From positions 248,001 to 312,000 of the forward strand of contig NIVC01001486.1 in NCBI GenBank assembly GCA_002269645.1: 64,000 nt of DNA, in the 5' to 3' direction. Positions 1 through 64,000 of the stretch are shown in pieces. Source of the stretch: Macrostomum lignano. Its lineage: Eukaryota. The position numbers were made by a program, and so were the translations under genes. A model generated the notes under the pieces. That model searched no databases. It was not told the DNA's origin and worked only from the letters and a program-made list of their open reading frames with translations. Position 1 is the first letter of the stretch. The number at the start of each line of letters is the position of its first letter.

Positions 1-28
1 ACAACAAACCCGACTTTCTCCCATCCAG

Positions 29-153
29 GCGCCACCAAGTGGGACCTCGACAACACCATCGGGATTCACCCGACCAACGCCGAGTGGTTCACCGGCCTGG
101 ATGTGGTCAAAGGCAGCGGAGTGTCCGCCGCCGCAACAGGTTGCTGAGGTTAG
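29..153 (+). CDS. Terminal coding exon of a selenocysteine-containing thioredoxin reductase / thioredoxin-glutathione reductase (TrxR/TGR)
   Basis: Acceptor ttctcccatccag|GC at 28/29. Translation (G)[50 protein letters not shown] is the conserved dimer-interface motif of pyridine nucleotide-disulphide oxidoreductases, and C-terminal GCUG is diagnostic of animal TrxR/TGR. Sec codon at 145-147, stop at 151-153. TXNRD versus TGR cannot be told apart without the upstream exons. Confidence 0.93.
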
Positions 154-780
154 CTTGGAACAGGCGGCATTTTTGCACTGGCGCTGCTCGCAAATTAACT
201 GCTCAAATCTTCTTTGAGCTGCTTGTTTGTTGAGTAGCGCCTTGCGCCTGTTCCAAGTTTTCTAATGACTCTGTCCTCCACCTCTCTGTCTCCAAGATCC
301 TTGTTTCCTGTAGAGTCACCCAGTATGCCTTGATTGTTGAATTAATTTTTATCATTCCCTCCTAAAGAATTAGTCTTTAAAAATAACGGTGGGTGATCAG
401 AATAAATGGGACTAAATCTGAATTGAAGAATATCCCAAATTTGGAGAGCAACTCTCAACTATCATTGAAGTCATTTGTTGTGTTTCTTTCACAAAAAGGC
501 CAGTTTTTTACACATGGATGCAAACTTTTCCCATGTTATTTGATCACCCATCCACGTCAGCAAAATAATTGACTGTCAGTATATTTGGTTCTTCAGTTTC
601 GGTACATGAGATGACCTATATATTATTCCGCATGTGAATTTAAAAATCGCTCAGTTCGGTGAATCAGTGATTTATATATTTTGTATTTTATATGCGCCTA
701 CATAGATGGCTCAATATGCTCCCGGTTATTAACAACCCTGCCGTCTCCCTCTCACTCCTGTCCTCTGCTCTCAACTGAGT

Positions 781-863
781 ATCCTCGAGCTCATGACCGA
801 TCGGCCGATAAAAAGTGTCTTCACACTGGGGCTTCGATCGCGACAAACTGCTCATTCGAGGAT
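781..863 (+). promoter_or_regulatory. SECIS element (type II-like) in the TrxR/TGR 3' UTR
   Basis: Helix I ATCCTCGA(781-788)/TCGAGGAT(856-863). Core ATGAC(793-797)/CGAC(841-844) gives tandem G.A pairs. Helix II CGATCGG(798-804)/TCGATCG(834-840). An A-run at 810 lies 12 nt after the core. Apical mini-stem AGTGT-CTTC-ACACT (814-827). It lies downstream of an in-frame Sec TGA. Confidence 0.82.
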
Positions 864-1339
864 CGTGCCCGCCACCCTGAATTATCTTATCCTAGCGCCT
901 TTGTGAAAGTCAAAGACAACACGGTTAATATTTACTATAATAATCTAACTATTCTTTGGGCTAGCATATTTTATTTAAATATTACCGATTGCTTGGTCCT
1001 TTGTTTTTTTGTTTTTTTAATCGAATTTTGATGACGTAATTATAAAAGATTCATGCGGTAATCGGATGTGTCTAAAAGCTGAGATAGATGGCTTTAGTGA
1101 CTGTAGAAGGCCAAAACCTACATGTAGTTTATTATTATTTTCTTTTCTTGACTCTTCATCAGGGGGGGGGGCAGATCGCAAGTTTAGCGCACTATTAAAT
1201 CAATTCGTTTGAAATGATGGATTTCGGCTCGCTTTAAACACTAGGCTGAGCAAAGATGGCCTGGGTTCAGCCACTCTGCTGGAGCTACAAGTTACGGCTC
1301 CATATTCTTGCTTCTTACAAGAAAATTTAACGGAAATTG

Positions 1340-1700
1340 ATGCGTGACTTCGCTCGCAGTCTTCGTCTTTCTGTCAATCAAAGCACGTGAGAGAAGTTAT
1401 TCTCAGGAAGCTGGGAGGGAAGCTGATTCTACAGGCTTTCCTTCATCGCAGCTTTTCGACAGAGGCGGGCATTGTTTGCCCAGACAAAAAAACAATATTT
1501 TCTCTTCCTGTGGCTGAACCAAGGAAGCAGCACTTCCTCTGGCATAGAGTCCGAGAGACGCTGTGAGGTTTCTTTTGCTTCTAGCAACTTTTCTTGACTC
1601 ATTCGTTTCGATCTGGTAGCGATTCATGTAGCAAACAGGCTCCGTTAGATTTATGCTGCAGATTTTTGCCTTCTTTTAATAAGACTTCTCTGTCTTATTA
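1340..1700. repeat. Duplicated block E (related copies at ~5580-6220, ~15900-16270, ~19085-19540)
   Basis: Shared strings such as gtcttcgtct.tctgtcaatcaa..cgtgagagaa..gttatt.ccaggaagctggga and ggctgaa.caaggaagcagcacttcctc recur at these positions. Confidence 0.8.
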
Positions 1701-1813
1701 AAATTCGGCATTAACGATGGCTTTGTGTATTTTACTTCTTAGACTGCGTTCAGTTGGATTTTCAGTGTCACTCCTGACTTCCGGTATGCCGTTGCTATGC
1801 TGTTGTTATGCCG

Positions 1814-2573
1814 CTAGTCGCGCTGGTAGAGAGTCCAGTCGGGTCCGGTCAGGCTGGCTGGCGGGTAGGCGAACGCCAGCAGGTGGCAGGCGAGCAGCCG
1901 CTGGGAGAAAACAGCGGCCTGACAGTCGGCTCTGGCGCTGCACCGGAGCAGGCAGTCAGCGTCAGTCTGGGCAGCGGTCGGCCAGGACGAGGTCCTGGAG
2001 CTGTCGGTCTTGATGATGAGGCTGTTGCTTTTTACCACCGTGTAAAGGTTTTCTGAAAAAAAGTTAAAATTTGCATGTACGCTTGTCGCTTGATGAAGGT
2101 TATTGCCAAAAGTACACAGAACTGTTTTGTGTACTTTTCCAATATATCGAAAGCCGCTTACTGAAGTTTGTGTAGCTCAGATAGAACACCGAGTTGCGAT
2201 TTGGGCCACCGCACGTCTGCAGCGGGTTTCCTGTGCACTCTCTCTTGCAGTCGCCCTCGTTTCCTTTGCCCTGCGATCCATACGAGTTTCCACAGAAGCA
2301 CTGCAAACCAACCTGCACGCCGAAGTACGAGAATCCGCCCAGAGAGCAGGCGCTGCTGCACAGCTCGAGACTCATGCTGGTGCTGTAAATCACTGGGTCA
2401 GTAGAGTGAACTTTGAACGGACCCAGCTGGGTGACTCCACTTAGCGCGGTCAAGTCTCTAGCATGATCGGTGTAATCTACATAGCATCCAACATAGGTGT
2501 GATTGACCATCTTGCAGATCACGCAGGTCAGTAGTGCACAGAAAAATACAGTCAGCTGCAAAACTTGCGGCAT
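1814..2573 (-). CDS. WP1: secreted WSC + PAN/Apple-like protein, intact, 216 aa
   Basis: Exon 1 2573-2162 (MPQVLQLTVFFCALLTCVICK..YVGCYVD..MSLELCSSAC..GVQVGLQCFCGNS..DC..C.G..C.GG.NRNSVF), donor A|gtaagc. 109-bp intron. Acceptor tttttcag|. Exon 2 2052-1814 (..DCLLRCSARADCQAAVFSQRLLACHLL..WTLYQRD*). The exons join in frame. Confidence 0.9.
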
Positions 2574-3181
2574 GTTACTTTCAAGTTTATAGTTGATCAC
2601 TGTATTTTCAGAAACTGCTCAAAGCCCTAAGGATCAGTTTTAAAACGGCTTTTATGGCTACTTAGTGGAGTGGTTTTGGCCAGCCGCAGCGGCATTGGAT
2701 AATCTAGAAGGCACCAATCAGCTTACAGAAAAGCAGCGTGCTTTACATTTGTACATTTCGCAAGGGATGAGTTCTGGAAATGTCAGTTCATTAATCCGGT
2801 CTGTTAATTCTTGCTGATTTTCGATCAAGCACACAACTCATAAAAGCATCTACATGTATCAGCTATCAAAAGATGAACATTGGATCCATCTCTTCTATCA
2901 TAAAGCAATAACTAATAATCTTCGTAATGTACATGTACTCGTATTTTTTCAGTAGCTAAAACCAGCCTCCTAAAATGTTTCAAGAAATATATACAGTTTC
3001 CTGTCTTACTTGAGTAGTCCTTGAGCACGCATGCTTCCCGGAGATTTTGTTTGGCTTGCTTTGAATTCGTTTGGGATCTGAGCGGCTTTTTATTTCATGC
3101 ATCGGGCCGGGTCCCTTGGCCAATAGACTAAGCACAGATGACATTGCAGGCTTTTGACATAGACCAAATCGGGAGTACGAC

Positions 3182-4218
3182 GTTTGCTTGCGGGAAGTTT
3201 GCTTGCCGAACTTTGCTTGCCGAATTTTGCTTGCCGAACTTTGCTTGCCGAACTTTGCTTGCCGAATTTTGCTTGCCGAATTTTGCTTGCAGGAAATTTT
3301 CTTGCCGAACTTTGCTTGCAGGAATTTTGCTTGCGGAATTTTGCTTGCCGAATTTTGCTTGCAGGAAATTTTCTTGCTGTACATAAGCTTGCCGAACTTT
3401 GCTTGCAGGAAATTTGCTTGCGGAATTTTGCTTGCTGAAGTTTGCTCGCCGAACTTTGCTTGCAGGAAATTTTCTTGCGACGTTTGCCACCCAAAGTTTT
3501 GCGGGACCTTAAAGAAACCTATTTTTGAGCTCTTGTGTTTCTAATTTTCATTTTCTAAGATTCGTGGAAGCATTCTATATACTACATTCTTAGAATGAAA
3601 CTCTATAAGCCTAGTTTGAAAGCTTAGTGTCAAGTCAGTTTACGTCGACCCTGATAAGAATCCACTTGCAAAGCATCTGTAGTAAGTAATAATTGACTGA
3701 CCAATTTTACAAGCAATCAAAACAAGCAAGCAAACAAGAAAATAATTCTGCAAGTTAAAACCTTGCGATTGTGTGATTACAAATTTCTAGAAAGCAGACA
3801 TCAAAATTTCGCAAGCAGACTTCGGCAAGCAAAATTCCTGCAAGCAAAGCTCGGCAAGCAAACTTCGGCAGGCAAAGTTCCTGCAAGCAAATTTCCTGCA
3901 AGCAAAGTTCGGCGAGCAAACTTCAGCAAGCAAAATTCCGCAAGCAAAGTTCGGCAAGCAAAGTTCGGCAAGCAAAATTCGGCAAGCAAAGTTCGGCAAG
4001 CAAAATTCGGCAAGCAAATTTCCTGCAAGCAAAGTTCGGCAAGCAAAATTCGGCAAGCAAAGTTCGGCAAGCAAAGTTCGGCAAGCAAAGCTCGGCAAGC
4101 AAACTTCGGCAGGCAAAATTCCGCAAGCAAAGTTCGGCAAGCAGACTTCGGCAAGCAAAATTCTGCAAGCAAAATTCGGCAAGCAGACTTCGGCAAGCAA
4201 ATTTCCGCAAGCAAATTT
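3182..4218. mobile_element. Foldback-like element: two inverted arrays of a 14-15 bp unit (GCAAGCAAA[G/A]TTCG) around a ~325-bp spacer
   Basis: Left arm ~3182-3478 is (tttgcttgccgaa..)n. Right arm ~3804-4218 is the reverse complement (ggcaagcaaa.ttc)n. No coding capacity. Confidence 0.6.
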
Positions 4219-4557
4219 CATAGACCCGACCAAATCTGAGGGAAAGGCAGATATCTGAGAAATTATCGAGTTTTATATTCTCGATGCGAATCGAGATCTG
4301 TGGCTTATCGATTTAGGTCACGATTACTTTCGATTAACAATGCTTGTTTTTCGAGAACTTAATGACGAAAGTGCAGTTCTTCGTTCTCTCTTCGTTTCTT
4401 ACACGTTATTTTGTTCCAACAGAAATTCCAAAGTACTATATACTCGTATATTGATATATATTGACAATAATTTATTGGCCCGGTCAAGTAAATTTCTTTC
4501 GCATCAAATAAATGGTATATATTTAATGTTTACTCTTTACTTCTTAAAATATTTTAA

Positions 4558-5055
4558 ATTCCCCATTTATTTTGTTGTCTAGCGGGCAAAAGCAAGAGGT
4601 GTCTCGTTTATTGACCGAGGCGAAGCCGAGGTCAATGATCGAGACACCGAGTGCTTTTGGCCCTAGACAGCTAAATGAGTGGGGAATATGATATGTATCC
4701 CCCGTTCGTTGTCTATGGTTGTTGTCTCGAATTTATCAGCCCGCGGGGCAGCGGGAAATAAATGATTTATTCACCTAGGGAAATAAATGAAAACATGCGT
4801 CACATAGACACTCGCCCGGGGCAAAAGGGGGATACATGCTTTTCTTAGTCTATGACCGCGGGCCTAACTGGGTAATAAGTATATAATCTCCCGTTTATTT
4901 ATTTATCTGTGGCCGTCTGAACGACTGAGAACTCGTTTCTCGGCCGAGGCCTGAGAAACGAGTTTGAAGTCGTTATGGCCATATACAAATGAATAAACGG
5001 GAGAGATAGTATTTTTCCACAACTTGGCTCGGTCTTGTGGAAAAAAAGAACTATA
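4558..5055. repeat. Four consecutive long imperfect hairpins, probably the terminal region of a Crypton-like element
   Basis: Hairpins at 4558-4687 (apex gaggcgaagccga), 4693-4837, 4887-5004 (apex ggccgaggcc) and ~5006-5055. The arms were paired by eye. Confidence 0.75.
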
Positions 5056-5131
5056 GCTCAACAGTCTATGGTTCTGATCGAAACGGAACAGTCCCGAGTT
5101 TGATGCGATAGCGATAGTTTGATGCTGTGTA

Positions 5132-5299
5132 CGCAATTTGCGTAAGACTACAGCTACGCTGCTCGACGAGGCTGGGCTTCAACGGCCTGACATTTGCCGC
5201 GTCACAGGCCATTCGAGCTCTGCTCTTGAGCGCTATGTTGGAGTGTCAGTGAAGAAGCAAATCAGCTGCAGTGCTCTGATCAGCCGCTCTGCTGTATAG
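5132..5299 (+). pseudogene. C-terminal fragment of a tyrosine recombinase (Crypton / DUF3504-like)
   Basis: Translation RNLRKTTATLLDEAGLQRPDICRVTGHSSSALERYVGVSVKKQISCSALISRSAV*. This fits the H-x-L-R...A-G...I...T-G-H-x-S...Y catalytic end of tyrosine recombinases; the first His is CGC (Arg). There is an in-frame stop at 5120-5122 upstream. Confidence 0.7.
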
Positions 5300-6347
5300 G
5301 TGCTGCAGATGCTTCGACCTCAAGGACTCCGACGGTTGCCACTGCTCGTGATGCTGGAGGCTTGTCAGCAGATTTATCAAAGCAGCAGGTGATGCATAAA
5401 AAGGCCCACAAAATTGTCTCCAGTCGTTGATGTAATTTTACAGGTATGAAAATTAGTTTTACTCGATATAAGACAGCCCGAGTGCATGTACATAGTACGA
5501 GTCCATGGTATCAGCCCAGGCTTTGTCTCGCAATACCAAATGCTCGTAGCTGGGTGGGGGGGGCATCATCGTGGCGCCACTGCGACAGCCAGACAGAAAC
5601 TTTGTCAATTTCTCACTTCCGACCAGAAAACTTTCTCAGGGCTATCTAATCCCAACTCTTTCTCTGACTAGTGCTTATTCTTGTAGCTTGGGACAGTTTG
5701 AGAAGGAAGTCTTTTGTCTCTTTGTTTCAGTGCTTTTTTGTGTTTTTCACTCGCTTTCTTTGCATTGCACCCGAGCACAAGGAAAGTTTTCGCTCAGGAA
5801 GCCAAAAAAGTTGTTTCTATAGAGAAGTAGCTCCATATTCTTGCTCCTTGTTGTGTGTCTTCGCTTGCAAATCTTGTCTCTATGTGAATCAAGCCACGCG
5901 AGAGAAAAGTTATTCTCAGGAAACTGGGAAGCTGAAGCTGTTTCTAATAGAGGCTATAGAAGCGGGCATTGTTTGCAATTTTTCCCTTGCTGCCTGTGGC
6001 TCAATCGAAGAAGCAGCACTTCCTCCTCTTGCCACTTCCTCTCGCATAGAGTCAGAGAGACGCTGCGAGGTGTCTTCTGCTGCTAGCAACTTTTCTTGGC
6101 TTATTCGTTTCGGTCTGGTAGCGAGTAGCGATTTCAGTGGCAGACAGGCTCTGTTAAAACCGTTAGATTTATGCTGCAGATTTTTGCCAAGACTTCTCTG
6201 TCTTATTAGAATTCGGCATTAACGATGGCTTTGTGTATTTTACTTCTTAGACTGCGTTCAATTGGTTTGTTTGCTAAAAATGTTTTCAAGTATTTTCAGT
6301 GTCACTGCTGACTTCCGGTATGCCGTTGCTATGCTGTTGTTATGCCG

Positions 6348-7231
6348 CTAGTCGCGCTGGTAGAGAGTCCAGTCGGGTCCGGTCAGGCTGGCTGGCGGGT
6401 AGGCGAACGCCAGCAGGTGGCAGGCGAGCAGCCGCTGGGAGAAAACGGCGGCCTGACAGTCGGCTGTGGCGCTGCACCGGAGCAGGCAGTCCGCATCAGA
6501 CTGGGCAGCGGCCGGCCAGGACGTCTTGGAGCCGTCGGTCTTGATGAAGAGGCTGTTGTTCTTTACCACCGTGTAAAGGTTTTCTGAAAGAGGCACAGCA
6601 TGAATCATCTGGTGGTTGAATGCACTGATACTTTAAACTAAGACACTTTGGCTTTAATAAACACTTTTGGCACGTAAATTGCATTTGGAGAATCTTATTT
6701 GACTGTTTCAAAAGTATCAGAGTCAGTCGAGACTTAACTACACTCCTACTAAACAAGCAAAACCCACGAGTTCAGTTCACAACAGTGAAAATGCGATCCC
6801 AGTACGTCATGCTTACTAAAGTTCGAGTAGTTCAAGGAGTACACAGAGTTTCGGTTGATGCCGCCGCACCTCTGCAGCGGGTTTCCTCTGCAATTTTTAT
6901 TGCAGTCGTCGTCTTTGGCGGCGACGCCCTGCGATCCGAATGAGTTGCCGCAGAAGCACTGGGTTTCGGACTGCACGCCGAAGTGCGAGAACCTCCCCAG
7001 GGAGCAGACGCTGCTGCACAGCTCAATTGTCATTTCGTCACTGTTAACTAGCGGTGCAGCCGGCTGAACATGAAATTTGCCTAATTGTTTCAGGCCACTT
7101 AGTCCTGTCATGTCTCTACTTCCGTTCGTGTTGTCCACGTAGCAGCCCAAGTAGGAATGATTCAGTAGCTTGCAGGCCGCGCTGGTAAGCAGAGCGAAGA
7201 GAAAAACTAACTCTGGCGAAACCCCCGCCAT
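6348..7231 (-). CDS. WP2: secreted WSC + PAN/Apple-like protein, intact, 216 aa
   Basis: Exon 1 7231-6817 (MAGVSPELVFLFALLTSAACK..), donor A|gtaagc. 233-bp intron. Exon 2 6583-6348. In frame. Confidence 0.9.
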
Positions 7232-8710
7232 GGTGCCTGATGGCTGTCGTTTAAAGACCATCACGCGCGTCAATCCTCTGTTGTACACAAATTTATAAGC
7301 AATGATCCTCGTCAGTCTCATTTTTATTGGATAAAATACGAGCCTATCAGGGACCGATCAGCTAGGTTGAAAGCTTACTGAAAATTCATTGCGAGTAATG
7401 GTGAGAAGATAATCCTTATTTAAGTGAGGAGATCAGAAGGTTGACAAAACTTAGAAGTTTTTTTATGACCTGCGGTGCAGGTCACCCGTTCGATATTGAG
7501 ATAGATTACTTGTTTCAATTCGTCAGGAAGAGGTTTTAAGGCTGAATCGCGAAGACAAAGTGTGGTGCAATGTACATGTAGATAATATAGAGTCCTTTAT
7601 ATTAAAAATTTCAAGATTGATTGTTTAATTTAGATGGACTTGCCGGATATGGTAATTCGGTGAATTTTGCACTGCAACCGCTTTTGAAACCATTAATGGC
7701 ACTGTTTCAAGTTCTCAGAGGGTGTACACCGGACCTGGATTTCTAACCTGCCCCACAATCAGAACACAATTTCCTTTTTAAACTACTATAGGTAATATGT
7801 CTATGAATTCTAGTGATAAAAAATGAATTGAGCCTTTGATAGACCATGTTGAGTGAGCATTTCCTGTCTGACTTTTGTAATTCAGGTTTTGTTTGTGTAC
7901 TCAGTTTTGGTTGGCGCCTAAGGGACAGCTTAGAATTACCTGAACATCACCGATAGACAAATAACCCTAGACAAAAACCATAGAAACATAATCATAGACA
8001 AATACCCATAAACAGATTTCCACTGCTCGCACACATGCGTTACAGATGGACACGAAACTTTAGCAAAGCAGACAATATTGTTCCTGTACTGTTCCTTTAT
8101 GCTTGAATTACATGGAGATGCGATGACTAGGACGGTATTAATTGACAGCTCATCTTTTCATGAGTAGCCCGTTATAATCAAACATCTGTGCATGGTCGTA
8201 ACTCTAAAATAAGGCCTACTAGTACTCGTAGAGAGGCCAGCAAGGAGTCTCAGAAGTCAGCTGCCTACGATCGGAAATTTGGAAGTTTGTCAAAAATTTT
8301 CTCTATCGGCGCGTGAAAAAACAAGATGCATACAGCGCTCAGCTAGCAGTCTTGAATTCAGCACGTGGGTGCGAGAATCTTCCCAGCTTTCGACTGGCTT
8401 TCTGTAAATACGACACTTTAGCATAAACACCTGAGAACACCTGAAAACTCAAGCAAATTCCTTGGAAGGCTCAGGAGACTCGCAGCTGCTCCAATGTGGT
8501 AGGAAAATCGTTGACAAAAGCTAAGGTTTTTTTACTTTTTTTGCCTTCTTTGAAGGGAAAACTCTTTAAGAAATGTTTTCTCAGAAAGGCTGGTAGGTAG
8601 AACTGAGCAATGCGGCATTCACGACTTAATAGCTTAACAATTCTCACTAGAAAAATAGGAATAAAGTTTCTTGGTATTCTGTTGCATTTGTATTGAGCAG
8701 CGGCTCTCTG

Positions 8711-8852
8711 ATGACACCCGAGTAAGCTGCGCCAAAGTCTGCCCGATCTGTAGATTTCCCTACCTGGGAGTGTCAGGGGCGGCTCGCGGTGCATGCGCGG
8801 CTCCTCCTATGGATCGCTGGGGCCGGCCAGCGAGACCGACTGCAGCAACTCC
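8711..8852 (+). pseudogene. Inverted, frameshifted WSC-exon fragment
   Basis: Across frames it reads MTPE/SCAKVCPICRFPYLGVSG/CMRGSSYGSLGPASETDCSN, which aligns with the family consensus MTHELCSSVCSLGRFPYFGVQVG.QCFCGSSYGSQG.A.ESDCS. Confidence 0.65.
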
Positions 8853-11569
8853 CTGTCGCGGCTCCTGGCGCTGTTCGGAACATACGAACGTATTACACAT
8901 TTAGGCGAGTCTTGGAGCACTTTCTCACACAATATGGCATACTTCAGTCTAACTGCAACCGATTTTGACAATCTCAGCTGCATATTAAAGTTTAATAAAT
9001 TCTCAAAACTTCGCTTAAAATTGTATTCTTCTGACACTAACTATACAATCTTCAAAACGATATACAAGTGACTGGCTATAGTTTTGATCAAGGATGATAA
9101 ATCCTACCTGCATGGATTGCTAGTTTGGAGGCGAAAATGTTTCAACACGCAAAGTAAACGACTTTCCCTATTGTTGACTCTGTTTGAATAAAATTTCAAA
9201 ACTTCGAGACAAAATCATCCTTGGAGTCTTCCACAGTCAGCCTACTATATCCTCGTAATACAAGTGTCCAGGGTCAATACGACCGAGTCGACACGCCATT
9301 TTATAGATCTCTAAGCCTTCTTCCCTTTGAGTGTTTTCTCCAGTTGGTGTGTCAATAAACACGGGGTATTTGACGACTGGCCCGAGTTTATTTCAGAGCT
9401 CACGTGCTTTCAGCAGCTTTCGTGCTACAGTACATCTACATCGTCGTAGTAGCGGAAACAGATGCTGTGGCACGTTGTCCAGTCGAATGCCTTCATGAAC
9501 TCTAGGGAGAAAACAATCAGGATCGACTGGCGCATCAAAGTCTCCTCGACGACTCTGCTCGCAGAGCAACGCAGCACGATGCACAATGCTTCAATAGGCA
9601 CCCCGTCTGTACCTAGCGCGTTCCCACACGGCGACCGTTGGTCGAGCCTTACAACGTCGGCTGTGCTACTTTCGGATGAACAGCCGCCACGGGCCTCCTC
9701 CGACTCGCGCAAGCAAGAACACTGCTGTGGCAACACCGGACGGCCTAACAGACTTCGAGGCATCACTAGGTGTGCTCCAGGTAGATATGCTAGCATCGTT
9801 CTTGTTTGTTATGGTGCCTGACTGGCTGCCGCCGACTGCTCCTAGTAAAAACGATAGCAGCTTCTCTGATCCTCGAAGAAGTCAGCACCAGACAGCCGAG
9901 GTAAAGCGAACAGCTGAAATTGTTGAAGAGCCAACACCAGCTGGAGAAGCGACTCACTCCTCTTTGCTTAAAAAACGATTTAATTGCCATTTGTCGGTGA
10001 AAAAATGATGAAAAGGTTACTGTACTGTGGTTGAATTAACGAACGCAGAAACTAGATAGCTAATTATCCGGGCGCCCAGTGGCACCAAAAAAATATTTTG
10101 GCCAATAGGAGGACGGCTCGTATATTTGTGCACGAGGTGAAGGAAAGTTCTAGAAAGACCGGGCCAGGAAACTTCTGGAACTATGCGAACTACAAGTTCT
10201 GTTGTGGAAGTTTCTAGAAACCCTGTCCCCGAACTATCCCTACGCATTGCATGCCTTTGCCATACACAACAGAAACCATAGAGTTTACATTCGCTCATGC
10301 TACTTTTAGTAGAATCTGGCACGCTGGTATCTTCGCTTTTCACAGCCACGAAGGATTTCCTGCTGAAAATTCCCCTGGCTGATGTAGCAGACTCCCGATG
10401 AACGCCCAAGCAGAGTTCACCAGTCTTCCATCTCAGGCCTATCCCATCTCAATAGGCCACTCCGCAGCCGCCTTGAACAATCCCAATAAGCCCTCTTAGT
10501 TAGAGCATAGATGACGGTGCGCCTGCACATAATGGGTGGTGGCAGCCTCCGTGGTCTACTAAACTGCCCCGAAGACCATCAAATGTACTTTAGCAGTTTG
10601 GATTGGTCCGCTTTCTAGAGCCTCTTTCTTAGGCTTAAGCGGTACCTTAATTTTTTTAATTAAGACGTGTGATCCGTTACCTGAGGCCTGTGTTGGCGCC
10701 AGCTTCTATCCGGCTTCTCCATTACTCGAAGTCTCCGAATCCTACTCTCCAGGCTGCGGCACAGATAGGCCGGATGCAGTTATGACAGATAGAAGTCCTC
10801 TATACACCAATCAATCAGTATCTCGCGTTACCAAAGGTCCGATCTTCCTCAGGGATAACGGTGTTGCCGTATACCGCTAGGAGGTTATTTGCACCGGTAG
10901 TCGGCTCAAGTTCTTGCTGCTCAAGAAGGCTTCTATTCTAGAGCGTCCTTCCTGCTCGAGGAAAGGTGATTTTTAGCGCTTTCAGGTATGTCTTACTTAT
11001 AGAAATATTGAAATTAAAAAAAAAATAAAGCGCGCTAGCATGCGTGTGTCAATTGTTATTAGCAATAGAAAATCAACCCTGAAAGGCACTTGACTCCGTA
11101 TCTTCACTATCCGCACTATAATTCCAATTCACGTAAATGCAATTTATTGATTACTGCTTATTCTACTGTGAATAGTAAATTACCAGTAAGTTGTGGCATT
11201 TCAGTTTCATGAAAAATTGAATTCTATTTTACAAATTTTACAATTAAATTTTTCATTTCTTCTACAATTTAGAAACAGACATGAGGATTCCTGCTGGTTA
11301 AGGACAGGCAGAGCTTATTTATAATACTGATATTGAAGAATAAGTTAAAATTCTCGGATCTTTTGCCTCGCTCATGCCGGGTTTGCCAGTGAAGAGGGTT
11401 AAGCAACTTGTCATCTTTGTCCACTGTTTGATTGGTAACGTGGCCTCACCAACCATATCCCCAGTTTCACTATTTGAGTACACTGCTCAAATTGCTGTCT
11501 TTCTAAAATTATTCTGTTGCTTCACACATTTTACAATGCTCTTAAGCCGCCAAAGCACGACTCCTTAGT

Positions 11570-13780
11570 GCTGCTCATCACTCCAAACCATGTTTGCAAT
11601 GCTCTCCACTGAGTTTCTCGGCTGCCTTCGAGACACTGTAGTGTCTCCAACGAGCTTTGCTTTAGCGTGAGCGGGCAGACGGTCTGGTTCAATATAAGGA
11701 GTGCCCGTCACTCTTCAGGGTGTAAAAAATGATGGTGATCTTTAGGTACAGATCTGCTGATATCAGTAGGTATGTCTTTTAGTGCTTGACTTTCGCCCTA
11801 CGGTTTAAGCAGAGTTAGGCAAAAGGCTTCTGCTGCAGCATATCGACTGCATGGCATCGATTGGAGTGGCAGCTTTTGAGTTTTGAAACCTTTTGAATAT
11901 TCAATTTTGATTGGTTCATAATTCTCATCGCAAGCACGGTGGTCTGAATCTCTGATCCTTGGCCTAAGCAGTATAGTAGAGCATACCTGTGGAGGGCAGA
12001 GTACCAAGTGCACAGGTTCTTTCTTTCCTGTGCTTGAACGCGAGTGCTCAAAAAGTCTCGAAACCTGATGCGCCAGGACGCAACCAGACAGACTTGACCC
12101 TCGACTGGACGCTCTGGTGCAGCTGTCCTCAGCAGGGCAGCGATAGATCCTACCAACAGTACGTCGTACGCGAGTACCGGTGTTTTCAGGGGGGAGAGAG
12201 TCTGATAGCCGATAAAAATGGAGGCTGAGCAGCTGCATTGCTTGGTGGGAAATAAAAGACTACTCAAGGTCGGAAGAAAGAGGCGTTGAATGAGACTCAA
12301 AGAAAAGTATGCTTTCATTGTTCACGACATTCCAACAGGATTTCCAAACTATAGCCATATTGCGATAGACATTTAAAGTAAAACTTTCCCCACCAGTCCA
12401 ACGTACCAAATAACTCCGAAAGATCATCGATCTCTGTTGTGTTTTATGGGTTAATTCAGCGTTGAGCCGAAGGCTGTTATCAAAAGAGCATAACTCAAGT
12501 TGCATGTATATTTTGTTTAAAGATATAAGTCAAAGCAAGTCTTTATAGAGTCAGTCAGTAGCTGTTTGAAACACAGACAAATAAGTCGTTAAGTCGTATC
12601 AATTCAACGTGTCTCAAATTGTTCATGTTGGGTAAATGGTGATTTTTTCCGTCATTCATTTTGCATGGAGTAAGCAGCTAGGATCACACAGCTGTTTGCT
12701 CATGAAACGAACTTTCTAATTGCGGACGTCAATATCGGGTTTAATTCGTCCTGCAATTAGTTAATGTTGTTACTAAAGCAATTGCTTATGAATCACGACT
12801 ATTCTTATAACTGCGCTTTTGATTGCTAGATAATTTTGTCTCTTTCTTACGAGTCGTAAAATCAGCAAAGTCCTTGCATGTGCCTGCGCTGCACTCGTTT
12901 CAAAAATGAAAACCTTTTTATTCCTAACATCATGAATTCCGTGTCTTAAGTTCTGCTAAGCAAATGGTCATTAAAAGAAAAATTCCTTGGGTAGACGCAC
13001 CTGTGTGGTATACATATCCAGAGAAATTTGAAGGCATCCATACCTAATAGTACATTTCTACCCCATCTAGCTGGTGTGTCGCTGAAGCGACACTGCTCAG
13101 TTTCATCAAACACATCCGACGGTGTCCTCGCCAGGCATTTTAATCCTACATTACTGTTAACTGTCAGGCAGACACTGCACTGATGGCTCATTAAGTTTTG
13201 AGTGAGAGGCAGAGCCAGCATCAATAGCTTTTTACTGCATCCCAATCGTCCCAGTCAGTTCTAGTCAAGGCTTTGCCTGAGACTACTCAACTTTCGTTTG
13301 TGCTTCCCGCCGCAGCAGCGATTTGTTAACATTAATTTGAATTTTCTAGAAAAGCTGACAGCAGTGACAGGGAATGTAAAAGGCCACACAGCTTCCAATA
13401 TTGCCTCATTCTAGCTTGCGAATCGTGAATCTTCCCGAGCAGCAATAAAATGCCTGAAATGTCGGCACAGCTGCTCTGAGTTTATCAAAACGAGATTTCT
13501 TTATCGGACTGCAGAAGCAATGGTACATGTAGCTTTGATTCTCATCCAGATCATCGTATATCAGAGTGATGACTTGAAAAGGAAAAACAACTCCAGGCAT
13601 CAAAATGATATACAAGCAATATCAATAAGGCCCACTGCCATCAAAATTGTCATCGCATCAATCAGTTTCGGCTTGAAATTTAGACAGCGAAATCATAAAA
13701 AATCTTAGAACTGTTCTTGACGTGATTCAATGCCCACAGTCGACCCACTTCCAGAGCTCATAGAAATTCAGGCTGATCAT
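11570..13780. repeat. Duplicated block D (related copies at ~22900-24620 and ~31825-33620)
   Basis: Long shared strings, e.g. gcgtgagcgggcagacgg..ggagtgcccgtcactcttcag, gatgcgccaggacgca, ctgtcaggcagaca, gagaggcagagcc.gcatcaat and cacagcttccaat.ttgcctcattc.agct. Confidence 0.85.
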
Positions 13781-13785
13781 CTCGT

Positions 13786-14518
13786 TCAGCCACGCTGGTA
13801 GAGAGTCCAGTCGGGTCCGGTCAGGCTGGCTGGCGGGTAGGCGAACGCCAGCAGGTGGCAGGCGAGCAGCCGCTCGGAGAAAACGGCGGCCTGGCAGTCG
13901 GCTTTGGCACTGCACCGGGCGAGGCAGTCCATGACGGATGGGGCAGCGGCCGGCCAGGACGAGGTCTTGCTGGTCTCCACAGTGAAGTTCGAATGCTTTA
14001 ACATCTTGTAGAAGTTTTGGTCTAAAACAGATTGTGGTTGAGATGTGTTTTAGAAAGGCCAACTGTAGATAGATTTGAAGTTCAACTAATCGTCTTAAGA
14101 ACAAAAGTTACTCACTCGGGTAGGTCAGAGCGAACACCGAGTTTCGCCATGGAGCTCCGCAAATCTGCGACGAGTTTCCTCTGCACTTTGTGCTGCAGTC
14201 GCTTTCGTTGGCTTTGCCCTGAGATCCGAAGGAGCTGCCGCAGAGGCACGCTTTTCCACTCTGCACACCAAAGTAGGCGAAGCCACCAAGTGAGCACACA
14301 CTGCTACAGAGCTCGTGCGACATGTCGGTGTTGCTCACACACCTGCTGCTAATGATTTCGTATTCGCCAATCCTTGTGACACCGCTTAGCTCGTTCAAGT
14401 CTCTGACTCCGCCAGTGAAGTCCACGTAGCAGCCAACATATGAGAAGCGGACGACCCTGCATGCCGCGCAGGTCATGAGAGCGCAGATAAAAACTGGCAG
14501 TTTCGACACCCGAAGCAT
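13786..14518 (-). CDS. WP3 (A-subfamily): secreted WSC + PAN/Apple-like protein, intact, 212 aa
   Basis: Exon 1 14518-14116, donor A|gtgagt. 94-bp intron. Exon 2 14021-13786 (NQNFYKMLKH..WTLYQRG*). Confidence 0.9.
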
Positions 14519-14570
14519 CTTTCAGCTGCTCAACTGCAAGGTACTCAGCTGGAGCGCGCGAGTTCGAGAT

Positions 14571-14603
14571 TTTATAGTTTAGCATCTGTCCGCTCGTCCA
14601 ATG
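14571..14603 (-). promoter_or_regulatory. TATA box plus CCAAT box of WP3; the layout is conserved in the A-type paralogues
   Basis: Minus-strand TATAAA at 14576-14571, 52 nt upstream of the ATG, with CCAAT at ~14599-14603. Equivalent TATAAA/TTTAAA plus ccaatggc motifs lie upstream of WP5, WP8 and WP10. TATAAA is also upstream of WP1, WP2, WP7 and WP9. Confidence 0.6.
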
Positions 14604-16825
14604 GCGTACAGTCTTCGATTTAACCAATCGGGTGCAGTTCTTCAGTCAAGACAGGCTTTTTTTTAATGTGCATAAGAGAAAATTTTCGGGTGTTCAATTT
14701 TCAATCGAGCTGAACGCAGTCGTTTCTCGTTGATCGCACATTTATGCTTGACATTTGAAAAAACAGAATATTCACACACTCCCATCATATTTAGATTTTA
14801 ATTTAAAGAATATTTTACTGATTTTTTTCACCCGACCAGAAATCCAGAAGTCTGGTCCCTTTTCAGAAACTTTAAAATTTTAATTAGCTAGCTCAAATGA
14901 CTCATAGATTCGATATTTTCTACTTTTAGTAGTTAGCATAGCATTTAAGCTGCCGGCATGATGAAATGAATTCCATTCCAAAATATTATCTACGCTGTGT
15001 TCAGCGCAATATTTGAAGACTCTTGCGGATGCGAGCAATGTGGCTTCTTTCTGGCAAATAGGAGAGAGCATGACCAGATAATTTTCGCATCTTTCGCATC
15101 TTTCGCATCACTGCCGATTTCCTTGATTGATCAGATAATTTTCGTCTTATCTGCATGGCTTGTCCGTTATCTGATAAATAATCGAAATTTCTCCAGATAC
15201 GAGTATAGCCACTAAGGACCACTGTAGTAAAAGGACTCCTGCAGCCACAACTTCCTTTGCTACACAACTTCCTCACTCAGTTAATAATATGTAGCCATAT
15301 TCAAACTTTGCACGCCTTTTGAGGGTTTAATCATGTTTCAGTGCATTGTAATAATCAGGTATTGAATGTTATTGCTTAGTACCAAGCTTCTATTGGTCAG
15401 TTTGTTAGCTGGCTGTATCAGTCAGATGTGAGCTTGGAGTTGGACTACTCTACTAATTGACCTAGATCACTAAGTAGAATGCCATTTTGCTCTTATAACT
15501 TATGTGCAGACATGCCGACTGTCAAGTACCTGCTGCTCTGCTCTTCACATGAAATATTAATCGCCTACTGAGAACTCCAAATGCATCGTAGAAAGCAAAA
15601 GGCACTAAGTGAAGCAAACTCGTGCTATATGTAAAAATCATTAGCCATGTCACTGCGCTATCGGAGTAAAGTACCATAATCTTCATTGAAATTGGCAAAC
15701 ATCACTAAAACCGGGGAAAATGTCAGCCAATGTCCAACATTCAGCTGCTAATGTGGTCCAAAAACCATCTTAATATCTGTATCCGAAGAAGCAACATCAA
15801 ACTTTGAAAATTTGAAACTTTGAAATCAAAACTTTTTTCTGTGGTTTGTGAGTTCCGAGTCCTTCTACTACAGTGGTCCTTGATAACAACGTGTGAATCT
15901 GTTTTGTGTCTTCGTTCGCAGTCTTCGTCTCTCTGTCAATCAAGCCGCGTGAGAGAAAATAAGTTATTCCCAGGAAGCTGGGAAGCTGATGCCGATTCTA
16001 CAGGCTTTCAAACGGGGCTTTGTTTGCCCCAGCTAAAAATCATTTGAATCACTTGCTAGCCGTGGCTGAATCAAGGAAGCAGCACTTCCTCCTCTTGCCA
16101 CTTCCTCTCGCACAGAGTCGGGGAGACGCTGTGAGGATTCTTCTGCTGCAAGAAACTTTTCTTGGCTCATTCGATTCGATCTGGTAGCGATGCCAGTGGC
16201 ACACAGGCTCTGCTTTTGCTGCTGTTTATTCTCAAGACTTTTTTCAAAAGTGCCTTTGTGCATTTTCATTTATTAAACTGCAGCATCTTGTAAACGGGAA
16301 TCGATGCCCGTGGCTGCAAACAAGAACACAGAGGAAACGCGGAGCAGGGAAGGGTATGAAAGCCTATGATCTCTCATAGGCAGACCAAAAGGCGGACCTA
16401 GCGGCAGACAGCAACCCAAAGTGGGGCGAGGTCGAGGGAAACTGATGACAGTAGGGCGATGCCTAACACTAAACTAGCGGCTCATTTTATTGGCATGAAA
16501 AGTGGCTACAGCTCCGGAGCTGTCTGTGTTCAGTAACTAATACGAGTTAAAAAGACTACGTGCAACAATTTAATGCCAGTTTTCAATATCCAATATCTAA
16601 TTCACATGCTTGCCAAGATATCGGTTCATTTCGATTTCGAATTTTGCGCATTTCAAAGATATCATGCATATGAATTTCTCAATCAAAAGAACGATTTCCA
16701 GGTTTGCAGAAAGATTGATTGGATGCAAAAACGGATACTTCAAAACGTTATTTTACGGAACTGTTTATTGCCAAATCGTTCTCAGGCTGTTTGGCCTCGA
16801 AGTCGCTTGTCCGTCCTTGCAAGAC

Positions 16826-17540
16826 TCAGGTTTTGATGAACACAGCCCACTCCGGTCCGGTCAGGCTGGCTGGCGGGAAGGCGAACGGCAGCAGGCGGCA
16901 GGCGAGCAGCTGCTTGCAGAAGACGGCGCCGCTGCAGTTGGCTCTGGCGCTGCACTGGAGCAGGCAGTCCGCGTCAGACTGGGCAGCGGCCGGCCAGGAC
17001 GAGTCCACGGTAGAGGTCACCGTGATGTCCTTCAGCACAGTGTAGGCATTGTTGCCTGGAAGTTTTGGTTCCAACAATAGCGTTCCGCAATGTTTCATTC
17101 GAAAATCTATGAGAACGGAGCAAGGCTAACTTACTTGGGTAGTGCAGAGCGAACACGGAGTTGATGAAGGAGTCTCCGCAAATCTGCTCTGGGTTTCCCG
17201 TACACTGCTTGTTGCACTTGCTTTCGCTGAGCTGTCCGTGGAGTCCGTAGGAGCTGCCGCAGAAGCACTGCCTGCCGACCTGCACGCCGAAGTAGGGGAA
17301 GCGGCCCAGAGAGCAGACGTTGCTGCAGAACTCGTGCGACATGTTGTCGACGCCTTGCACTAGGTTGCCAACAGCAATGCTGTACGGCCCCAGATTATTC
17401 AGTCCTTTCAGACCTGTCAGGTCTCTGTTCAAGTTATCGCCGTCTTGGTAGCAACCGACATAAGAGAAATGAGCCACCCTGCCAGCTGCACAGGTCAGGA
17501 GGGCGCACAGCAACGCCGACTCTAACAGTGAGATTCTCAT
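16826..17540 (-). CDS. WP4: secreted WSC + PAN/Apple-like protein, intact, 211 aa (most divergent exon 2)
   Basis: Exon 1 17540-17135 (MRISLLESALLCALLTCAAGR..), donor A|gtaagt. 79-bp intron. Exon 2 17055-16826 (..DCLLQCSARANCSGAVFCKQLLACRLL..WAVFIKT*). Confidence 0.88.
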
Positions 17541-17689
17541 TCTAATTCACGAATTACAACGGGTGCAAGCTATCGAATCTTAACAAACGGAGCTTGGAAG
17601 CCTTTCTCAGACGAGCGTCACCCTTTTATCATTTTGTGAGTACAGGCATTCAGGTTTTATCCAATTAGACGGGTTCTGCTCACGGAAGA

Positions 17690-18075
17690 TTTTGTTGAAG
17701 AGCGGAAAACTTGGTTTCTTAGAAAAAAAATTGGGGCTGATTTTGGGCAAAATTTACGGTACAGAGACAAAAAATTTCATTTTTCCGGCGTAAAAATAGC
17801 GTAAGTTTTGATTTAAATCAGATCGGATGCTCGCTCATCTTGGTAGGATAGCATGCCAGTTTTATTGCTCTGTTAATCCTTGTAAAGTTTAATTTGTAGA
17901 AACAAAACTGATTTTTGTTATTTAAATTTTATTTACTTACTTTTACACGACTCAGGTCAAACTTTAGTCCCAAGTGCTGCCACCGAAGATCAGAAGGCTT
18001 TTATAAAACTGAAGGCGGTCAGTTGTACCTTGATATCACCAAAAGGAATATTTTAGTCAACACTTTAGAAGAAGC
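17690..18075. repeat. Duplicated block (second copy at ~21390-21815)
   Basis: Shared tttcttagaaaaaa..ggggctgattttgggcaaaa, aaaatttcatttttc, ctcatcttggtag, tcaaactttagtc..gtgctgccacc and gcggtcagtt.taccttg.tatcaccaaaa. Confidence 0.75.
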
Positions 18076-18204
18076 GTATTAAATGATTCCATATTTGAAT
18101 AGATGAACATACATTAAATAGTGTACAATTAACTCATGAAAATTATACCCATAGTACAGACGTGTCATGTAAAATTTTGTCGTAACTTATTGGGTTTTGC
18201 TAAT

Positions 18205-18960
18205 CAGGTGAGTAGCTGTAGTCAGGTGAGTAGCTGCAGTCAGGTGAGTAGCTGCAGTCAGGTGAGTAGCTGCAGTCAGGTGAGTAGCTGCAGTCAGGTG
18301 AGTAGCTGCAGTCAGTTGAGTAGCTGCAGTCAGGTGAGTAGCTGCAGTCAGGTGAGTAGCTGCAGTCAGGTGAGTAGCTGCAGTCAGTTGAGTAGCTGCA
18401 GTCAGGTGAGTAGCTGCAGTCAGGTGAGTAGCTGCAGTCAGTTGAGTAGCTGCAGTCAGGTGAGTAGCTGCAGTCAGGTGAGTAGCTGCAGTCAGGTGAG
18501 TAGCTGCAGTCAGTAGCTGCAGTCAGGTGAGTAGCTGCAGTCAGGTGAGTAGCTGCAGTCAGGTGAGTAGCTGCAGTCAGGTGAGTAGCTGCAGTCAGGT
18601 GAGTAGCTGCAGTCAGGTGAGTAGCTGCAGTCAGGTGAGTAGCTGCAGTCAGTAGCTGCAGTCAGGTGAGTAGCTGCAGTCAGGTGAGTAGCTGCAGTCA
18701 GGTGAGTAGCTGCAGTCAGTAGCTGCAGTCAGGTGAGTAGCTGCAGTCAGGTGAGTAGCTGCAGTCAGGTGAGTAGCTGCAGTCAGGTGAGTAGCTGCAG
18801 TCAGGTGAGTAGCTTCAGTCAGGTGAGTAGCTGCAGTCAGGTGAGTAGCTGCAGTCAGGTGAGTAGCTGCAGTCAGGTGAGTAGCTGCAGTCAGGTGAGT
18901 AGCTGCAGTCAGGTGAGTAGCTGCAGTCAGGTGAGTAGCTTCAGTCAGGTGAATAGCTTC
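18205..18960 (+). repeat. 18-bp minisatellite (CAGGTGAGTAGCTGCAGT), about 42 units
   Basis: Directly visible; a few units are shortened or carry a substitution. Confidence 0.97.
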
Positions 18961-19796
18961 GCTTCGTGGTGCGTTCTATGCAATATCTCGAGCAGCGTAG
19001 AGCTGACTGCTGAATGACGTGGCGCATCTGCCTTTGTTTTACGGAGTGATCTACAGCGCATTGCCGTGACCGTGGCGCCCATGTGACTGCAAGACATGGA
19101 GAAAATTTGTCAATTTCTACTTCCGACCAGAAAACTTTCTCGGGGCTATCTAAACCCAACTCTTTCTCTGATTAGTGCTATTCCTGTAGCTTTGAGACAA
19201 TTCAAGAAGGAAGTCTCTGTCTCTTTGTTTCAGCGCTTCTTTTGTGTTTTTCAACTCGCTTTCTTTGCATGCCCCGGGCATGAGAAAACTTTCTCTCGGG
19301 AAGTCAAAAAAACTCGTTTGTATCGGCTTCTAACATGAAGGCTGTTGGTTTGGTTGAGGCAAAAACGCTTCTCCTTGCGGGATGTTTAAAACAAAAGAAA
19401 CTTCCTCCTGCTCTCTCTCACCTTTAGATAGAGATTGACTGGGGTTTTAGCTTCTCTATCAGCATGACTCTTCCATTCTCCACCGAGTTGGGAGGCGAAA
19501 ATGAAGCACATAGGCTTTTTGAAGCTGCTATGCGGTTTTAATAAATTGCATGGTTCTTGTTTTGTTGTTTAATTTATTTGTTATATATGGCAATTTAGTT
19601 TAAACAGCAATCTAGTGCCCCCAATCTAGTGCTCCTAAGCAAGGAGCAAATTTTTTCATAAACCACCTTATTCGAGTAAAATTGTCACGGACAAAGATGT
19701 TTGCTATGAATCTCTTTTTTCTAAAAGTAACAAAAAGACAATAAAATAAAGCCTTCAAAAAGAATACAGGGATTCCCCCCAAATAGAAAACATCCC

Positions 19797-20060
19797 CAAG
19801 ACAAGATAGCAAGCATCCCCCAGATAGCAAGCATCCCCCAGACAGCAAGCATCCCCCAGACAGCAAGCATCCCCCAGACAGCAAGCATCCCCCAGATAGC
19901 AAGCATCCCCCAGACAGCAAGCATCCCCCAGACAGCAAGCATCCCCCAGACAGCAAGCATTCCCCAGATAGCAAGCATCCCCCAGATAGCAAGCATCCCC
20001 CAGATAGCAAGCACCCCCCATATAGCAAGCACCCCCCAGATAGCAAGCATGCACCACAGA
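19797..20060. repeat. 18-bp minisatellite (AGCAAGCATCCCCCAGA[T/C]), about 14 units
   Basis: Directly visible. Confidence 0.95.
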
Positions 20061-20064
20061 CAGC

Positions 20065-20810
20065 AAGTAGCTAGTGCAACTATTTCCTCGGCTAATGCAA
20101 TAATTGCTTTCTCAGGTAGTGCAATAATCCATGTCTCAGCTAGTGCAACAGTTCTTTTTCAGCCAGTGGACTAATTCCTTTCTCATCTAGTGCAATTATT
20201 CTTTACTCATCAAGTGCAATAATCCTTTACTTATCAAGTGCAATAACCCATGCCTCAGCTAGTGCAATAATCGATGTCTCATCAAGTGCAATAATCGATG
20301 TCTCATCAAGTGCAATAATTATAGTCTAGCAATTTTACGATCCTTATTCACATTTTATGCAGAACAATATGCATGCATTGTTTTTAGGATCGTCAAGCAG
20401 CATAACAATGCAAAGAATCAGCGGTCGCAGCACGTGACAACGATTTGTCTATGGCTCTCGCCTACCGGCGCTCGCAAGACAATCGTTGTCACGCACTGGG
20501 ACGGCTGATTAAGTAACTGAGTGCAAATAAATGGCAACTGATGGATATATCAAAAAGTCCCATTTATACAAGTGCCTATGGCAAAAATGCTTTCGCGTTC
20601 TTTCCTTCTTTTGTGCTTCGGCATTTATTGCCTTTGCACTGGTATGAACGGGGAATATATAACATTTATCCATTGTCTCATCAAATGCAATAATCCTTTA
20701 CTCACCAAGTGCAATAATCGATGTCTTAGCAAGCGCAATAATCCTTTACTCATCAAGTGCAATAATTCATGTCTCAGTTAGTGCAATAATCCTTTACTCA
20801 CCAAGTGCAA
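20065..20810. repeat. Degenerate ~24-bp repeat (CAAGTGCAATAATCCTTTACTCAT) in two patches, ~20065-20315 and ~20670-20810
   Basis: agtgcaataat recurs at about 24-bp spacing. Confidence 0.8.
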
Positions 20811-21156
20811 TATAATACTTTCTATGGTCAAGTCTGTTTCGGATACGCTGATAAATAGAGTTGAGCCATAGATAAAATTCCATGATAAGACAAGACGTGT
20901 TCACTTTAATCTTAGGAGGGACGATACAGAGTTTTGTTAACACTCTGATCTGCTTACTAATTCTAGAGAATGCTGAACTTAAGCAATCTGCCTGACCAAA
21001 TGGTCTCCGGCCTATCAACAGACCATCGCTAATGAGCGTTGCGCGGAGGAACATCGAGCTACGAAGGCTACGCCAATCATCGTGGTAAACTTCAATGGAA
21101 CGTTTCAAAACTGCACGTTTAATGTATCTGGTATATATCTGAGTAGGTCTGGGTAT

Positions 21157-21320
21157 AGGGGCGCCAGCACCGGGGGCGCCAGCACCGGGGGCGCCAGCAC
21201 CGGGGGCGCCAGCACCGGGGGCGCCAGCACCGGGGGCGCCAGCACCGGGGGCGCCAGCACCGGGGGCGCCAGCACCGGGGGCGCCAGCACCGGGGACGCC
21301 AGCACCGGGGGCGCCAGCAC
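21157..21320. repeat. 15-bp GC-rich minisatellite (GGGGGCGCCAGCACC), about 10-11 units
   Basis: Directly visible. Confidence 0.95.
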
Positions 21321-22174
21321 TAGAAACGCCTGCACTAGCATTCATATTTTCATCCAATCAGACGGGTTCTGCATACGGGGCAATTATGTAAAAAAACGAG
21401 AAACTTTGTTTCTTAGAAAAAATGGGGCTGATTTTGGGCAAAAGTTCATGACCCTGGAGGATCAGCACCCTCCATGACCCTGGCAGGATCAGCACCCTCA
21501 ATAGGGTACGGTGACAGGAAAATTTCATTTTTCAGCGCAAAAGTAGCGTCAGTTTTAATTGAAAGCAGATCAAATGCTCCCTCATCTTGGTAGCATAACT
21601 TGCATGTTTTATTGCTGCATTGATTCTTGTAAAGTTTTGTTTGTGAAAACAAGAGAATTGCTATATTTTTTATTTACTTACTTACTGTGAGAACATGACT
21701 TGAGCTCAAACTTTAGTCTCACGTGCTGCCACCGGGGATCAAAAGGCCTTCAGTGCGGTCAGTTATACCTTGCTATCACCAAAAAGAATGTTTGAATTCA
21801 ACACTACAAGAAATGTAAACCAAATTATTACACAAGGAGAAACGCGTTAATATTGTACCATGTAAAGTGACATGCCTGACTTTCTAACCACAAGGCATGT
21901 ACACTTTCTGTGCCTTGAGGTTAAGGGTTGGATGGGGAATCAAAACTGGAGGTGACGGCAGCGTAGATTCGAAAATAAAAAAAATCCGGCTTGCAGACAT
22001 CATGGCAGTGTGAGTAGGCCTAGAACTATTGCCAATTTTAATCGGTCAAAATATTTTATGTATTATTCCAGTAGATCAGATCACCGAATACGTTTCTGCT
22101 GAAATGCGTTTTACTAACTGCAAATTCCTTTCGTAAATAGGGTTCATCAGCACTGTGTTTTTTTTATATATTTG

Positions 22175-22417
22175 AGCGAAGCCACCAAGTGAGCACACAC
22201 TGCTGCAGAGCTCGTGCGACATGTCTGTGTTGCTCACACACCTGCTGCTAACGATTTCGAATTCGCCTATCCTTGCGACACCGCTTAGCCCGTTCAAGTC
22301 TCTAACTCAACCAGTGAAGTCCACGTAGCAGCCAACGTAGGAGAAGCGGACGACCCTGCGTGCCTCGCAGGTCAGGAGGGTGCAGACGAGAACTGGCAGT
22401 TTCGGCAGCCAAAGCAT
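22175..22417 (-). pseudogene. WP5 (A-subfamily): truncated WSC-PAN pseudogene
   Basis: ATG at 22417 (MLWLPKLPVLVCTLLTCEARRVVRFSYVGCYVDFTG*). Premature TGA at 22309-22307 where WP3 has Gly. Similarity stops after ..CSLGGFA at ~22175. There is no exon 2. Confidence 0.88.
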
Positions 22418-25400
22418 GCTTTGAGCTGCTCAACTGCAAGCTACTCGGCTGGAGCGCGCGAGTTTGAGCATTTAAAGTTGAGCAGCTGTACGCTCATCAC
22501 GGACTACTTCATTGTCGTTTATTTAAGTAGTCTGTGACGCTCGTACAGCCGCAAGGAATTGTTCTGCTGTCCAATGGCGTCGCAGCTTCCATTTAATCTG
22601 GCTAAGATTAGTCTTCTAAAGTTTCCGCAAACAATCAGGACAGTAAAAATTTTTAATTTTGCAAATATTCTTTATTTTAGATAGTGCGATTGATTCTCAC
22701 GTAGTTGGACCTCTTTCGCCGCCCGCTTATTGCAAAGTATTCAAGATAAAACGGCAGTTCTCTGTCGCTCTAGCTACATCCCGACATCCCGAGTATGATT
22801 TGAAAGTTTATTATTCTACTTTTAGTAAAATAAAATGCAACAAAAAGTAACACATTAAAGCTCACAATTTACCTTCCGCGGCTTCAATAATACTCCAGTA
22901 TCTTGCCTTACTCTGCTGCGCACTGATCATTGAGTGTTGAAGTGGCAGCTTTTGAGTCTCTCCAAAACATGGACCTTTTGTCCTTCATCCGACTGGGCAG
23001 CTTGTTGGCACAAATATCCCAGCCGAGCGTCTGCCTTCTGTACTTTATCTCATTTTGGTTGGCTCATAATTGTCATCTCAACCCCGGTTTTGAATCTCTG
23101 AATCCGTGGGCCAAGCGGTGCGATAGAGCATACAGGGTGCAGTTCTGAGTCATGTGGGTCCTTGCTGGCCTTCTCCTGGTTGCGAGTGCTCAAAAATCCC
23201 GCAATCTCATGCGCCAGGACGCACCCACACAGAATTAATACGCGACTGGACTCACTGGTGCAGCTGTCCTCAGCGGGGCGCCGTTCAAGCTATCGTCCTA
23301 CCGACTCAACTTCGTACGCGAGTACCGTTGGTTTCGGGTAGCCGATCGCCGATAAAAATGGAAGCTGAGCACCTGCATCGCTTAGTATGACATGCGTGGG
23401 ACACTGCAAGAATACTCAAGTTCGGTGGAGGAGCGTTGAATGAGACTCAATTCAAAACAATGGCATGTTTTGATAATGTCAACGACTGATCGTAATTTGC
23501 ATGCACGCATGTGGGTAATAAGGCTTCCAACTAGCCACATTGCGATGGACTGTCAATAAATCTTTCCCACCAATCCAACATCCCAAATAACTCTGAAGGA
23601 TCATCGATCTCATTTGTATCTGTAATTTCACTGAAATAAACTGGAGTATAATTTTAAGTTTTGTGCTCTTAGCAACGCTCTTTCTTTTGCTTTAAATTTA
23701 TGGGGTTGTAATGGTTTTGAAAGTTTGCAGCCGTTAAAAAGCAGATTCTTTCTAAAATTCTTCTTTATTTCTCTCGATTCTTCTTTCTATTTGCTAAAGT
23801 CGGCACATTTGCGTTAAAGTCTAAATTTGTAATTCAAGAATGGTATCAACTAACTGTTTAAGTTCAATCAACCAGTTGTGCTATTGTTCAAGCTGGATAA
23901 GATGGTGGATTTTTAGTCAGTGTGCATACCATCAGCAGGTTTTCACACAGCCACTTTCTTATGAAACCAACTTGTCTAATTGCTGACACCAATATCAGGT
24001 TCATGTGTCCTCTAATTAGTTTGCAGTGGCCTCTGCAATGTGGCCTTTAGCTAAAAGATATCCATAGCTAAAAGTGCATTTTCATCTCTATCTAGCTGGA
24101 AGCGACACTGCTCGGGTTTTTCCCAGAATCCAACGGTAGCACCTGCCAGACATTAATCCTACATTGCACGCACAAAGGGGAGATCTGTTAACTGTCAGGC
24201 AGACATTGTACTATTTGAATTCCAAGTGCTCATTAAATTTTGGCTGAGAGGCAGAGCCAGCATCAATCATTTTCAACTGCATCAAAATCGTCCTACTAAG
24301 TCCTATAGTTAAAGCTCTGTCTGAATTTACTCTTTTGTGCTTCTCACAGAAGCAGTTATTTGCCATTACGAGCTAAATAGATTTTTTTGAGAAACTTCGC
24401 ACCTGCATTTCCGATTCTCAGGGAATTCTTACGCTGAGAAGATTTGACGGGCCATACAGCTTCCAATGCTTCCTCATTCAAGCTTGTAAACCGTAAATCT
24501 TTCCCATCCGCAATAAAATGCGTGAAATGTTGGCACAGCTGTTCTGAATCTGTTGAAACTCGCTTTTTAACTGACTGCAGAACAAATGGCAGCTCTCGCT
24601 TCTCTGCAAGATCATCGTATATTGTAGTGATTACCGGGCCGCGCACTGAGTGGCGGACTTGACTTGACTGTTTTCAGGTGACCTAGCAACAAAATATCCC
24701 ATGTCTCAAATTGTTAAAGACCATAAACGACTAAATTTATGGGGTGATGAATGTCTGCGTTTTTTCTATCCTCAAAAGCACGAGTAGGAGTAATTGGAAT
24801 CTTTAGGTATCATAAAATACGAAAGTGAAGAATAACAACATCAAAACTTTTGAAATTCGTGCATTCGAGCGTTGGAAACTCGGAGCAATAGTACTAGTAA
24901 TTTACTTGTAGAAATTTAAATACACTGTATTTTGTAAAAAGTTTTTTCCTTAAGCCTTACAAGTCCTCATGGTTCACCCTATAGCTAGCACTACATGCAG
25001 CTCCAGAAGCCACAGAAGTACGCGTACGAGCATCTGCAATTTTACAGACGATGTCACAAAAAACCAATCCTGTGTGTGCTTTCTGACTTGTCAGGGGGGG
25101 GGGGGTTGTCACTGACTATTGGCTGGCTGACTATTAAAGGCACGTTCACACTGCCATCAAAAAACGACCAAATTTCTTGTGATTACAGAACTTGTACATC
25201 AAATTTGATTCCTTTTGTACATTGGTCGTGTGATTTGGTGGCTCGTTTGATGGCAGTGCGAATGAGCCTTAAGCTTTAACTCACTCTGTGCCCTGCTTAA
25301 CGTGCCAAGCGTGCACTCCACTCATGCGTAAATCAATGCGTACATAATGTACTTTTACACCAACTTTTATCAATAACTAAAATATAGTTTTATACCACTT

Positions 25401-25544
25401 CGTATTTAAATAATTGCATCTAATTTTCTTCGGTGTGTTTTACTTACTCAGCAAATATAACAGTCCGCTGTATTGCTATCGCTCCAACTGAAACAAGTCT
25501 TACCGGCGTCGCGTCACTTTCCTTGACAATGGCGCTCACCAAGA

Positions 25545-25910
25545 GACAGGGGCACCCACCAAGAGACAGGGGCGCCCAACAAGAGGCAGGGGGCACCCAC
25601 CAAGAGACAGGGACGCCCAACAAGAGGCAGGGGACACCCACCAAGAGACAGGGGCGCCCAACAAGAGGCAGGGGACACCCACCAAGAGACAGGGGCGCCC
25701 AACAAGAGGCAGGGGGCACCCACCAAGAGACAGAGGCGCCCACCAAGAGACAGGGGCACCCACCAAGAGACAGGGGCGCCCAACAAGAGGCAGGGGGCAC
25801 CCACCAAGAGACAGGGGCGCCCAACAAGAGGCAGGGGGCACCCACCAAGAGACAGGGGCGCCCAACAAGAGGCAGGGGGCACCTATGAAGAGACAGGGAT
25901 GCCCAGCAAG
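25545..25910. repeat. 20-21-bp purine-rich minisatellite (AAGAGACAGGGGCGCCCAAC / AAGAGGCAGGGGGCACCCACC)
   Basis: Directly visible; two unit variants alternate. Confidence 0.93.
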
Positions 25911-26072
25911 GGCCCTATTCTTTGCGCCCCTGAGAGTTGCGGACCCTCAAATTAAAATTATTGCGTACGCCACTGTGTCCGGTATACTGACATAGGTTTC
26001 GTAGACACATCGACTTTTGTTCAATCGTTTTGAATACAAGTTTTCTGTAAAAAGCTATAGTGAGCAACTCAC

Positions 26073-26487
26073 TGGGCTTCAAGTAGTTCAAAGCGAACAC
26101 CGAGTTTCGATAAGGAGCTCCACAATTTTGCAGCGCGTTGCCAGTGCACGGACTGTTGCAGTCGCTCGGGTCTCCAGAGCCCTGCGACCCGAAGAAGTTG
26201 CCGCAGAAGCACTGGTCGCCATCCTGCACGCCGAAGTACAGAAACTTTCCCAGTGAGCAGGCGCGGCTGCACAGCTCGAGTGACATGCTGCTGCTGCTGT
26301 GTATTAAACAGCTTGCTGGATCCATGGAAAATGGACCCAGCCGGATGAATCCTGCAACTCCTGTCATGTCTCTGGCATTATCCGTGTAGTCCGCGTAGTA
26401 GCCCTCGTAGGTGCAACTGACCACCCTGCAGGTCGCGCAGGTCAGCAGAACGTGAAGAAAAATTTATACTTTCAAAGCGAATGACAT
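26073..26487 (-). pseudogene. WP6: WSC exon-1 pseudogene with no exon 2
   Basis: ATG at 26487, in-frame TAA at codon 8 (26466-26464). The first WSC Cys is lost (YEGYY). The donor A|gtgagt is retained at 26073/26072. No PAN exon is found before WP5. Confidence 0.85.
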
Positions 26488-26872
26488 GTTGCTTGAATTG
26501 AAAGGTTTTGTTTTTTTCGCTTCTAAAATTCAGTTTACACTAGGTAAGTAGACTGGAACCATGTCGTTTTATTTGTGTTGAATGGACTCTGTAACAGCCA
26601 ATGAGATTGTTCATGATTCATTCATATGCTTGCCACTGAAATATTCTCACGACCAACACATTCTCAAACACGGCCAATTCTGCAATATGAGGAACTTTCT
26701 GCTAATCCTTAAATTTTACGGTCTAGGTGACAGTTAACAGTTAAATTTAATTTTTTGCCTTGATAGGATGTTACTTGGCAGACCCCTCGTTTAGAACCAA
26801 GCAGCTGGTCCACACCAGCATCACTTTGATCAGTCATAAAATCACATGATTGGTGTGCGAAGGAATGCAATC

Positions 26873-27540
26873 TCTACCTATAAAAATCAAAACTCTGTCT
26901 GTCTGTCTGTCTGTGGACAAATTACTTCGCTATGGACTCCCAAACCGCTCAACCAAATGACACCAAACTTTACACCCACCCTAAACTTACTACGGAGAAT
27001 GTCTTAGGCTACCTTTAAATTTCCTAGACTCAAGTCTTCCTACCTAAAAGTACAAAAAACTGCTCAAAATGCGCGATTTTTTCACTTAATCCTCCATAGC
27101 GCCGCTCCACTTCTACCGATTCTCTTCAAATTTGACACAGATAATCTTTAACTATTTTGGCACAATCATGTAAAATTTCGAGTCTCAAAGTTAATCCTGA
27201 GCGGTGCTGTGCACTTTTAAAGTTAGGCTGTTTTTTTCAGCGTAGCAACCACCCCAACCTCCGCCCGCCTGCCTCTCTTTCCCGATACCGATCTGGGCCC
27301 AGATGTGTAAAAGGGTTTCAAAATTGACTAACTTTCAGCTGCCATAAGTTTGCTCCACGTAAAGCGATTGACTTCAAACTTGACACAATTCTTCATTGAC
27401 TCATTCTCTATCTAAATGTAAAGTTTCAACTCTGTAACTCAACCGAAAAAGAAACTGTAAGCATGTGAAGTTTGTCTGCTTTTTCTGTTGTTTGTGCCAC
27501 TCACTCACTCATTCCCCCAGAGCCAGACGAAGGGTCAGGC
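26873..27540 (+). mobile_element. Possible non-autonomous Helentron/DINE-1-like element
   Basis: Begins tctacctataaaaatcaaaac followed by (tgtc)n, with repeated ..caaa(c/t)ttgacac.. sub-repeats. This resembles the general layout of such elements; the termini are not confirmed. Confidence 0.35.
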
Positions 27541-28099
27541 GATAGGGCTCAATGTACATAGCGAATGTACAGTGTTTTGGAATAACTTTTTAATAGCCTT
27601 CTCTGTACCCCCGCGAGTGGAGAGCCTACGTTTAGCCATAACAGTTTAGTGAGAAATTCTAACCACTGCCCTCCCCTCTGTATAGGCAAACTCTGCAGCA
27701 GTTTAACAGTGGATGGCAATTGGTAAATCGAGGCAATCCAGCATGGTTTGTAAAAGCGAAATATTTATGAAAAGGCGATGCGATGCAATGAAATACAACC
27801 CTACTAAATTAGGCACACCATGGAAATTTTAAGTTTCTCTTAAAGTTTCTCTTAAACTTTGAAATTTAAATGGCCTAAGAAATGCGTATTTCCTTGGTTG
27901 TTAGACTGATGCAGACTGCAGTGGAGCTGAAGATTCACAAATTCCTTTCAGGGCTGCAAATTGGCAAGAAAGATGACGTGATCAAAGCATGAGAATAACG
28001 ATGAGAGTAGCACGTCCCACAAACTGGCTTTCGAAGCAGGGATCGGCAGACTTTTACTTCAAAAGCCAGATAAAGAATCCAGCTTATGTGCGGGCCAGA

Positions 28100-28947
28100 T
28101 GAGAGTGGAAAGGAGAAGGAATAGACTATTAGAAGAGAGGAGAGGCGAGACGGGGATAAGAGAAAACATGGAAGATAAGAGGAGAGACAAGTGGTGAGGA
28201 GAGAGCAGAGAAGAAGGGAGGAAGAAGCGAGAGGAGGGGAGAAAGGAGGGAGAGGAAAGAGTAAAGGTGAGAAGAGGGGAGATATGAGACAGAGGATCGA
28301 TGAGAGGAGAGTAGAGAAGAGTGAGAAGAGAGTAGAGATGAGAGAGCAGAAAGAAGATGACAGAGGTCAAGAGGAGAGGAGAGATTAGAGAGGAGAGAGT
28401 AGAAAGGATAGAAAAGAGAGGAGATAAGAGAGTGAGAGAAGGGGTGAGAAGAGAAGAGATAGAGATAAGATAGGGGTGTAAGAAGAGGGGAGAAAGGAGA
28501 GATGAGAGAGTAAAGGGAAGAGGAGGAAAGAGGAAAGAGATGAGATTGTAGAGATGAGACAGATGAAAGGAGAGATGAGAGAGTAAAGATGAGAGATGAA
28601 AAAGGTGAGAGGAGAGTGCAGAGAGACGAGAGAAGATAATAGAGGAGAGAGAGTATAGAAGAGGGAAGAGAAAAGAAGAGAGGAGTAAGGAAAGAGAGGA
28701 GTCAGAAGAGGTGAAAGAGAAGAGTACAGAGGAGATAAGTGAGAGAACGTATTAGAGAGTAAAGATGACAGATGAGAGAGCAGAGATGAGGGTGAACAGA
28801 CGAGAGATGGGAGAGTAGAGAGAACAGAGGAGAGATAAGAGAGAAGAGATTACAGTGACTAGAGGAGAGAGGAGAGAGGGAGAGAGAAGAGGAAATAGGA
28901 GAATGAAGAGGGGAGAGAGTAGAGGAGAAGAGAGATGGGAGAGGAGA

Positions 28948-29013
<66 letters not shown>

Positions 29014-29645
29014 GAGCAGAGAGAAACGAGAAGAGATAAGAGAGAAAAGATAAAATAAGAGAAAGGAGAGATAAAAACGCAGACAAGAGAGAAGAGAGGT
29101 GAGGGAAGAGACGAGTGACGAGGGGAGAGAGAAGAGATAAAACAAGAAAAGAGATGAGAAGAAAGAGAGAGAGGAAAGAGGTGAGAGAAGAGACGAGAGA
29201 AGAGGGGAGAGAGGAGAGAGAGAGGAAAGAGGAGAGAGGAGAGAGTTAAGAGAAGAGAGAAAAAGAATAGAGAGGAGAAGGAATTGACGAGAGAAGAGGG
29301 GGAGAGAGGAGAGAGAGGAGAAGAGAGAAAACGAAAAAGTAGAGAGGAGAGAGGAGAGGAGAGAGAAAAGAAAAGGGAAGAGATGAGATAAGAGATATGA
29401 AAGAGAAGAGAGATGAGGGAAGATACGAAAGAAGATAGGAGAGAGGAGAGGAGAGAGAAAACGAAAGAGTAGAGAGGAGAGAGGAGAGGAGAGAGAAAAC
29501 GAAAAGTAGAGAGGAGACAGGAGAGAGGAGAGAAGAGAGAAGAGAGAAGAGATAAGAGAGATGAAAGAGAAGAGAGATGAGGGAAGATATGAGAGAAGAG
29601 AGGAGAGAAGAGAGAGGAGAGAGGAAACAGAAGAAACGATAGAAA
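28100..29645. repeat. GA-rich low-complexity tract with a perfect (GA)n core at ~28952-29008
   Basis: Almost purely purine on the + strand. Confidence 0.95.
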
Positions 29646-30143
29646 TTTTAAAGGATCCAAGGGACATAGGGAGAGTCAGGGAGAGGCCAGAGTTTGCCAA
29701 TACATGTTTTAGAGTCAGACAGACATTGCCTGACATTCTGTGAAGTAACCCAGCCAACAATATCAATGTTTGCTTCAAATCCTAATTTTACACTAATGTG
29801 TTCATTTTATGTCTACCTCTATCCTACTAACTATTAACAAGTTTTTGTTTGTGTATGACCTTAGATTTCAGAATACATGCAAAAGTAGTTCCGGGGATTG
29901 GAATTCCCCGGGTTCAAAATCCGCGGGTTTCAACAGCTTGTAATATGTACAAGCTGCTCAGCTGGTCAAGAAACAAGTCGTTCATTCGATCGCGGCGGTG
30001 TTGGTGAAAGAATCTTAAAAGCATTAGACCGTTAATTAGCCACAAGGAAAGGCACTTCCGATTTGAATTGCTCGATCAGAACTGCCTCAAAGTGCTTTCA
30101 AACGTTTTTACACTCAAAATTTGAGTATTCACTAAAATAAGTG

Positions 30144-30340
30144 TAGGTTCTGCATAGGTCTGGGTACTAGTTCTGCATAGGTCTGGGTATTGTTCTGCAT
30201 AGGCCTGGATACTGGTTCTGCATAGGTCTGGGTATTGGTTCTGCATAGGCCTGGGTACTGGTTCTGCATAGGTCTGGGTACTGGTTCTGCATAGGCCTGG
30301 GTACTGGTACTGGTTCTGCATAGGTCTGGGTATTGGTTCT
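30144..30340. repeat. 23-bp minisatellite (GGTTCTGCATAGGTCTGGGTACT), about 8 units
   Basis: Directly visible; related to the satellite at 37.4-41.0 kb. Confidence 0.9.
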
Positions 30341-30342
30341 AC

Positions 30343-30470
30343 CAGGCGCCTGCTCTCTAGGCAGATTCTCGTACTTCAGCGTGCATGTCGGCAAGCAGTG
30401 CTTCTGCGGCAACTCGTTCAGATCTCAAGGCAACACCAGCGGCTGCAACCAGCCGTGCTCTGGCAACTCG
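30343..30470 (+). pseudogene. Inverted WSC-exon fragment
   Basis: The + strand reads ACSLGRFSYFSVHVGKQCFCGNSFRSQGNTSGCNQPCSGNS, clearly the C-terminal half of the family WSC domain. Confidence 0.88.
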
Positions 30471-30843
30471 ATAGTCCTACATGCTAAAAATGATATTTTA
30501 AAAAACATTCAAACCAATAACCCACGTTGCAGATGCAGAGGAAAAGATCGTGTTTCGCAAGTTGTATTGGGCTTGGCTTAGCTTCTTTTGTTTATATTCA
30601 GATCGGTTGTCCAACATTGAATTGGATTGGATTGCTCAGGCTTGAGTGTTTTTATGAGCTACATTTTAATCAACCGCACTAACTATCACGAGACTTAGGC
30701 AATGTAACAGGACTAGTAACTGCAGGGATAGCTACTCGTATTTTTTATGTTTCCAAAGTAAAAATCTCAAGTTATTTATCGTTCATTGTTCTTCTTCTCC
30801 ATGCCGACACCGTCTTGTCGCAAGAGTCAAGCCCGTTTCGCGC

Positions 30844-31573
30844 TCAGCCACGCTGGTAGAGAGTCCAGTCGGGTCCGGTCAGGCTGGCTGGTGGTAGGCG
30901 AACGTCAGCAGGTGCAGGCGAGCAGCCGCTGGAGAAAACGGCGGCCTGGCAGTCGGCTCTGGCGCTGCAATGGAGCAGGCAGTCCGCGTCAGAATGGGCA
31001 GCGGCCGGCCAGGACGAGGTTTTGGAGCTGTCGGTCTTGACGAAGAGGCTGTTGTCCTTCTGAACCAGGTAGCAACGGTCTGAAATAGAGAAGTTTAGTG
31101 CCACATTTTCTTCATCCTGTTTTGATTGAGAAATTATTTCTGACCATGGATTAATACCTCCCGTCACTCACAGGGGTAGCTAAGAGCGAACACCGAGTTT
31201 CGGTAGGGAGCTCCGCAGATCTGCGATGAGTTTCCTATGCACGGTCTGTTGCAGTCGCTCTCTTTGCCTTTGCCCTGCGATCGATTGAGTTGCCGCAGAA
31301 GCACTCGACACCAACCTGCACCCCGAAGTACGAGAATCCGCCCAGAGAGCAGGCGCTGCTGCAAGCTCGAGAGTCATGCTTGCTCTTATGGAAGGGTCGT
31401 TTGACCGAATCTCAAACGGACCCAGACTGGGTGACTCCAGTCAGTCCGTCCAAGTCTCTGGCCTTGCCCGTGTAGTCCACGTAGCAACCCACGTACGAGT
31501 AATTGACAAACCTGCAGGTCGCGCAGGTAGCCAGAGCGCCGAGTAAAATCGAAATTCGCGATAGCTGCTCCAT
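30844..31573 (-). pseudogene. WP7 (B-subfamily): frameshifted WSC-PAN copy, either a pseudogene or an assembly error
   Basis: Exon 1 31573-31172 (MEQLSRISILLG..) has +1, -1 and -1 indels versus WP9 (402 vs 403 nt). Exon 2 31079-30844 has three single-C deletions (236 vs 239 nt). Splice sites are intact. Confidence 0.8.
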
Positions 31574-33891
31574 GCTGCTTTAGGCTTTGTTTTTTTTCTT
31601 CTCTGCTTATCGCATAATGGGGTTTATAGCCTAGGATGAAACTAAACCTTTAAACCCCGTCATCCAATCAATCGGCCGTGTGTTTTTGCTAGTTTTATCC
31701 TGGACGAATCCGATACAAACGCACAGCAGTTTAATTCGAATACTGTAACAGTTGTGCTACTATGCAAATGCGCATACGCAACGGACTTCCATTGCGACAG
31801 TAATAGTTCTCAAACTATTATGGTGAGTCACTCATTTTCCGATGCTATCCAAACCATGTTTGCAATGCTCTACTGAGTTTCTCGCTGCCTTCGAGACACT
31901 AGTATTTTCAATGAGCTTTACTTTTGCGTGAGCGGGCAGACGGCCCGGTGCAATGCAAGGAGTGCCCGTCACTCTTCAGAGTGTTGACGAAATCTTCGTG
32001 ATGTTTAGATTCAGACCTGCGATATTAGCAGGCATGTCTGACAGTGCTTCACTTTCGCCCCATGATTTACCAAAGCTAAGCGAAGGCTGCTGCAGCATAT
32101 CGACTGCATGGCATGGATAGGAATGTTGGGGTGGATCGGAGCTGCTGTGTTGAAGTGGCAGCTTTTGAGTCTCTCCAAACCATGGACCGTTTGTCCATCA
32201 TCCGACTGGGCAGCTCTTTTGCAAAAATAACCTAGTTGAGCGTCTTTCCTTTGTTTCTATCTCATTTTGATTGAATCCTGATTTATTCTCAAGCCCGCTT
32301 CCGAATCTCTGAATCCCTGGGCTAAGCGGTGCGGTACTTTGAGGCGGGTTTTTGCTGGCCTTCTCCTGGTTGCCAGTGCTCACAAATCCCGCAATCTGAT
32401 GCGCCAGGACGCACACCAAACAACTTTCGTTTGCTTCTGAACAAACAGATTCCGTCTTCCTTTTTCGTTATTTCTCTCGATTATTCTTCCTATTTGCTAA
32501 AGTCAGCTTTTTGTGTGAAAGTCCAAAGTTGTAATTGGAAAATTCGGATCACTTCAACGTGTCGGACATTGTTCAGACTGGGTAAGTGTGGACTTTTTAG
32601 CCGGCTCATAAAACTAAATTTTCTAATCGTTGACGCCAATATCGGGTTCAAGTGCTATGTAATGAGGTTATGTTGTCATAGTAACAATTGCTTCTGAACC
32701 ACGACTATTCTTGTTAGCTACGCTTCTGATTGCTATATAATTCTGCCTCTCTCTTACGAGTCGTAAACTAAGCAAAGTCCTTGCCTGCGTCTGTACCGCA
32801 CTCGTTTCAGAAATATTTTTTTTCCATTCTCAACTTCATGCATTCCCGTGTCTTAAGCTCTACTGAGCAAATATTCATTAAAAGAAAAGTTTCCCGGGTA
32901 GACACACCTGTGGTGGGATACATATCCTGAGAAATTCGGAGACATCCATAGCTAATACTCGTAGTGCATTTCACACTATCCAGCTGGTGTGTTACTGAAG
33001 CGATAATGCTTGGTTTATCCCACAGAATCCAACGGTCTCCTGGCATAAATCCTATATATTGCAGTTTACTGTCAGGCAGACACTGCTATTAAATATCTGA
33101 TGGCTCATTAAGCTTTAAGTGAGAGGCAGAGCCGGCATCAATAACTTTTTACTGCATCCCAGTCGGTTCTAGTCAAGGCTTTGCCTTCTTTTTTCTTTTT
33201 TTCTGTTTCTTTTGTGCTTCCACCGCTGCTGCGGATATTTTCCATTAATTTGAATTTTCTCGAAAAGCTTCGAACCTGCTGTTCAAATTCTCAGGCAATT
33301 CTGACTGGTAATGTGACAGCCACACAGCTTCCAATGTTGCCTCATTCGAGCTGGTAAACCGAAAATCTTTCTGATCTGCATTGAACTTCCTGAAGTGGCC
33401 TGAGCTGCCTGAGTCTATCGAAAGGAGATTTCTTTATCATACTGCAGAAGCAATGGCAGCTTTAACTTCTCTGTCAGATCATCCCACTGCCATCAAAATT
33501 GTTATCGCATCAATCAGTTACGGATTAGAAGTTAAAGGGCGAAATCATAAAAAAATCTTAGAACTTATTTTGATGTGCTTCAATGCCCAAATTTGAACGA
33601 CTTCCAGAGCTCAAAGAAATCTCTGCTGATAATCCCATTCAGCAACGTGAACCTTTGCGCATGTATTCTCGGATCGAAGCTAAAATTGCTGAAAAAGACA
33701 GATTTCATTGCCATTTCCCAGTGGTATTATTTCTTAATGCCAAAAACAATAATCTTTTGACAACTTTCCCAAACTTTTTATTGATTGACAAGCGGAACTG
33801 ATCGCAACAGAACTGCAAAGATCAGAAGGGCCACGCAACTTCACAGTTTCAGGCTGACCATGCCAGAATGTTTCGTCAAGTGCTTTGTATC

Positions 33892-34620
33892 TCAGCCGCG
33901 CTGGTAGAGAGTCCAGTCGGGTCCGGTCAGGCTGGCTGGCGGGTAGGCGAACGCCAGCAGGCGGCAGGCGAGCAGCCGCTTGGAGAAAACGGCGGCTAGG
34001 CAGTCGGCTGTGGCGCTGCACCGGGCCAGGCAGTCCATGACGGATGGGCAGCGGCCGGCCAGGACGAGGTCTTGCTGGTCTCCACAGTGAGGATCGAGTG
34101 CTTGATCATCTTGTAAAAGTTTTTGTCTGAAACAGATTGTGGTTGAGATGTGTTTCAGAAAGGACCACCTGTACATAACCCTGAAAGTCAATCGTCGCAA
34201 GAACAAAAGCTACTCACTCGGGTAGGTCAGAGCGAACACCGAGTTTCGCCTTGGAGCTCCGCAGATCTGCGATGAGTTTCCTCTGCACTTGGTGCTGCAG
34301 TCGCTTTCGTTGGCTTTGCCCTGAGATCCGAAGGAGTTGCTGCAGAGGCACGCTTTTCCAACCTGCACCCCAAAGTAGGCGAAGCCGCCAAGTGAGCACA
34401 CACTGCTGCAGAGCTCGTGCGACATTTCGGTCTTGTTTATCCACTTTCTGAAGGTGATTTCGTACTCGCCAATCCTTGTGACACCGCTTAGCCCGTTCAA
34501 GTCTCTGACTTCACCATTTAAATCCACGTAGCAACCAACGTAGGAGAAGCGGACGACCCTGCATGCAGCGCAGGTCAGGAGGGCGCAGATAAAAACTGGC
34601 AGTTTCGGCACCCGAAGCAT
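33892..34620 (-). pseudogene. WP8 (A-subfamily): WSC-PAN copy with one 1-bp deletion in exon 2, either a recent pseudogene or an assembly error
   Basis: Exon 1 34620-34218 is intact. 91-bp intron. Exon 2 34126-33892 has GCTGCCCATCC where WP3 and WP10 have GCTGCCCCATCC (G-run at 34046-34048). Confidence 0.8.
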
Positions 34621-35962
34621 CTTTCAGCTGCTCAACTGCAAGCTACTCGGCTGGAGCGCACAAGTTCCAGCTTTTATAGTTGAACAGCTGTACGGCCGCA
34701 GAGAATTGTTTCGCTCGCCCAATGGCATCGCAGCTTCCATTTAATCTGGCTTAGATTAGTCATCTAAATTTTCTGCAAACCGATCGGGCCAACATATGTT
34801 TTTGAATTTGCAAATCTTCGTTATTTCAGGTGCTTTCAGATATTTTCAATAGAGTTAAACGTGTTGCAACAGTGAGTAATAGTGATTAGTGTGTACTTGA
34901 GCTAATGGAACTTTAGTAAGCATGTCTAGCACCGCACTGTCGATATTTTGAATGTAATTAGATTTCTCTTGTTAAGTAAGAGTAGTTCAGTCTCATTCGA
35001 CTCTGTTACTTTTAAGACAATCAAATAAGATTCTCCTAATAGAATATAGGTACTTGCGACAAAAATGTTGAACAAATCTGGATTATTTATGCAGTATTTA
35101 GGTTGGAGCCTCAAACAAGCTTGCATCTGCATCTCATATTCAAGTCACATGTCAACAGACGTTTGCTTCACCAACGAGCGTATTGTCTTAAACAACAATG
35201 GAGGGCTGAAAACATTGACCGAAATGATGGAGAGGTTTTCTAGTCTCAGTTTTCGAAGATATTTTTAAGAACTTCATCCAAGTTAAAGTAAAAACTGTGG
35301 AAATTTTCGAAACCTACTGACTCGTCCCCGTCCCCGCGAGTATTCAAGGCAGACCCTAGGGCTGCTGGACTGAACTGGGCTCCGACGCTGGCTACCCATC
35401 CAGTGGTTTTTGCCGAACTTGGGTATGCGGGTCTGGCTCAAACCTGGACCAGGGGAGCAAGGGATTTGCAGTTCCCCGGATAAACTGGAAAGAAGCATGG
35501 CACCCTTATGCCAGATGTTTGGTGCGATTTCACAGCAGTTTTTGGCACCACTGTCCCCAGTTTTAGCATTTACCAAACAAATACTTCTGATTTTGCGCTG
35601 ACGGGCCTCTCGGTGTCGGTCCTCTTTGTTTTCAGCACTCTTTGTTTTCAGCCCTCTTTGTTGTTGGGGCCCCTGTAGCTAGCGTGCCTTGATGCTGGCA
35701 CCCCTTGCCTTAGAAGGTGCTTCAATGATAGCGTCCCCGAGGTGGCGCCTCTAGTATTGGCCCCATAATATCCTCATGACGCGCCCCCATGCTGTCTACC
35801 ATCTATTCAAGTAGCCCTATTGATTAATCAAAATTTTGATACATTTCACTCTTTAGAGATTCAATAGCATACAGTATCTAGCTGAGTGGGATTCGTACAT
35901 TCAACGCTAGTGCTGCAATTTAAACATAAGGGACGTGGTTAGTACTCCGTAAAATAGGCTTG

Positions 35963-37243
35963 TGTCACATGGCGCACCGAAGGCACCGGATTTACAGCCA
36001 TCCTGGGGCTGTTGGACGCCTGTATGCGGCATTATCCACACAAGAGTTTCATCAAAGTCGGTCTTTGGAAGCTGCGTATCCGCTCACACAAGGCCGACCC
36101 ACCACATCTCAATGGGTCGGGTGGGACACGGAAGCGGCAGGGGCAGAGACTGGAGCGGTACGGCAGAGCGTAGGCGACCTCCGCGACCTCGGAGGTGAAC
36201 ATTGCAGGATCAGCACATTCTCATTGTGCTCTTTTTATGATAACCCGTTCTCTGTAGCACTCAGACTGTGAATCGGATTCGAGTTCAATTTCTAGCTGCA
36301 ATTTGTTGCCCTATATTATCAGAGCAGGTTAGGGTTACCACTCGCTCCCTGTGACTTGACTTAGCTGCAGGGGCATCGACCAGGGTTGAGTTTTTCTGCG
36401 AAACCCGGCTTTGCGCGGCCGGCCAATCAGAACCGGCCTGGACCCTGGCACGCGGCAAAATCCAAGTCTACCCGGCGCCGCGGGCACAGTGCAATTCAGC
36501 TTAGCGAGCGGCCGGCCAGACGACCACTACCCGGCTTGGGGGGGGGGTTGTGAGGGGTTTGACAGTGACTATATATGAAAGTGTGTTTGGCAATCGGATC
36601 TCACTTCTTTTTCCCTGCTCGTCCCGGCTTTGGTTTTGTTCAACTTCCCGGCCGCTTTGCCCTATTTTTGTGGTTCGCGCTTTGAGGCGCCTGAGTTCGT
36701 CACCCCGGTCCGTGTTTTGCTCCCTGCCCGACCGCTTCAGTCTTGTAGCGTAACGTCTACGGCAAATTTCTGTCTGAGGTCGTCGCTATCAAGCGCGGTT
36801 AGATAGAGATTGTCGGATTGACCAAGTACGTGGCCTCGATCCTGAGGGCCTCAGTGTCACACTGAAGGGCAGTACTGATAGAACTTAGTCAGTGCTCCGT
36901 TGAACGGTCAATTCGGCAGGGCTCTCGTTTGAGTGTAGGTTCTGGTTTAGGCCAGGGGTTAGGAGTCTTCTCCGTGGTCGTGTTCGGTTCCTCTTCTTCT
37001 TCAGCTGAGATCCGCTTGCCAGTTGCGTAATTGATTTATTATTACGAGTATTAATCGTTGTATCCTTATTATCATCAGTTCGAATTATCTGCACCGCGAA
37101 TTACGTTAAGAATCTTGTAACTTTATTAATCAAATTAAACCGTCAATCAAATTTAGCCCCTCTTGAACTAGGATTATCACTCTCTAAATCTATTCGAATC
37201 GTGTTCACCTGTGTTCTTCCTTTTCTTGTACCGTACTGCGACA
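35963..37243 (+). mobile_element. Candidate solo LTR (~1.28 kb)
   Basis: Termini TGTCACA...TGCGACA (6/7 inverted match). Flanks CTTG/ATTG (3/4 match, possibly a decayed 4-bp TSD). Internal CCAAT (~36423) and TATATAT (~36570). GC-rich, with no long ORF. Confidence 0.45.
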
Positions 37244-37389
37244 ATTGGAGAAAGATTGGTAGAACTCGCCGACCGGCGATAGGCAATTAGGGCCAATAGT
37301 TTTAAAATCTCCGAACGCTCCAAGTAGGTTTGTCTAGGGCCTAAATAATTGCTTACCGTGCATGCTATTTATCTAATTGCCTTTATAAC

Positions 37390-40300
37390 ATGGTTGTAGT
37401 TTCTACATAGATCTGGTTGTAGGTTCTACATAAATCTGGTTGTAGGTTCTACATAGATCTGGTTGTAGGTTCTACATAGGTCTGGTTGCAGGTTCTACAT
37501 AGATCTGGTTGTAGGTTCTACATAGGTCTGGTTGTAGGGTCTACATAGGTTATGTAGGTTCTGCATAGGTCTGGTTGTAGGTTCTACATAGGTCTGGTTG
37601 TAGGTTCTACATAGGTCTTGTTGTAGGTTCTACATAGACCTGGTTCTAGGTTCTACATAGGTCTGGTTGTAGGTTCTACATAGGTTATGTAGGTTCTGCA
37701 TAGATCTGGTTGTAGGTTCTACATAGGTCTGGTTGTAGGTTCTACATAGGTCTGGTTGTAGGATCTACATAGGTCTGGTTGTAGGTTCTACATAGGTCTG
37801 GTTGTAGGTTCTGCATAGATCTGGTTGTAGGTTCTACATAGGTCTGGTTGTAGGTTCTACATAGGTCTGGTTGTAGGTTCTACATAGGTCTTGTTGTAGG
37901 TTCTACATAGACCTGGTTCTAGGTTCTACATAGGTCTGGTTGTAGGTTCTACATAGGTTATGTAGGTTCTGCATAGATCTGGTTGTAGGTTCTACATAGG
38001 TCTGGTTGTAGGTTCTACATAGGTCTGGTTGTAGGTTCTACATAGGTCTGGTTGTAGGTTCTGCATAGATCTGGTTGTAGGTTCTACATAGGTCTGGTTG
38101 TAGGTTCTACATAGATCTGGTTGTAGGTTCTACATAGGTCTTGTTGTAGGTTCTACATAGGTCTGGTTGTAGGTTCTACATAGGTCTGGTTGTAGGTTCT
38201 ACATAGGTCTGGTTGTAGGTTCTACATAGGTCTGGTTGTAGGTTCTACATAGGTCTTGTTGTAGGTTCTACATAGGTCTGGTTGTAGGTTCTGCATAGGT
38301 CTGGTTGTAGATTCTACATAGGTCTGGTTGTAGGTTCTACATAGGTCTGGTTGTAGGTTCTACATAGATCTGGTTGTAGGTTCTACATAGGTCTGGTTGT
38401 AGGTTCTACATAGGTCTGGTTGTAGGTTCTACATAGGTCTGGTTGTAGGTTCTGCATAGATCTGGTTGTAGGTTCTACATAGGTCTGGTTGTAGGGTCTA
38501 CATAGGTTATGTAGGTTCTGCATAGGTCTGGTTGTAGGTTCTACATAGGTCTGGTTGTAGGTTCTACATAGGTCTTGTTGTAGGTTCTACATAGACCTGG
38601 TTCTAGGTTCTACATAGGTCTGGTTGTAGGTTCTACATAGGTTATGTAGGTTCTGCATAGATCTGGTTGTAGGTTCTACATAGGTCTGGTTGTAGGTTCT
38701 ACATAGGTCTGGTTGTAGGTTCTACATAGGTCTGGTTGTAGGTTCTGCATAGATCTGGTTGTAGGTTCTACATAGGTCTGGTTGTAGGTTCTACATAGGT
38801 CTGGTTGTAGGTTCTACATAGGTCTTGTTGTAGGTTCTACATAGACCTGGTTCTAGGTTCTACATAGGTCTGGTTGTAGGTTCTACATAGGTTATGTAGG
38901 TTCTGCATAGATCTGGTTGTAGGTTCTACATAGGTCTGGTTGTAGGTTCTACATAGGTCTGGTTGTAGGTTCTACATAGGTCTGGTTGTAGGTTCTGCAT
39001 AGATCTGGTTGTAGGTTCTACATAGGTCTGGTTGTAGGTTCTACATAGGTCTGGTTGTAGGTTCTACATAGGTCTGGTTGTAGGTTCTGCATAGATCTGG
39101 TTGTAGGTTCTACATAGGTCTGGTTGTAGGTTCTACATAGATCTGGTTGTAGGTTCTACATAGGTCTTGTTGTAGGTTCTACATAGGTCTGGTTGTAGGT
39201 TCTACATAGGTCTGGTTGTAGGTTCTACATAGGTCTGGTTGTAGGTTCTACATAGGTCTGGTTGTAGGTTCTACATAGGTCTGGTTGTAGGTTCTACATA
39301 TGTCTTGTTGTAGGTTCTACATAGGTCTGGTTGTAGGTTCTGCATAGATCTGGTTGTAGGTTCTACATAGGTCTGGTTGTAGGTTCTACATAGGTCTGGT
39401 TGTAGGTTCTACATAGGTCTGGTTGTAGGTTCTGCATAGATCTGGTTGTAGGTTCTACATAGGTCTGGTTGTAGGTTCTACATAGATCTGGTTGTAGGTT
39501 CTACATAGGTCTTGTTGTAGGTTCTACATAGGTCTGGTTGTAGGTTCTACATAGGTCTGGTTGTAGGTTCTACATAGGTCTGGTTGTAGGTTCTACATAG
39601 GTCTGGTTGTAGGTTCTACATAGGTCTGGTTGTAGGTTCTACATAGGTCTTGTTGTAGGTTCTACATAGGTTTGGTTGTAGGTTCTACATAGGTCTGGTT
39701 GTAGGTTCTGCATAGGTCTGGTTGTAGATTCTACATAGGTCTGGTTGTAGGTTCTACATAGGTCTGGTTGTAGGTTCTACATAGGTCTGGTTGTAGGTTC
39801 TACATAGGTCTGGTTGTAGGTTCTGCATAGATCTGGTTGTAGGTTCTACATAGGTCTGGTTGTAGGTTCTACATAGGTCTGGTTGTAGGTTCTACATAGG
39901 TCTTGTTGTAGGTTCTACATAGACCTGGTTCTAGGTTCTACATAGGTCTGGTTGTAGGTTCTACATAGGTTATGTAGGTTCTGCATAGATCTGGTTGTAG
40001 GTTCTACATAGGTCTGGTTGTAGGTTCTACATAGGTCTGGTTGTAGGTTCTACATAGGTCTGGTTGTAGGTTCTGCATAGATCTGGTTGTAGGTTCTACA
40101 TAGGTCTGGTTGTAGGTTCTACATAGGTCTGGTTGTAGGTTCTACATAGGTCTGGTTGTAGGTTCTGCATAGATCTGGTTGTAGGTTCTACATAGGTCTG
40201 GTTGTAGGTTCTACATAGATCTGGTTGTAGGTTCTACATAGGTCTTGTTGTAGGTTCTACATAGGTCTGGTTGTAGGTTCTACATAGGTCTGGTTGTAGG

Positions 40301-40995
40301 TTCTACATAGGTCTGGTTGTAGGTTCTACATAGGTCTGGTTGTAGGTTCTACATAGGTCTGGTTGTAGGTTCTACATATGTCTTGTTGTAGGTTCTACAT
40401 AGGTCTGGTTGTAGGTTCTGCATAGATCTGGTTGTAGGTTCTACATAGGTCTGGTTGTAGGTTCTACATAGGTCTGGTTGTAGGTTCTACATAGGTCTGG
40501 TTGTAGGTTCTGCATAGATCTGGTTGTAGGTTCTACATAGGTCTGGTTGTAGGTTCTACATAGATCTGGTTGTAGGTTCTACATAGGTCTTGTTGTAGGT
40601 TCTACATAGGTCTGGTTGTAGGTTCTACATAGGTCTGGTTGTAGGTTCTACATAGGTCTGGTTGTAGGTTCTACATAGGTCTGGTTGTAGGTTCTACATA
40701 GGTCTGGTTGTAGGTTCTACATAGGTCTTGTTGTAGGTTCTACATAGGTTTGGTTGTAGGTTCTACATAGGTCTGGTTGTAGGTTCTGCATAGGTCTGGT
40801 TGTAGATTCTACATAGGTCTGGTTGTAGGTTCTACATAGGTCTGGTTGTAGGTTCTACATAGGTCTGGTTGTAGGTTCTACATAGGTCTGGTTGTAGGTT
40901 CTACATAGGTCTGGTTGTAGGTTCTACATATGTCTGGTTGTAGGTTCTACATAGGTCTGGTTGTAGGTTCTACATAGGTCTGGTTGTAGGTTCTA
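37390..40995. repeat. 23-bp satellite (GGTTCTACATAGGTCTGGTTGTA), ~3.6 kb, about 155 units with higher-order repeats
   Basis: Directly visible. Rare variants recur at offsets of 957 and 1078 bp. Confidence 0.97.
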
Positions 40996-42144
40996 GATCC
41001 AAAACGAGATACTACTCAGAATCGCAGTTCTTTGTTGCATTTTGCCAGAAAAGAGTGAGGGCTGCAATGTAACGCTCGTAGATTCTTAGTTCTGAACCCG
41101 TCGTTTTTTATTTTTTTTACTTCTTGTCACTCAGAATCTGAACTCGCGCCAGCGCCATAAATAGAGGCGCCAACAACATGGGCGCCAGAGCTAGGGTGTC
41201 AGTATTAGAGGCGTCTACAACAGGGACGCCCGTAACAGGGGTGCCAAAGAGCGCTGAAAACAAAGGGCGCCGACACCGAGAGACGCATCAGCAGCGGTAG
41301 ATCGAAAGCCAAATATTTGTTGTGTATATGCTAAAATTGAGAACAGTGGTGCTGTACCAAAATATCCGAAAAAAGGATGCCAAGCTTCTTTTCAGCTTAT
41401 TGGAGACTGCAACCTCCTTGCTCCCCGTCTATGCCTCTGGTGGATACCGGTAGATAGCATATATGTTACTATAGTCGCCCATGAGTAATTAATGTTTCGA
41501 CTTTAGCAGCAGAAAGTTTGTCACTACTCGTAGTAACATCACCGATCCCAGCACAAATTTAAACATTTTATCAAAACATAGTACCATAATTTCTGATGAT
41601 GTGATTCTGTGACCTCGAAATCAAGTAAATAATGGTTCTCATGTTCTCATGCAGTATAAAATAATCAGTCAATCATTATATTAATGTATGAGAATTCAAC
41701 GCTCGTCATTTACTTTCGAACAGTTCTCAGGGACTATGCGCTAACTATATGTAAGCATTCACCAATTAACGTATGCAAGTAGTACCCTATACTCTATCCT
41801 ATACTTATGGTGTACCAGACAGAGCGACCGGAAGTGGTGCTTGAGTGTGATAAAGGTGTTGGATATCTGCTTTGTTGGAACGCCAGTTTTTGTAGCTCCT
41901 ATCATTTAATCCCTCAAAGTTTAACTGTAACAGGGTACAGTTTGTCAAGTGCAAGGATAGGCAAGGCACGGGTGCGAGGGCTCATGACTTCAGCGAGGCA
42001 ACTGAGCGCACAGGCTGACGTATTTAAGAGTGGCTACGGCACGGCTTTCGCTCACTCCCTGAGGGAGTAATTGCCCTAGGCCACAAATACTGGTTATGCT
42101 GTTAGCTCGGTTACCTGGAACTTTCTTCTATAATGCGTCACTAC

Positions 42145-42420
42145 CAGGCTGTAGCCTAGTGGTTAGAGCGTCGGACTCACGACTGAAAAGTGAGTCGACT
42201 CTCGACTCACTCGGGACAATTTGTGTCCTTGAGCAAGAAGACACTTAATTCTGCATTTCTGCAGTTCACCCAACTGTAAAACGGGTGCCAGCATTAGCTG
42301 GGGTATGAGGTGCAGCCGTAAGCAGCCTTCAGCTGCGCCGAGCAATAGCTGCGGCTGAGCTGTCGGTTGCACATCTGACTATCAGCGAAGGTACAAGCAA
42401 TTATTACAACAATAGCAACA
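42145..42420 (+). mobile_element. tRNA-derived SINE
   Basis: A-box TAGCCTAGTGG (42152-42162) in GTAGCCTAGTGGTTAGAGCG, and a degenerate B-box-like GAGTCGACTC. The body tgtgtccttgagcaag..acacttaa..cacccaactgtaaaacggg is typical of SINE2 bodies. Short-repeat tail acaacaatagcaacaa. Confidence 0.65.
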
Positions 42421-45400
42421 AAATACACCGAGTGGCCACAGAGAGGTGGAGATGTTAGAAGCCACGCCTTTGGGCCGCTCTTCTCAAAAAGTCTACTCCC
42501 CAGTCAGAGTCAAAATGAAGGCTCTCTCATCCCTCAGAAGCAGCTCAGAAGAGGTAGTTATTACTATTTACTAATACTCCAATATTATTGCAATATTGTT
42601 TACTCTTAAGGAGGATAACCTATAAAATTAAAGCCACAGTTAGCGACCTATTCAGTCAGTGATTAGACAATAGTCGAAACTGAAATTGGAAGTGCTCTGG
42701 TTCTTTACTACTGACTATTAGTAAAGTCTATATACTACTACATCCGGCTCTATAACCAAATAAAAAATATAGCATCACAACGAAGCAACATCTATACTAA
42801 CTCAGCGCCTCAGGAATTCTAGAACTTTTGACAGTCTACAAGTCAATTAATGTCAACTCTGAAACGAAAGATAGGAACCTTCGATCCGTTCTGCTATTTA
42901 CTTAGTTAGGCTTCCAGGAATCAGTTTGTGATAGTTTCTTGATCTAACAAAGCTAAGCTGAGGGACTCATAATTGCTCAAACGAGCTCAAACTAAGATAT
43001 CTAAGATTTTGCAAATTCGAAATTTGAGTCGATAAAATACTTGTAATATGGTAGGTCTCATGTGTTTGATTTTGTATTTTTATGAATAATTTAAACAACT
43101 GTTTCCTTCCTTTAAGAAATAGATTCATAAACATAATGTGTGTTAATTTAAATACGAGTAAAATTTTCAAGATTTTCTGTGCTCAAAATACTTTCTAAAT
43201 GGAAAACACACCTTGTAAAATTATTTCCTAATCTATTAGATTCCAGGAAAAAAAATTAGGTGCCATTCCAAGCCAATTGTTTGTTTAACGGGCTTAAAAT
43301 TCTGGGCTATTAAAGTCCATTTGCTTCCTTCTACGAGCGTAGAAATAAATGGATTCTAACTTCCTGATATGGTTAACCAAACATAGGATACTGCAACAAC
43401 TTTACTACTCTTTTCTTTTTGTTTGCTTTACGATAAATTGTGAAATGCATCGCCGTCAGCCAGCAGGAAATGAACAAAACGCCACGTGCATGTCTGTCCT
43501 CGCCTGTAGGGTGACTGCACCGGCTGTCAGCTGTGACGAATATATCTGATCTGATGTAAGAGTTCGCGTGCTGACGGGCTGCTACATGTATTCAAATTAG
43601 CGACGAACACGTAGAACCTTGATTGATCGATGACAACTGGCCGATTATTGGATTATTTGTATTTTTTTCTCTCAAACACGGTTGGCAGAAGTATAATATT
43701 CGCTTGCAACTGATAGCAAAGTAACGGATCAGGTGGGGTGGCTTCGGAAGATATGATCTTGTGGAGAACACGGTACTTAAACTGAATGCGGTTTAAGATC
43801 TGGCGGAAAGCGTTCTTTAATAATGCTTGAAAAAATGAACTTGCAAGCGGTAGTTTTAACAGACCAGCTCGTACCCAAGCTTCCTCTCCTCCGAAGCCAC
43901 AGAATTCAAATGTTAAATAAAGTATTGCCAACCCAGTAAAACGAAGTATTGCCAACCATCGTCAGCAAACATAAAATACAACTCATTGAAAAAACCAGAT
44001 TACACATTAAATATTCCCAGCTGATACGAGCTACCAACCGACAAACCGACAAACAGACAAAAGAAACCGTCAACGTCACACAGCCATACACTGAAGTTTA
44101 ATGCTGAGTTGTTTCGATAGATTATCTATTTATTCAATTGTCTACCGGTATCTCCGCTACCCAACCATACAATCCACCATTGAAGTGACAAATTCAGCTT
44201 ATTGACGCAATACTATACGACACGACATGAGTACATTAAAACAAAATAAAATACATGTAGCGTGCTTTCTGGCTTTGGCAGAAACTTTTTTCTTGAGCTA
44301 GCTAAGCTCGTACGTATAAATTGATGGACAAACAAGCGACACGAAGTCTAGGAGTTTCTTTGATTTGTTTGCAAAGTAGGGATGCGAAAAAAGCTAGGAT
44401 TTACGAGTATTTTGGAATTTAAAAATTTTGCCAAAGCCAGAATATACAGTCCATTAGGCTGACATTGTGCCGGCTGGCTATGTAGTCGGATTCCTCATGC
44501 GTGTCTTACGAGCTACTAATAAAACACGTTAGATTGGAAAACTGGTGCAGCGACTCGCGCTGCTACAAAACCCATTATGGCCGGCCTTACCATGATTTAA
44601 AGAACACTGGCTAAATTTAAAATACGGCTTTTCTTTCAAAAAATACAGACGGAAATGCACCATTGCATTTTCCAGCCAGCACCAGGGTTGTAAGGGTGTG
44701 CCAATACTTTCACAGTGAATTGGGACTGAGGGGGCGCAGCCCCCAAGCCCTAGCCCCCTGGATGCACCAGTAGTGCATCAGGCCTGAAAACTCAAACAAT
44801 CCAGTACTCGAAGCCCCAAGATTAAGTCGCTGAATCTTAATGCGTCAAAAGTTTAGAAAATTCGTGTAAGAGAAACGGATGTGCTTCCGGTGTTCAAGGC
44901 TTGGGTTTGTTCCGAAGTTGAGTTGAGTTGACCAAATCACCAACGCGCGACTGGATCGCCGGTCTATCTAAGAGACTTTTTGCGCCGTCGATGACTCACT
45001 CCAGCTGGCTGAGAAAATGTCACAGTTGATAAGAGTGAAACCAGAGCTACTGCCATCAGTCTCTACAGGACGTCCTGCTGTTCACCTTGCAGACTTAATT
45101 TAGGCAGAGCCAACCTCAAACCAGTCTATACGTGGGCTGCGTGCTGTGCGACGACGGGCGGCCGACATCGTAGGCGAGTGGACTTCTCCGCGCTGCGGCG
45201 CGCCATCTGACTCACCCTGATCGCATCAACTAAGAACTTGTAAACAAGGGCGTTTTCTGTTGTTGGTAAACATTGAAATATCAAGGTTTAATATATATGA
45301 CAAGTTATTATGTCTTTAGGTTTAATACATGATGACAAAAACACCTCCTCAAGCCACTATCCTGCGTCCCAGATGCAGAGAAATGATCGTTTTTTGCGAA

Positions 45401-45704
45401 ATTTATTGGGCTCTGCTTAGCTTCTTTTGTTTATATTGAGATCGGCTGTCAAACATTGGATAGCAGCATTAACTAATGAAGAATATTCGACTGTCTGCTC
45501 AGGCTTAAGTAATTTACTAACTACTTTAGCCAAGACTGGATCACTCTAACTGTCACGGGTCTTAAGCAATCTTACAGAGGTAGTAACTGTATGTATATCT
45601 ATTTTAATGTTTCCGAAGTTAAAAATATCTAATTTTTTATTGTTCATTGTTCGTCTTCTCCATGCCGACACCCTCGTGTCGCAAGACTCAAGTCAGTTTC
45701 GCGC

Positions 45705-46486
45705 TCAGCCACGCTGGTAGAGAGTCCAGTCGGGTCCGGTCAGGCTGGCTGGTGGGTAGGCGAACGCAAGCAGGTGGCAGGCGAGCAGCCGCTTCGAAAA
45801 AACGGCGGCCTGGCAGGCGGCTCTGGCGCTGCACCGGAGCAGGCAGTCCGCGACAGACTGGTCAACGGCCGGCCAGGACGAGGTTTTGGAGCTGTCGGTC
45901 TTGACGAAGAGGCTGTTGTCCTTCTGAACCAGGTAGTAACGGTCTAAAATAGAAATTTGCGAAACAACCACCGTTTTTCTGCTGTCTCTTTCATTAGGTC
46001 TTGAAATAATTTTAAGATGCCGCAAAATAGTTGATTGAAAATTATTTCAGACCGTGGATTAATCAATTGCCCGTCACACTCACTCGGGTAGGTCAGAGCG
46101 AACACCGAGTTGCGAGCTCGACCTCCGCATATTTGCTGCGAGTTTCCACTGCACTGTCTATTGCAGTCGCTCTCATTGCCTTTGCCCTGCGATCCGATTG
46201 AGTTGCCGCAGAAGCACTGCTGACCGACCTGCACCCCGAAGTACGAGAATCCGCCCAGAGAGCAGGCGCTGCTGCACAGCTCGAGAGTCATGCTAGTTTT
46301 TATGAAAGGGTCGTTTGACCGAACCTTAAACGGACCCATCTGGGTGACTTCGGTCAGTCCGTCTAAATCTCTGGCTTTGCCCGTGTAGTCCACGTAGCAA
46401 CCCACGTACGAGTAATTGACAAACCTGCAGGTCGCGCAGGTAAGCAGAGCGCCGAGTAAAATTGAAATTCGCGATAGTTGCTCCAT
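45705..46486 (-). CDS. WP9 (B-subfamily): secreted WSC + PAN/Apple-like protein, intact, 213 aa
   Basis: Exon 1 46486-46084 (an alternative in-frame ATG lies at 46492), donor A|gtgagt. 140-bp intron. Exon 2 45943-45705. Confidence 0.9.
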
Positions 46487-49400
46487 GTGCATTACGAGTA
46501 TACTTTGGATATTTTACTGTTAATGGAATTAGTCGGGTTTATAGCATAGTATGAAACCCATTGGCAGTGGATAGCAGACCAGCAACCAATCACATCGGCC
46601 GCGTTCTTTCGCTAGTTTTTTTCCTGGACGAATCCGATGCTAATCGCGCCTAGCAGTTGGCTCAATACTGTAACAGTTATGCGTCTGTTGTGCTCACATT
46701 CTCGTGGCATATTGTCGGTTTCTCAGTAAAGCTGAGGTTGCTCATTTTTATTTACCTAAGATGGAAAATTACTGAAGCTCACAGTCGACACTTCCTGATA
46801 AGACTTTCGATGAGTTATGGAAGTTGTGTTGTTTTTTCTGCAAAGTGATTTTTGAGTTTTTATCTTAAATCTTCTCACTAAAAACTTAAACTTTTTATTT
46901 TGAAATAGCTTGTGTCGACTCAACGCTTCTCTGAGATGACATTGGAATTAAGCCCACATGCAACGGACTTCAATGACTACACTTTTTTGGTTAAATAAGC
47001 GACATTCGTTTCTCATTTCTCTTATTCATTTCAGAGACTACTGTTTAAATCAGAATTCGCGATCACAACGGAAGACTAGCTGATTTAGATTATTGTAATT
47101 GAAAAGAACTCAAGCAGCCCAGTTTATATATTAAAGCTTATAACAATTTTCTGCATCGATAGTTGCATGTAGTACCGGATACGGCAGATATACGAGAGTA
47201 CGGCAGTAAAGTTTTGCAGAGCCACTGTAACTTCCATTAGTTACGATTAGCTTCGATTTGCCGCATTTTCTGCTTTGAGTCCTTCGGCCAGGTGAAACAA
47301 TACTTATCCGCTTCTGCAAAGAAGCAAGTACTGGCAGCAGAAGTTGCGGCAGACTTCATCCGGCACTGAATCTGCCTGAGCGGAGGCAAAGTCTGATTAC
47401 ACAGCGACTTTGCTTACCGAAGCGAAAGTTAAAAGCGCTTAAAATGTTTAAGAAGTCGGGATCTTTGTAGCAAGACCGGCAGACTCCATCAATCTGGATA
47501 TAAAACGTTTTAAATTTTAACAGAAAGAATGCACGACGCGCGTAGAGGCTACCCTAGCATTTTGGCTGTTAATGAAGTAATGGATCTGTGGAAGACTCAC
47601 CCACCATTAAAAGAGGCAGCTATCAACACAGCATTTGTACGACAATAATTCAAGTTAAAAATACCGTTTAGGGAAGAAGCTTCTTTCACTATTCACAGAA
47701 TAATTGTCTCTGTTGAATGAACCCAGGCTAAATTCACTTTTGAAAGTAAAACTTCTGTAGGCAAAAACTCAATTTGAAAATCTGATTCATGCCCTTTGAC
47801 ATCTCTGTCGGTAAAAACATTTTGCTCTCAATTGTACATGCACAAACGAGATTTCAATCTGATTCCAGTACGACAATCAATAGTTAAGACTCAATTGGTT
47901 ATGCGTGACGGTCGGTCTGTTTAACATTGACGCTAACAAATATTTGGTTATTCGCTGCGTGCTTGTGGCTACCCTGGTGCAACGCTGTCCGCAACAGCGT
48001 CCCACAACAAGTTTCTACGGCAACTCTGCCCGTTCCCCAGACTCCTGAGCGCATGCAAGCACGCCGATACTGTACTCAGGCACGCTCTCATACGCACGCT
48101 CACACAGGGTTTGTTGTTGTTAAACGGGTGGGAAGCGTGTGCTTTCCGCGGATCAGCCCAGAGAAAGGCTCTACCGCTGGATATTGTAGGGGCCATACTA
48201 CCAGGGGTATATAGCCCGAGAGGCCCAGATTGGGACTGGGACTCATGGCCTAGCTAAGAAACCTTATTGGATGCTACTAGCCCAAGCCTATGGGAACACC
48301 GCCAACCCAACACTGGAATCAGGAGACGGGTGCAAAGACTGATCCACCCAAGCCACCCCCAACGACAAGTCCCGAGTGTGCGCGAAAAAAGATTGGGATT
48401 GAAAATTTCGGAAAATTTCTCGAAAGCGGTCCAAGAGCGAGAAACCCGAGTCTACAGAAATGGCTTTAAGATTGGAGCCAATCTCTTATAGGGCTGCAAG
48501 CCTCAAGGCTTTTTCACTACTCAGCTCTAATAAGCCCAAGTCAAGGGGTTGGAGAGGAGCACCACAGAGCAAAGAGACACCGGACTCAGCCGGTATTCCC
48601 CGATTCAGGACGAGCATCTTCCCCAGTACACCAATCCACTGTCAGAGATGAGAGCCAGAGACACAATAAGCAGGGAGACAACCAGAGGAGCCAGCAGATG
48701 GACCAAGGGAGCAGATGGAATCACAGAGGCGAGATCTATAAACACAAAGATGCCACGAAGGCAGGAATAAAAGCAAAGGAGGAGGATCACCCAACCTCTG
48801 GGGCTCAGCCTCAGGGCTGGCATCAACTGGACTCTACTGTACACTTTTGTGAATGGTCGTCTTTCCTGCAGGGCGGGTACGACCGGGGGGCTCAAGTCCC
48901 GATCTATCCACACTGCAGTCCAGAGTCACAATCACTCCAGGTACACCCCACTAAATCAAGGCAGGGTCAAAAAAGAAAGGGTTATTTTTAGAATGTACAT
49001 CACCTCCGGTGAGGACACTTGAGCTACCCGAGTGGATAGGCCAATTGGATTGCGCACAACCCGAGAAATGCCGCCAGAGGGCAGCCGGGGTAAAAACAGT
49101 CAGAGACCGACTTTACGGCTGGGTAAAACACAGGGTTTACGGCGACCCTGACTTTGTAATCGTCAGGCATATTCACTCTCTGTGCGTGTGGGTTGGTGTG
49201 AATTTTCGTTCACAAGCCCCAAAATGAATGTGGCCTGGTGTCAATCAAACAACGAGTATGATAATTTGGGCAATTTTGGCTTTGAATTAATAAGAGCGCG
49301 ATAGGCAAGATCGAATGAAAAAAAAACTGATAGCTACCAAAAAGAAAAGAAGGCGGACATTGCATGGTTTCAAAGCTGCCATTATTAATAAAAGACGAAG

Positions 49401-50635
49401 CTGGCAAAAACTGTATTCATCATCTTCGCATCAGCTGCATGGCTCACTGATGGTTTCACGTTTATTAATTTTGAGCTGGAATGCAATTCTGCAAACTTGA
49501 TCAAACTTAGTAGTGTTTTAGGATTGATAAAAATTGCTGCTGTGAAGATGATAAGCCGCTCCTCAATTATTAGGGACGCGTGTTCAGTCCCGTCAGTCAA
49601 CTGTCCCGAGATGTCGCTCGATTGATTAGGGCCCACCGAACCCCAGAGGTTGTTCAGGTTGAACTGAATATTCGGGCTGAAATGTACTAAACTAAAGGCA
49701 TTAAAATATTCATAAACACTTAGTAGATCCTGAGCAGCTACTATTCACTTTGTACTTTTTGCTCGCAATAGGTTTGCAGGTTTGCAGTTTGCATTCAAAT
49801 TCTTTATTTTACGTAGCGGAAAGGAAAGCGGAAAAGGAGGTGTATGAGTCCTGGGTCGGCTGACTCCGGTCCGCAGGACTTATGCAGCTCGCAAAGCCAC
49901 TCTATCTGGCCCTCGGGTCTTTCGAAACTTCACAACAGCAAACCGGCCCGCCCAAGGTTTGAGTCTCTTCTCAGCTCTCTTCTCTCTAATCTCTTGTCCC
50001 TTCTCTTTTCTCTACTCCTCCTTCTCTTCTCTCCTCTCTTCTGCCTGTTTTTCTAAATATTGTCCACAACAAGGAAAGCCGAATCCGAGTACGGAGATGC
50101 CAAAAAATGGAGTTTAAGTCTAGAAATCTTCGAAAAAAGTAAAATCGTGATCGCAGACATCATAACAGTGTGATTAGAACTATTCCAAATATTTTAATCG
50201 GTCAAAAAAATAAACAACGCATAGTGAGTATAGTGATGTATATTGCTCAGATACTGCTCAAATATAGCTCGTACAGTTTGCAAACTGCAAATTACTTTTG
50301 CAAACAGGGTTCATCGGCGCTGTGTCTCTCATAGGCAGTGCTAGTGCTGAGATACCACTGGCTCGTCTAGTTTGTTTTAACCTACAGTATTCAGCAATTA
50401 GAACAGGCAAAAATGATTTTTTCGTGTTATATACAGGGCGGAAGTGTCGAATGGAGTCAAAATATGCAGGTAGACAGCCAGGTCTGCGCTTCGGCAGTTT
50501 TCGTGAACTACCGTAAAGACATTTTCGTTGTTTGATTTTAACAGAGTACTGTGTCTTGGCTCTGGCTAAATGGATTGCTAATGTAGTGGCAATCTTCCAT
50601 TAACTAAAAATAATGTACGTGTGAGTGCTGGGCGC

Positions 50636-50687
50636 TCAGCCACCCACGAACAGAATCCAGTCGGGTCCGGTCAGGCTGGCTGGCGGG
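50636..50687 (-). pseudogene. Remnant of the 3' end of a family exon 2
   Basis: Reads PPASLTGPDWILFVGG* on the minus strand and contains the family string ccagtcgggtccggtcaggctggctggcggg. Confidence 0.8.
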
Positions 50688-51501
50688 CATGGGAGAAACG
50701 GCTGGGAGAGAACGTTCGTGAATAGAAAATATGTCAAGAATACACTTTAAGCGTATGTCTACTCAATCAACTGCTTTTTGAATAGATTTCATCAGTTAAG
50801 ACACATCGCAACTTCGCAACACAGAATACGTGATTTCGTGAAGTCTATTCGGCCATTCTTAAGAGACTTAAAAACTCCAACTGCAGTCAAAGAGGCGCTT
50901 GCAAACCTGAAAATGATCTGGCGGCAGCAAGCTAATGCTATTGAACTCATTTTTCTGTCCTATATTTAGGTAGCAAGAAAGAAATCGGTAATTCCCTTCT
51001 AAGACCTGTGTGTTTAAACAGGGAAGCAGCAGTGTTGACCAGCCTGAGAAACTGTTTGCTCTACCATTAGTCCCGGCGTTTAGTCAACAAATAAAATATG
51101 AAACTTCGTCTTAACACATCATTGACGCAGTCCTGACTGCATGGAAACTGAGATGTATGTGCCTTGTAAACTATCATTGAATCCCTGCTTTTTCGACCCT
51201 TTCTTCCAGACACGGTTTGCTACTGCTTTTGTGAGCCATGGTGCATGTATTCTCGAATCGGAGCTAGAATTGCTGCCAATAATTGCTGAAAAACACATCT
51301 TTCATTGCCCTTTCTCAGTGAAATAAAGAATAAATGACATTATTTCTAGATGCCAAAAAAATTTTCTCTTGATAACTTCCCACACTTTTTATTGATTGAC
51401 AAGCGGAATTGATCGGAACAGACTGCAAAGTTTAGAACCGCCACAAAACTTCAAAGTTTCAGACTGATCGTGCCAGAATGTTTCGTCAAGTGCTTTGTAA
51501 C

Positions 51502-52231
51502 TCAGCCACGCTGGTAGAGAGTCCAGTCGGGTCCGGTCAGGCTGGCTGGCGGGTAGGCGAACGCCAGCAGGTGGCAGGCGAGCAGCCGCTCGAAGAAAAC
51601 GGCGGCCTGGCAGTCGGCTGTGGCGCTGCACCGGGCCAGGCAGTCCATGACGGATGGGGCAGCGGCCGGCCAGGACGAGGTCTTGCTGGTCTCCACGGCG
51701 AGGGTAGAATCCTTCATCATCTTGTAGAAGTTTTGGTCTAAAACAGATTGTGGTTGAGATGTGTTTTAGAAAGGCCCCCTGTAGATAGCCTTGAAGGTCA
51801 ATCAATCGTCGCAAGAACAAAAGTTACTCACTCGGGTAGGTCAGAGCGAACACCGAGTTTCGCCATGGAGCTCCGCAGATCTGCGATGAGTTTCCTTTGC
51901 ACTGTGTGCTGCAGTCGCTTTCGTTGGCTTTGCCCTGAGATCCGAGGAAGCTGCCACAGAGGCACGATTTTCCACTCTGCACACCAAAGTAGGCGAAGCC
52001 ACCAAGTGAGCACACACTGCTGCAGAGCTCGTGCGACATTTCGGTCTTGTTTATCCACTTTCTGGAGGTGATTTCGTATTCGCCAATCCTTGTGACACCG
52101 TTTAGCCCGTTCAAGTCTCTGATTTCGCTAGTGTCCACGTAGCAGCCAACATATGAGAAGCGGACGACCCTGCATGCCGCGCAGGTCAGGAGGGCGCAGA
52201 TCAGAACTAGCAGTTTCGGCACCCAAAGCAT
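51502..52231 (-). CDS. WP10 (A-subfamily): secreted WSC + PAN/Apple-like protein, intact, 211 aa
   Basis: Exon 1 52231-51832. 94-bp intron. Exon 2 51737-51502. Confidence 0.9.
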
Positions 52232-53129
52232 GTTCTCAGTTTCTCAACTGCAAGCTACTTAGCTGGAGCTCGCGACTTCGAGCTTTTAAAGTTGAGAATC
52301 TGTCCGCTCGTCCAATGGCGTACCAGCTTTGATTAAACCAATCAGATGCAGTTCTTCAGCCAAGTCAAGATTTTTTTAATGTGCATAGGTGATCAGTTTC
52401 GGTAAATTGTTTTTCAATCGAGTTGAACGTAATCGTTCCCTTGTTCACCGCGAATGCAACGCTCATTATTCAGGAGAAACATGCAATGCTCTGCCGCCCA
52501 AGCTACAAAAAACAACCGATGTTGAGCATTGAGGGCCATTTCGAGTTTCTTTTTTATATTTTATACGCTCCTACGTACTGATACTTTCTAGACCCGGCAT
52601 ACCCTGCATACCCGGCACGGCACACTTGCTGTAACTCACATCAGCAAGGTCCGCAAAGTGACTGAGTTCTTCAATGAATGAGAAAGAATTATTTTATTTT
52701 TGATTTGCATCTTGATTTCTACTTATATTGCAAATACTCGTAGAACAATCATTGCTTCAAGATGCTTTTAGTTGCAATAAAAGCCTTCTTATAATTTCTG
52801 TGTTGAAGTATCTAAGAAATGAAATATAACATGTTACTTATGGCTGCACCCAAGGACTTCTAGGTAGTCATTGGCTGCACCTAACTTGGCAAAATTTTGT
52901 GAATTTTTTGATGACATGCTTCTAGGGATGGCGTAAGCATTCGTGAACGCCTGTGCCTTCCTGCTCGCAAAATAGCTACTCAAGCATTGAGTACTCATAA
53001 TTCCAGAAAATCCTAGTTCGGAATCAAAGACGTTTTGAAATCATTCATATATGTAGTTGTAAAAAACACGGGCTCTGGAGATGATAAGTGAAGCTCCAAA
53101 ATATTTCATATTCATATTTCATATTTCAT

Positions 53130-54150
53130 ATTTCCTATTCAACATTGATTTTAATTGCGGAACTCTCTCCACCAAAGTTTTTCGGAAAAGCACGTTGACC
53201 AATCTCATCCTGAACTTCAATGCTTTATGTCCAAGACAGTGGAAATCCGGCCTGATTAGATGTCTGCTCCACAGAGCTTTCAGTGTCTGCAACACCTGGA
53301 CTAACTTTGACCAAGAAGTGATTTTTCTGACCAAAATGTTTCAACAAAATGGCTATCCTCGTGCGTTTATCCACTCTCTCATTCACAAATTCGTCTCTGA
53401 GAAAATCGTCAATCAGCCTAGCGCTAAAGCCGATCCCATCGATCTCAACGAACCAACTCTTGTCCTCCATTTCTTTGGCTATCCTTCTCAACTTTTCAAA
53501 AATAAAATCTGCAAATTATTCCGCAACTCGCTTAATTGCAACATGGCCGTGTCATCTTTCGTTCTGCTAAGGTTGGCAACTTTGTCGGTCGGTTGAAGTC
53601 ACGTGTTCCCTGTGCTCTTCGTGCTGGTGTCGTTTATCAGTTCAACTGCTCTGATGACCAGAGCGTCTCCTACCTGGGGAAGACAAAAAGGCACCTGCAC
53701 ACTAGAATCAGGGAGCACTGGCTGAAACCGTCGGCTTTCCAAAACCATCTCTTAGAGTGTATTAGTTGCTACGACTGCAAACCCGAAGAGCGCTTCAAGG
53801 TCATTGATCAATGCTCATTTGACTCCAAACTCCAGATAATTGAAGCGCTGTACATTAAAGCGCATTCCCCCAACCTCAATACTCAACTCCAACACAGTGG
53901 CGCGGGACATGTTTTCCGTGTGTTCTGAGGGAGGGGACACTGGATGTACATTATATACTTCTAACTATTTCGACTATCATTCCGTCCCTAGACTTTGCCT
54001 CTCGACTTTTGGACCAACAAACATGTACTTCAAATATTGATTGATTTTACACCCAAAATTTTGTATTTATTTACTGCCGATCTCACTCGTTTCTTTCGCT
54101 CAAAAATAAACCTAAAGATGCACAGTATCGTGCGAAACGCGTCGTTCAAT
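53130..54150 (+). mobile_element. 5'-truncated Penelope-like retroelement (RT thumb plus GIY-YIG endonuclease), frameshifted
   Basis: VFRKSTLT..LNF...CP..WK.GLI.CLLHRA..VC....F..E...L...F.QNGYP..FI is the PLE RT C-terminus. After a frameshift near 53540-53580 comes GVVYQFNC..YLGKTKRHLHTRIREH..FKVID..LQIIEALYI..SPNLN, a GIY-YIG domain. Stop at 53926-53928. Confidence 0.9.
54112..54143 (+). ncRNA. Degenerate minimal type-I hammerhead ribozyme at the PLE 3' end
   Basis: CTAAAGA(T)-GCAC-agtatc-GTGC-GAAAC-GC-GTC. The core CUGANGA carries a G-to-A change. Stem II is GCAC/GTGC, and stem III is the palindromic ACGCGT seen in dimer-type minimal HHRs of Penelope-like elements. Confidence 0.55.
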
Positions 54151-54435
54151 TAAATTAATTTAATGTTGATTTTGCCTTCCTATTCATCGTACTTGCCAAG
54201 CGAGCAACTTTACCTGAATTTCATATTCGTACGAGTAAGCTACTCGCACACATGCCAAGATCATCTGAGAAGCACTTCGAAACAAATTATGTCGAATGGA
54301 AACCTGATTTTGTCACTCATTCAAAATATATTTGTTCTTAGCTTCTCTTCCAACATCTAGTAGATTATGTGTATTAGTTGCATTCCTGAGTGGCGTACAG
54401 TTCTGGATGTAGTTTCAGACACGGACACTTTTGAG

Positions 54436-54647
54436 ACAGTCCAGTCGGGTCCGGTCAGGCTGGCTGGCAGGTAGACGAACGCCAGCAGGTGGCAGGCGAG
54501 CAGCCGCTCGGAGAAAACGGCGGCCTGGCAGTCGGCTGTGGCGCTGCACCGGAGCAGGCAGTCAGCGTCAGACTGGGCAGCGGCCGGCCAGGAGGAGTTC
54601 AAGCACTAGTTGGACGAGACTGTTTTGCTTCATCGTTGTGTAGACGT
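54436..54647 (-). pseudogene. Orphan family exon 2 (PAN-like), frameshifted
   Basis: Acceptor ctttcag|AC at 54648/54647. Reads VYTTMKQNSLV, then a 1-nt frame offset before SSWPAAAQSDADCLLRCSATADCQAAVFSERLLACHLLAFVYLPASLTGPDWT. The normal stop is missing. There is no exon 1 between it and WP11. Confidence 0.85.
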
Positions 54648-55460
54648 CTGAAAGTCAGCGTCTATGTCAGTAAGAATACCTGACTCATTGCTTCATTCAA
54701 ACAGAATTCATTTGCTGTTTCTAAAAAAGTGCATTACTAAATCCATACAAGGCTGGTATACCTTAGTAAAATGTACTTAAAACCGTTAATAACATCGCTA
54801 AAGTTTTATTAGCGATGTCACCTAGGTGACTAGGTCGTAAATTCAAAAACTGGTGCCTTGTCCAGCCTTCTTGGAGGTGACAATAATTTTAAGGACATGC
54901 TTATATTTTCATAAATGGATCGTATCAGTCCAGGTAATTGGGTCTGGAAATCGTTCAAAACAAAAATAGAGCTATCAAACATGCGGCTGGATATTCCGAA
55001 TTTTTGTCAATTTTGTTCTGTGCAGAGTCATTGGGTGGCTGCACTCTGGAGTAAGTGAGTCTATTAAAGTGTCTGGGTCCAACTGTATTGTTCACGGAGC
55101 AGTGAATCTACTGTTGCATGGTAATAATTATGCCAAAAGCTAGTATGATTTTGTGAGTATCTTGCGGCGAGATTTTCTTAGAAATGGACTGGAGGCCGGT
55201 AACCGGAAAGGCACGTTTATTTGTCGTTTTGCTAAGTGCATTTTGTAAGCACTCGAGCAATCAGATTTCTATCGACCGAATTGGATAAAATATTTTTTTT
55301 CTTAAGATCGGCCATTGTTCGGTCTGGATCCCTGCATACCCGGCACACTTGCTGGAACTCACATCAGCAAGGTCCGCAAAGTGAGTGAGTTCTTCAATAA
55401 ATGAGAAAGAATTATTTTATGTTTTGATTTGCATCTCGATTTTTATTTATACTGCAATTA

Positions 55461-56055
55461 CACTCAGCAACAGTCAGAAGTTCCACCCTCCAAACGAGGT
55501 GAATTTTTCTCACTTATTGCGAGAGACGCAACTTACCGGCAAACGCGAAGCTTATTAAAACTTGGGGGTGGCTTGGGACTGCATAACGCATGGTACAAAA
55601 CAAAAGCCGCCACACCGAGCCGATGCTGTTAGTCAACTGAAAGAACAGCTGCAGCTGCGCACTCTGCGCTGGTCTTCCCGGTCCCCAGACATGAATCATG
55701 TCTGGGACTTCCTAAAACGCAGCTTTCGAAAAGAGAATCCACCACAGAATGTTGCCACTGAAAACGCTTGGCAGCAGCTTCCCCAGGACTTTCTGCGCCG
55801 CCTCATCCTGATCCTCATTCTCATCCGCAGTTCTGCGTGCGAAGGGATCCCACACGCGGTACTAAGCATCGCGATTCTAACTGCATATTGCATGCAAAAA
55901 AAACTGTTCTGATTTTGTGCGACTAAACGTTTATTACTGATTCAATAAACTTTACCTTCCTCGTGGCGGCTTAGTTGCGTAACTGGAGGGTGGAATTGTA
56001 AGTGAGAAGTTGTCGCAATAAGTGAGCAAATTTTCATCTCGCTTGGAGGGTGGAA
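55461..56055 (+). mobile_element. Internally deleted Tc1/mariner-family element
   Basis: Inverted repeats of ~42 bp at 55481-55522 and 56013-56055 (TTCCACCCTCCAA.CGAG.TGAA..TT..TCACTTATTGCGA). The left end is TA|CACTC. The internal remnant PHRA..LRWSSRSPDMNHVWDFLKR..PP..AWQQLPQDFLRRLI matches the Tc1 WPxxSPDLNPIEHVW motif. Confidence 0.75.
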
Positions 56056-56195
56056 ATTTTACAATCATGCTTCAAGATGCTTTTAGTTGCGTTAAAAGCG
56101 AGAGATTGTGTCGCCTCCACACAAAATGGGTTAAAATAGTCAACTAAACTGTTTAATAATATTCGCAAGACATCCCAGTCTGGTGCTGCGTTCTC

Positions 56196-56929
56196 TCAGC
56201 CACGCTGGTAGAGAGTCCAGTCGGGTCCGGTCAGGCTGGCCGGCGGGTAGGCGAACGCCAGCAGGTGGCACTCAAGCTGGAGCTGGGAGAAAACGGCGGC
56301 CTGGCAGTCGGCTGTGGCGCTGCACCACAGTAGACAGTCCGCGTCAGATTTGGCAGCAGCCGGCCAGGATGAGGTCTCGGACGAGATGACGGTGAGACTG
56401 TTCTGCTTCAGCACAGTGTAGAAGTTTTTGTCTGAAATCAGTTTTGTCAGTTTAGATGGCAGTTTTACTTTTCACCCATACCGATAAAACGGGTATTATT
56501 TCCACTGTGGCAAACAGAATCAATTCACTCACTGGGGTAGCTCAGCTCGAAGACGGAATTGCGGTTAGCCGCTCCGCACTTCTGCCCCGAATTTCCTGTG
56601 CAGAGATTGCTGCACTGGCTTTCTCCGGCTGCACCATGGACTCCGAAGGAGTTTCCGCAGAAGCACTGCTCACCAACCTGGATACCGAAGTACCGGAAGC
56701 CGCCTAGAGAGCAGACGCTACCGCACAGCTCGTGCGTCATTGTGGTCTTGTTGTACACGTAACCGCCAAATGTGATGCTGAGTTCACCGATGTTGCTGAC
56801 TCCGAGTAGTCCATTCAAGTCCCTTGAGCTTGAGCTGTCCACATAGCAGCCTCTGTAAAAGAAACTGATGGACTCAGAGCAGGTCATGAAGGCCAGAAGC
56901 CATATAAGCAGTTGCTCAAGTTGATTCAT
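56196..56929 (-). CDS. WP11: secreted WSC + PAN/Apple-like protein, intact, 210 aa (divergent exon 1)
   Basis: Exon 1 56929-56533 (MNQLEQLLIWLLAFMTCSES..), donor A|gtgagt. 101-bp intron. Exon 2 56431-56196. Confidence 0.9.
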
Positions 56930-58884
56930 TTTCCTAGAAGGAAAAGCGTGTTAAAGCGCATTTTGGGTTCTCACGCTCACGCTTTTATATTCCGAAGCAA
57001 TGTCGTTAATTGGACATGGATGGCCAATAGAAGCTTTCTGCTGATATTTGGTTCTATTGTTGACAATGCTTTGTTCCCATCTGGATCCGTGATCCATTGG
57101 AATGGGAAAGGCTCTGGGATTCGTTGCCATAGTGATGCAATTCCGCAATAAAGAAATCAATTACTGGGTGCCCGAGAGGCTTGGTAAACAGTGCTGAATT
57201 AGAGGGTCCATGGCAGCAATCAAGCATACTCCTATATTAACAGCACAATTAATTAATGGCATGCGTGTGGTTTCAGAACAAAAGCCATATGAACAGAAAA
57301 AGCTAGAACCTGAACGCCATTAAAGGCAGTAAACAAGAATCGCATCAGACTACTGGCATCAGATTTTTATAGTCTACTGAATACAAAAGAATTTATTGTC
57401 CCTATTTCTGATTAAACTGTTCTCGAATAAATTTCAGCACCACTTTTTCCATTTTTCTACCGAGAAAAGTAGTCTAAACTGTATCTAAATTATATTTTTG
57501 TAGATATGCCTGCGTTACAAAGATGTCGTCAGAAAGTGACTTAAAACTACGTATCGTGCAGATTGTTGTCGATTTTTAGGCAGATTTGACGCAAAATACG
57601 CAAATTATACTACTATTTGAAAATGAAGTAAGTAGTATATGAAAACGCTATCCTAAGCGGGATATACATGGCAATATGTAGTCGTATATGTACATTAATC
57701 CCATGTACTGCATTAATCCCTATCTATCTCAAATTGTATATGTACATGTCTACTTCTATGTCTATCCCAATTCTACATGTACATTGTCAACTTGTACAGT
57801 GCATACTTCTATATGTACACTTGCGCATTAATCTACTTCTATGACAATTTCTATATGTACAGTGTATACATTAATCCCCAATCTTACACGACAGCCCCTG
57901 CTCTGCGTATTTGAATCGCCAACCCCCCAAGATTATATGTACAATTCCAACTCGAAACACTAATTGTTACGTGTACAGCGCAGTATATGCAGAGGTGGGT
58001 CGGTGCGCGCGCGACAGCTGTACAATCCGTTGCATGCGCGGAATATTTACAAAAACGATACATCCAAATATACTAAATCTCCATTCTATACTATTTTCTG
58101 TGTTACAACCTATATATATTGGAATCACTATGCATATCGACCTCTAAAAGTAAGAATCATGGATGCACGGCACGCGATTTCTCTCTCTGAGACATATTTC
58201 CTTACACTTGAAATTGTACAATAACCTATAATACATTGCCTTTATATTGAGTATGGGCCTGTACAAATCAAGAGATTAAATCAAGCCTGTACAAATCATA
58301 TAGAGTTTGGGCCTGTACATGTTGAATCACACTTCAACTCTGCCCATATTCAAAATCAACCCCAAGACTGTTCAAAAACAGCCACCCTCCAATGGTCAAC
58401 AGATTCGTCTTCACAGTGCAGGCCCATATAGCAAATCGAATAGAACCACTCGTCCCTGTTCTCCGACCTCCCTATTACTAACTGTCAAGGAATTCCGCCC
58501 ATTTTCAGTGTACAGACAGATCTATCCACAGCACAGACCCTATATTAAACATTATTCAGCAAAACCCTCTTCTCCGATTACGTCATCCATGCCGCCCCCA
58601 GTTAGCAAGAAACCAACTGTTAATGCACATATGAACACCGCAAATCCGTGTCCACCAACCTCTACCTGCATTGACATAATACCCTGCTTTTGTCAATGTA
58701 CACAATCTATGAATCAGTGTCTCCACCGCAATGCAATTCTGATATACTTGATTCTAACACATTTGCATAGTGTCTCTTACCCTTGCGTTATACTAGAAGT
58801 ATGCAATTCTACCTCTCCGCCACGCCTCTCCTGCCCTTATTTACTTCAAGCTTTCAGACTTGGTCCTGAGATGGTTTAATCTGT

Positions 58885-59880
58885 TCGAAGCAGGAATGAA
58901 TCATGCACTGACCTCTCCATATACAAAGTCAAGTTGGAATTTCAAAGAAGAAATTTGGTTATTTTGAAAGTTAAATGACTAGAAATGCGCATTTTTCATA
59001 AGAAAAATACAATTTTTCACAGTTTTTAACGATTTTAACGTTAAAATGTAGACTTTATTGACCAAAAGCAGTAGTTTCATCACTAGAAACGATACTTTCA
59101 ACAGCTAATTTGTCCAAATGTCGTTTTCAACTTGACCTTAGACAGATTTGAAGCAAGAATGAATCCCACACAAACATCCACAAGCCAGCCCAGAATCAAC
59201 CAAAGACATGGCTAGAAATGAGCATTTTTTTATAAGAAAATACAAATTTTTCACAGTTTTTACGCATTTTTTACGTTAAAATGCAGACTTTATTGATCAA
59301 AATCAGTAATTCATCACTAAAAACCACAATTTTAGCACAAAATTATCACAAATGCTACTTCTGGCCACTCTGGGACAGCTTTGAGCAGGAATTATAATCG
59401 CACACGGATTACCCGAGCCAGTCCAATTTCCACTAAAGCCATGGTTTTTTTAAAGCTAATTCATAGAATTTCTCATTCTTTCGTTTAATAAAGGCCAATT
59501 TTCACAGTTTTATTATTTTCTAACGTTAAAATGCGAAATGCGAAATTATCAAACTTAGTAGTTTCATCCCAAAGGCCATAATTTCAACCGCTAATTTGTC
59601 CAAATGCTGATTTCAAAGTTGGCAAGAGACAGCTTTCGAGCAGGAATGAGTCACACACTGATCTCCATATGCACACCCCTGCCCAAGTTGGAATTCCACC
59701 CAAGACATTTTCATTGAAAGCTAAATTACTAGAAATTGCACATTTTCGTTTCAAAAAAGGTCAATTTTCACAGTTTTTACTCTTTTTAACGTTAAAATGC
59801 GGACTTTATTGAACAAAATTAATCACTTCATCAGCAGAAACCATAATTTTTACAACTTAATCATCACAAATGCTGCTTCA
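58885..59880. repeat. Diverged tandem repeat, about 4 units of ~230-265 bp
   Basis: agcaggaat, ctagaaat, ttttcacagttttta and acgttaaaatg each recur four times at ~230-265 bp spacing. Confidence 0.75.
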
Positions 59881-60444
59881 TCATTCAAATAGGCATGTAT
59901 ATTGCCCAAGAAGAAGCTGGGGAAGTATTCTATAGACACAGTAAAATTGGCGCTAAAAACACAGTCTGCTATTATACAGAATGATTTCAGTATCGATTGC
60001 TAAATCATGCCATTGATGCTATTTTAAACGTTATTCTCAGTTCTGAAGCTCCCAACAGCCTCTTTTAGATGCACTGAATCTGTGTTGTTGCACACACTAC
60101 ATTTTGAATCACCCTTCAATTCAACGATTCCCCACAATACATTCTAGCCATATTCCAAATTCAACCCAGGAGAATAATAATGTCGCAAATATGGAGAGAA
60201 CAACACCTACCCCAGCCTCACCAAGGCAATTCTTTACTACCGCGTAAATGCCATAACTGACTCTCTGCTCAGATCCAATAAAATGCCGCATGGAAAAGGA
60301 ATTGGCGGGGTATTTTTGACCCCCAACTTTCTATATCAAATGCGGAACCGAGAGTACAATCGTACACTAATCTAGAAAATATAGACCCGGGAAGAAAATC
60401 ACGCACACTTCTCGTGCCCCTACCCCATCCTCCCTCTCGCGGGG

Positions 60445-60452
60445 TATATAAA
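60445..60452 (+). promoter_or_regulatory. TATA box (TATATAAA) of a plus-strand gene
   Basis: GGGTATATAAAGCGGG, immediately upstream of a CAG-rich, exon-like region. Confidence 0.55.
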
Positions 60453-60670
60453 GCGGGTGAGAGCTGCTGCAGCCGCATCAGCAAAAGCAGCCAGCAGCAG
60501 CAGAAGCCACAACAGCAGAATCAACTGCTTCAACAGCATCAGCCTGCAACAGCGGCGACACAGCAGCAGCATCAGCACAGCAGCAGCAGCAACAAAAGCA
60601 ACAACAGCAGCGCCAACTGCCTCAACAACATCACCAGCAGCATCAACAACCATCTACCTTCCCCATCGAA

Positions 60671-60830
60671 ATGGCATCGAAGCGCTCTGCCGCGGAAGCG
60701 GCTATTTCAGCCTTGTGGGGGCATGCCGGCCCATCCAGGCAGCAGCAGCAACCACAGCAGCAGCAGCAGCAACCACAGCAGCAGCAGCATCAGCATCAGC
60801 CTCCGGCCGCAAAGAGGGGGCGACAGCTAG
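60671..60830 (+). CDS. Probable first coding exon of a poly-glutamine protein, product unknown
   Basis: GAAATGG start context. Reads MASKRSAAEAAISALWGHAGPSRQQQQPQQQQQQPQQQQHQHQPPAAKRGRQL, then a consensus donor AG|GTGAGT at 60830/60831 (phase 1). Confidence 0.5.
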
Positions 60831-61395
60831 GTGAGTCTTGTTGCAAGTCTCTGTGTGTAAAACTATGCTTTTAATCTTTAGCATTTGCGAAATCTAAATT
60901 CAGAAAAATAGGGCTGTATAACTGCTTTTCAGCTTTAGCATTTGTGTGATTTGCAAACTTCACGCTTGTTGAAATATGGGCTTTCTTTGAAACCACAGCT
61001 TTCCATCTTTAACATTCGTTTTGGCTTAAAATTTCTGAAGTCAGGCCGTCCTCCTGCCATAGATATCACATTGAAGTAAAAGGGAAGAAACTGCTTTTGC
61101 TTTAGATTTATTTGGATTTCTCAATTCAGGCCTATTGAAATAACAGAGTTTCGGAGAATATCCGCAACAGCAGTATAGTTGGATAATACCTGTAGAGGAT
61201 AGTCATAAAATTCCAGGGGCAGTATATGACTCATCCTTGAACTAGAGAGAGAAGAAGCAAAAAACAGCAATCCTGCGGCGCGAACGTGACTCAGCGGGCA
61301 TGCAGGCTTTCTGGCAGTGATAAAATCAACCCCCGATTTTTTGGGCTCGGGGTGATGTATGATGTAATCACCGCTGCAAGCCTTAAGAGCCTTAA

Positions 61396-64000
61396 GAGCC
61401 TTAAGTTCACATGAAATCCACATTTATCCCCTTTCTCCCCACAGAGATCCCCAAACGCTAAAGTGGTCGGGTTTTCGGCATAACGGGAGCCATTTGGCTC
61501 CAAATGAAGGGATTGGCGTAGAGAAATCGGGACCCAATGCTTCAGGCTCCATTCTAGAGCCTTAAGTTCACATGAAATCCACATTTATCCCCTTTCTCCC
61601 CACAGAGATCCCCAAACGCTAAAGTGGTCGGGTTTTCGGCATAACGGGAGCCATTTGGCTCCAAATGAAGGGATTGGCGTAGAGAAATCGGGACCCAATG
61701 CTTCAGGCTCCATTCTAGAGCCTTAAGTTCACATGAAATCCACATTTATCCCCTTTCTCCCCACAGAGATCCCCAAACGCTAAAGTGGTCGGGTTTTCGG
61801 CATAACGGGAGCCATTTGGCTCCAAATGAAGGGATTGGCGTAGAGAAATCGGGACCCAATGCTTCAGGCTCCATTCTAGAGCCTTAAGTTCACATGAAAT
61901 CCCATTTATCCCCTTTCTCCCACAGAGATCCCCAAACGCTAAAGTGGTCGGGTTTTCGGCATAACGGGAGCCATTTGGCTCCAAATGAAGGGATTGGCGT
62001 AGAGAAATCGGGACCCAATGCTTCAGGCTCCATTCTAGAGCCTTAAGTTCACATGAAATCCACATTTATCCCCTTTCTCCCCACAGAGATCCCCAAACGC
62101 TAAAGTGGTCGGGTTTTCGGCATAACGGGAGCCATTTGGCTCCAAATGAAGGGATTGGCGTAGAGAAATCGGGACCCAATGCTTCAGGCTCCATTCTAGA
62201 GCCTTAAGTTCACATGAAATCCACATTTATCCCCTTTCTCCCCACAGAGATCCCCAAACGCTAAAGTGGTCGGGTTTTCGGCATAACGGGAGCCATTTGG
62301 CTCCAAATGAAGGGATTGGCGTAGAGAAATCGGGACCCAATGCTTCAGGCTCCATTCTAGAGCCTTAAGTTCACATGAAATCCACATTTATCCCCTTTCT
62401 CCCCACAGAGATCCCCAAACGCTAAAGTGGTCGGGTTTTCGGCATAACGGGAGCCATTTGGCTCCAAATGAAGGGATTGGCGTAGAGAAATCGGGACCCA
62501 ATGCTTCAGGCTCCATTCTAGAGCCTTAAGTTCACATGAAATCCACATTTATCCCCTTTCTCCCCACAGAGATCCCCAAACGCTAAAGTGGTCGGGTTTT
62601 CGGCATAACGGGAGCCATTTGGCTCCAAATGAAGGGATTGGCGTAGAGAAATCGGGACCCAATGCTTCAGGCTCCATTCTAGAGCCTTAAGTTCACATGA
62701 AATCCACATTTATCCCCTTTCTCCCCACAGAGATCCCCAAACGCTAAAGTGGTCGGGTTTTCGGCATAACGGGAGCCATTTGGCTCCAAATGAAGGGATT
62801 GGCGTAGAGAAATCGGGACCCAATGCTTCAGGCTCCATTCTAGAGCCTTAAGTTCACATGAAATCCACATTTATCCCCTTTCTCCCCACAGAGATCCCCA
62901 AACGCTAAAGTGGTCGGGTTTTCGGCATAACGGGAGCCATTTGGCTCCAAATGAAGGGATTGGCGTAGAGAAATCGGGACCCAATGCTTCAGGCTCCATT
63001 CTAGAGCCTTAAGTTCACATGAAATCCACATTTATCCCCTTTCTCCCCACAGAGATCCCCAAACGCTAAAGTGGTCGGGTTTTCGGCATAACGGGAGCCA
63101 TTTGGCTCCAAATGAAGGGATTGGCGTAGAGAAATCGGGACCCAATGCTTCAGGCTCCATTCTAGAGCCTTAAGTTCACATGAAATCCCATTTATCCCCT
63201 TTCTCCCCACAGAGATCCCCAAACGCTAAAGTGGTCGGGTTTTCGGCATAACGGGAGCCATTTGGCTCCAAATGAAGGGATTGGCGTAGAGAAATCGGGA
63301 CCCAATGCTTCAGGCTCCATTCTAGAGCCTTAAGTTCACATGAAATCCACATTTATCCCCTTTCTCCCCACAGAGATCCCCAAACGCTAAAGTGGTCGGG
63401 TTTTCGGCATAACGGGAGCCATTTGGCTCCAAATGAAGGGATTGGCGTAGAGAAATCGGGACCCAATGCTTCAGGCTCCATTCTAGAGCCTTAAGTTCAC
63501 ATGAAATCCACATTTATCCCCTTTCTCCCCACAGAGATCCCCAAACGCTAAAGTGGTCGGGTTTTCGGCATAACGGGAGCCATTTGGCTCCAAATGAAGG
63601 GATTGGCGTAGAGAAATCGGGACCCAATGCTTCAGGCTCCATTCTAGAGCCTTAAGTTCACATGAAATCCACATTTATCCCCTTTCTCCCCACAGAGATC
63701 CCCAAACGCTAAAGTGGTCGGGTTTTCGGCATAACGGGAGCCATTTGGCTCCAAATGAAGGGATTGGCGTAGAGAAATCGGGACCCAATGCTTCAGGCTC
63801 CATTCTAGAGCCTTAAGTTCACATGAAATCCACATTTATCCCCTTTCTCCCCACAGAGATCCCCAAACGCTAAAGTGGTCGGGTTTTCGGCATAACGGGA
63901 GCCATTTGGCTCCAAATGAAGGGATTGGCGTAGAGAAATCGGGACCCAATGCTTCAGGCTCCATTCTAGAGCCTTAAGTTCACATGAAATCCCATTTATC
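61396..64000. repeat. 161-bp satellite, about 16 near-identical units, continuing past the window end
   Basis: Unit TTCACATGAAATCCACATTTATCCCC..TCTAGAGCCTTAAG repeats at 161-bp spacing. A few units are 1-2 bp shorter. The left junction has a triplicated 9-mer (GAGCCTTAA). Confidence 0.98.

Follow-up and report, generated by a model that had tools for sequence, protein, structure and literature searches.

About a dozen small genes for secreted, lectin-like proteins of two domains, WSC and PAN/apple, form a real cluster on Macrostomum lignano contig NIVC01001486.1, and their evolution is mosaic: the PAN half of the genes is near-identical between copies through gene conversion, whereas the WSC half diverges freely. 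This mosaic evolution is a new finding and the one unusual feature of a real, yet ordinary, kind of gene family. We hold both the anatomy of the array and its mode of evolution with high confidence. A tblastn search of the window (the whole 64,000-nucleotide stretch analysed, NIVC01001486.1:248001-312000) with the two exons of one copy detected 14 elements of a single family at positions 1814-56929, comprising seven intact genes, two frameshifted copies, two exon-1-only relics and three small fragments. The original prediction had counted 15; its fourth fragment did not rise above noise. The copies had also been described as co-oriented, which is true of all the two-exon copies, found on the minus strand like every other element except the inverted fragment c7. 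As predicted, this is a tandem array with pseudogenes, and its copy number differs between two genomic versions of the locus. Upstream of each copy are TATAAA at -55 to -66 and a CCAAT box at -84 to -125, a promoter layout kept in most copies, and most copies also have a poly(A) signal. The space between the genes is occupied by satellites and a retroelement remnant.

By splice reconstruction, the seven intact genes each have two exons separated by a GT-AG phase-1 intron of 79-233 nt and encode 210-216 residues. The spliced model of c1 (1814-2573, minus strand; 216 aa) places the signal peptide and WSC domain in exon 1 (2162-2573) and the linker and PAN domain in exon 2 (1814-2052), with the intron at 2053-2161; its Pfam scores are E = 2e-14 for WSC and 22.4 bits for PAN_1. 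The second copy, c2 (6348-7231, minus strand; exon 1 6817-7231, exon 2 6348-6583), scores E = 2e-15 and 21.7 bits, respectively, and encodes 216 aa from the ATG at 7231; a second in-frame ATG lies upstream, at 7321. The remaining intact genes, likewise on the minus strand, are c3 (13786-14518, 212 aa; exon 1 14116-14518, exon 2 13786-14021), c4 (16826-17540, 211 aa; exon 1 17135-17540, exon 2 16826-17055), c10 (45705-46492, 215 aa; exon 1 46084-46492, exon 2 45705-45943; WSC E = 5e-17 in Pfam), c12 (51502-52231, 211 aa), which is a recent duplicate of c3 and c9 (overall dS to c3 0.087), and c14 (56196-56929, 210 aa), the last array copy within the window. The most divergent is c4, with a PAN core 80-88% identical to those of other copies and a PAN_1 score of 16.5 bits, under the curated Pfam cut-off.

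The degraded elements retain varying amounts of the gene. In c9 (33895-34620, minus strand), exon 1 is intact and 91-92% identical to those of c3 and c12, and a 1-nt deletion shifts the frame of exon 2 where the PAN core starts. The pseudogene c8 (30847-31573, minus strand) has a stop and a frameshift in exon 1 and three 1-nt deletions in exon 2, which abolish the fourth PAN cysteine. Exon 1 alone remains in the pseudogene c6 (26083-26463, minus strand), whose leader contains a stop codon and whose first WSC cysteine has become tyrosine; a 41-nt tandem repeat (25531-25910) occupies the expected place of exon 2. Two exon-1 fragments were found by tblastn: c5 (22169-22405, minus strand; residues ~6-84, 46% identity, E = 1e-16), which lacks exon 2, and the inverted c7 (30348-30473, plus strand; residues ~75-119, E = 1e-9), which adjoins a 23-nt satellite (repeat array 30146-30340). 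From exon 2 derive c11 (~50640-50713, minus strand), a remnant of ~56 nt of the 3' end with an intact 28-nt core, and c13 (54429-54599, minus strand), an orphan lacking exon 1, with a PAN core 95.6% identical to that of c2 and a linker that looks c14-like.

Public records reproduce part of this anatomy. The c1 protein is 100% identical to P0002 (UniProt A0A1I8GNZ2) and is contained in P0014 (NCBI Mlig023418g2; BOX15_Mlig023418), c2 is contained exactly in P0016 (NCBI Mlig032201g1), and c14 has two differences from P0021 (UniProt A0A1I8GNZ7) in the last 150 residues. The splice junction is the same in the independently annotated proteins P0002, P0003 and P0016. NCBI record L002, which covers 17 kb of the window with c1-c3, calls c1 and c2 as genes but leaves the intact c3 uncalled, and c10 is unannotated, with no identical protein in the public collection searched, so several of the "intact" copies may be silent. 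Proteins resembling c3, c4 and c14 are predicted in the older ML2 annotation. Other loci account for over 40 related protein clusters of M. lignano. To call the family undescribed, as had been done, was thus too strong, since A0A1I8GNZ2, Mlig023418, Mlig032201 and these clusters are public and a prostate class of WSC proteins has been published; the array represents an uncharacterised branch of a class of genes whose abundance in this species was already known.

The domain assignments agree across methods. All seven intact copies exceed the Pfam cut-off for WSC (E = 1e-13 to 5e-17), while PAN_1 is borderline (16.5-25.8 bits) and passes its cut-off of 21.4 bits in five of them. A profile of the C-terminal domain searched against the PDB returned only PAN/apple chains (TgMIC4 at 3e-5, SML-2 at 1e-4, then HGF N domains), and 47 PAN modules rank first in Foldseek for an AF2 model of exon 2 (pLDDT 70; TM-score 0.73 or lower). 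In the full-length model the WSC half resembles Kremen and yeast Wsc1. Although these models are of only moderate confidence (pLDDT 61.5 and 70), Pfam, the PDB profile search and Foldseek alike identify the C-terminal domain as PAN/apple, as originally predicted. The other predicted features were confirmed in the intact copies: a hydrophobic N-terminal segment (Kyte-Doolittle 19-residue mean 1.5-2.2), eight WSC cysteines, the C-terminal pattern C-x3-C-x5-C-x11-C, with all 8+4 cysteines retained, one to four N-x-S/T sequons per protein and the phase-1 intron. There is no second membrane-grade segment in the intact proteins (Kyte-Doolittle maximum 1.43 or lower), which supports secretion without a membrane anchor. 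The order along the protein is a cleavable signal peptide, followed by a WSC domain with its four disulfides, then ~25 residues of linker, which are poorly modelled and bear sequons, and lastly a minimal PAN/apple domain with four cysteines. The WSC domain itself has a PAN fold (PMC9024836), and the products are predicted to be small secreted glycoproteins made of two PAN-fold binding modules.

The two halves of the gene have very different histories. A 160-nt PAN core, which in c2 runs from TCCTGGCCG to GACTGGACTCTCT (6362-6521, minus strand), recurs at 1828-1987, 13800-13959, 16840-16999, 30858-31014, 33906-34064, 45719-45878, 51516-51675, 54434-54593 and 56210-56369, and the 28-nt core occurs 11 times in the window against an expectation of zero, far above chance. 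Median pairwise identity is 89.9% in the PAN core versus 64.7% in exon 1, with the PAN core higher in 36 of 36 pairs. The same gene pairs have dS of 1.0-1.7 in the WSC part, exon 1 being saturated at synonymous sites, versus 0.07-0.37 in the PAN part. Trees of the exons disagree: c1 is nearest to c10 and c8 in exon 1, but to c2 in the PAN core. The PAN core is GC-rich (GC 0.67-0.71; GC3 0.78-0.88) and is still ~90-95% identical in the dead copies c8, c9 and c13. A family cluster 420 kb away has no such core in its nucleotide sequence; homogenisation is therefore confined to the array. Positive selection was not detected (WSC dN/dS 0.2-0.4 for old pairs, 0.08-1.06 for recent pairs).

The second genomic copy of the locus, NIVC01000462.1, is 96-98.6% identical and shows a conversion mosaic directly. 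Exon 2 of its c3 counterpart is mosaic, with 14.8% of sites differing between the two versions in the 5' part of the exon versus 3.4% elsewhere (Fisher p = 8e-8), and the variant sites agree with the paralogues c12, c2 and c8. The analysis thus shows that the GC-rich 160-nt stretch of exon 2 is overwritten again and again by non-allelic gene conversion, so that the array has one PAN module in common alongside a synonymously saturated WSC exon. The array itself grows and decays by pseudogenisation, deletion and short tandem duplications of a gene together with a few hundred bp. The birth-and-death evolution originally proposed is borne out by the pseudogenes, the fragments and an extra frameshifted copy on NIVC01000462.1 that is missing from the window, but it is not pure, exon 2 evolving in concert.

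On balance, we favour the view that this conversion-homogenised array encodes soluble lectin-like adaptors, probably of a reproductive secretion, although confidence in the predicted ligand and tissue is moderate to low. The proteins would act extracellularly as bivalent adaptors, the constant PAN module docking to one common partner, either glycan or protein, and the variable WSC module offering differing ligand specificities; both this constant-anchor, variable-head model and the lectin-like effector function are our own inference. The WSC domain of Kremen takes part in protein binding, and fungal WSC domains bind fungal and plant polysaccharides. The likeliest setting would be a glandular secretion such as prostate or seminal fluid, a reproductive gland being favoured because multi-copy small secreted WSC proteins make up a large share of prostate-limited transcripts in M. 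lignano, where they are a major class of seminal-fluid candidates (PMC5977470, PMC6953679, PMC4490696). No link of the array to any tissue was found in the published candidates, supplements and texts searched: the primers and gene identifiers of 18 RNAi-tested seminal-fluid candidates match neither the window nor the family, and the array gene identifiers are absent from the paper supplements and texts.

That none of these 18 best-studied candidates is in the WSC-PAN family also fits an unlikely alternative, in which the proteins are pattern-recognition lectins of innate or mucosal immunity in the epidermis, gut or pharyngeal glands; the variable WSC heads would recognise beta-glucans or other glycans of microbes, and the constant PAN module would recruit an effector. 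Three points are in keeping with this idea: fungal WSC domains bind polysaccharides, the solved structures most closely related to the PAN module are galactose-binding apicomplexan lectins, and immune lectin families of invertebrates typically combine a constant stalk with a diversified head. Against it, dN/dS is not elevated, and in this species it is the prostate where small secreted WSC proteins have been documented (PMC5977470, PMC4490696). Less likely again, the array is mostly evolutionary debris, with c1 and c2 the only working genes and the other open copies young, unexpressed and decaying rather than a diversified system. Half of the elements are plainly dead, the intergenic space is taken up by satellites and a retroelement remnant, and c3 and c10 lack a gene call and a public protein, respectively; paralogues can, however, be hidden from transcript-based annotation by multi-mapping reads, and the ML2 predictions, the 8+4 preserved cysteines and the promoter layout of most copies speak against decay. 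Moreover, c4, c10 and c14 differ from the rest by exon-1 dS above 1 with dN/dS of 0.2-0.4, and their reading frames have therefore long been open under purifying selection. Finally, it is very improbable that the PAN-core identity reflects a nucleotide-level element (an RNA structure, small-RNA target, antisense gene or protein-binding DNA site): in every copy the conservation does break off sharply close to the stop codon, c11 still has the 28-nt core without a mismatch, and antisense ORFs of ~80 aa lie over every PAN exon, but such ORFs are expected at 70% GC, the core has no excess RNA folding (z = -0.18) and no Rfam match, distant members 420 kb away lack it, and the exon-tree discordance, high GC3 and patchwise paralogue replacement in c3 are signatures of conversion.

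Conversion-homogenised, secreted WSC-PAN genes of this kind have several partial counterparts. Among them are the prostate WSC candidates of the same species (Mlig-pro4, -pro5, -pro11, -pro46 and others; PMC5977470, PMC4490696, PMC6953679), which are also small predicted-secreted WSC proteins from multi-copy loci (e.g. Mlig024181.g1-g10) annotated through WSC matches only. Those examined are different genes, with primers and identifiers that do not match the array family; some carry two WSC domains (RNA815_80.4), and none is reported to have a C-terminal PAN domain. The best profile and fold matches of the C-terminal domain, Sarcocystis muris SML-2 (PDB 2yil) and Toxoplasma gondii MIC4 (PDB 4a5v, 2ll3), share with it secretion and a helix pinned to a sheet by a nested C1-C4 and C2-C3 cysteine pattern, but these microneme proteins consist of apple domains in tandem and have no WSC, and at ~20% identity the homology is too distant for their galactose binding to be transferred to the array. 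For the N-terminal domain the best fold matches are Kremen1 (PDB 5fws) and yeast Wsc1 (PDB 7pz2), which have the same eight cysteines and CGG motif. Kremen, a transmembrane co-receptor for Dkk, has the layout Kringle-WSC-CUB, and Wsc1 is a membrane stress sensor, whereas the array proteins lack Kringle, CUB, Ser/Thr-rich stalk and membrane anchor.

The original prediction knew of no named family with the minimal signal peptide-WSC-PAN architecture; this layout also occurs outside Macrostomum, in environmental signal peptide-WSC-PAN_4 proteins from JGI and Logan assemblies (P0277, P0282 and P0155), of which P0277 fits the whole layout into 211 aa. These have another PAN subtype (PF14295) and cysteine spacing and are ~35% identical to the array proteins, in the WSC half only, and so probably represent an independent domain combination rather than orthology. 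Partial concerted evolution, with one homogenised and one diverging segment, has been discussed for conopeptide precursors and other tandem secreted families, and the array resembles them in that, across paralogues, two parts of the gene contrast sharply in how far their synonymous sites have diverged. It differs from them in that the variable part has no dN/dS above 1 and that conservation falls on a folded domain at the C-terminus instead of a signal or pro-peptide.

The window was searched with tblastn, with protein queries taken from both exons of a single copy, and gene models were built from six-frame translations, exon junctions and an exhaustive search for ATG, GT and AG sites. The search revealed 14 elements (c1 to c14, numbered from left to right) between positions 1814 and 56929; a single inverted fragment apart, they lie on the minus strand. 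Seven are intact two-exon genes encoding proteins of 210–216 residues, each with a single GT-AG phase-1 intron of 79–233 nt: c1 (1814–2573), c2 (6348–7231), c3 (13786–14518), c4 (16826–17540), c10 (45705–46492), c12 (51502–52231) and c14 (56196–56929), all on the minus strand. Exon 1 encodes the signal peptide and WSC domain, and exon 2 a linker and the PAN domain. The other seven elements are dead or partial. In c8, exon 1 carries a stop and frameshifts and exon 2 three 1-nt deletions; exon 2 of c9 carries a 1-nt deletion. Element c6 consists of an exon 1 whose leader contains a stop, and c5 of part of an exon 1. The fragments are c7, which is inverted, the 56-nt remnant c11 and the orphan exon 2 c13. 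The tandem array of WSC and PAN genes is therefore real and was correctly described in the original prediction, whose tally of seven intact, two frameshifted and two pseudogene copies plus four fragments was matched throughout, save for one fragment without a counterpart in the tblastn search of the window. A bacterial or viral origin was rejected because the genes contain spliceosomal introns and their close homologues are all from M. lignano, and an artefactual duplication in the assembly was rejected because exon 1 differs by 8–43% between copies.

The window sequence corresponds to NIVC01001486.1:248001–312000 of assembly GCA_002269645.1, with 100% identity over 17,246 bp. A thioredoxin-glutathione-reductase-like gene lies immediately to the left of c1, which is thus the left edge of the array. 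A first homology search returned only Macrostomum lignano proteins, among them UniProt A0A1I8GNZ2, which is identical to c1, and c2 is contained exactly in NCBI PAA67386 (BOX15_Mlig032201g1). No protein identical to c10 was found in any public source. Across the 17 kb of the window that hold c1–c3, the NCBI annotation calls c1 and c2 only, leaving the intact c3 uncalled. We take the NCBI annotation of this species to be transcript-based, in which case transcripts support c1 and c2. Most copies share a promoter layout, in which the ATG is preceded by TATAAA (−55 to −66) and, further upstream, by CCAAT/ATTGG (−84 to −125) (for example at window positions 7297 and 7330 for c2, and 14576 and 14602 for c3), and this layout is retained in the pseudogenes c8 and c9. 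A poly(A) signal is also present in most copies.

The array is interspersed with repeats. In pseudogene c6, nine copies of a 41-nt tandem repeat (25531–25910) sit in the expected place of exon 2, which suggests that this exon was lost through repeat expansion or replacement. A 23-nt satellite, TGGTTGTAGGTTCTACATAGGTC, occupies 3.6 kb (37391–40995, ~158 copies), and a related short 23-nt array (30146–30340) directly adjoins the inverted fragment c7 and pseudogene c8. At the right-hand side, a 161-nt satellite (61395–64000; at least 16 copies, 99% identity) continues past the end of the window. Two mutually inverted 14-nt arrays between c1 and c2 (3183–3478 and 3811–4219), an 18-nt minisatellite of 43 copies (18204–18958) and a GA-rich, low-complexity stretch of 1.4 kb (28196–29625) give rise to many spurious long ORFs. 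Adjoining the orphan PAN exon c13 is a GIY-YIG endonuclease ORF (53536–53928, plus strand; Pfam E 1.2e-5), which is probably the remnant of a Penelope-like retroelement.

The domain content of the encoded proteins was assessed using database-identical proteins and exon translations as inputs for structure prediction and HMMER searches; WSC and PAN are the only Pfam domains present. All seven intact copies match Pfam WSC (PF01822) at 49.9–62.3 bits (E 1e-13 to 5e-17) against a curated cut-off of 27.8, and distant family members likewise score above the cut-off. The mature WSC part of each protein contains eight cysteines (four disulfides) together with a CGG motif, the cysteines being invariant in both alignments, and this eight-cysteine pattern is that of the Wsc1 description (PMC9024836). 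The full-length AlphaFold2 model has an overall pLDDT of 61.5, with 10-residue blocks of the WSC part at 62–82, and adopts the WSC fold there as judged by Foldseek, for which the top matches are Kremen (E 4.5e-4) and yeast Wsc1 (8.6e-4; TM-score to target 0.60). Sequence variation among the copies is densest in the stretch preceding the WSC helix.

Matches to Pfam PAN_1 (PF00024) are borderline, with the seven intact copies scoring 16.5–25.8 bits against a curated cut-off of 21.4 (five above it at 21.7–25.8, c4 and c10 below it at 16.5 and 20.2) and relatives reaching up to 29 bits. A profile of the C-terminal domain was therefore built from 11 diverse members, across which its four cysteines are invariant. 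Searched against PDB sequences, this profile retrieved PAN/apple chains exclusively, down to an E-value of 0.2, beginning with TgMIC4 (3e-5) and SML-2 (1e-4) and followed by the PAN domain of a fungal copper oxidase and HGF N domains. An AlphaFold2 model of exon 2 alone (pLDDT 70) has a strand-helix-strand layout in which the helix, residues 30–39, bears the first two cysteines, and the core arrangement expected of a PAN domain is present, with the C-x3-C helix pair joined to two strand cysteines. The first 47 Foldseek matches to this model are all PAN modules (probabilities of 0.84–1.00 for the first 44 and 0.5–0.7 for the last three), including the HGF N domain with a TM-score to query of up to 0.73 and SML-2 at 0.61 (rmsd 2.6 Å). 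The C-terminal domain thus models as PAN/apple in both the profile and the structural comparison, as had been proposed. Since WSC itself has a PAN fold (PMC9024836), the protein can be described as two PAN-superfamily modules connected by a low-confidence linker.

The hydropathy maximum of the proteins falls at residues 1–27 (1.5–2.2, compared with at most 1.43 elsewhere), and the predicted cleavage site follows small residues (e.g. AAC, with cleavage before R). The other predicted features were all found, namely the hydrophobic N-terminus, eight plus four cysteines, N-x-S/T sequons and the C-x3-C-x5-C-x11-C motif, whose spacing holds in the window copies and shifts by 1–2 residues in distant members. 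The hydropathy profiles contain no second hydrophobic segment. A predicted signal peptide with no further membrane segment is what would be expected of a classically secreted soluble protein.

The two exons of these genes bear different evolutionary signatures. Among intact copies the WSC exon is saturated at synonymous sites (dS 1.0–1.7) except in the recent pair c3–c12, whereas dS for the same pairs is 0.07–0.37 in the PAN part. Identity in exon 1 ranges from 57 to 92% across copies (median 64.7%), compared with 80–97.5% (median 89.9%) in a 160-nt stretch of exon 2, the PAN core, for all ten copies having it, and the core is more similar than exon 1 in 36 of 36 pairs. The PAN core has a GC content of 67–71% (GC3 0.78–0.88), while GC3 in exon 1 is 0.65–0.73 and introns are 34–42% GC. 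Conservation starts within exon 2 and stops near the stop codon, beyond which the 3′ flanks form distinct groups. The closest copy also changes with the exon compared: exon 1 places c1 nearest c10 and c8, whereas its PAN core is nearest that of the physically adjacent c2, and the PAN cores of pseudogene c8 and orphan c13 likewise have c2 as nearest neighbour.

A second genomic copy of the locus, on contig NIVC01000462.1, is 96–98.6% identical to the window; the two contigs may be haplotypes, or else products of the recent genome duplication that is already known. Identity between the window's c3 and its counterpart there is ~96–98% over exon 1, the 3′ end of exon 2 and the 3′ flank, and 94% over the intron, but the 5′ portion of exon 2 differs at 14.8% of sites (clustering, Fisher p = 8e-8). 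At these sites the counterpart follows c12 across the linker and c2/c8 across the N-terminal half of the PAN domain. The sister contig also holds, between c2 and c3, an extra frameshifted WSC-PAN copy (6545–7246 of the extracted locus) which is absent from the window. The homogenised core was found at the nucleotide level in none of the three genes of a distant mini-cluster on the same contig.

The contrast between exons, the neighbour discordance, the mosaic structure of c3, the extra copy and the distant cluster without the core indicate, on sequence comparison, that the array has evolved by tandem birth-and-death combined with non-allelic gene conversion that is local, GC-biased and limited to the PAN exon. 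Birth-and-death evolution had been predicted, and we find tandem paralogues of differing age, pseudogenes and a copy-number difference between the genomic versions; what the original prediction lacked is that exon 2 has additionally been shaped by gene conversion. The hallmarks of concerted evolution (lower dS, discordance, mosaic tracts and GC enrichment) were found in exon 2 only, making exon-limited concerted evolution a well-supported detail. No convincing positive selection was detected in the WSC domain, where dN/dS is 0.08–1.06 in recent pairs and dS is saturated in old ones.

Within the homogenised region lies a 28-nt core, CCAGCCAGCCTGACCGGACCCGACTGGA, of which the window has 11 occurrences (50656–50683, 1834–1861, 6368–6395 and eight more sites), nine of them exact. 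It is exact even in the dead remnant c11, where homology is recognisable over ~56 nt as a 32-nt perfect run followed by ~70% identity. An RNA structure or known RNA family as the basis of the conserved core found no support, with a fold z-score of −0.18 and no Rfam match. Antisense ORFs of ~80 codons lie over every PAN exon (e.g. 1808–2056, 6342–6587 and 51478–51741, all on the plus strand) and are read as by-products of the 70% GC content rather than genes.

When 1.84 billion representative proteins were searched with a HMMER profile, 9,393 matched, nearly all of them multi-WSC proteins, and those matching full-length in a single stretch were from M. lignano without exception. A profile search with source names recovered over 40 clusters from M. 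lignano that have the WSC-PAN layout in ~190–290 residues, and these are spread over several contigs (ids include Mlig003751, 011376, 016881, 012529, 003631 and 005479). The mini-cluster of three such genes (Mlig003751 type) lies at NIVC01000462.1:674076–695033, ~420 kb from the sister array, with the genes at 6082–6778, 10265–10952 and 17280–17969 of that interval and one copy oppositely oriented. Outside Macrostomum, a few environmental proteins pair WSC with PAN_4, including a 211-residue signal peptide-WSC-PAN protein, so the minimal architecture is unnamed, as had been supposed, yet not unique.

The window proteins are small, cysteine-rich, glycosylatable and predicted to be secreted, and PAN and WSC folds serve in extracellular carbohydrate or protein binding. 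We infer that they could act as soluble bivalent lectin-like adaptors, in which a common PAN docking module would be combined with variable WSC heads. Of several biological settings, a reproductive one appears most likely, although none of the 18 checkable seminal-fluid candidates belongs to the array family and it remains a reading, not a finding. The 76 prostate-limited transcripts of M. lignano (Mlig-pro1 to -pro76) are rich in WSC-type matches, and their commonest descriptions, 'fungistatic metabolite' and 'transmembrane receptor', both go with such matches (Weber et al. 2018 Table S1, PMC5977470). One of them, RNA815_80.4, has two WSC domains and is required for a prostate antigen; it is Mlig-pro5 in the primer table of Weber et al. 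2019 (PMC6953679), and is also annotated in the supplement of Arbore et al. 2015 (PMC4490696). A resemblance to WSCD2 is noted for Mlig-pro46 and 'several other' candidates. Seminal-fluid candidates map to multi-copy loci (Weber et al. 2019 primer table, PMC6953679). The candidate check covered the 18 of 76 with published primers: their dsRNA and in situ hybridisation primers (including those of Mlig-pro46 and -pro63) have no match in the window at up to four mismatches, and their Mlig_3_7 identifiers include no gene of the array family. The identifiers Mlig023418 (c1), Mlig032201 (c2), Mlig012784, Mlig005356, Mlig005479 and Mlig021789 are absent from the paper texts and supplements searched. 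The best match of two prostate transcripts, 'Plasminogen [C. gigas]', was considered as a lead to PAN proteins but is not diagnostic because the same oyster protein is listed beside WSC-domain proteins (Arbore et al. 2015 supplement, PMC4490696).

The array is useful for studying the boundaries of conversion tracts and the effects of GC-biased conversion on coding sequence, with two evolutionary modes operating within one 750-bp gene, namely synonymous saturation in exon 1 and conversion-driven identity in exon 2. Sexual selection in hermaphrodites is studied with M. lignano as a model, and many seminal-fluid candidates in this worm are WSC proteins that lack an explanation; the array provides a cleanly delimited WSC-PAN subfamily, of which the NCBI annotation calls at least two copies as genes, and which lends itself readily to in situ hybridisation and RNAi. 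Because the PAN exons are near-identical, RNA-seq reads will multi-map and probes and dsRNA will cross-react, and exon 1 is the obligatory target for copy-specific reagents.

A bolder reading, which we consider improbable, is that the array is a 'constant-module / variable-module' recognition system in which local conversion is maintained and is not a mere by-product, keeping the PAN docking module uniform while the WSC heads diversify. The invariant 28–33-nt core might then be a conversion hotspot or other sequence-level element, and the repertoire could serve an arms race, either in sexual conflict within a hermaphrodite or in the recognition of microbes; the logic would be analogous to that of other diversified receptor families of invertebrates. 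More simply, the array is an uncharacterised WSC-PAN subfamily within a WSC expansion already noticed in M. lignano, and is of a known kind, the lineage-specific tandem families of secreted lectin-like proteins. Kremen combines its WSC domain with Kringle and CUB domains and a transmembrane segment, and WSCD1-2 carry a sulfotransferase domain, whereas the window proteins have none of these.
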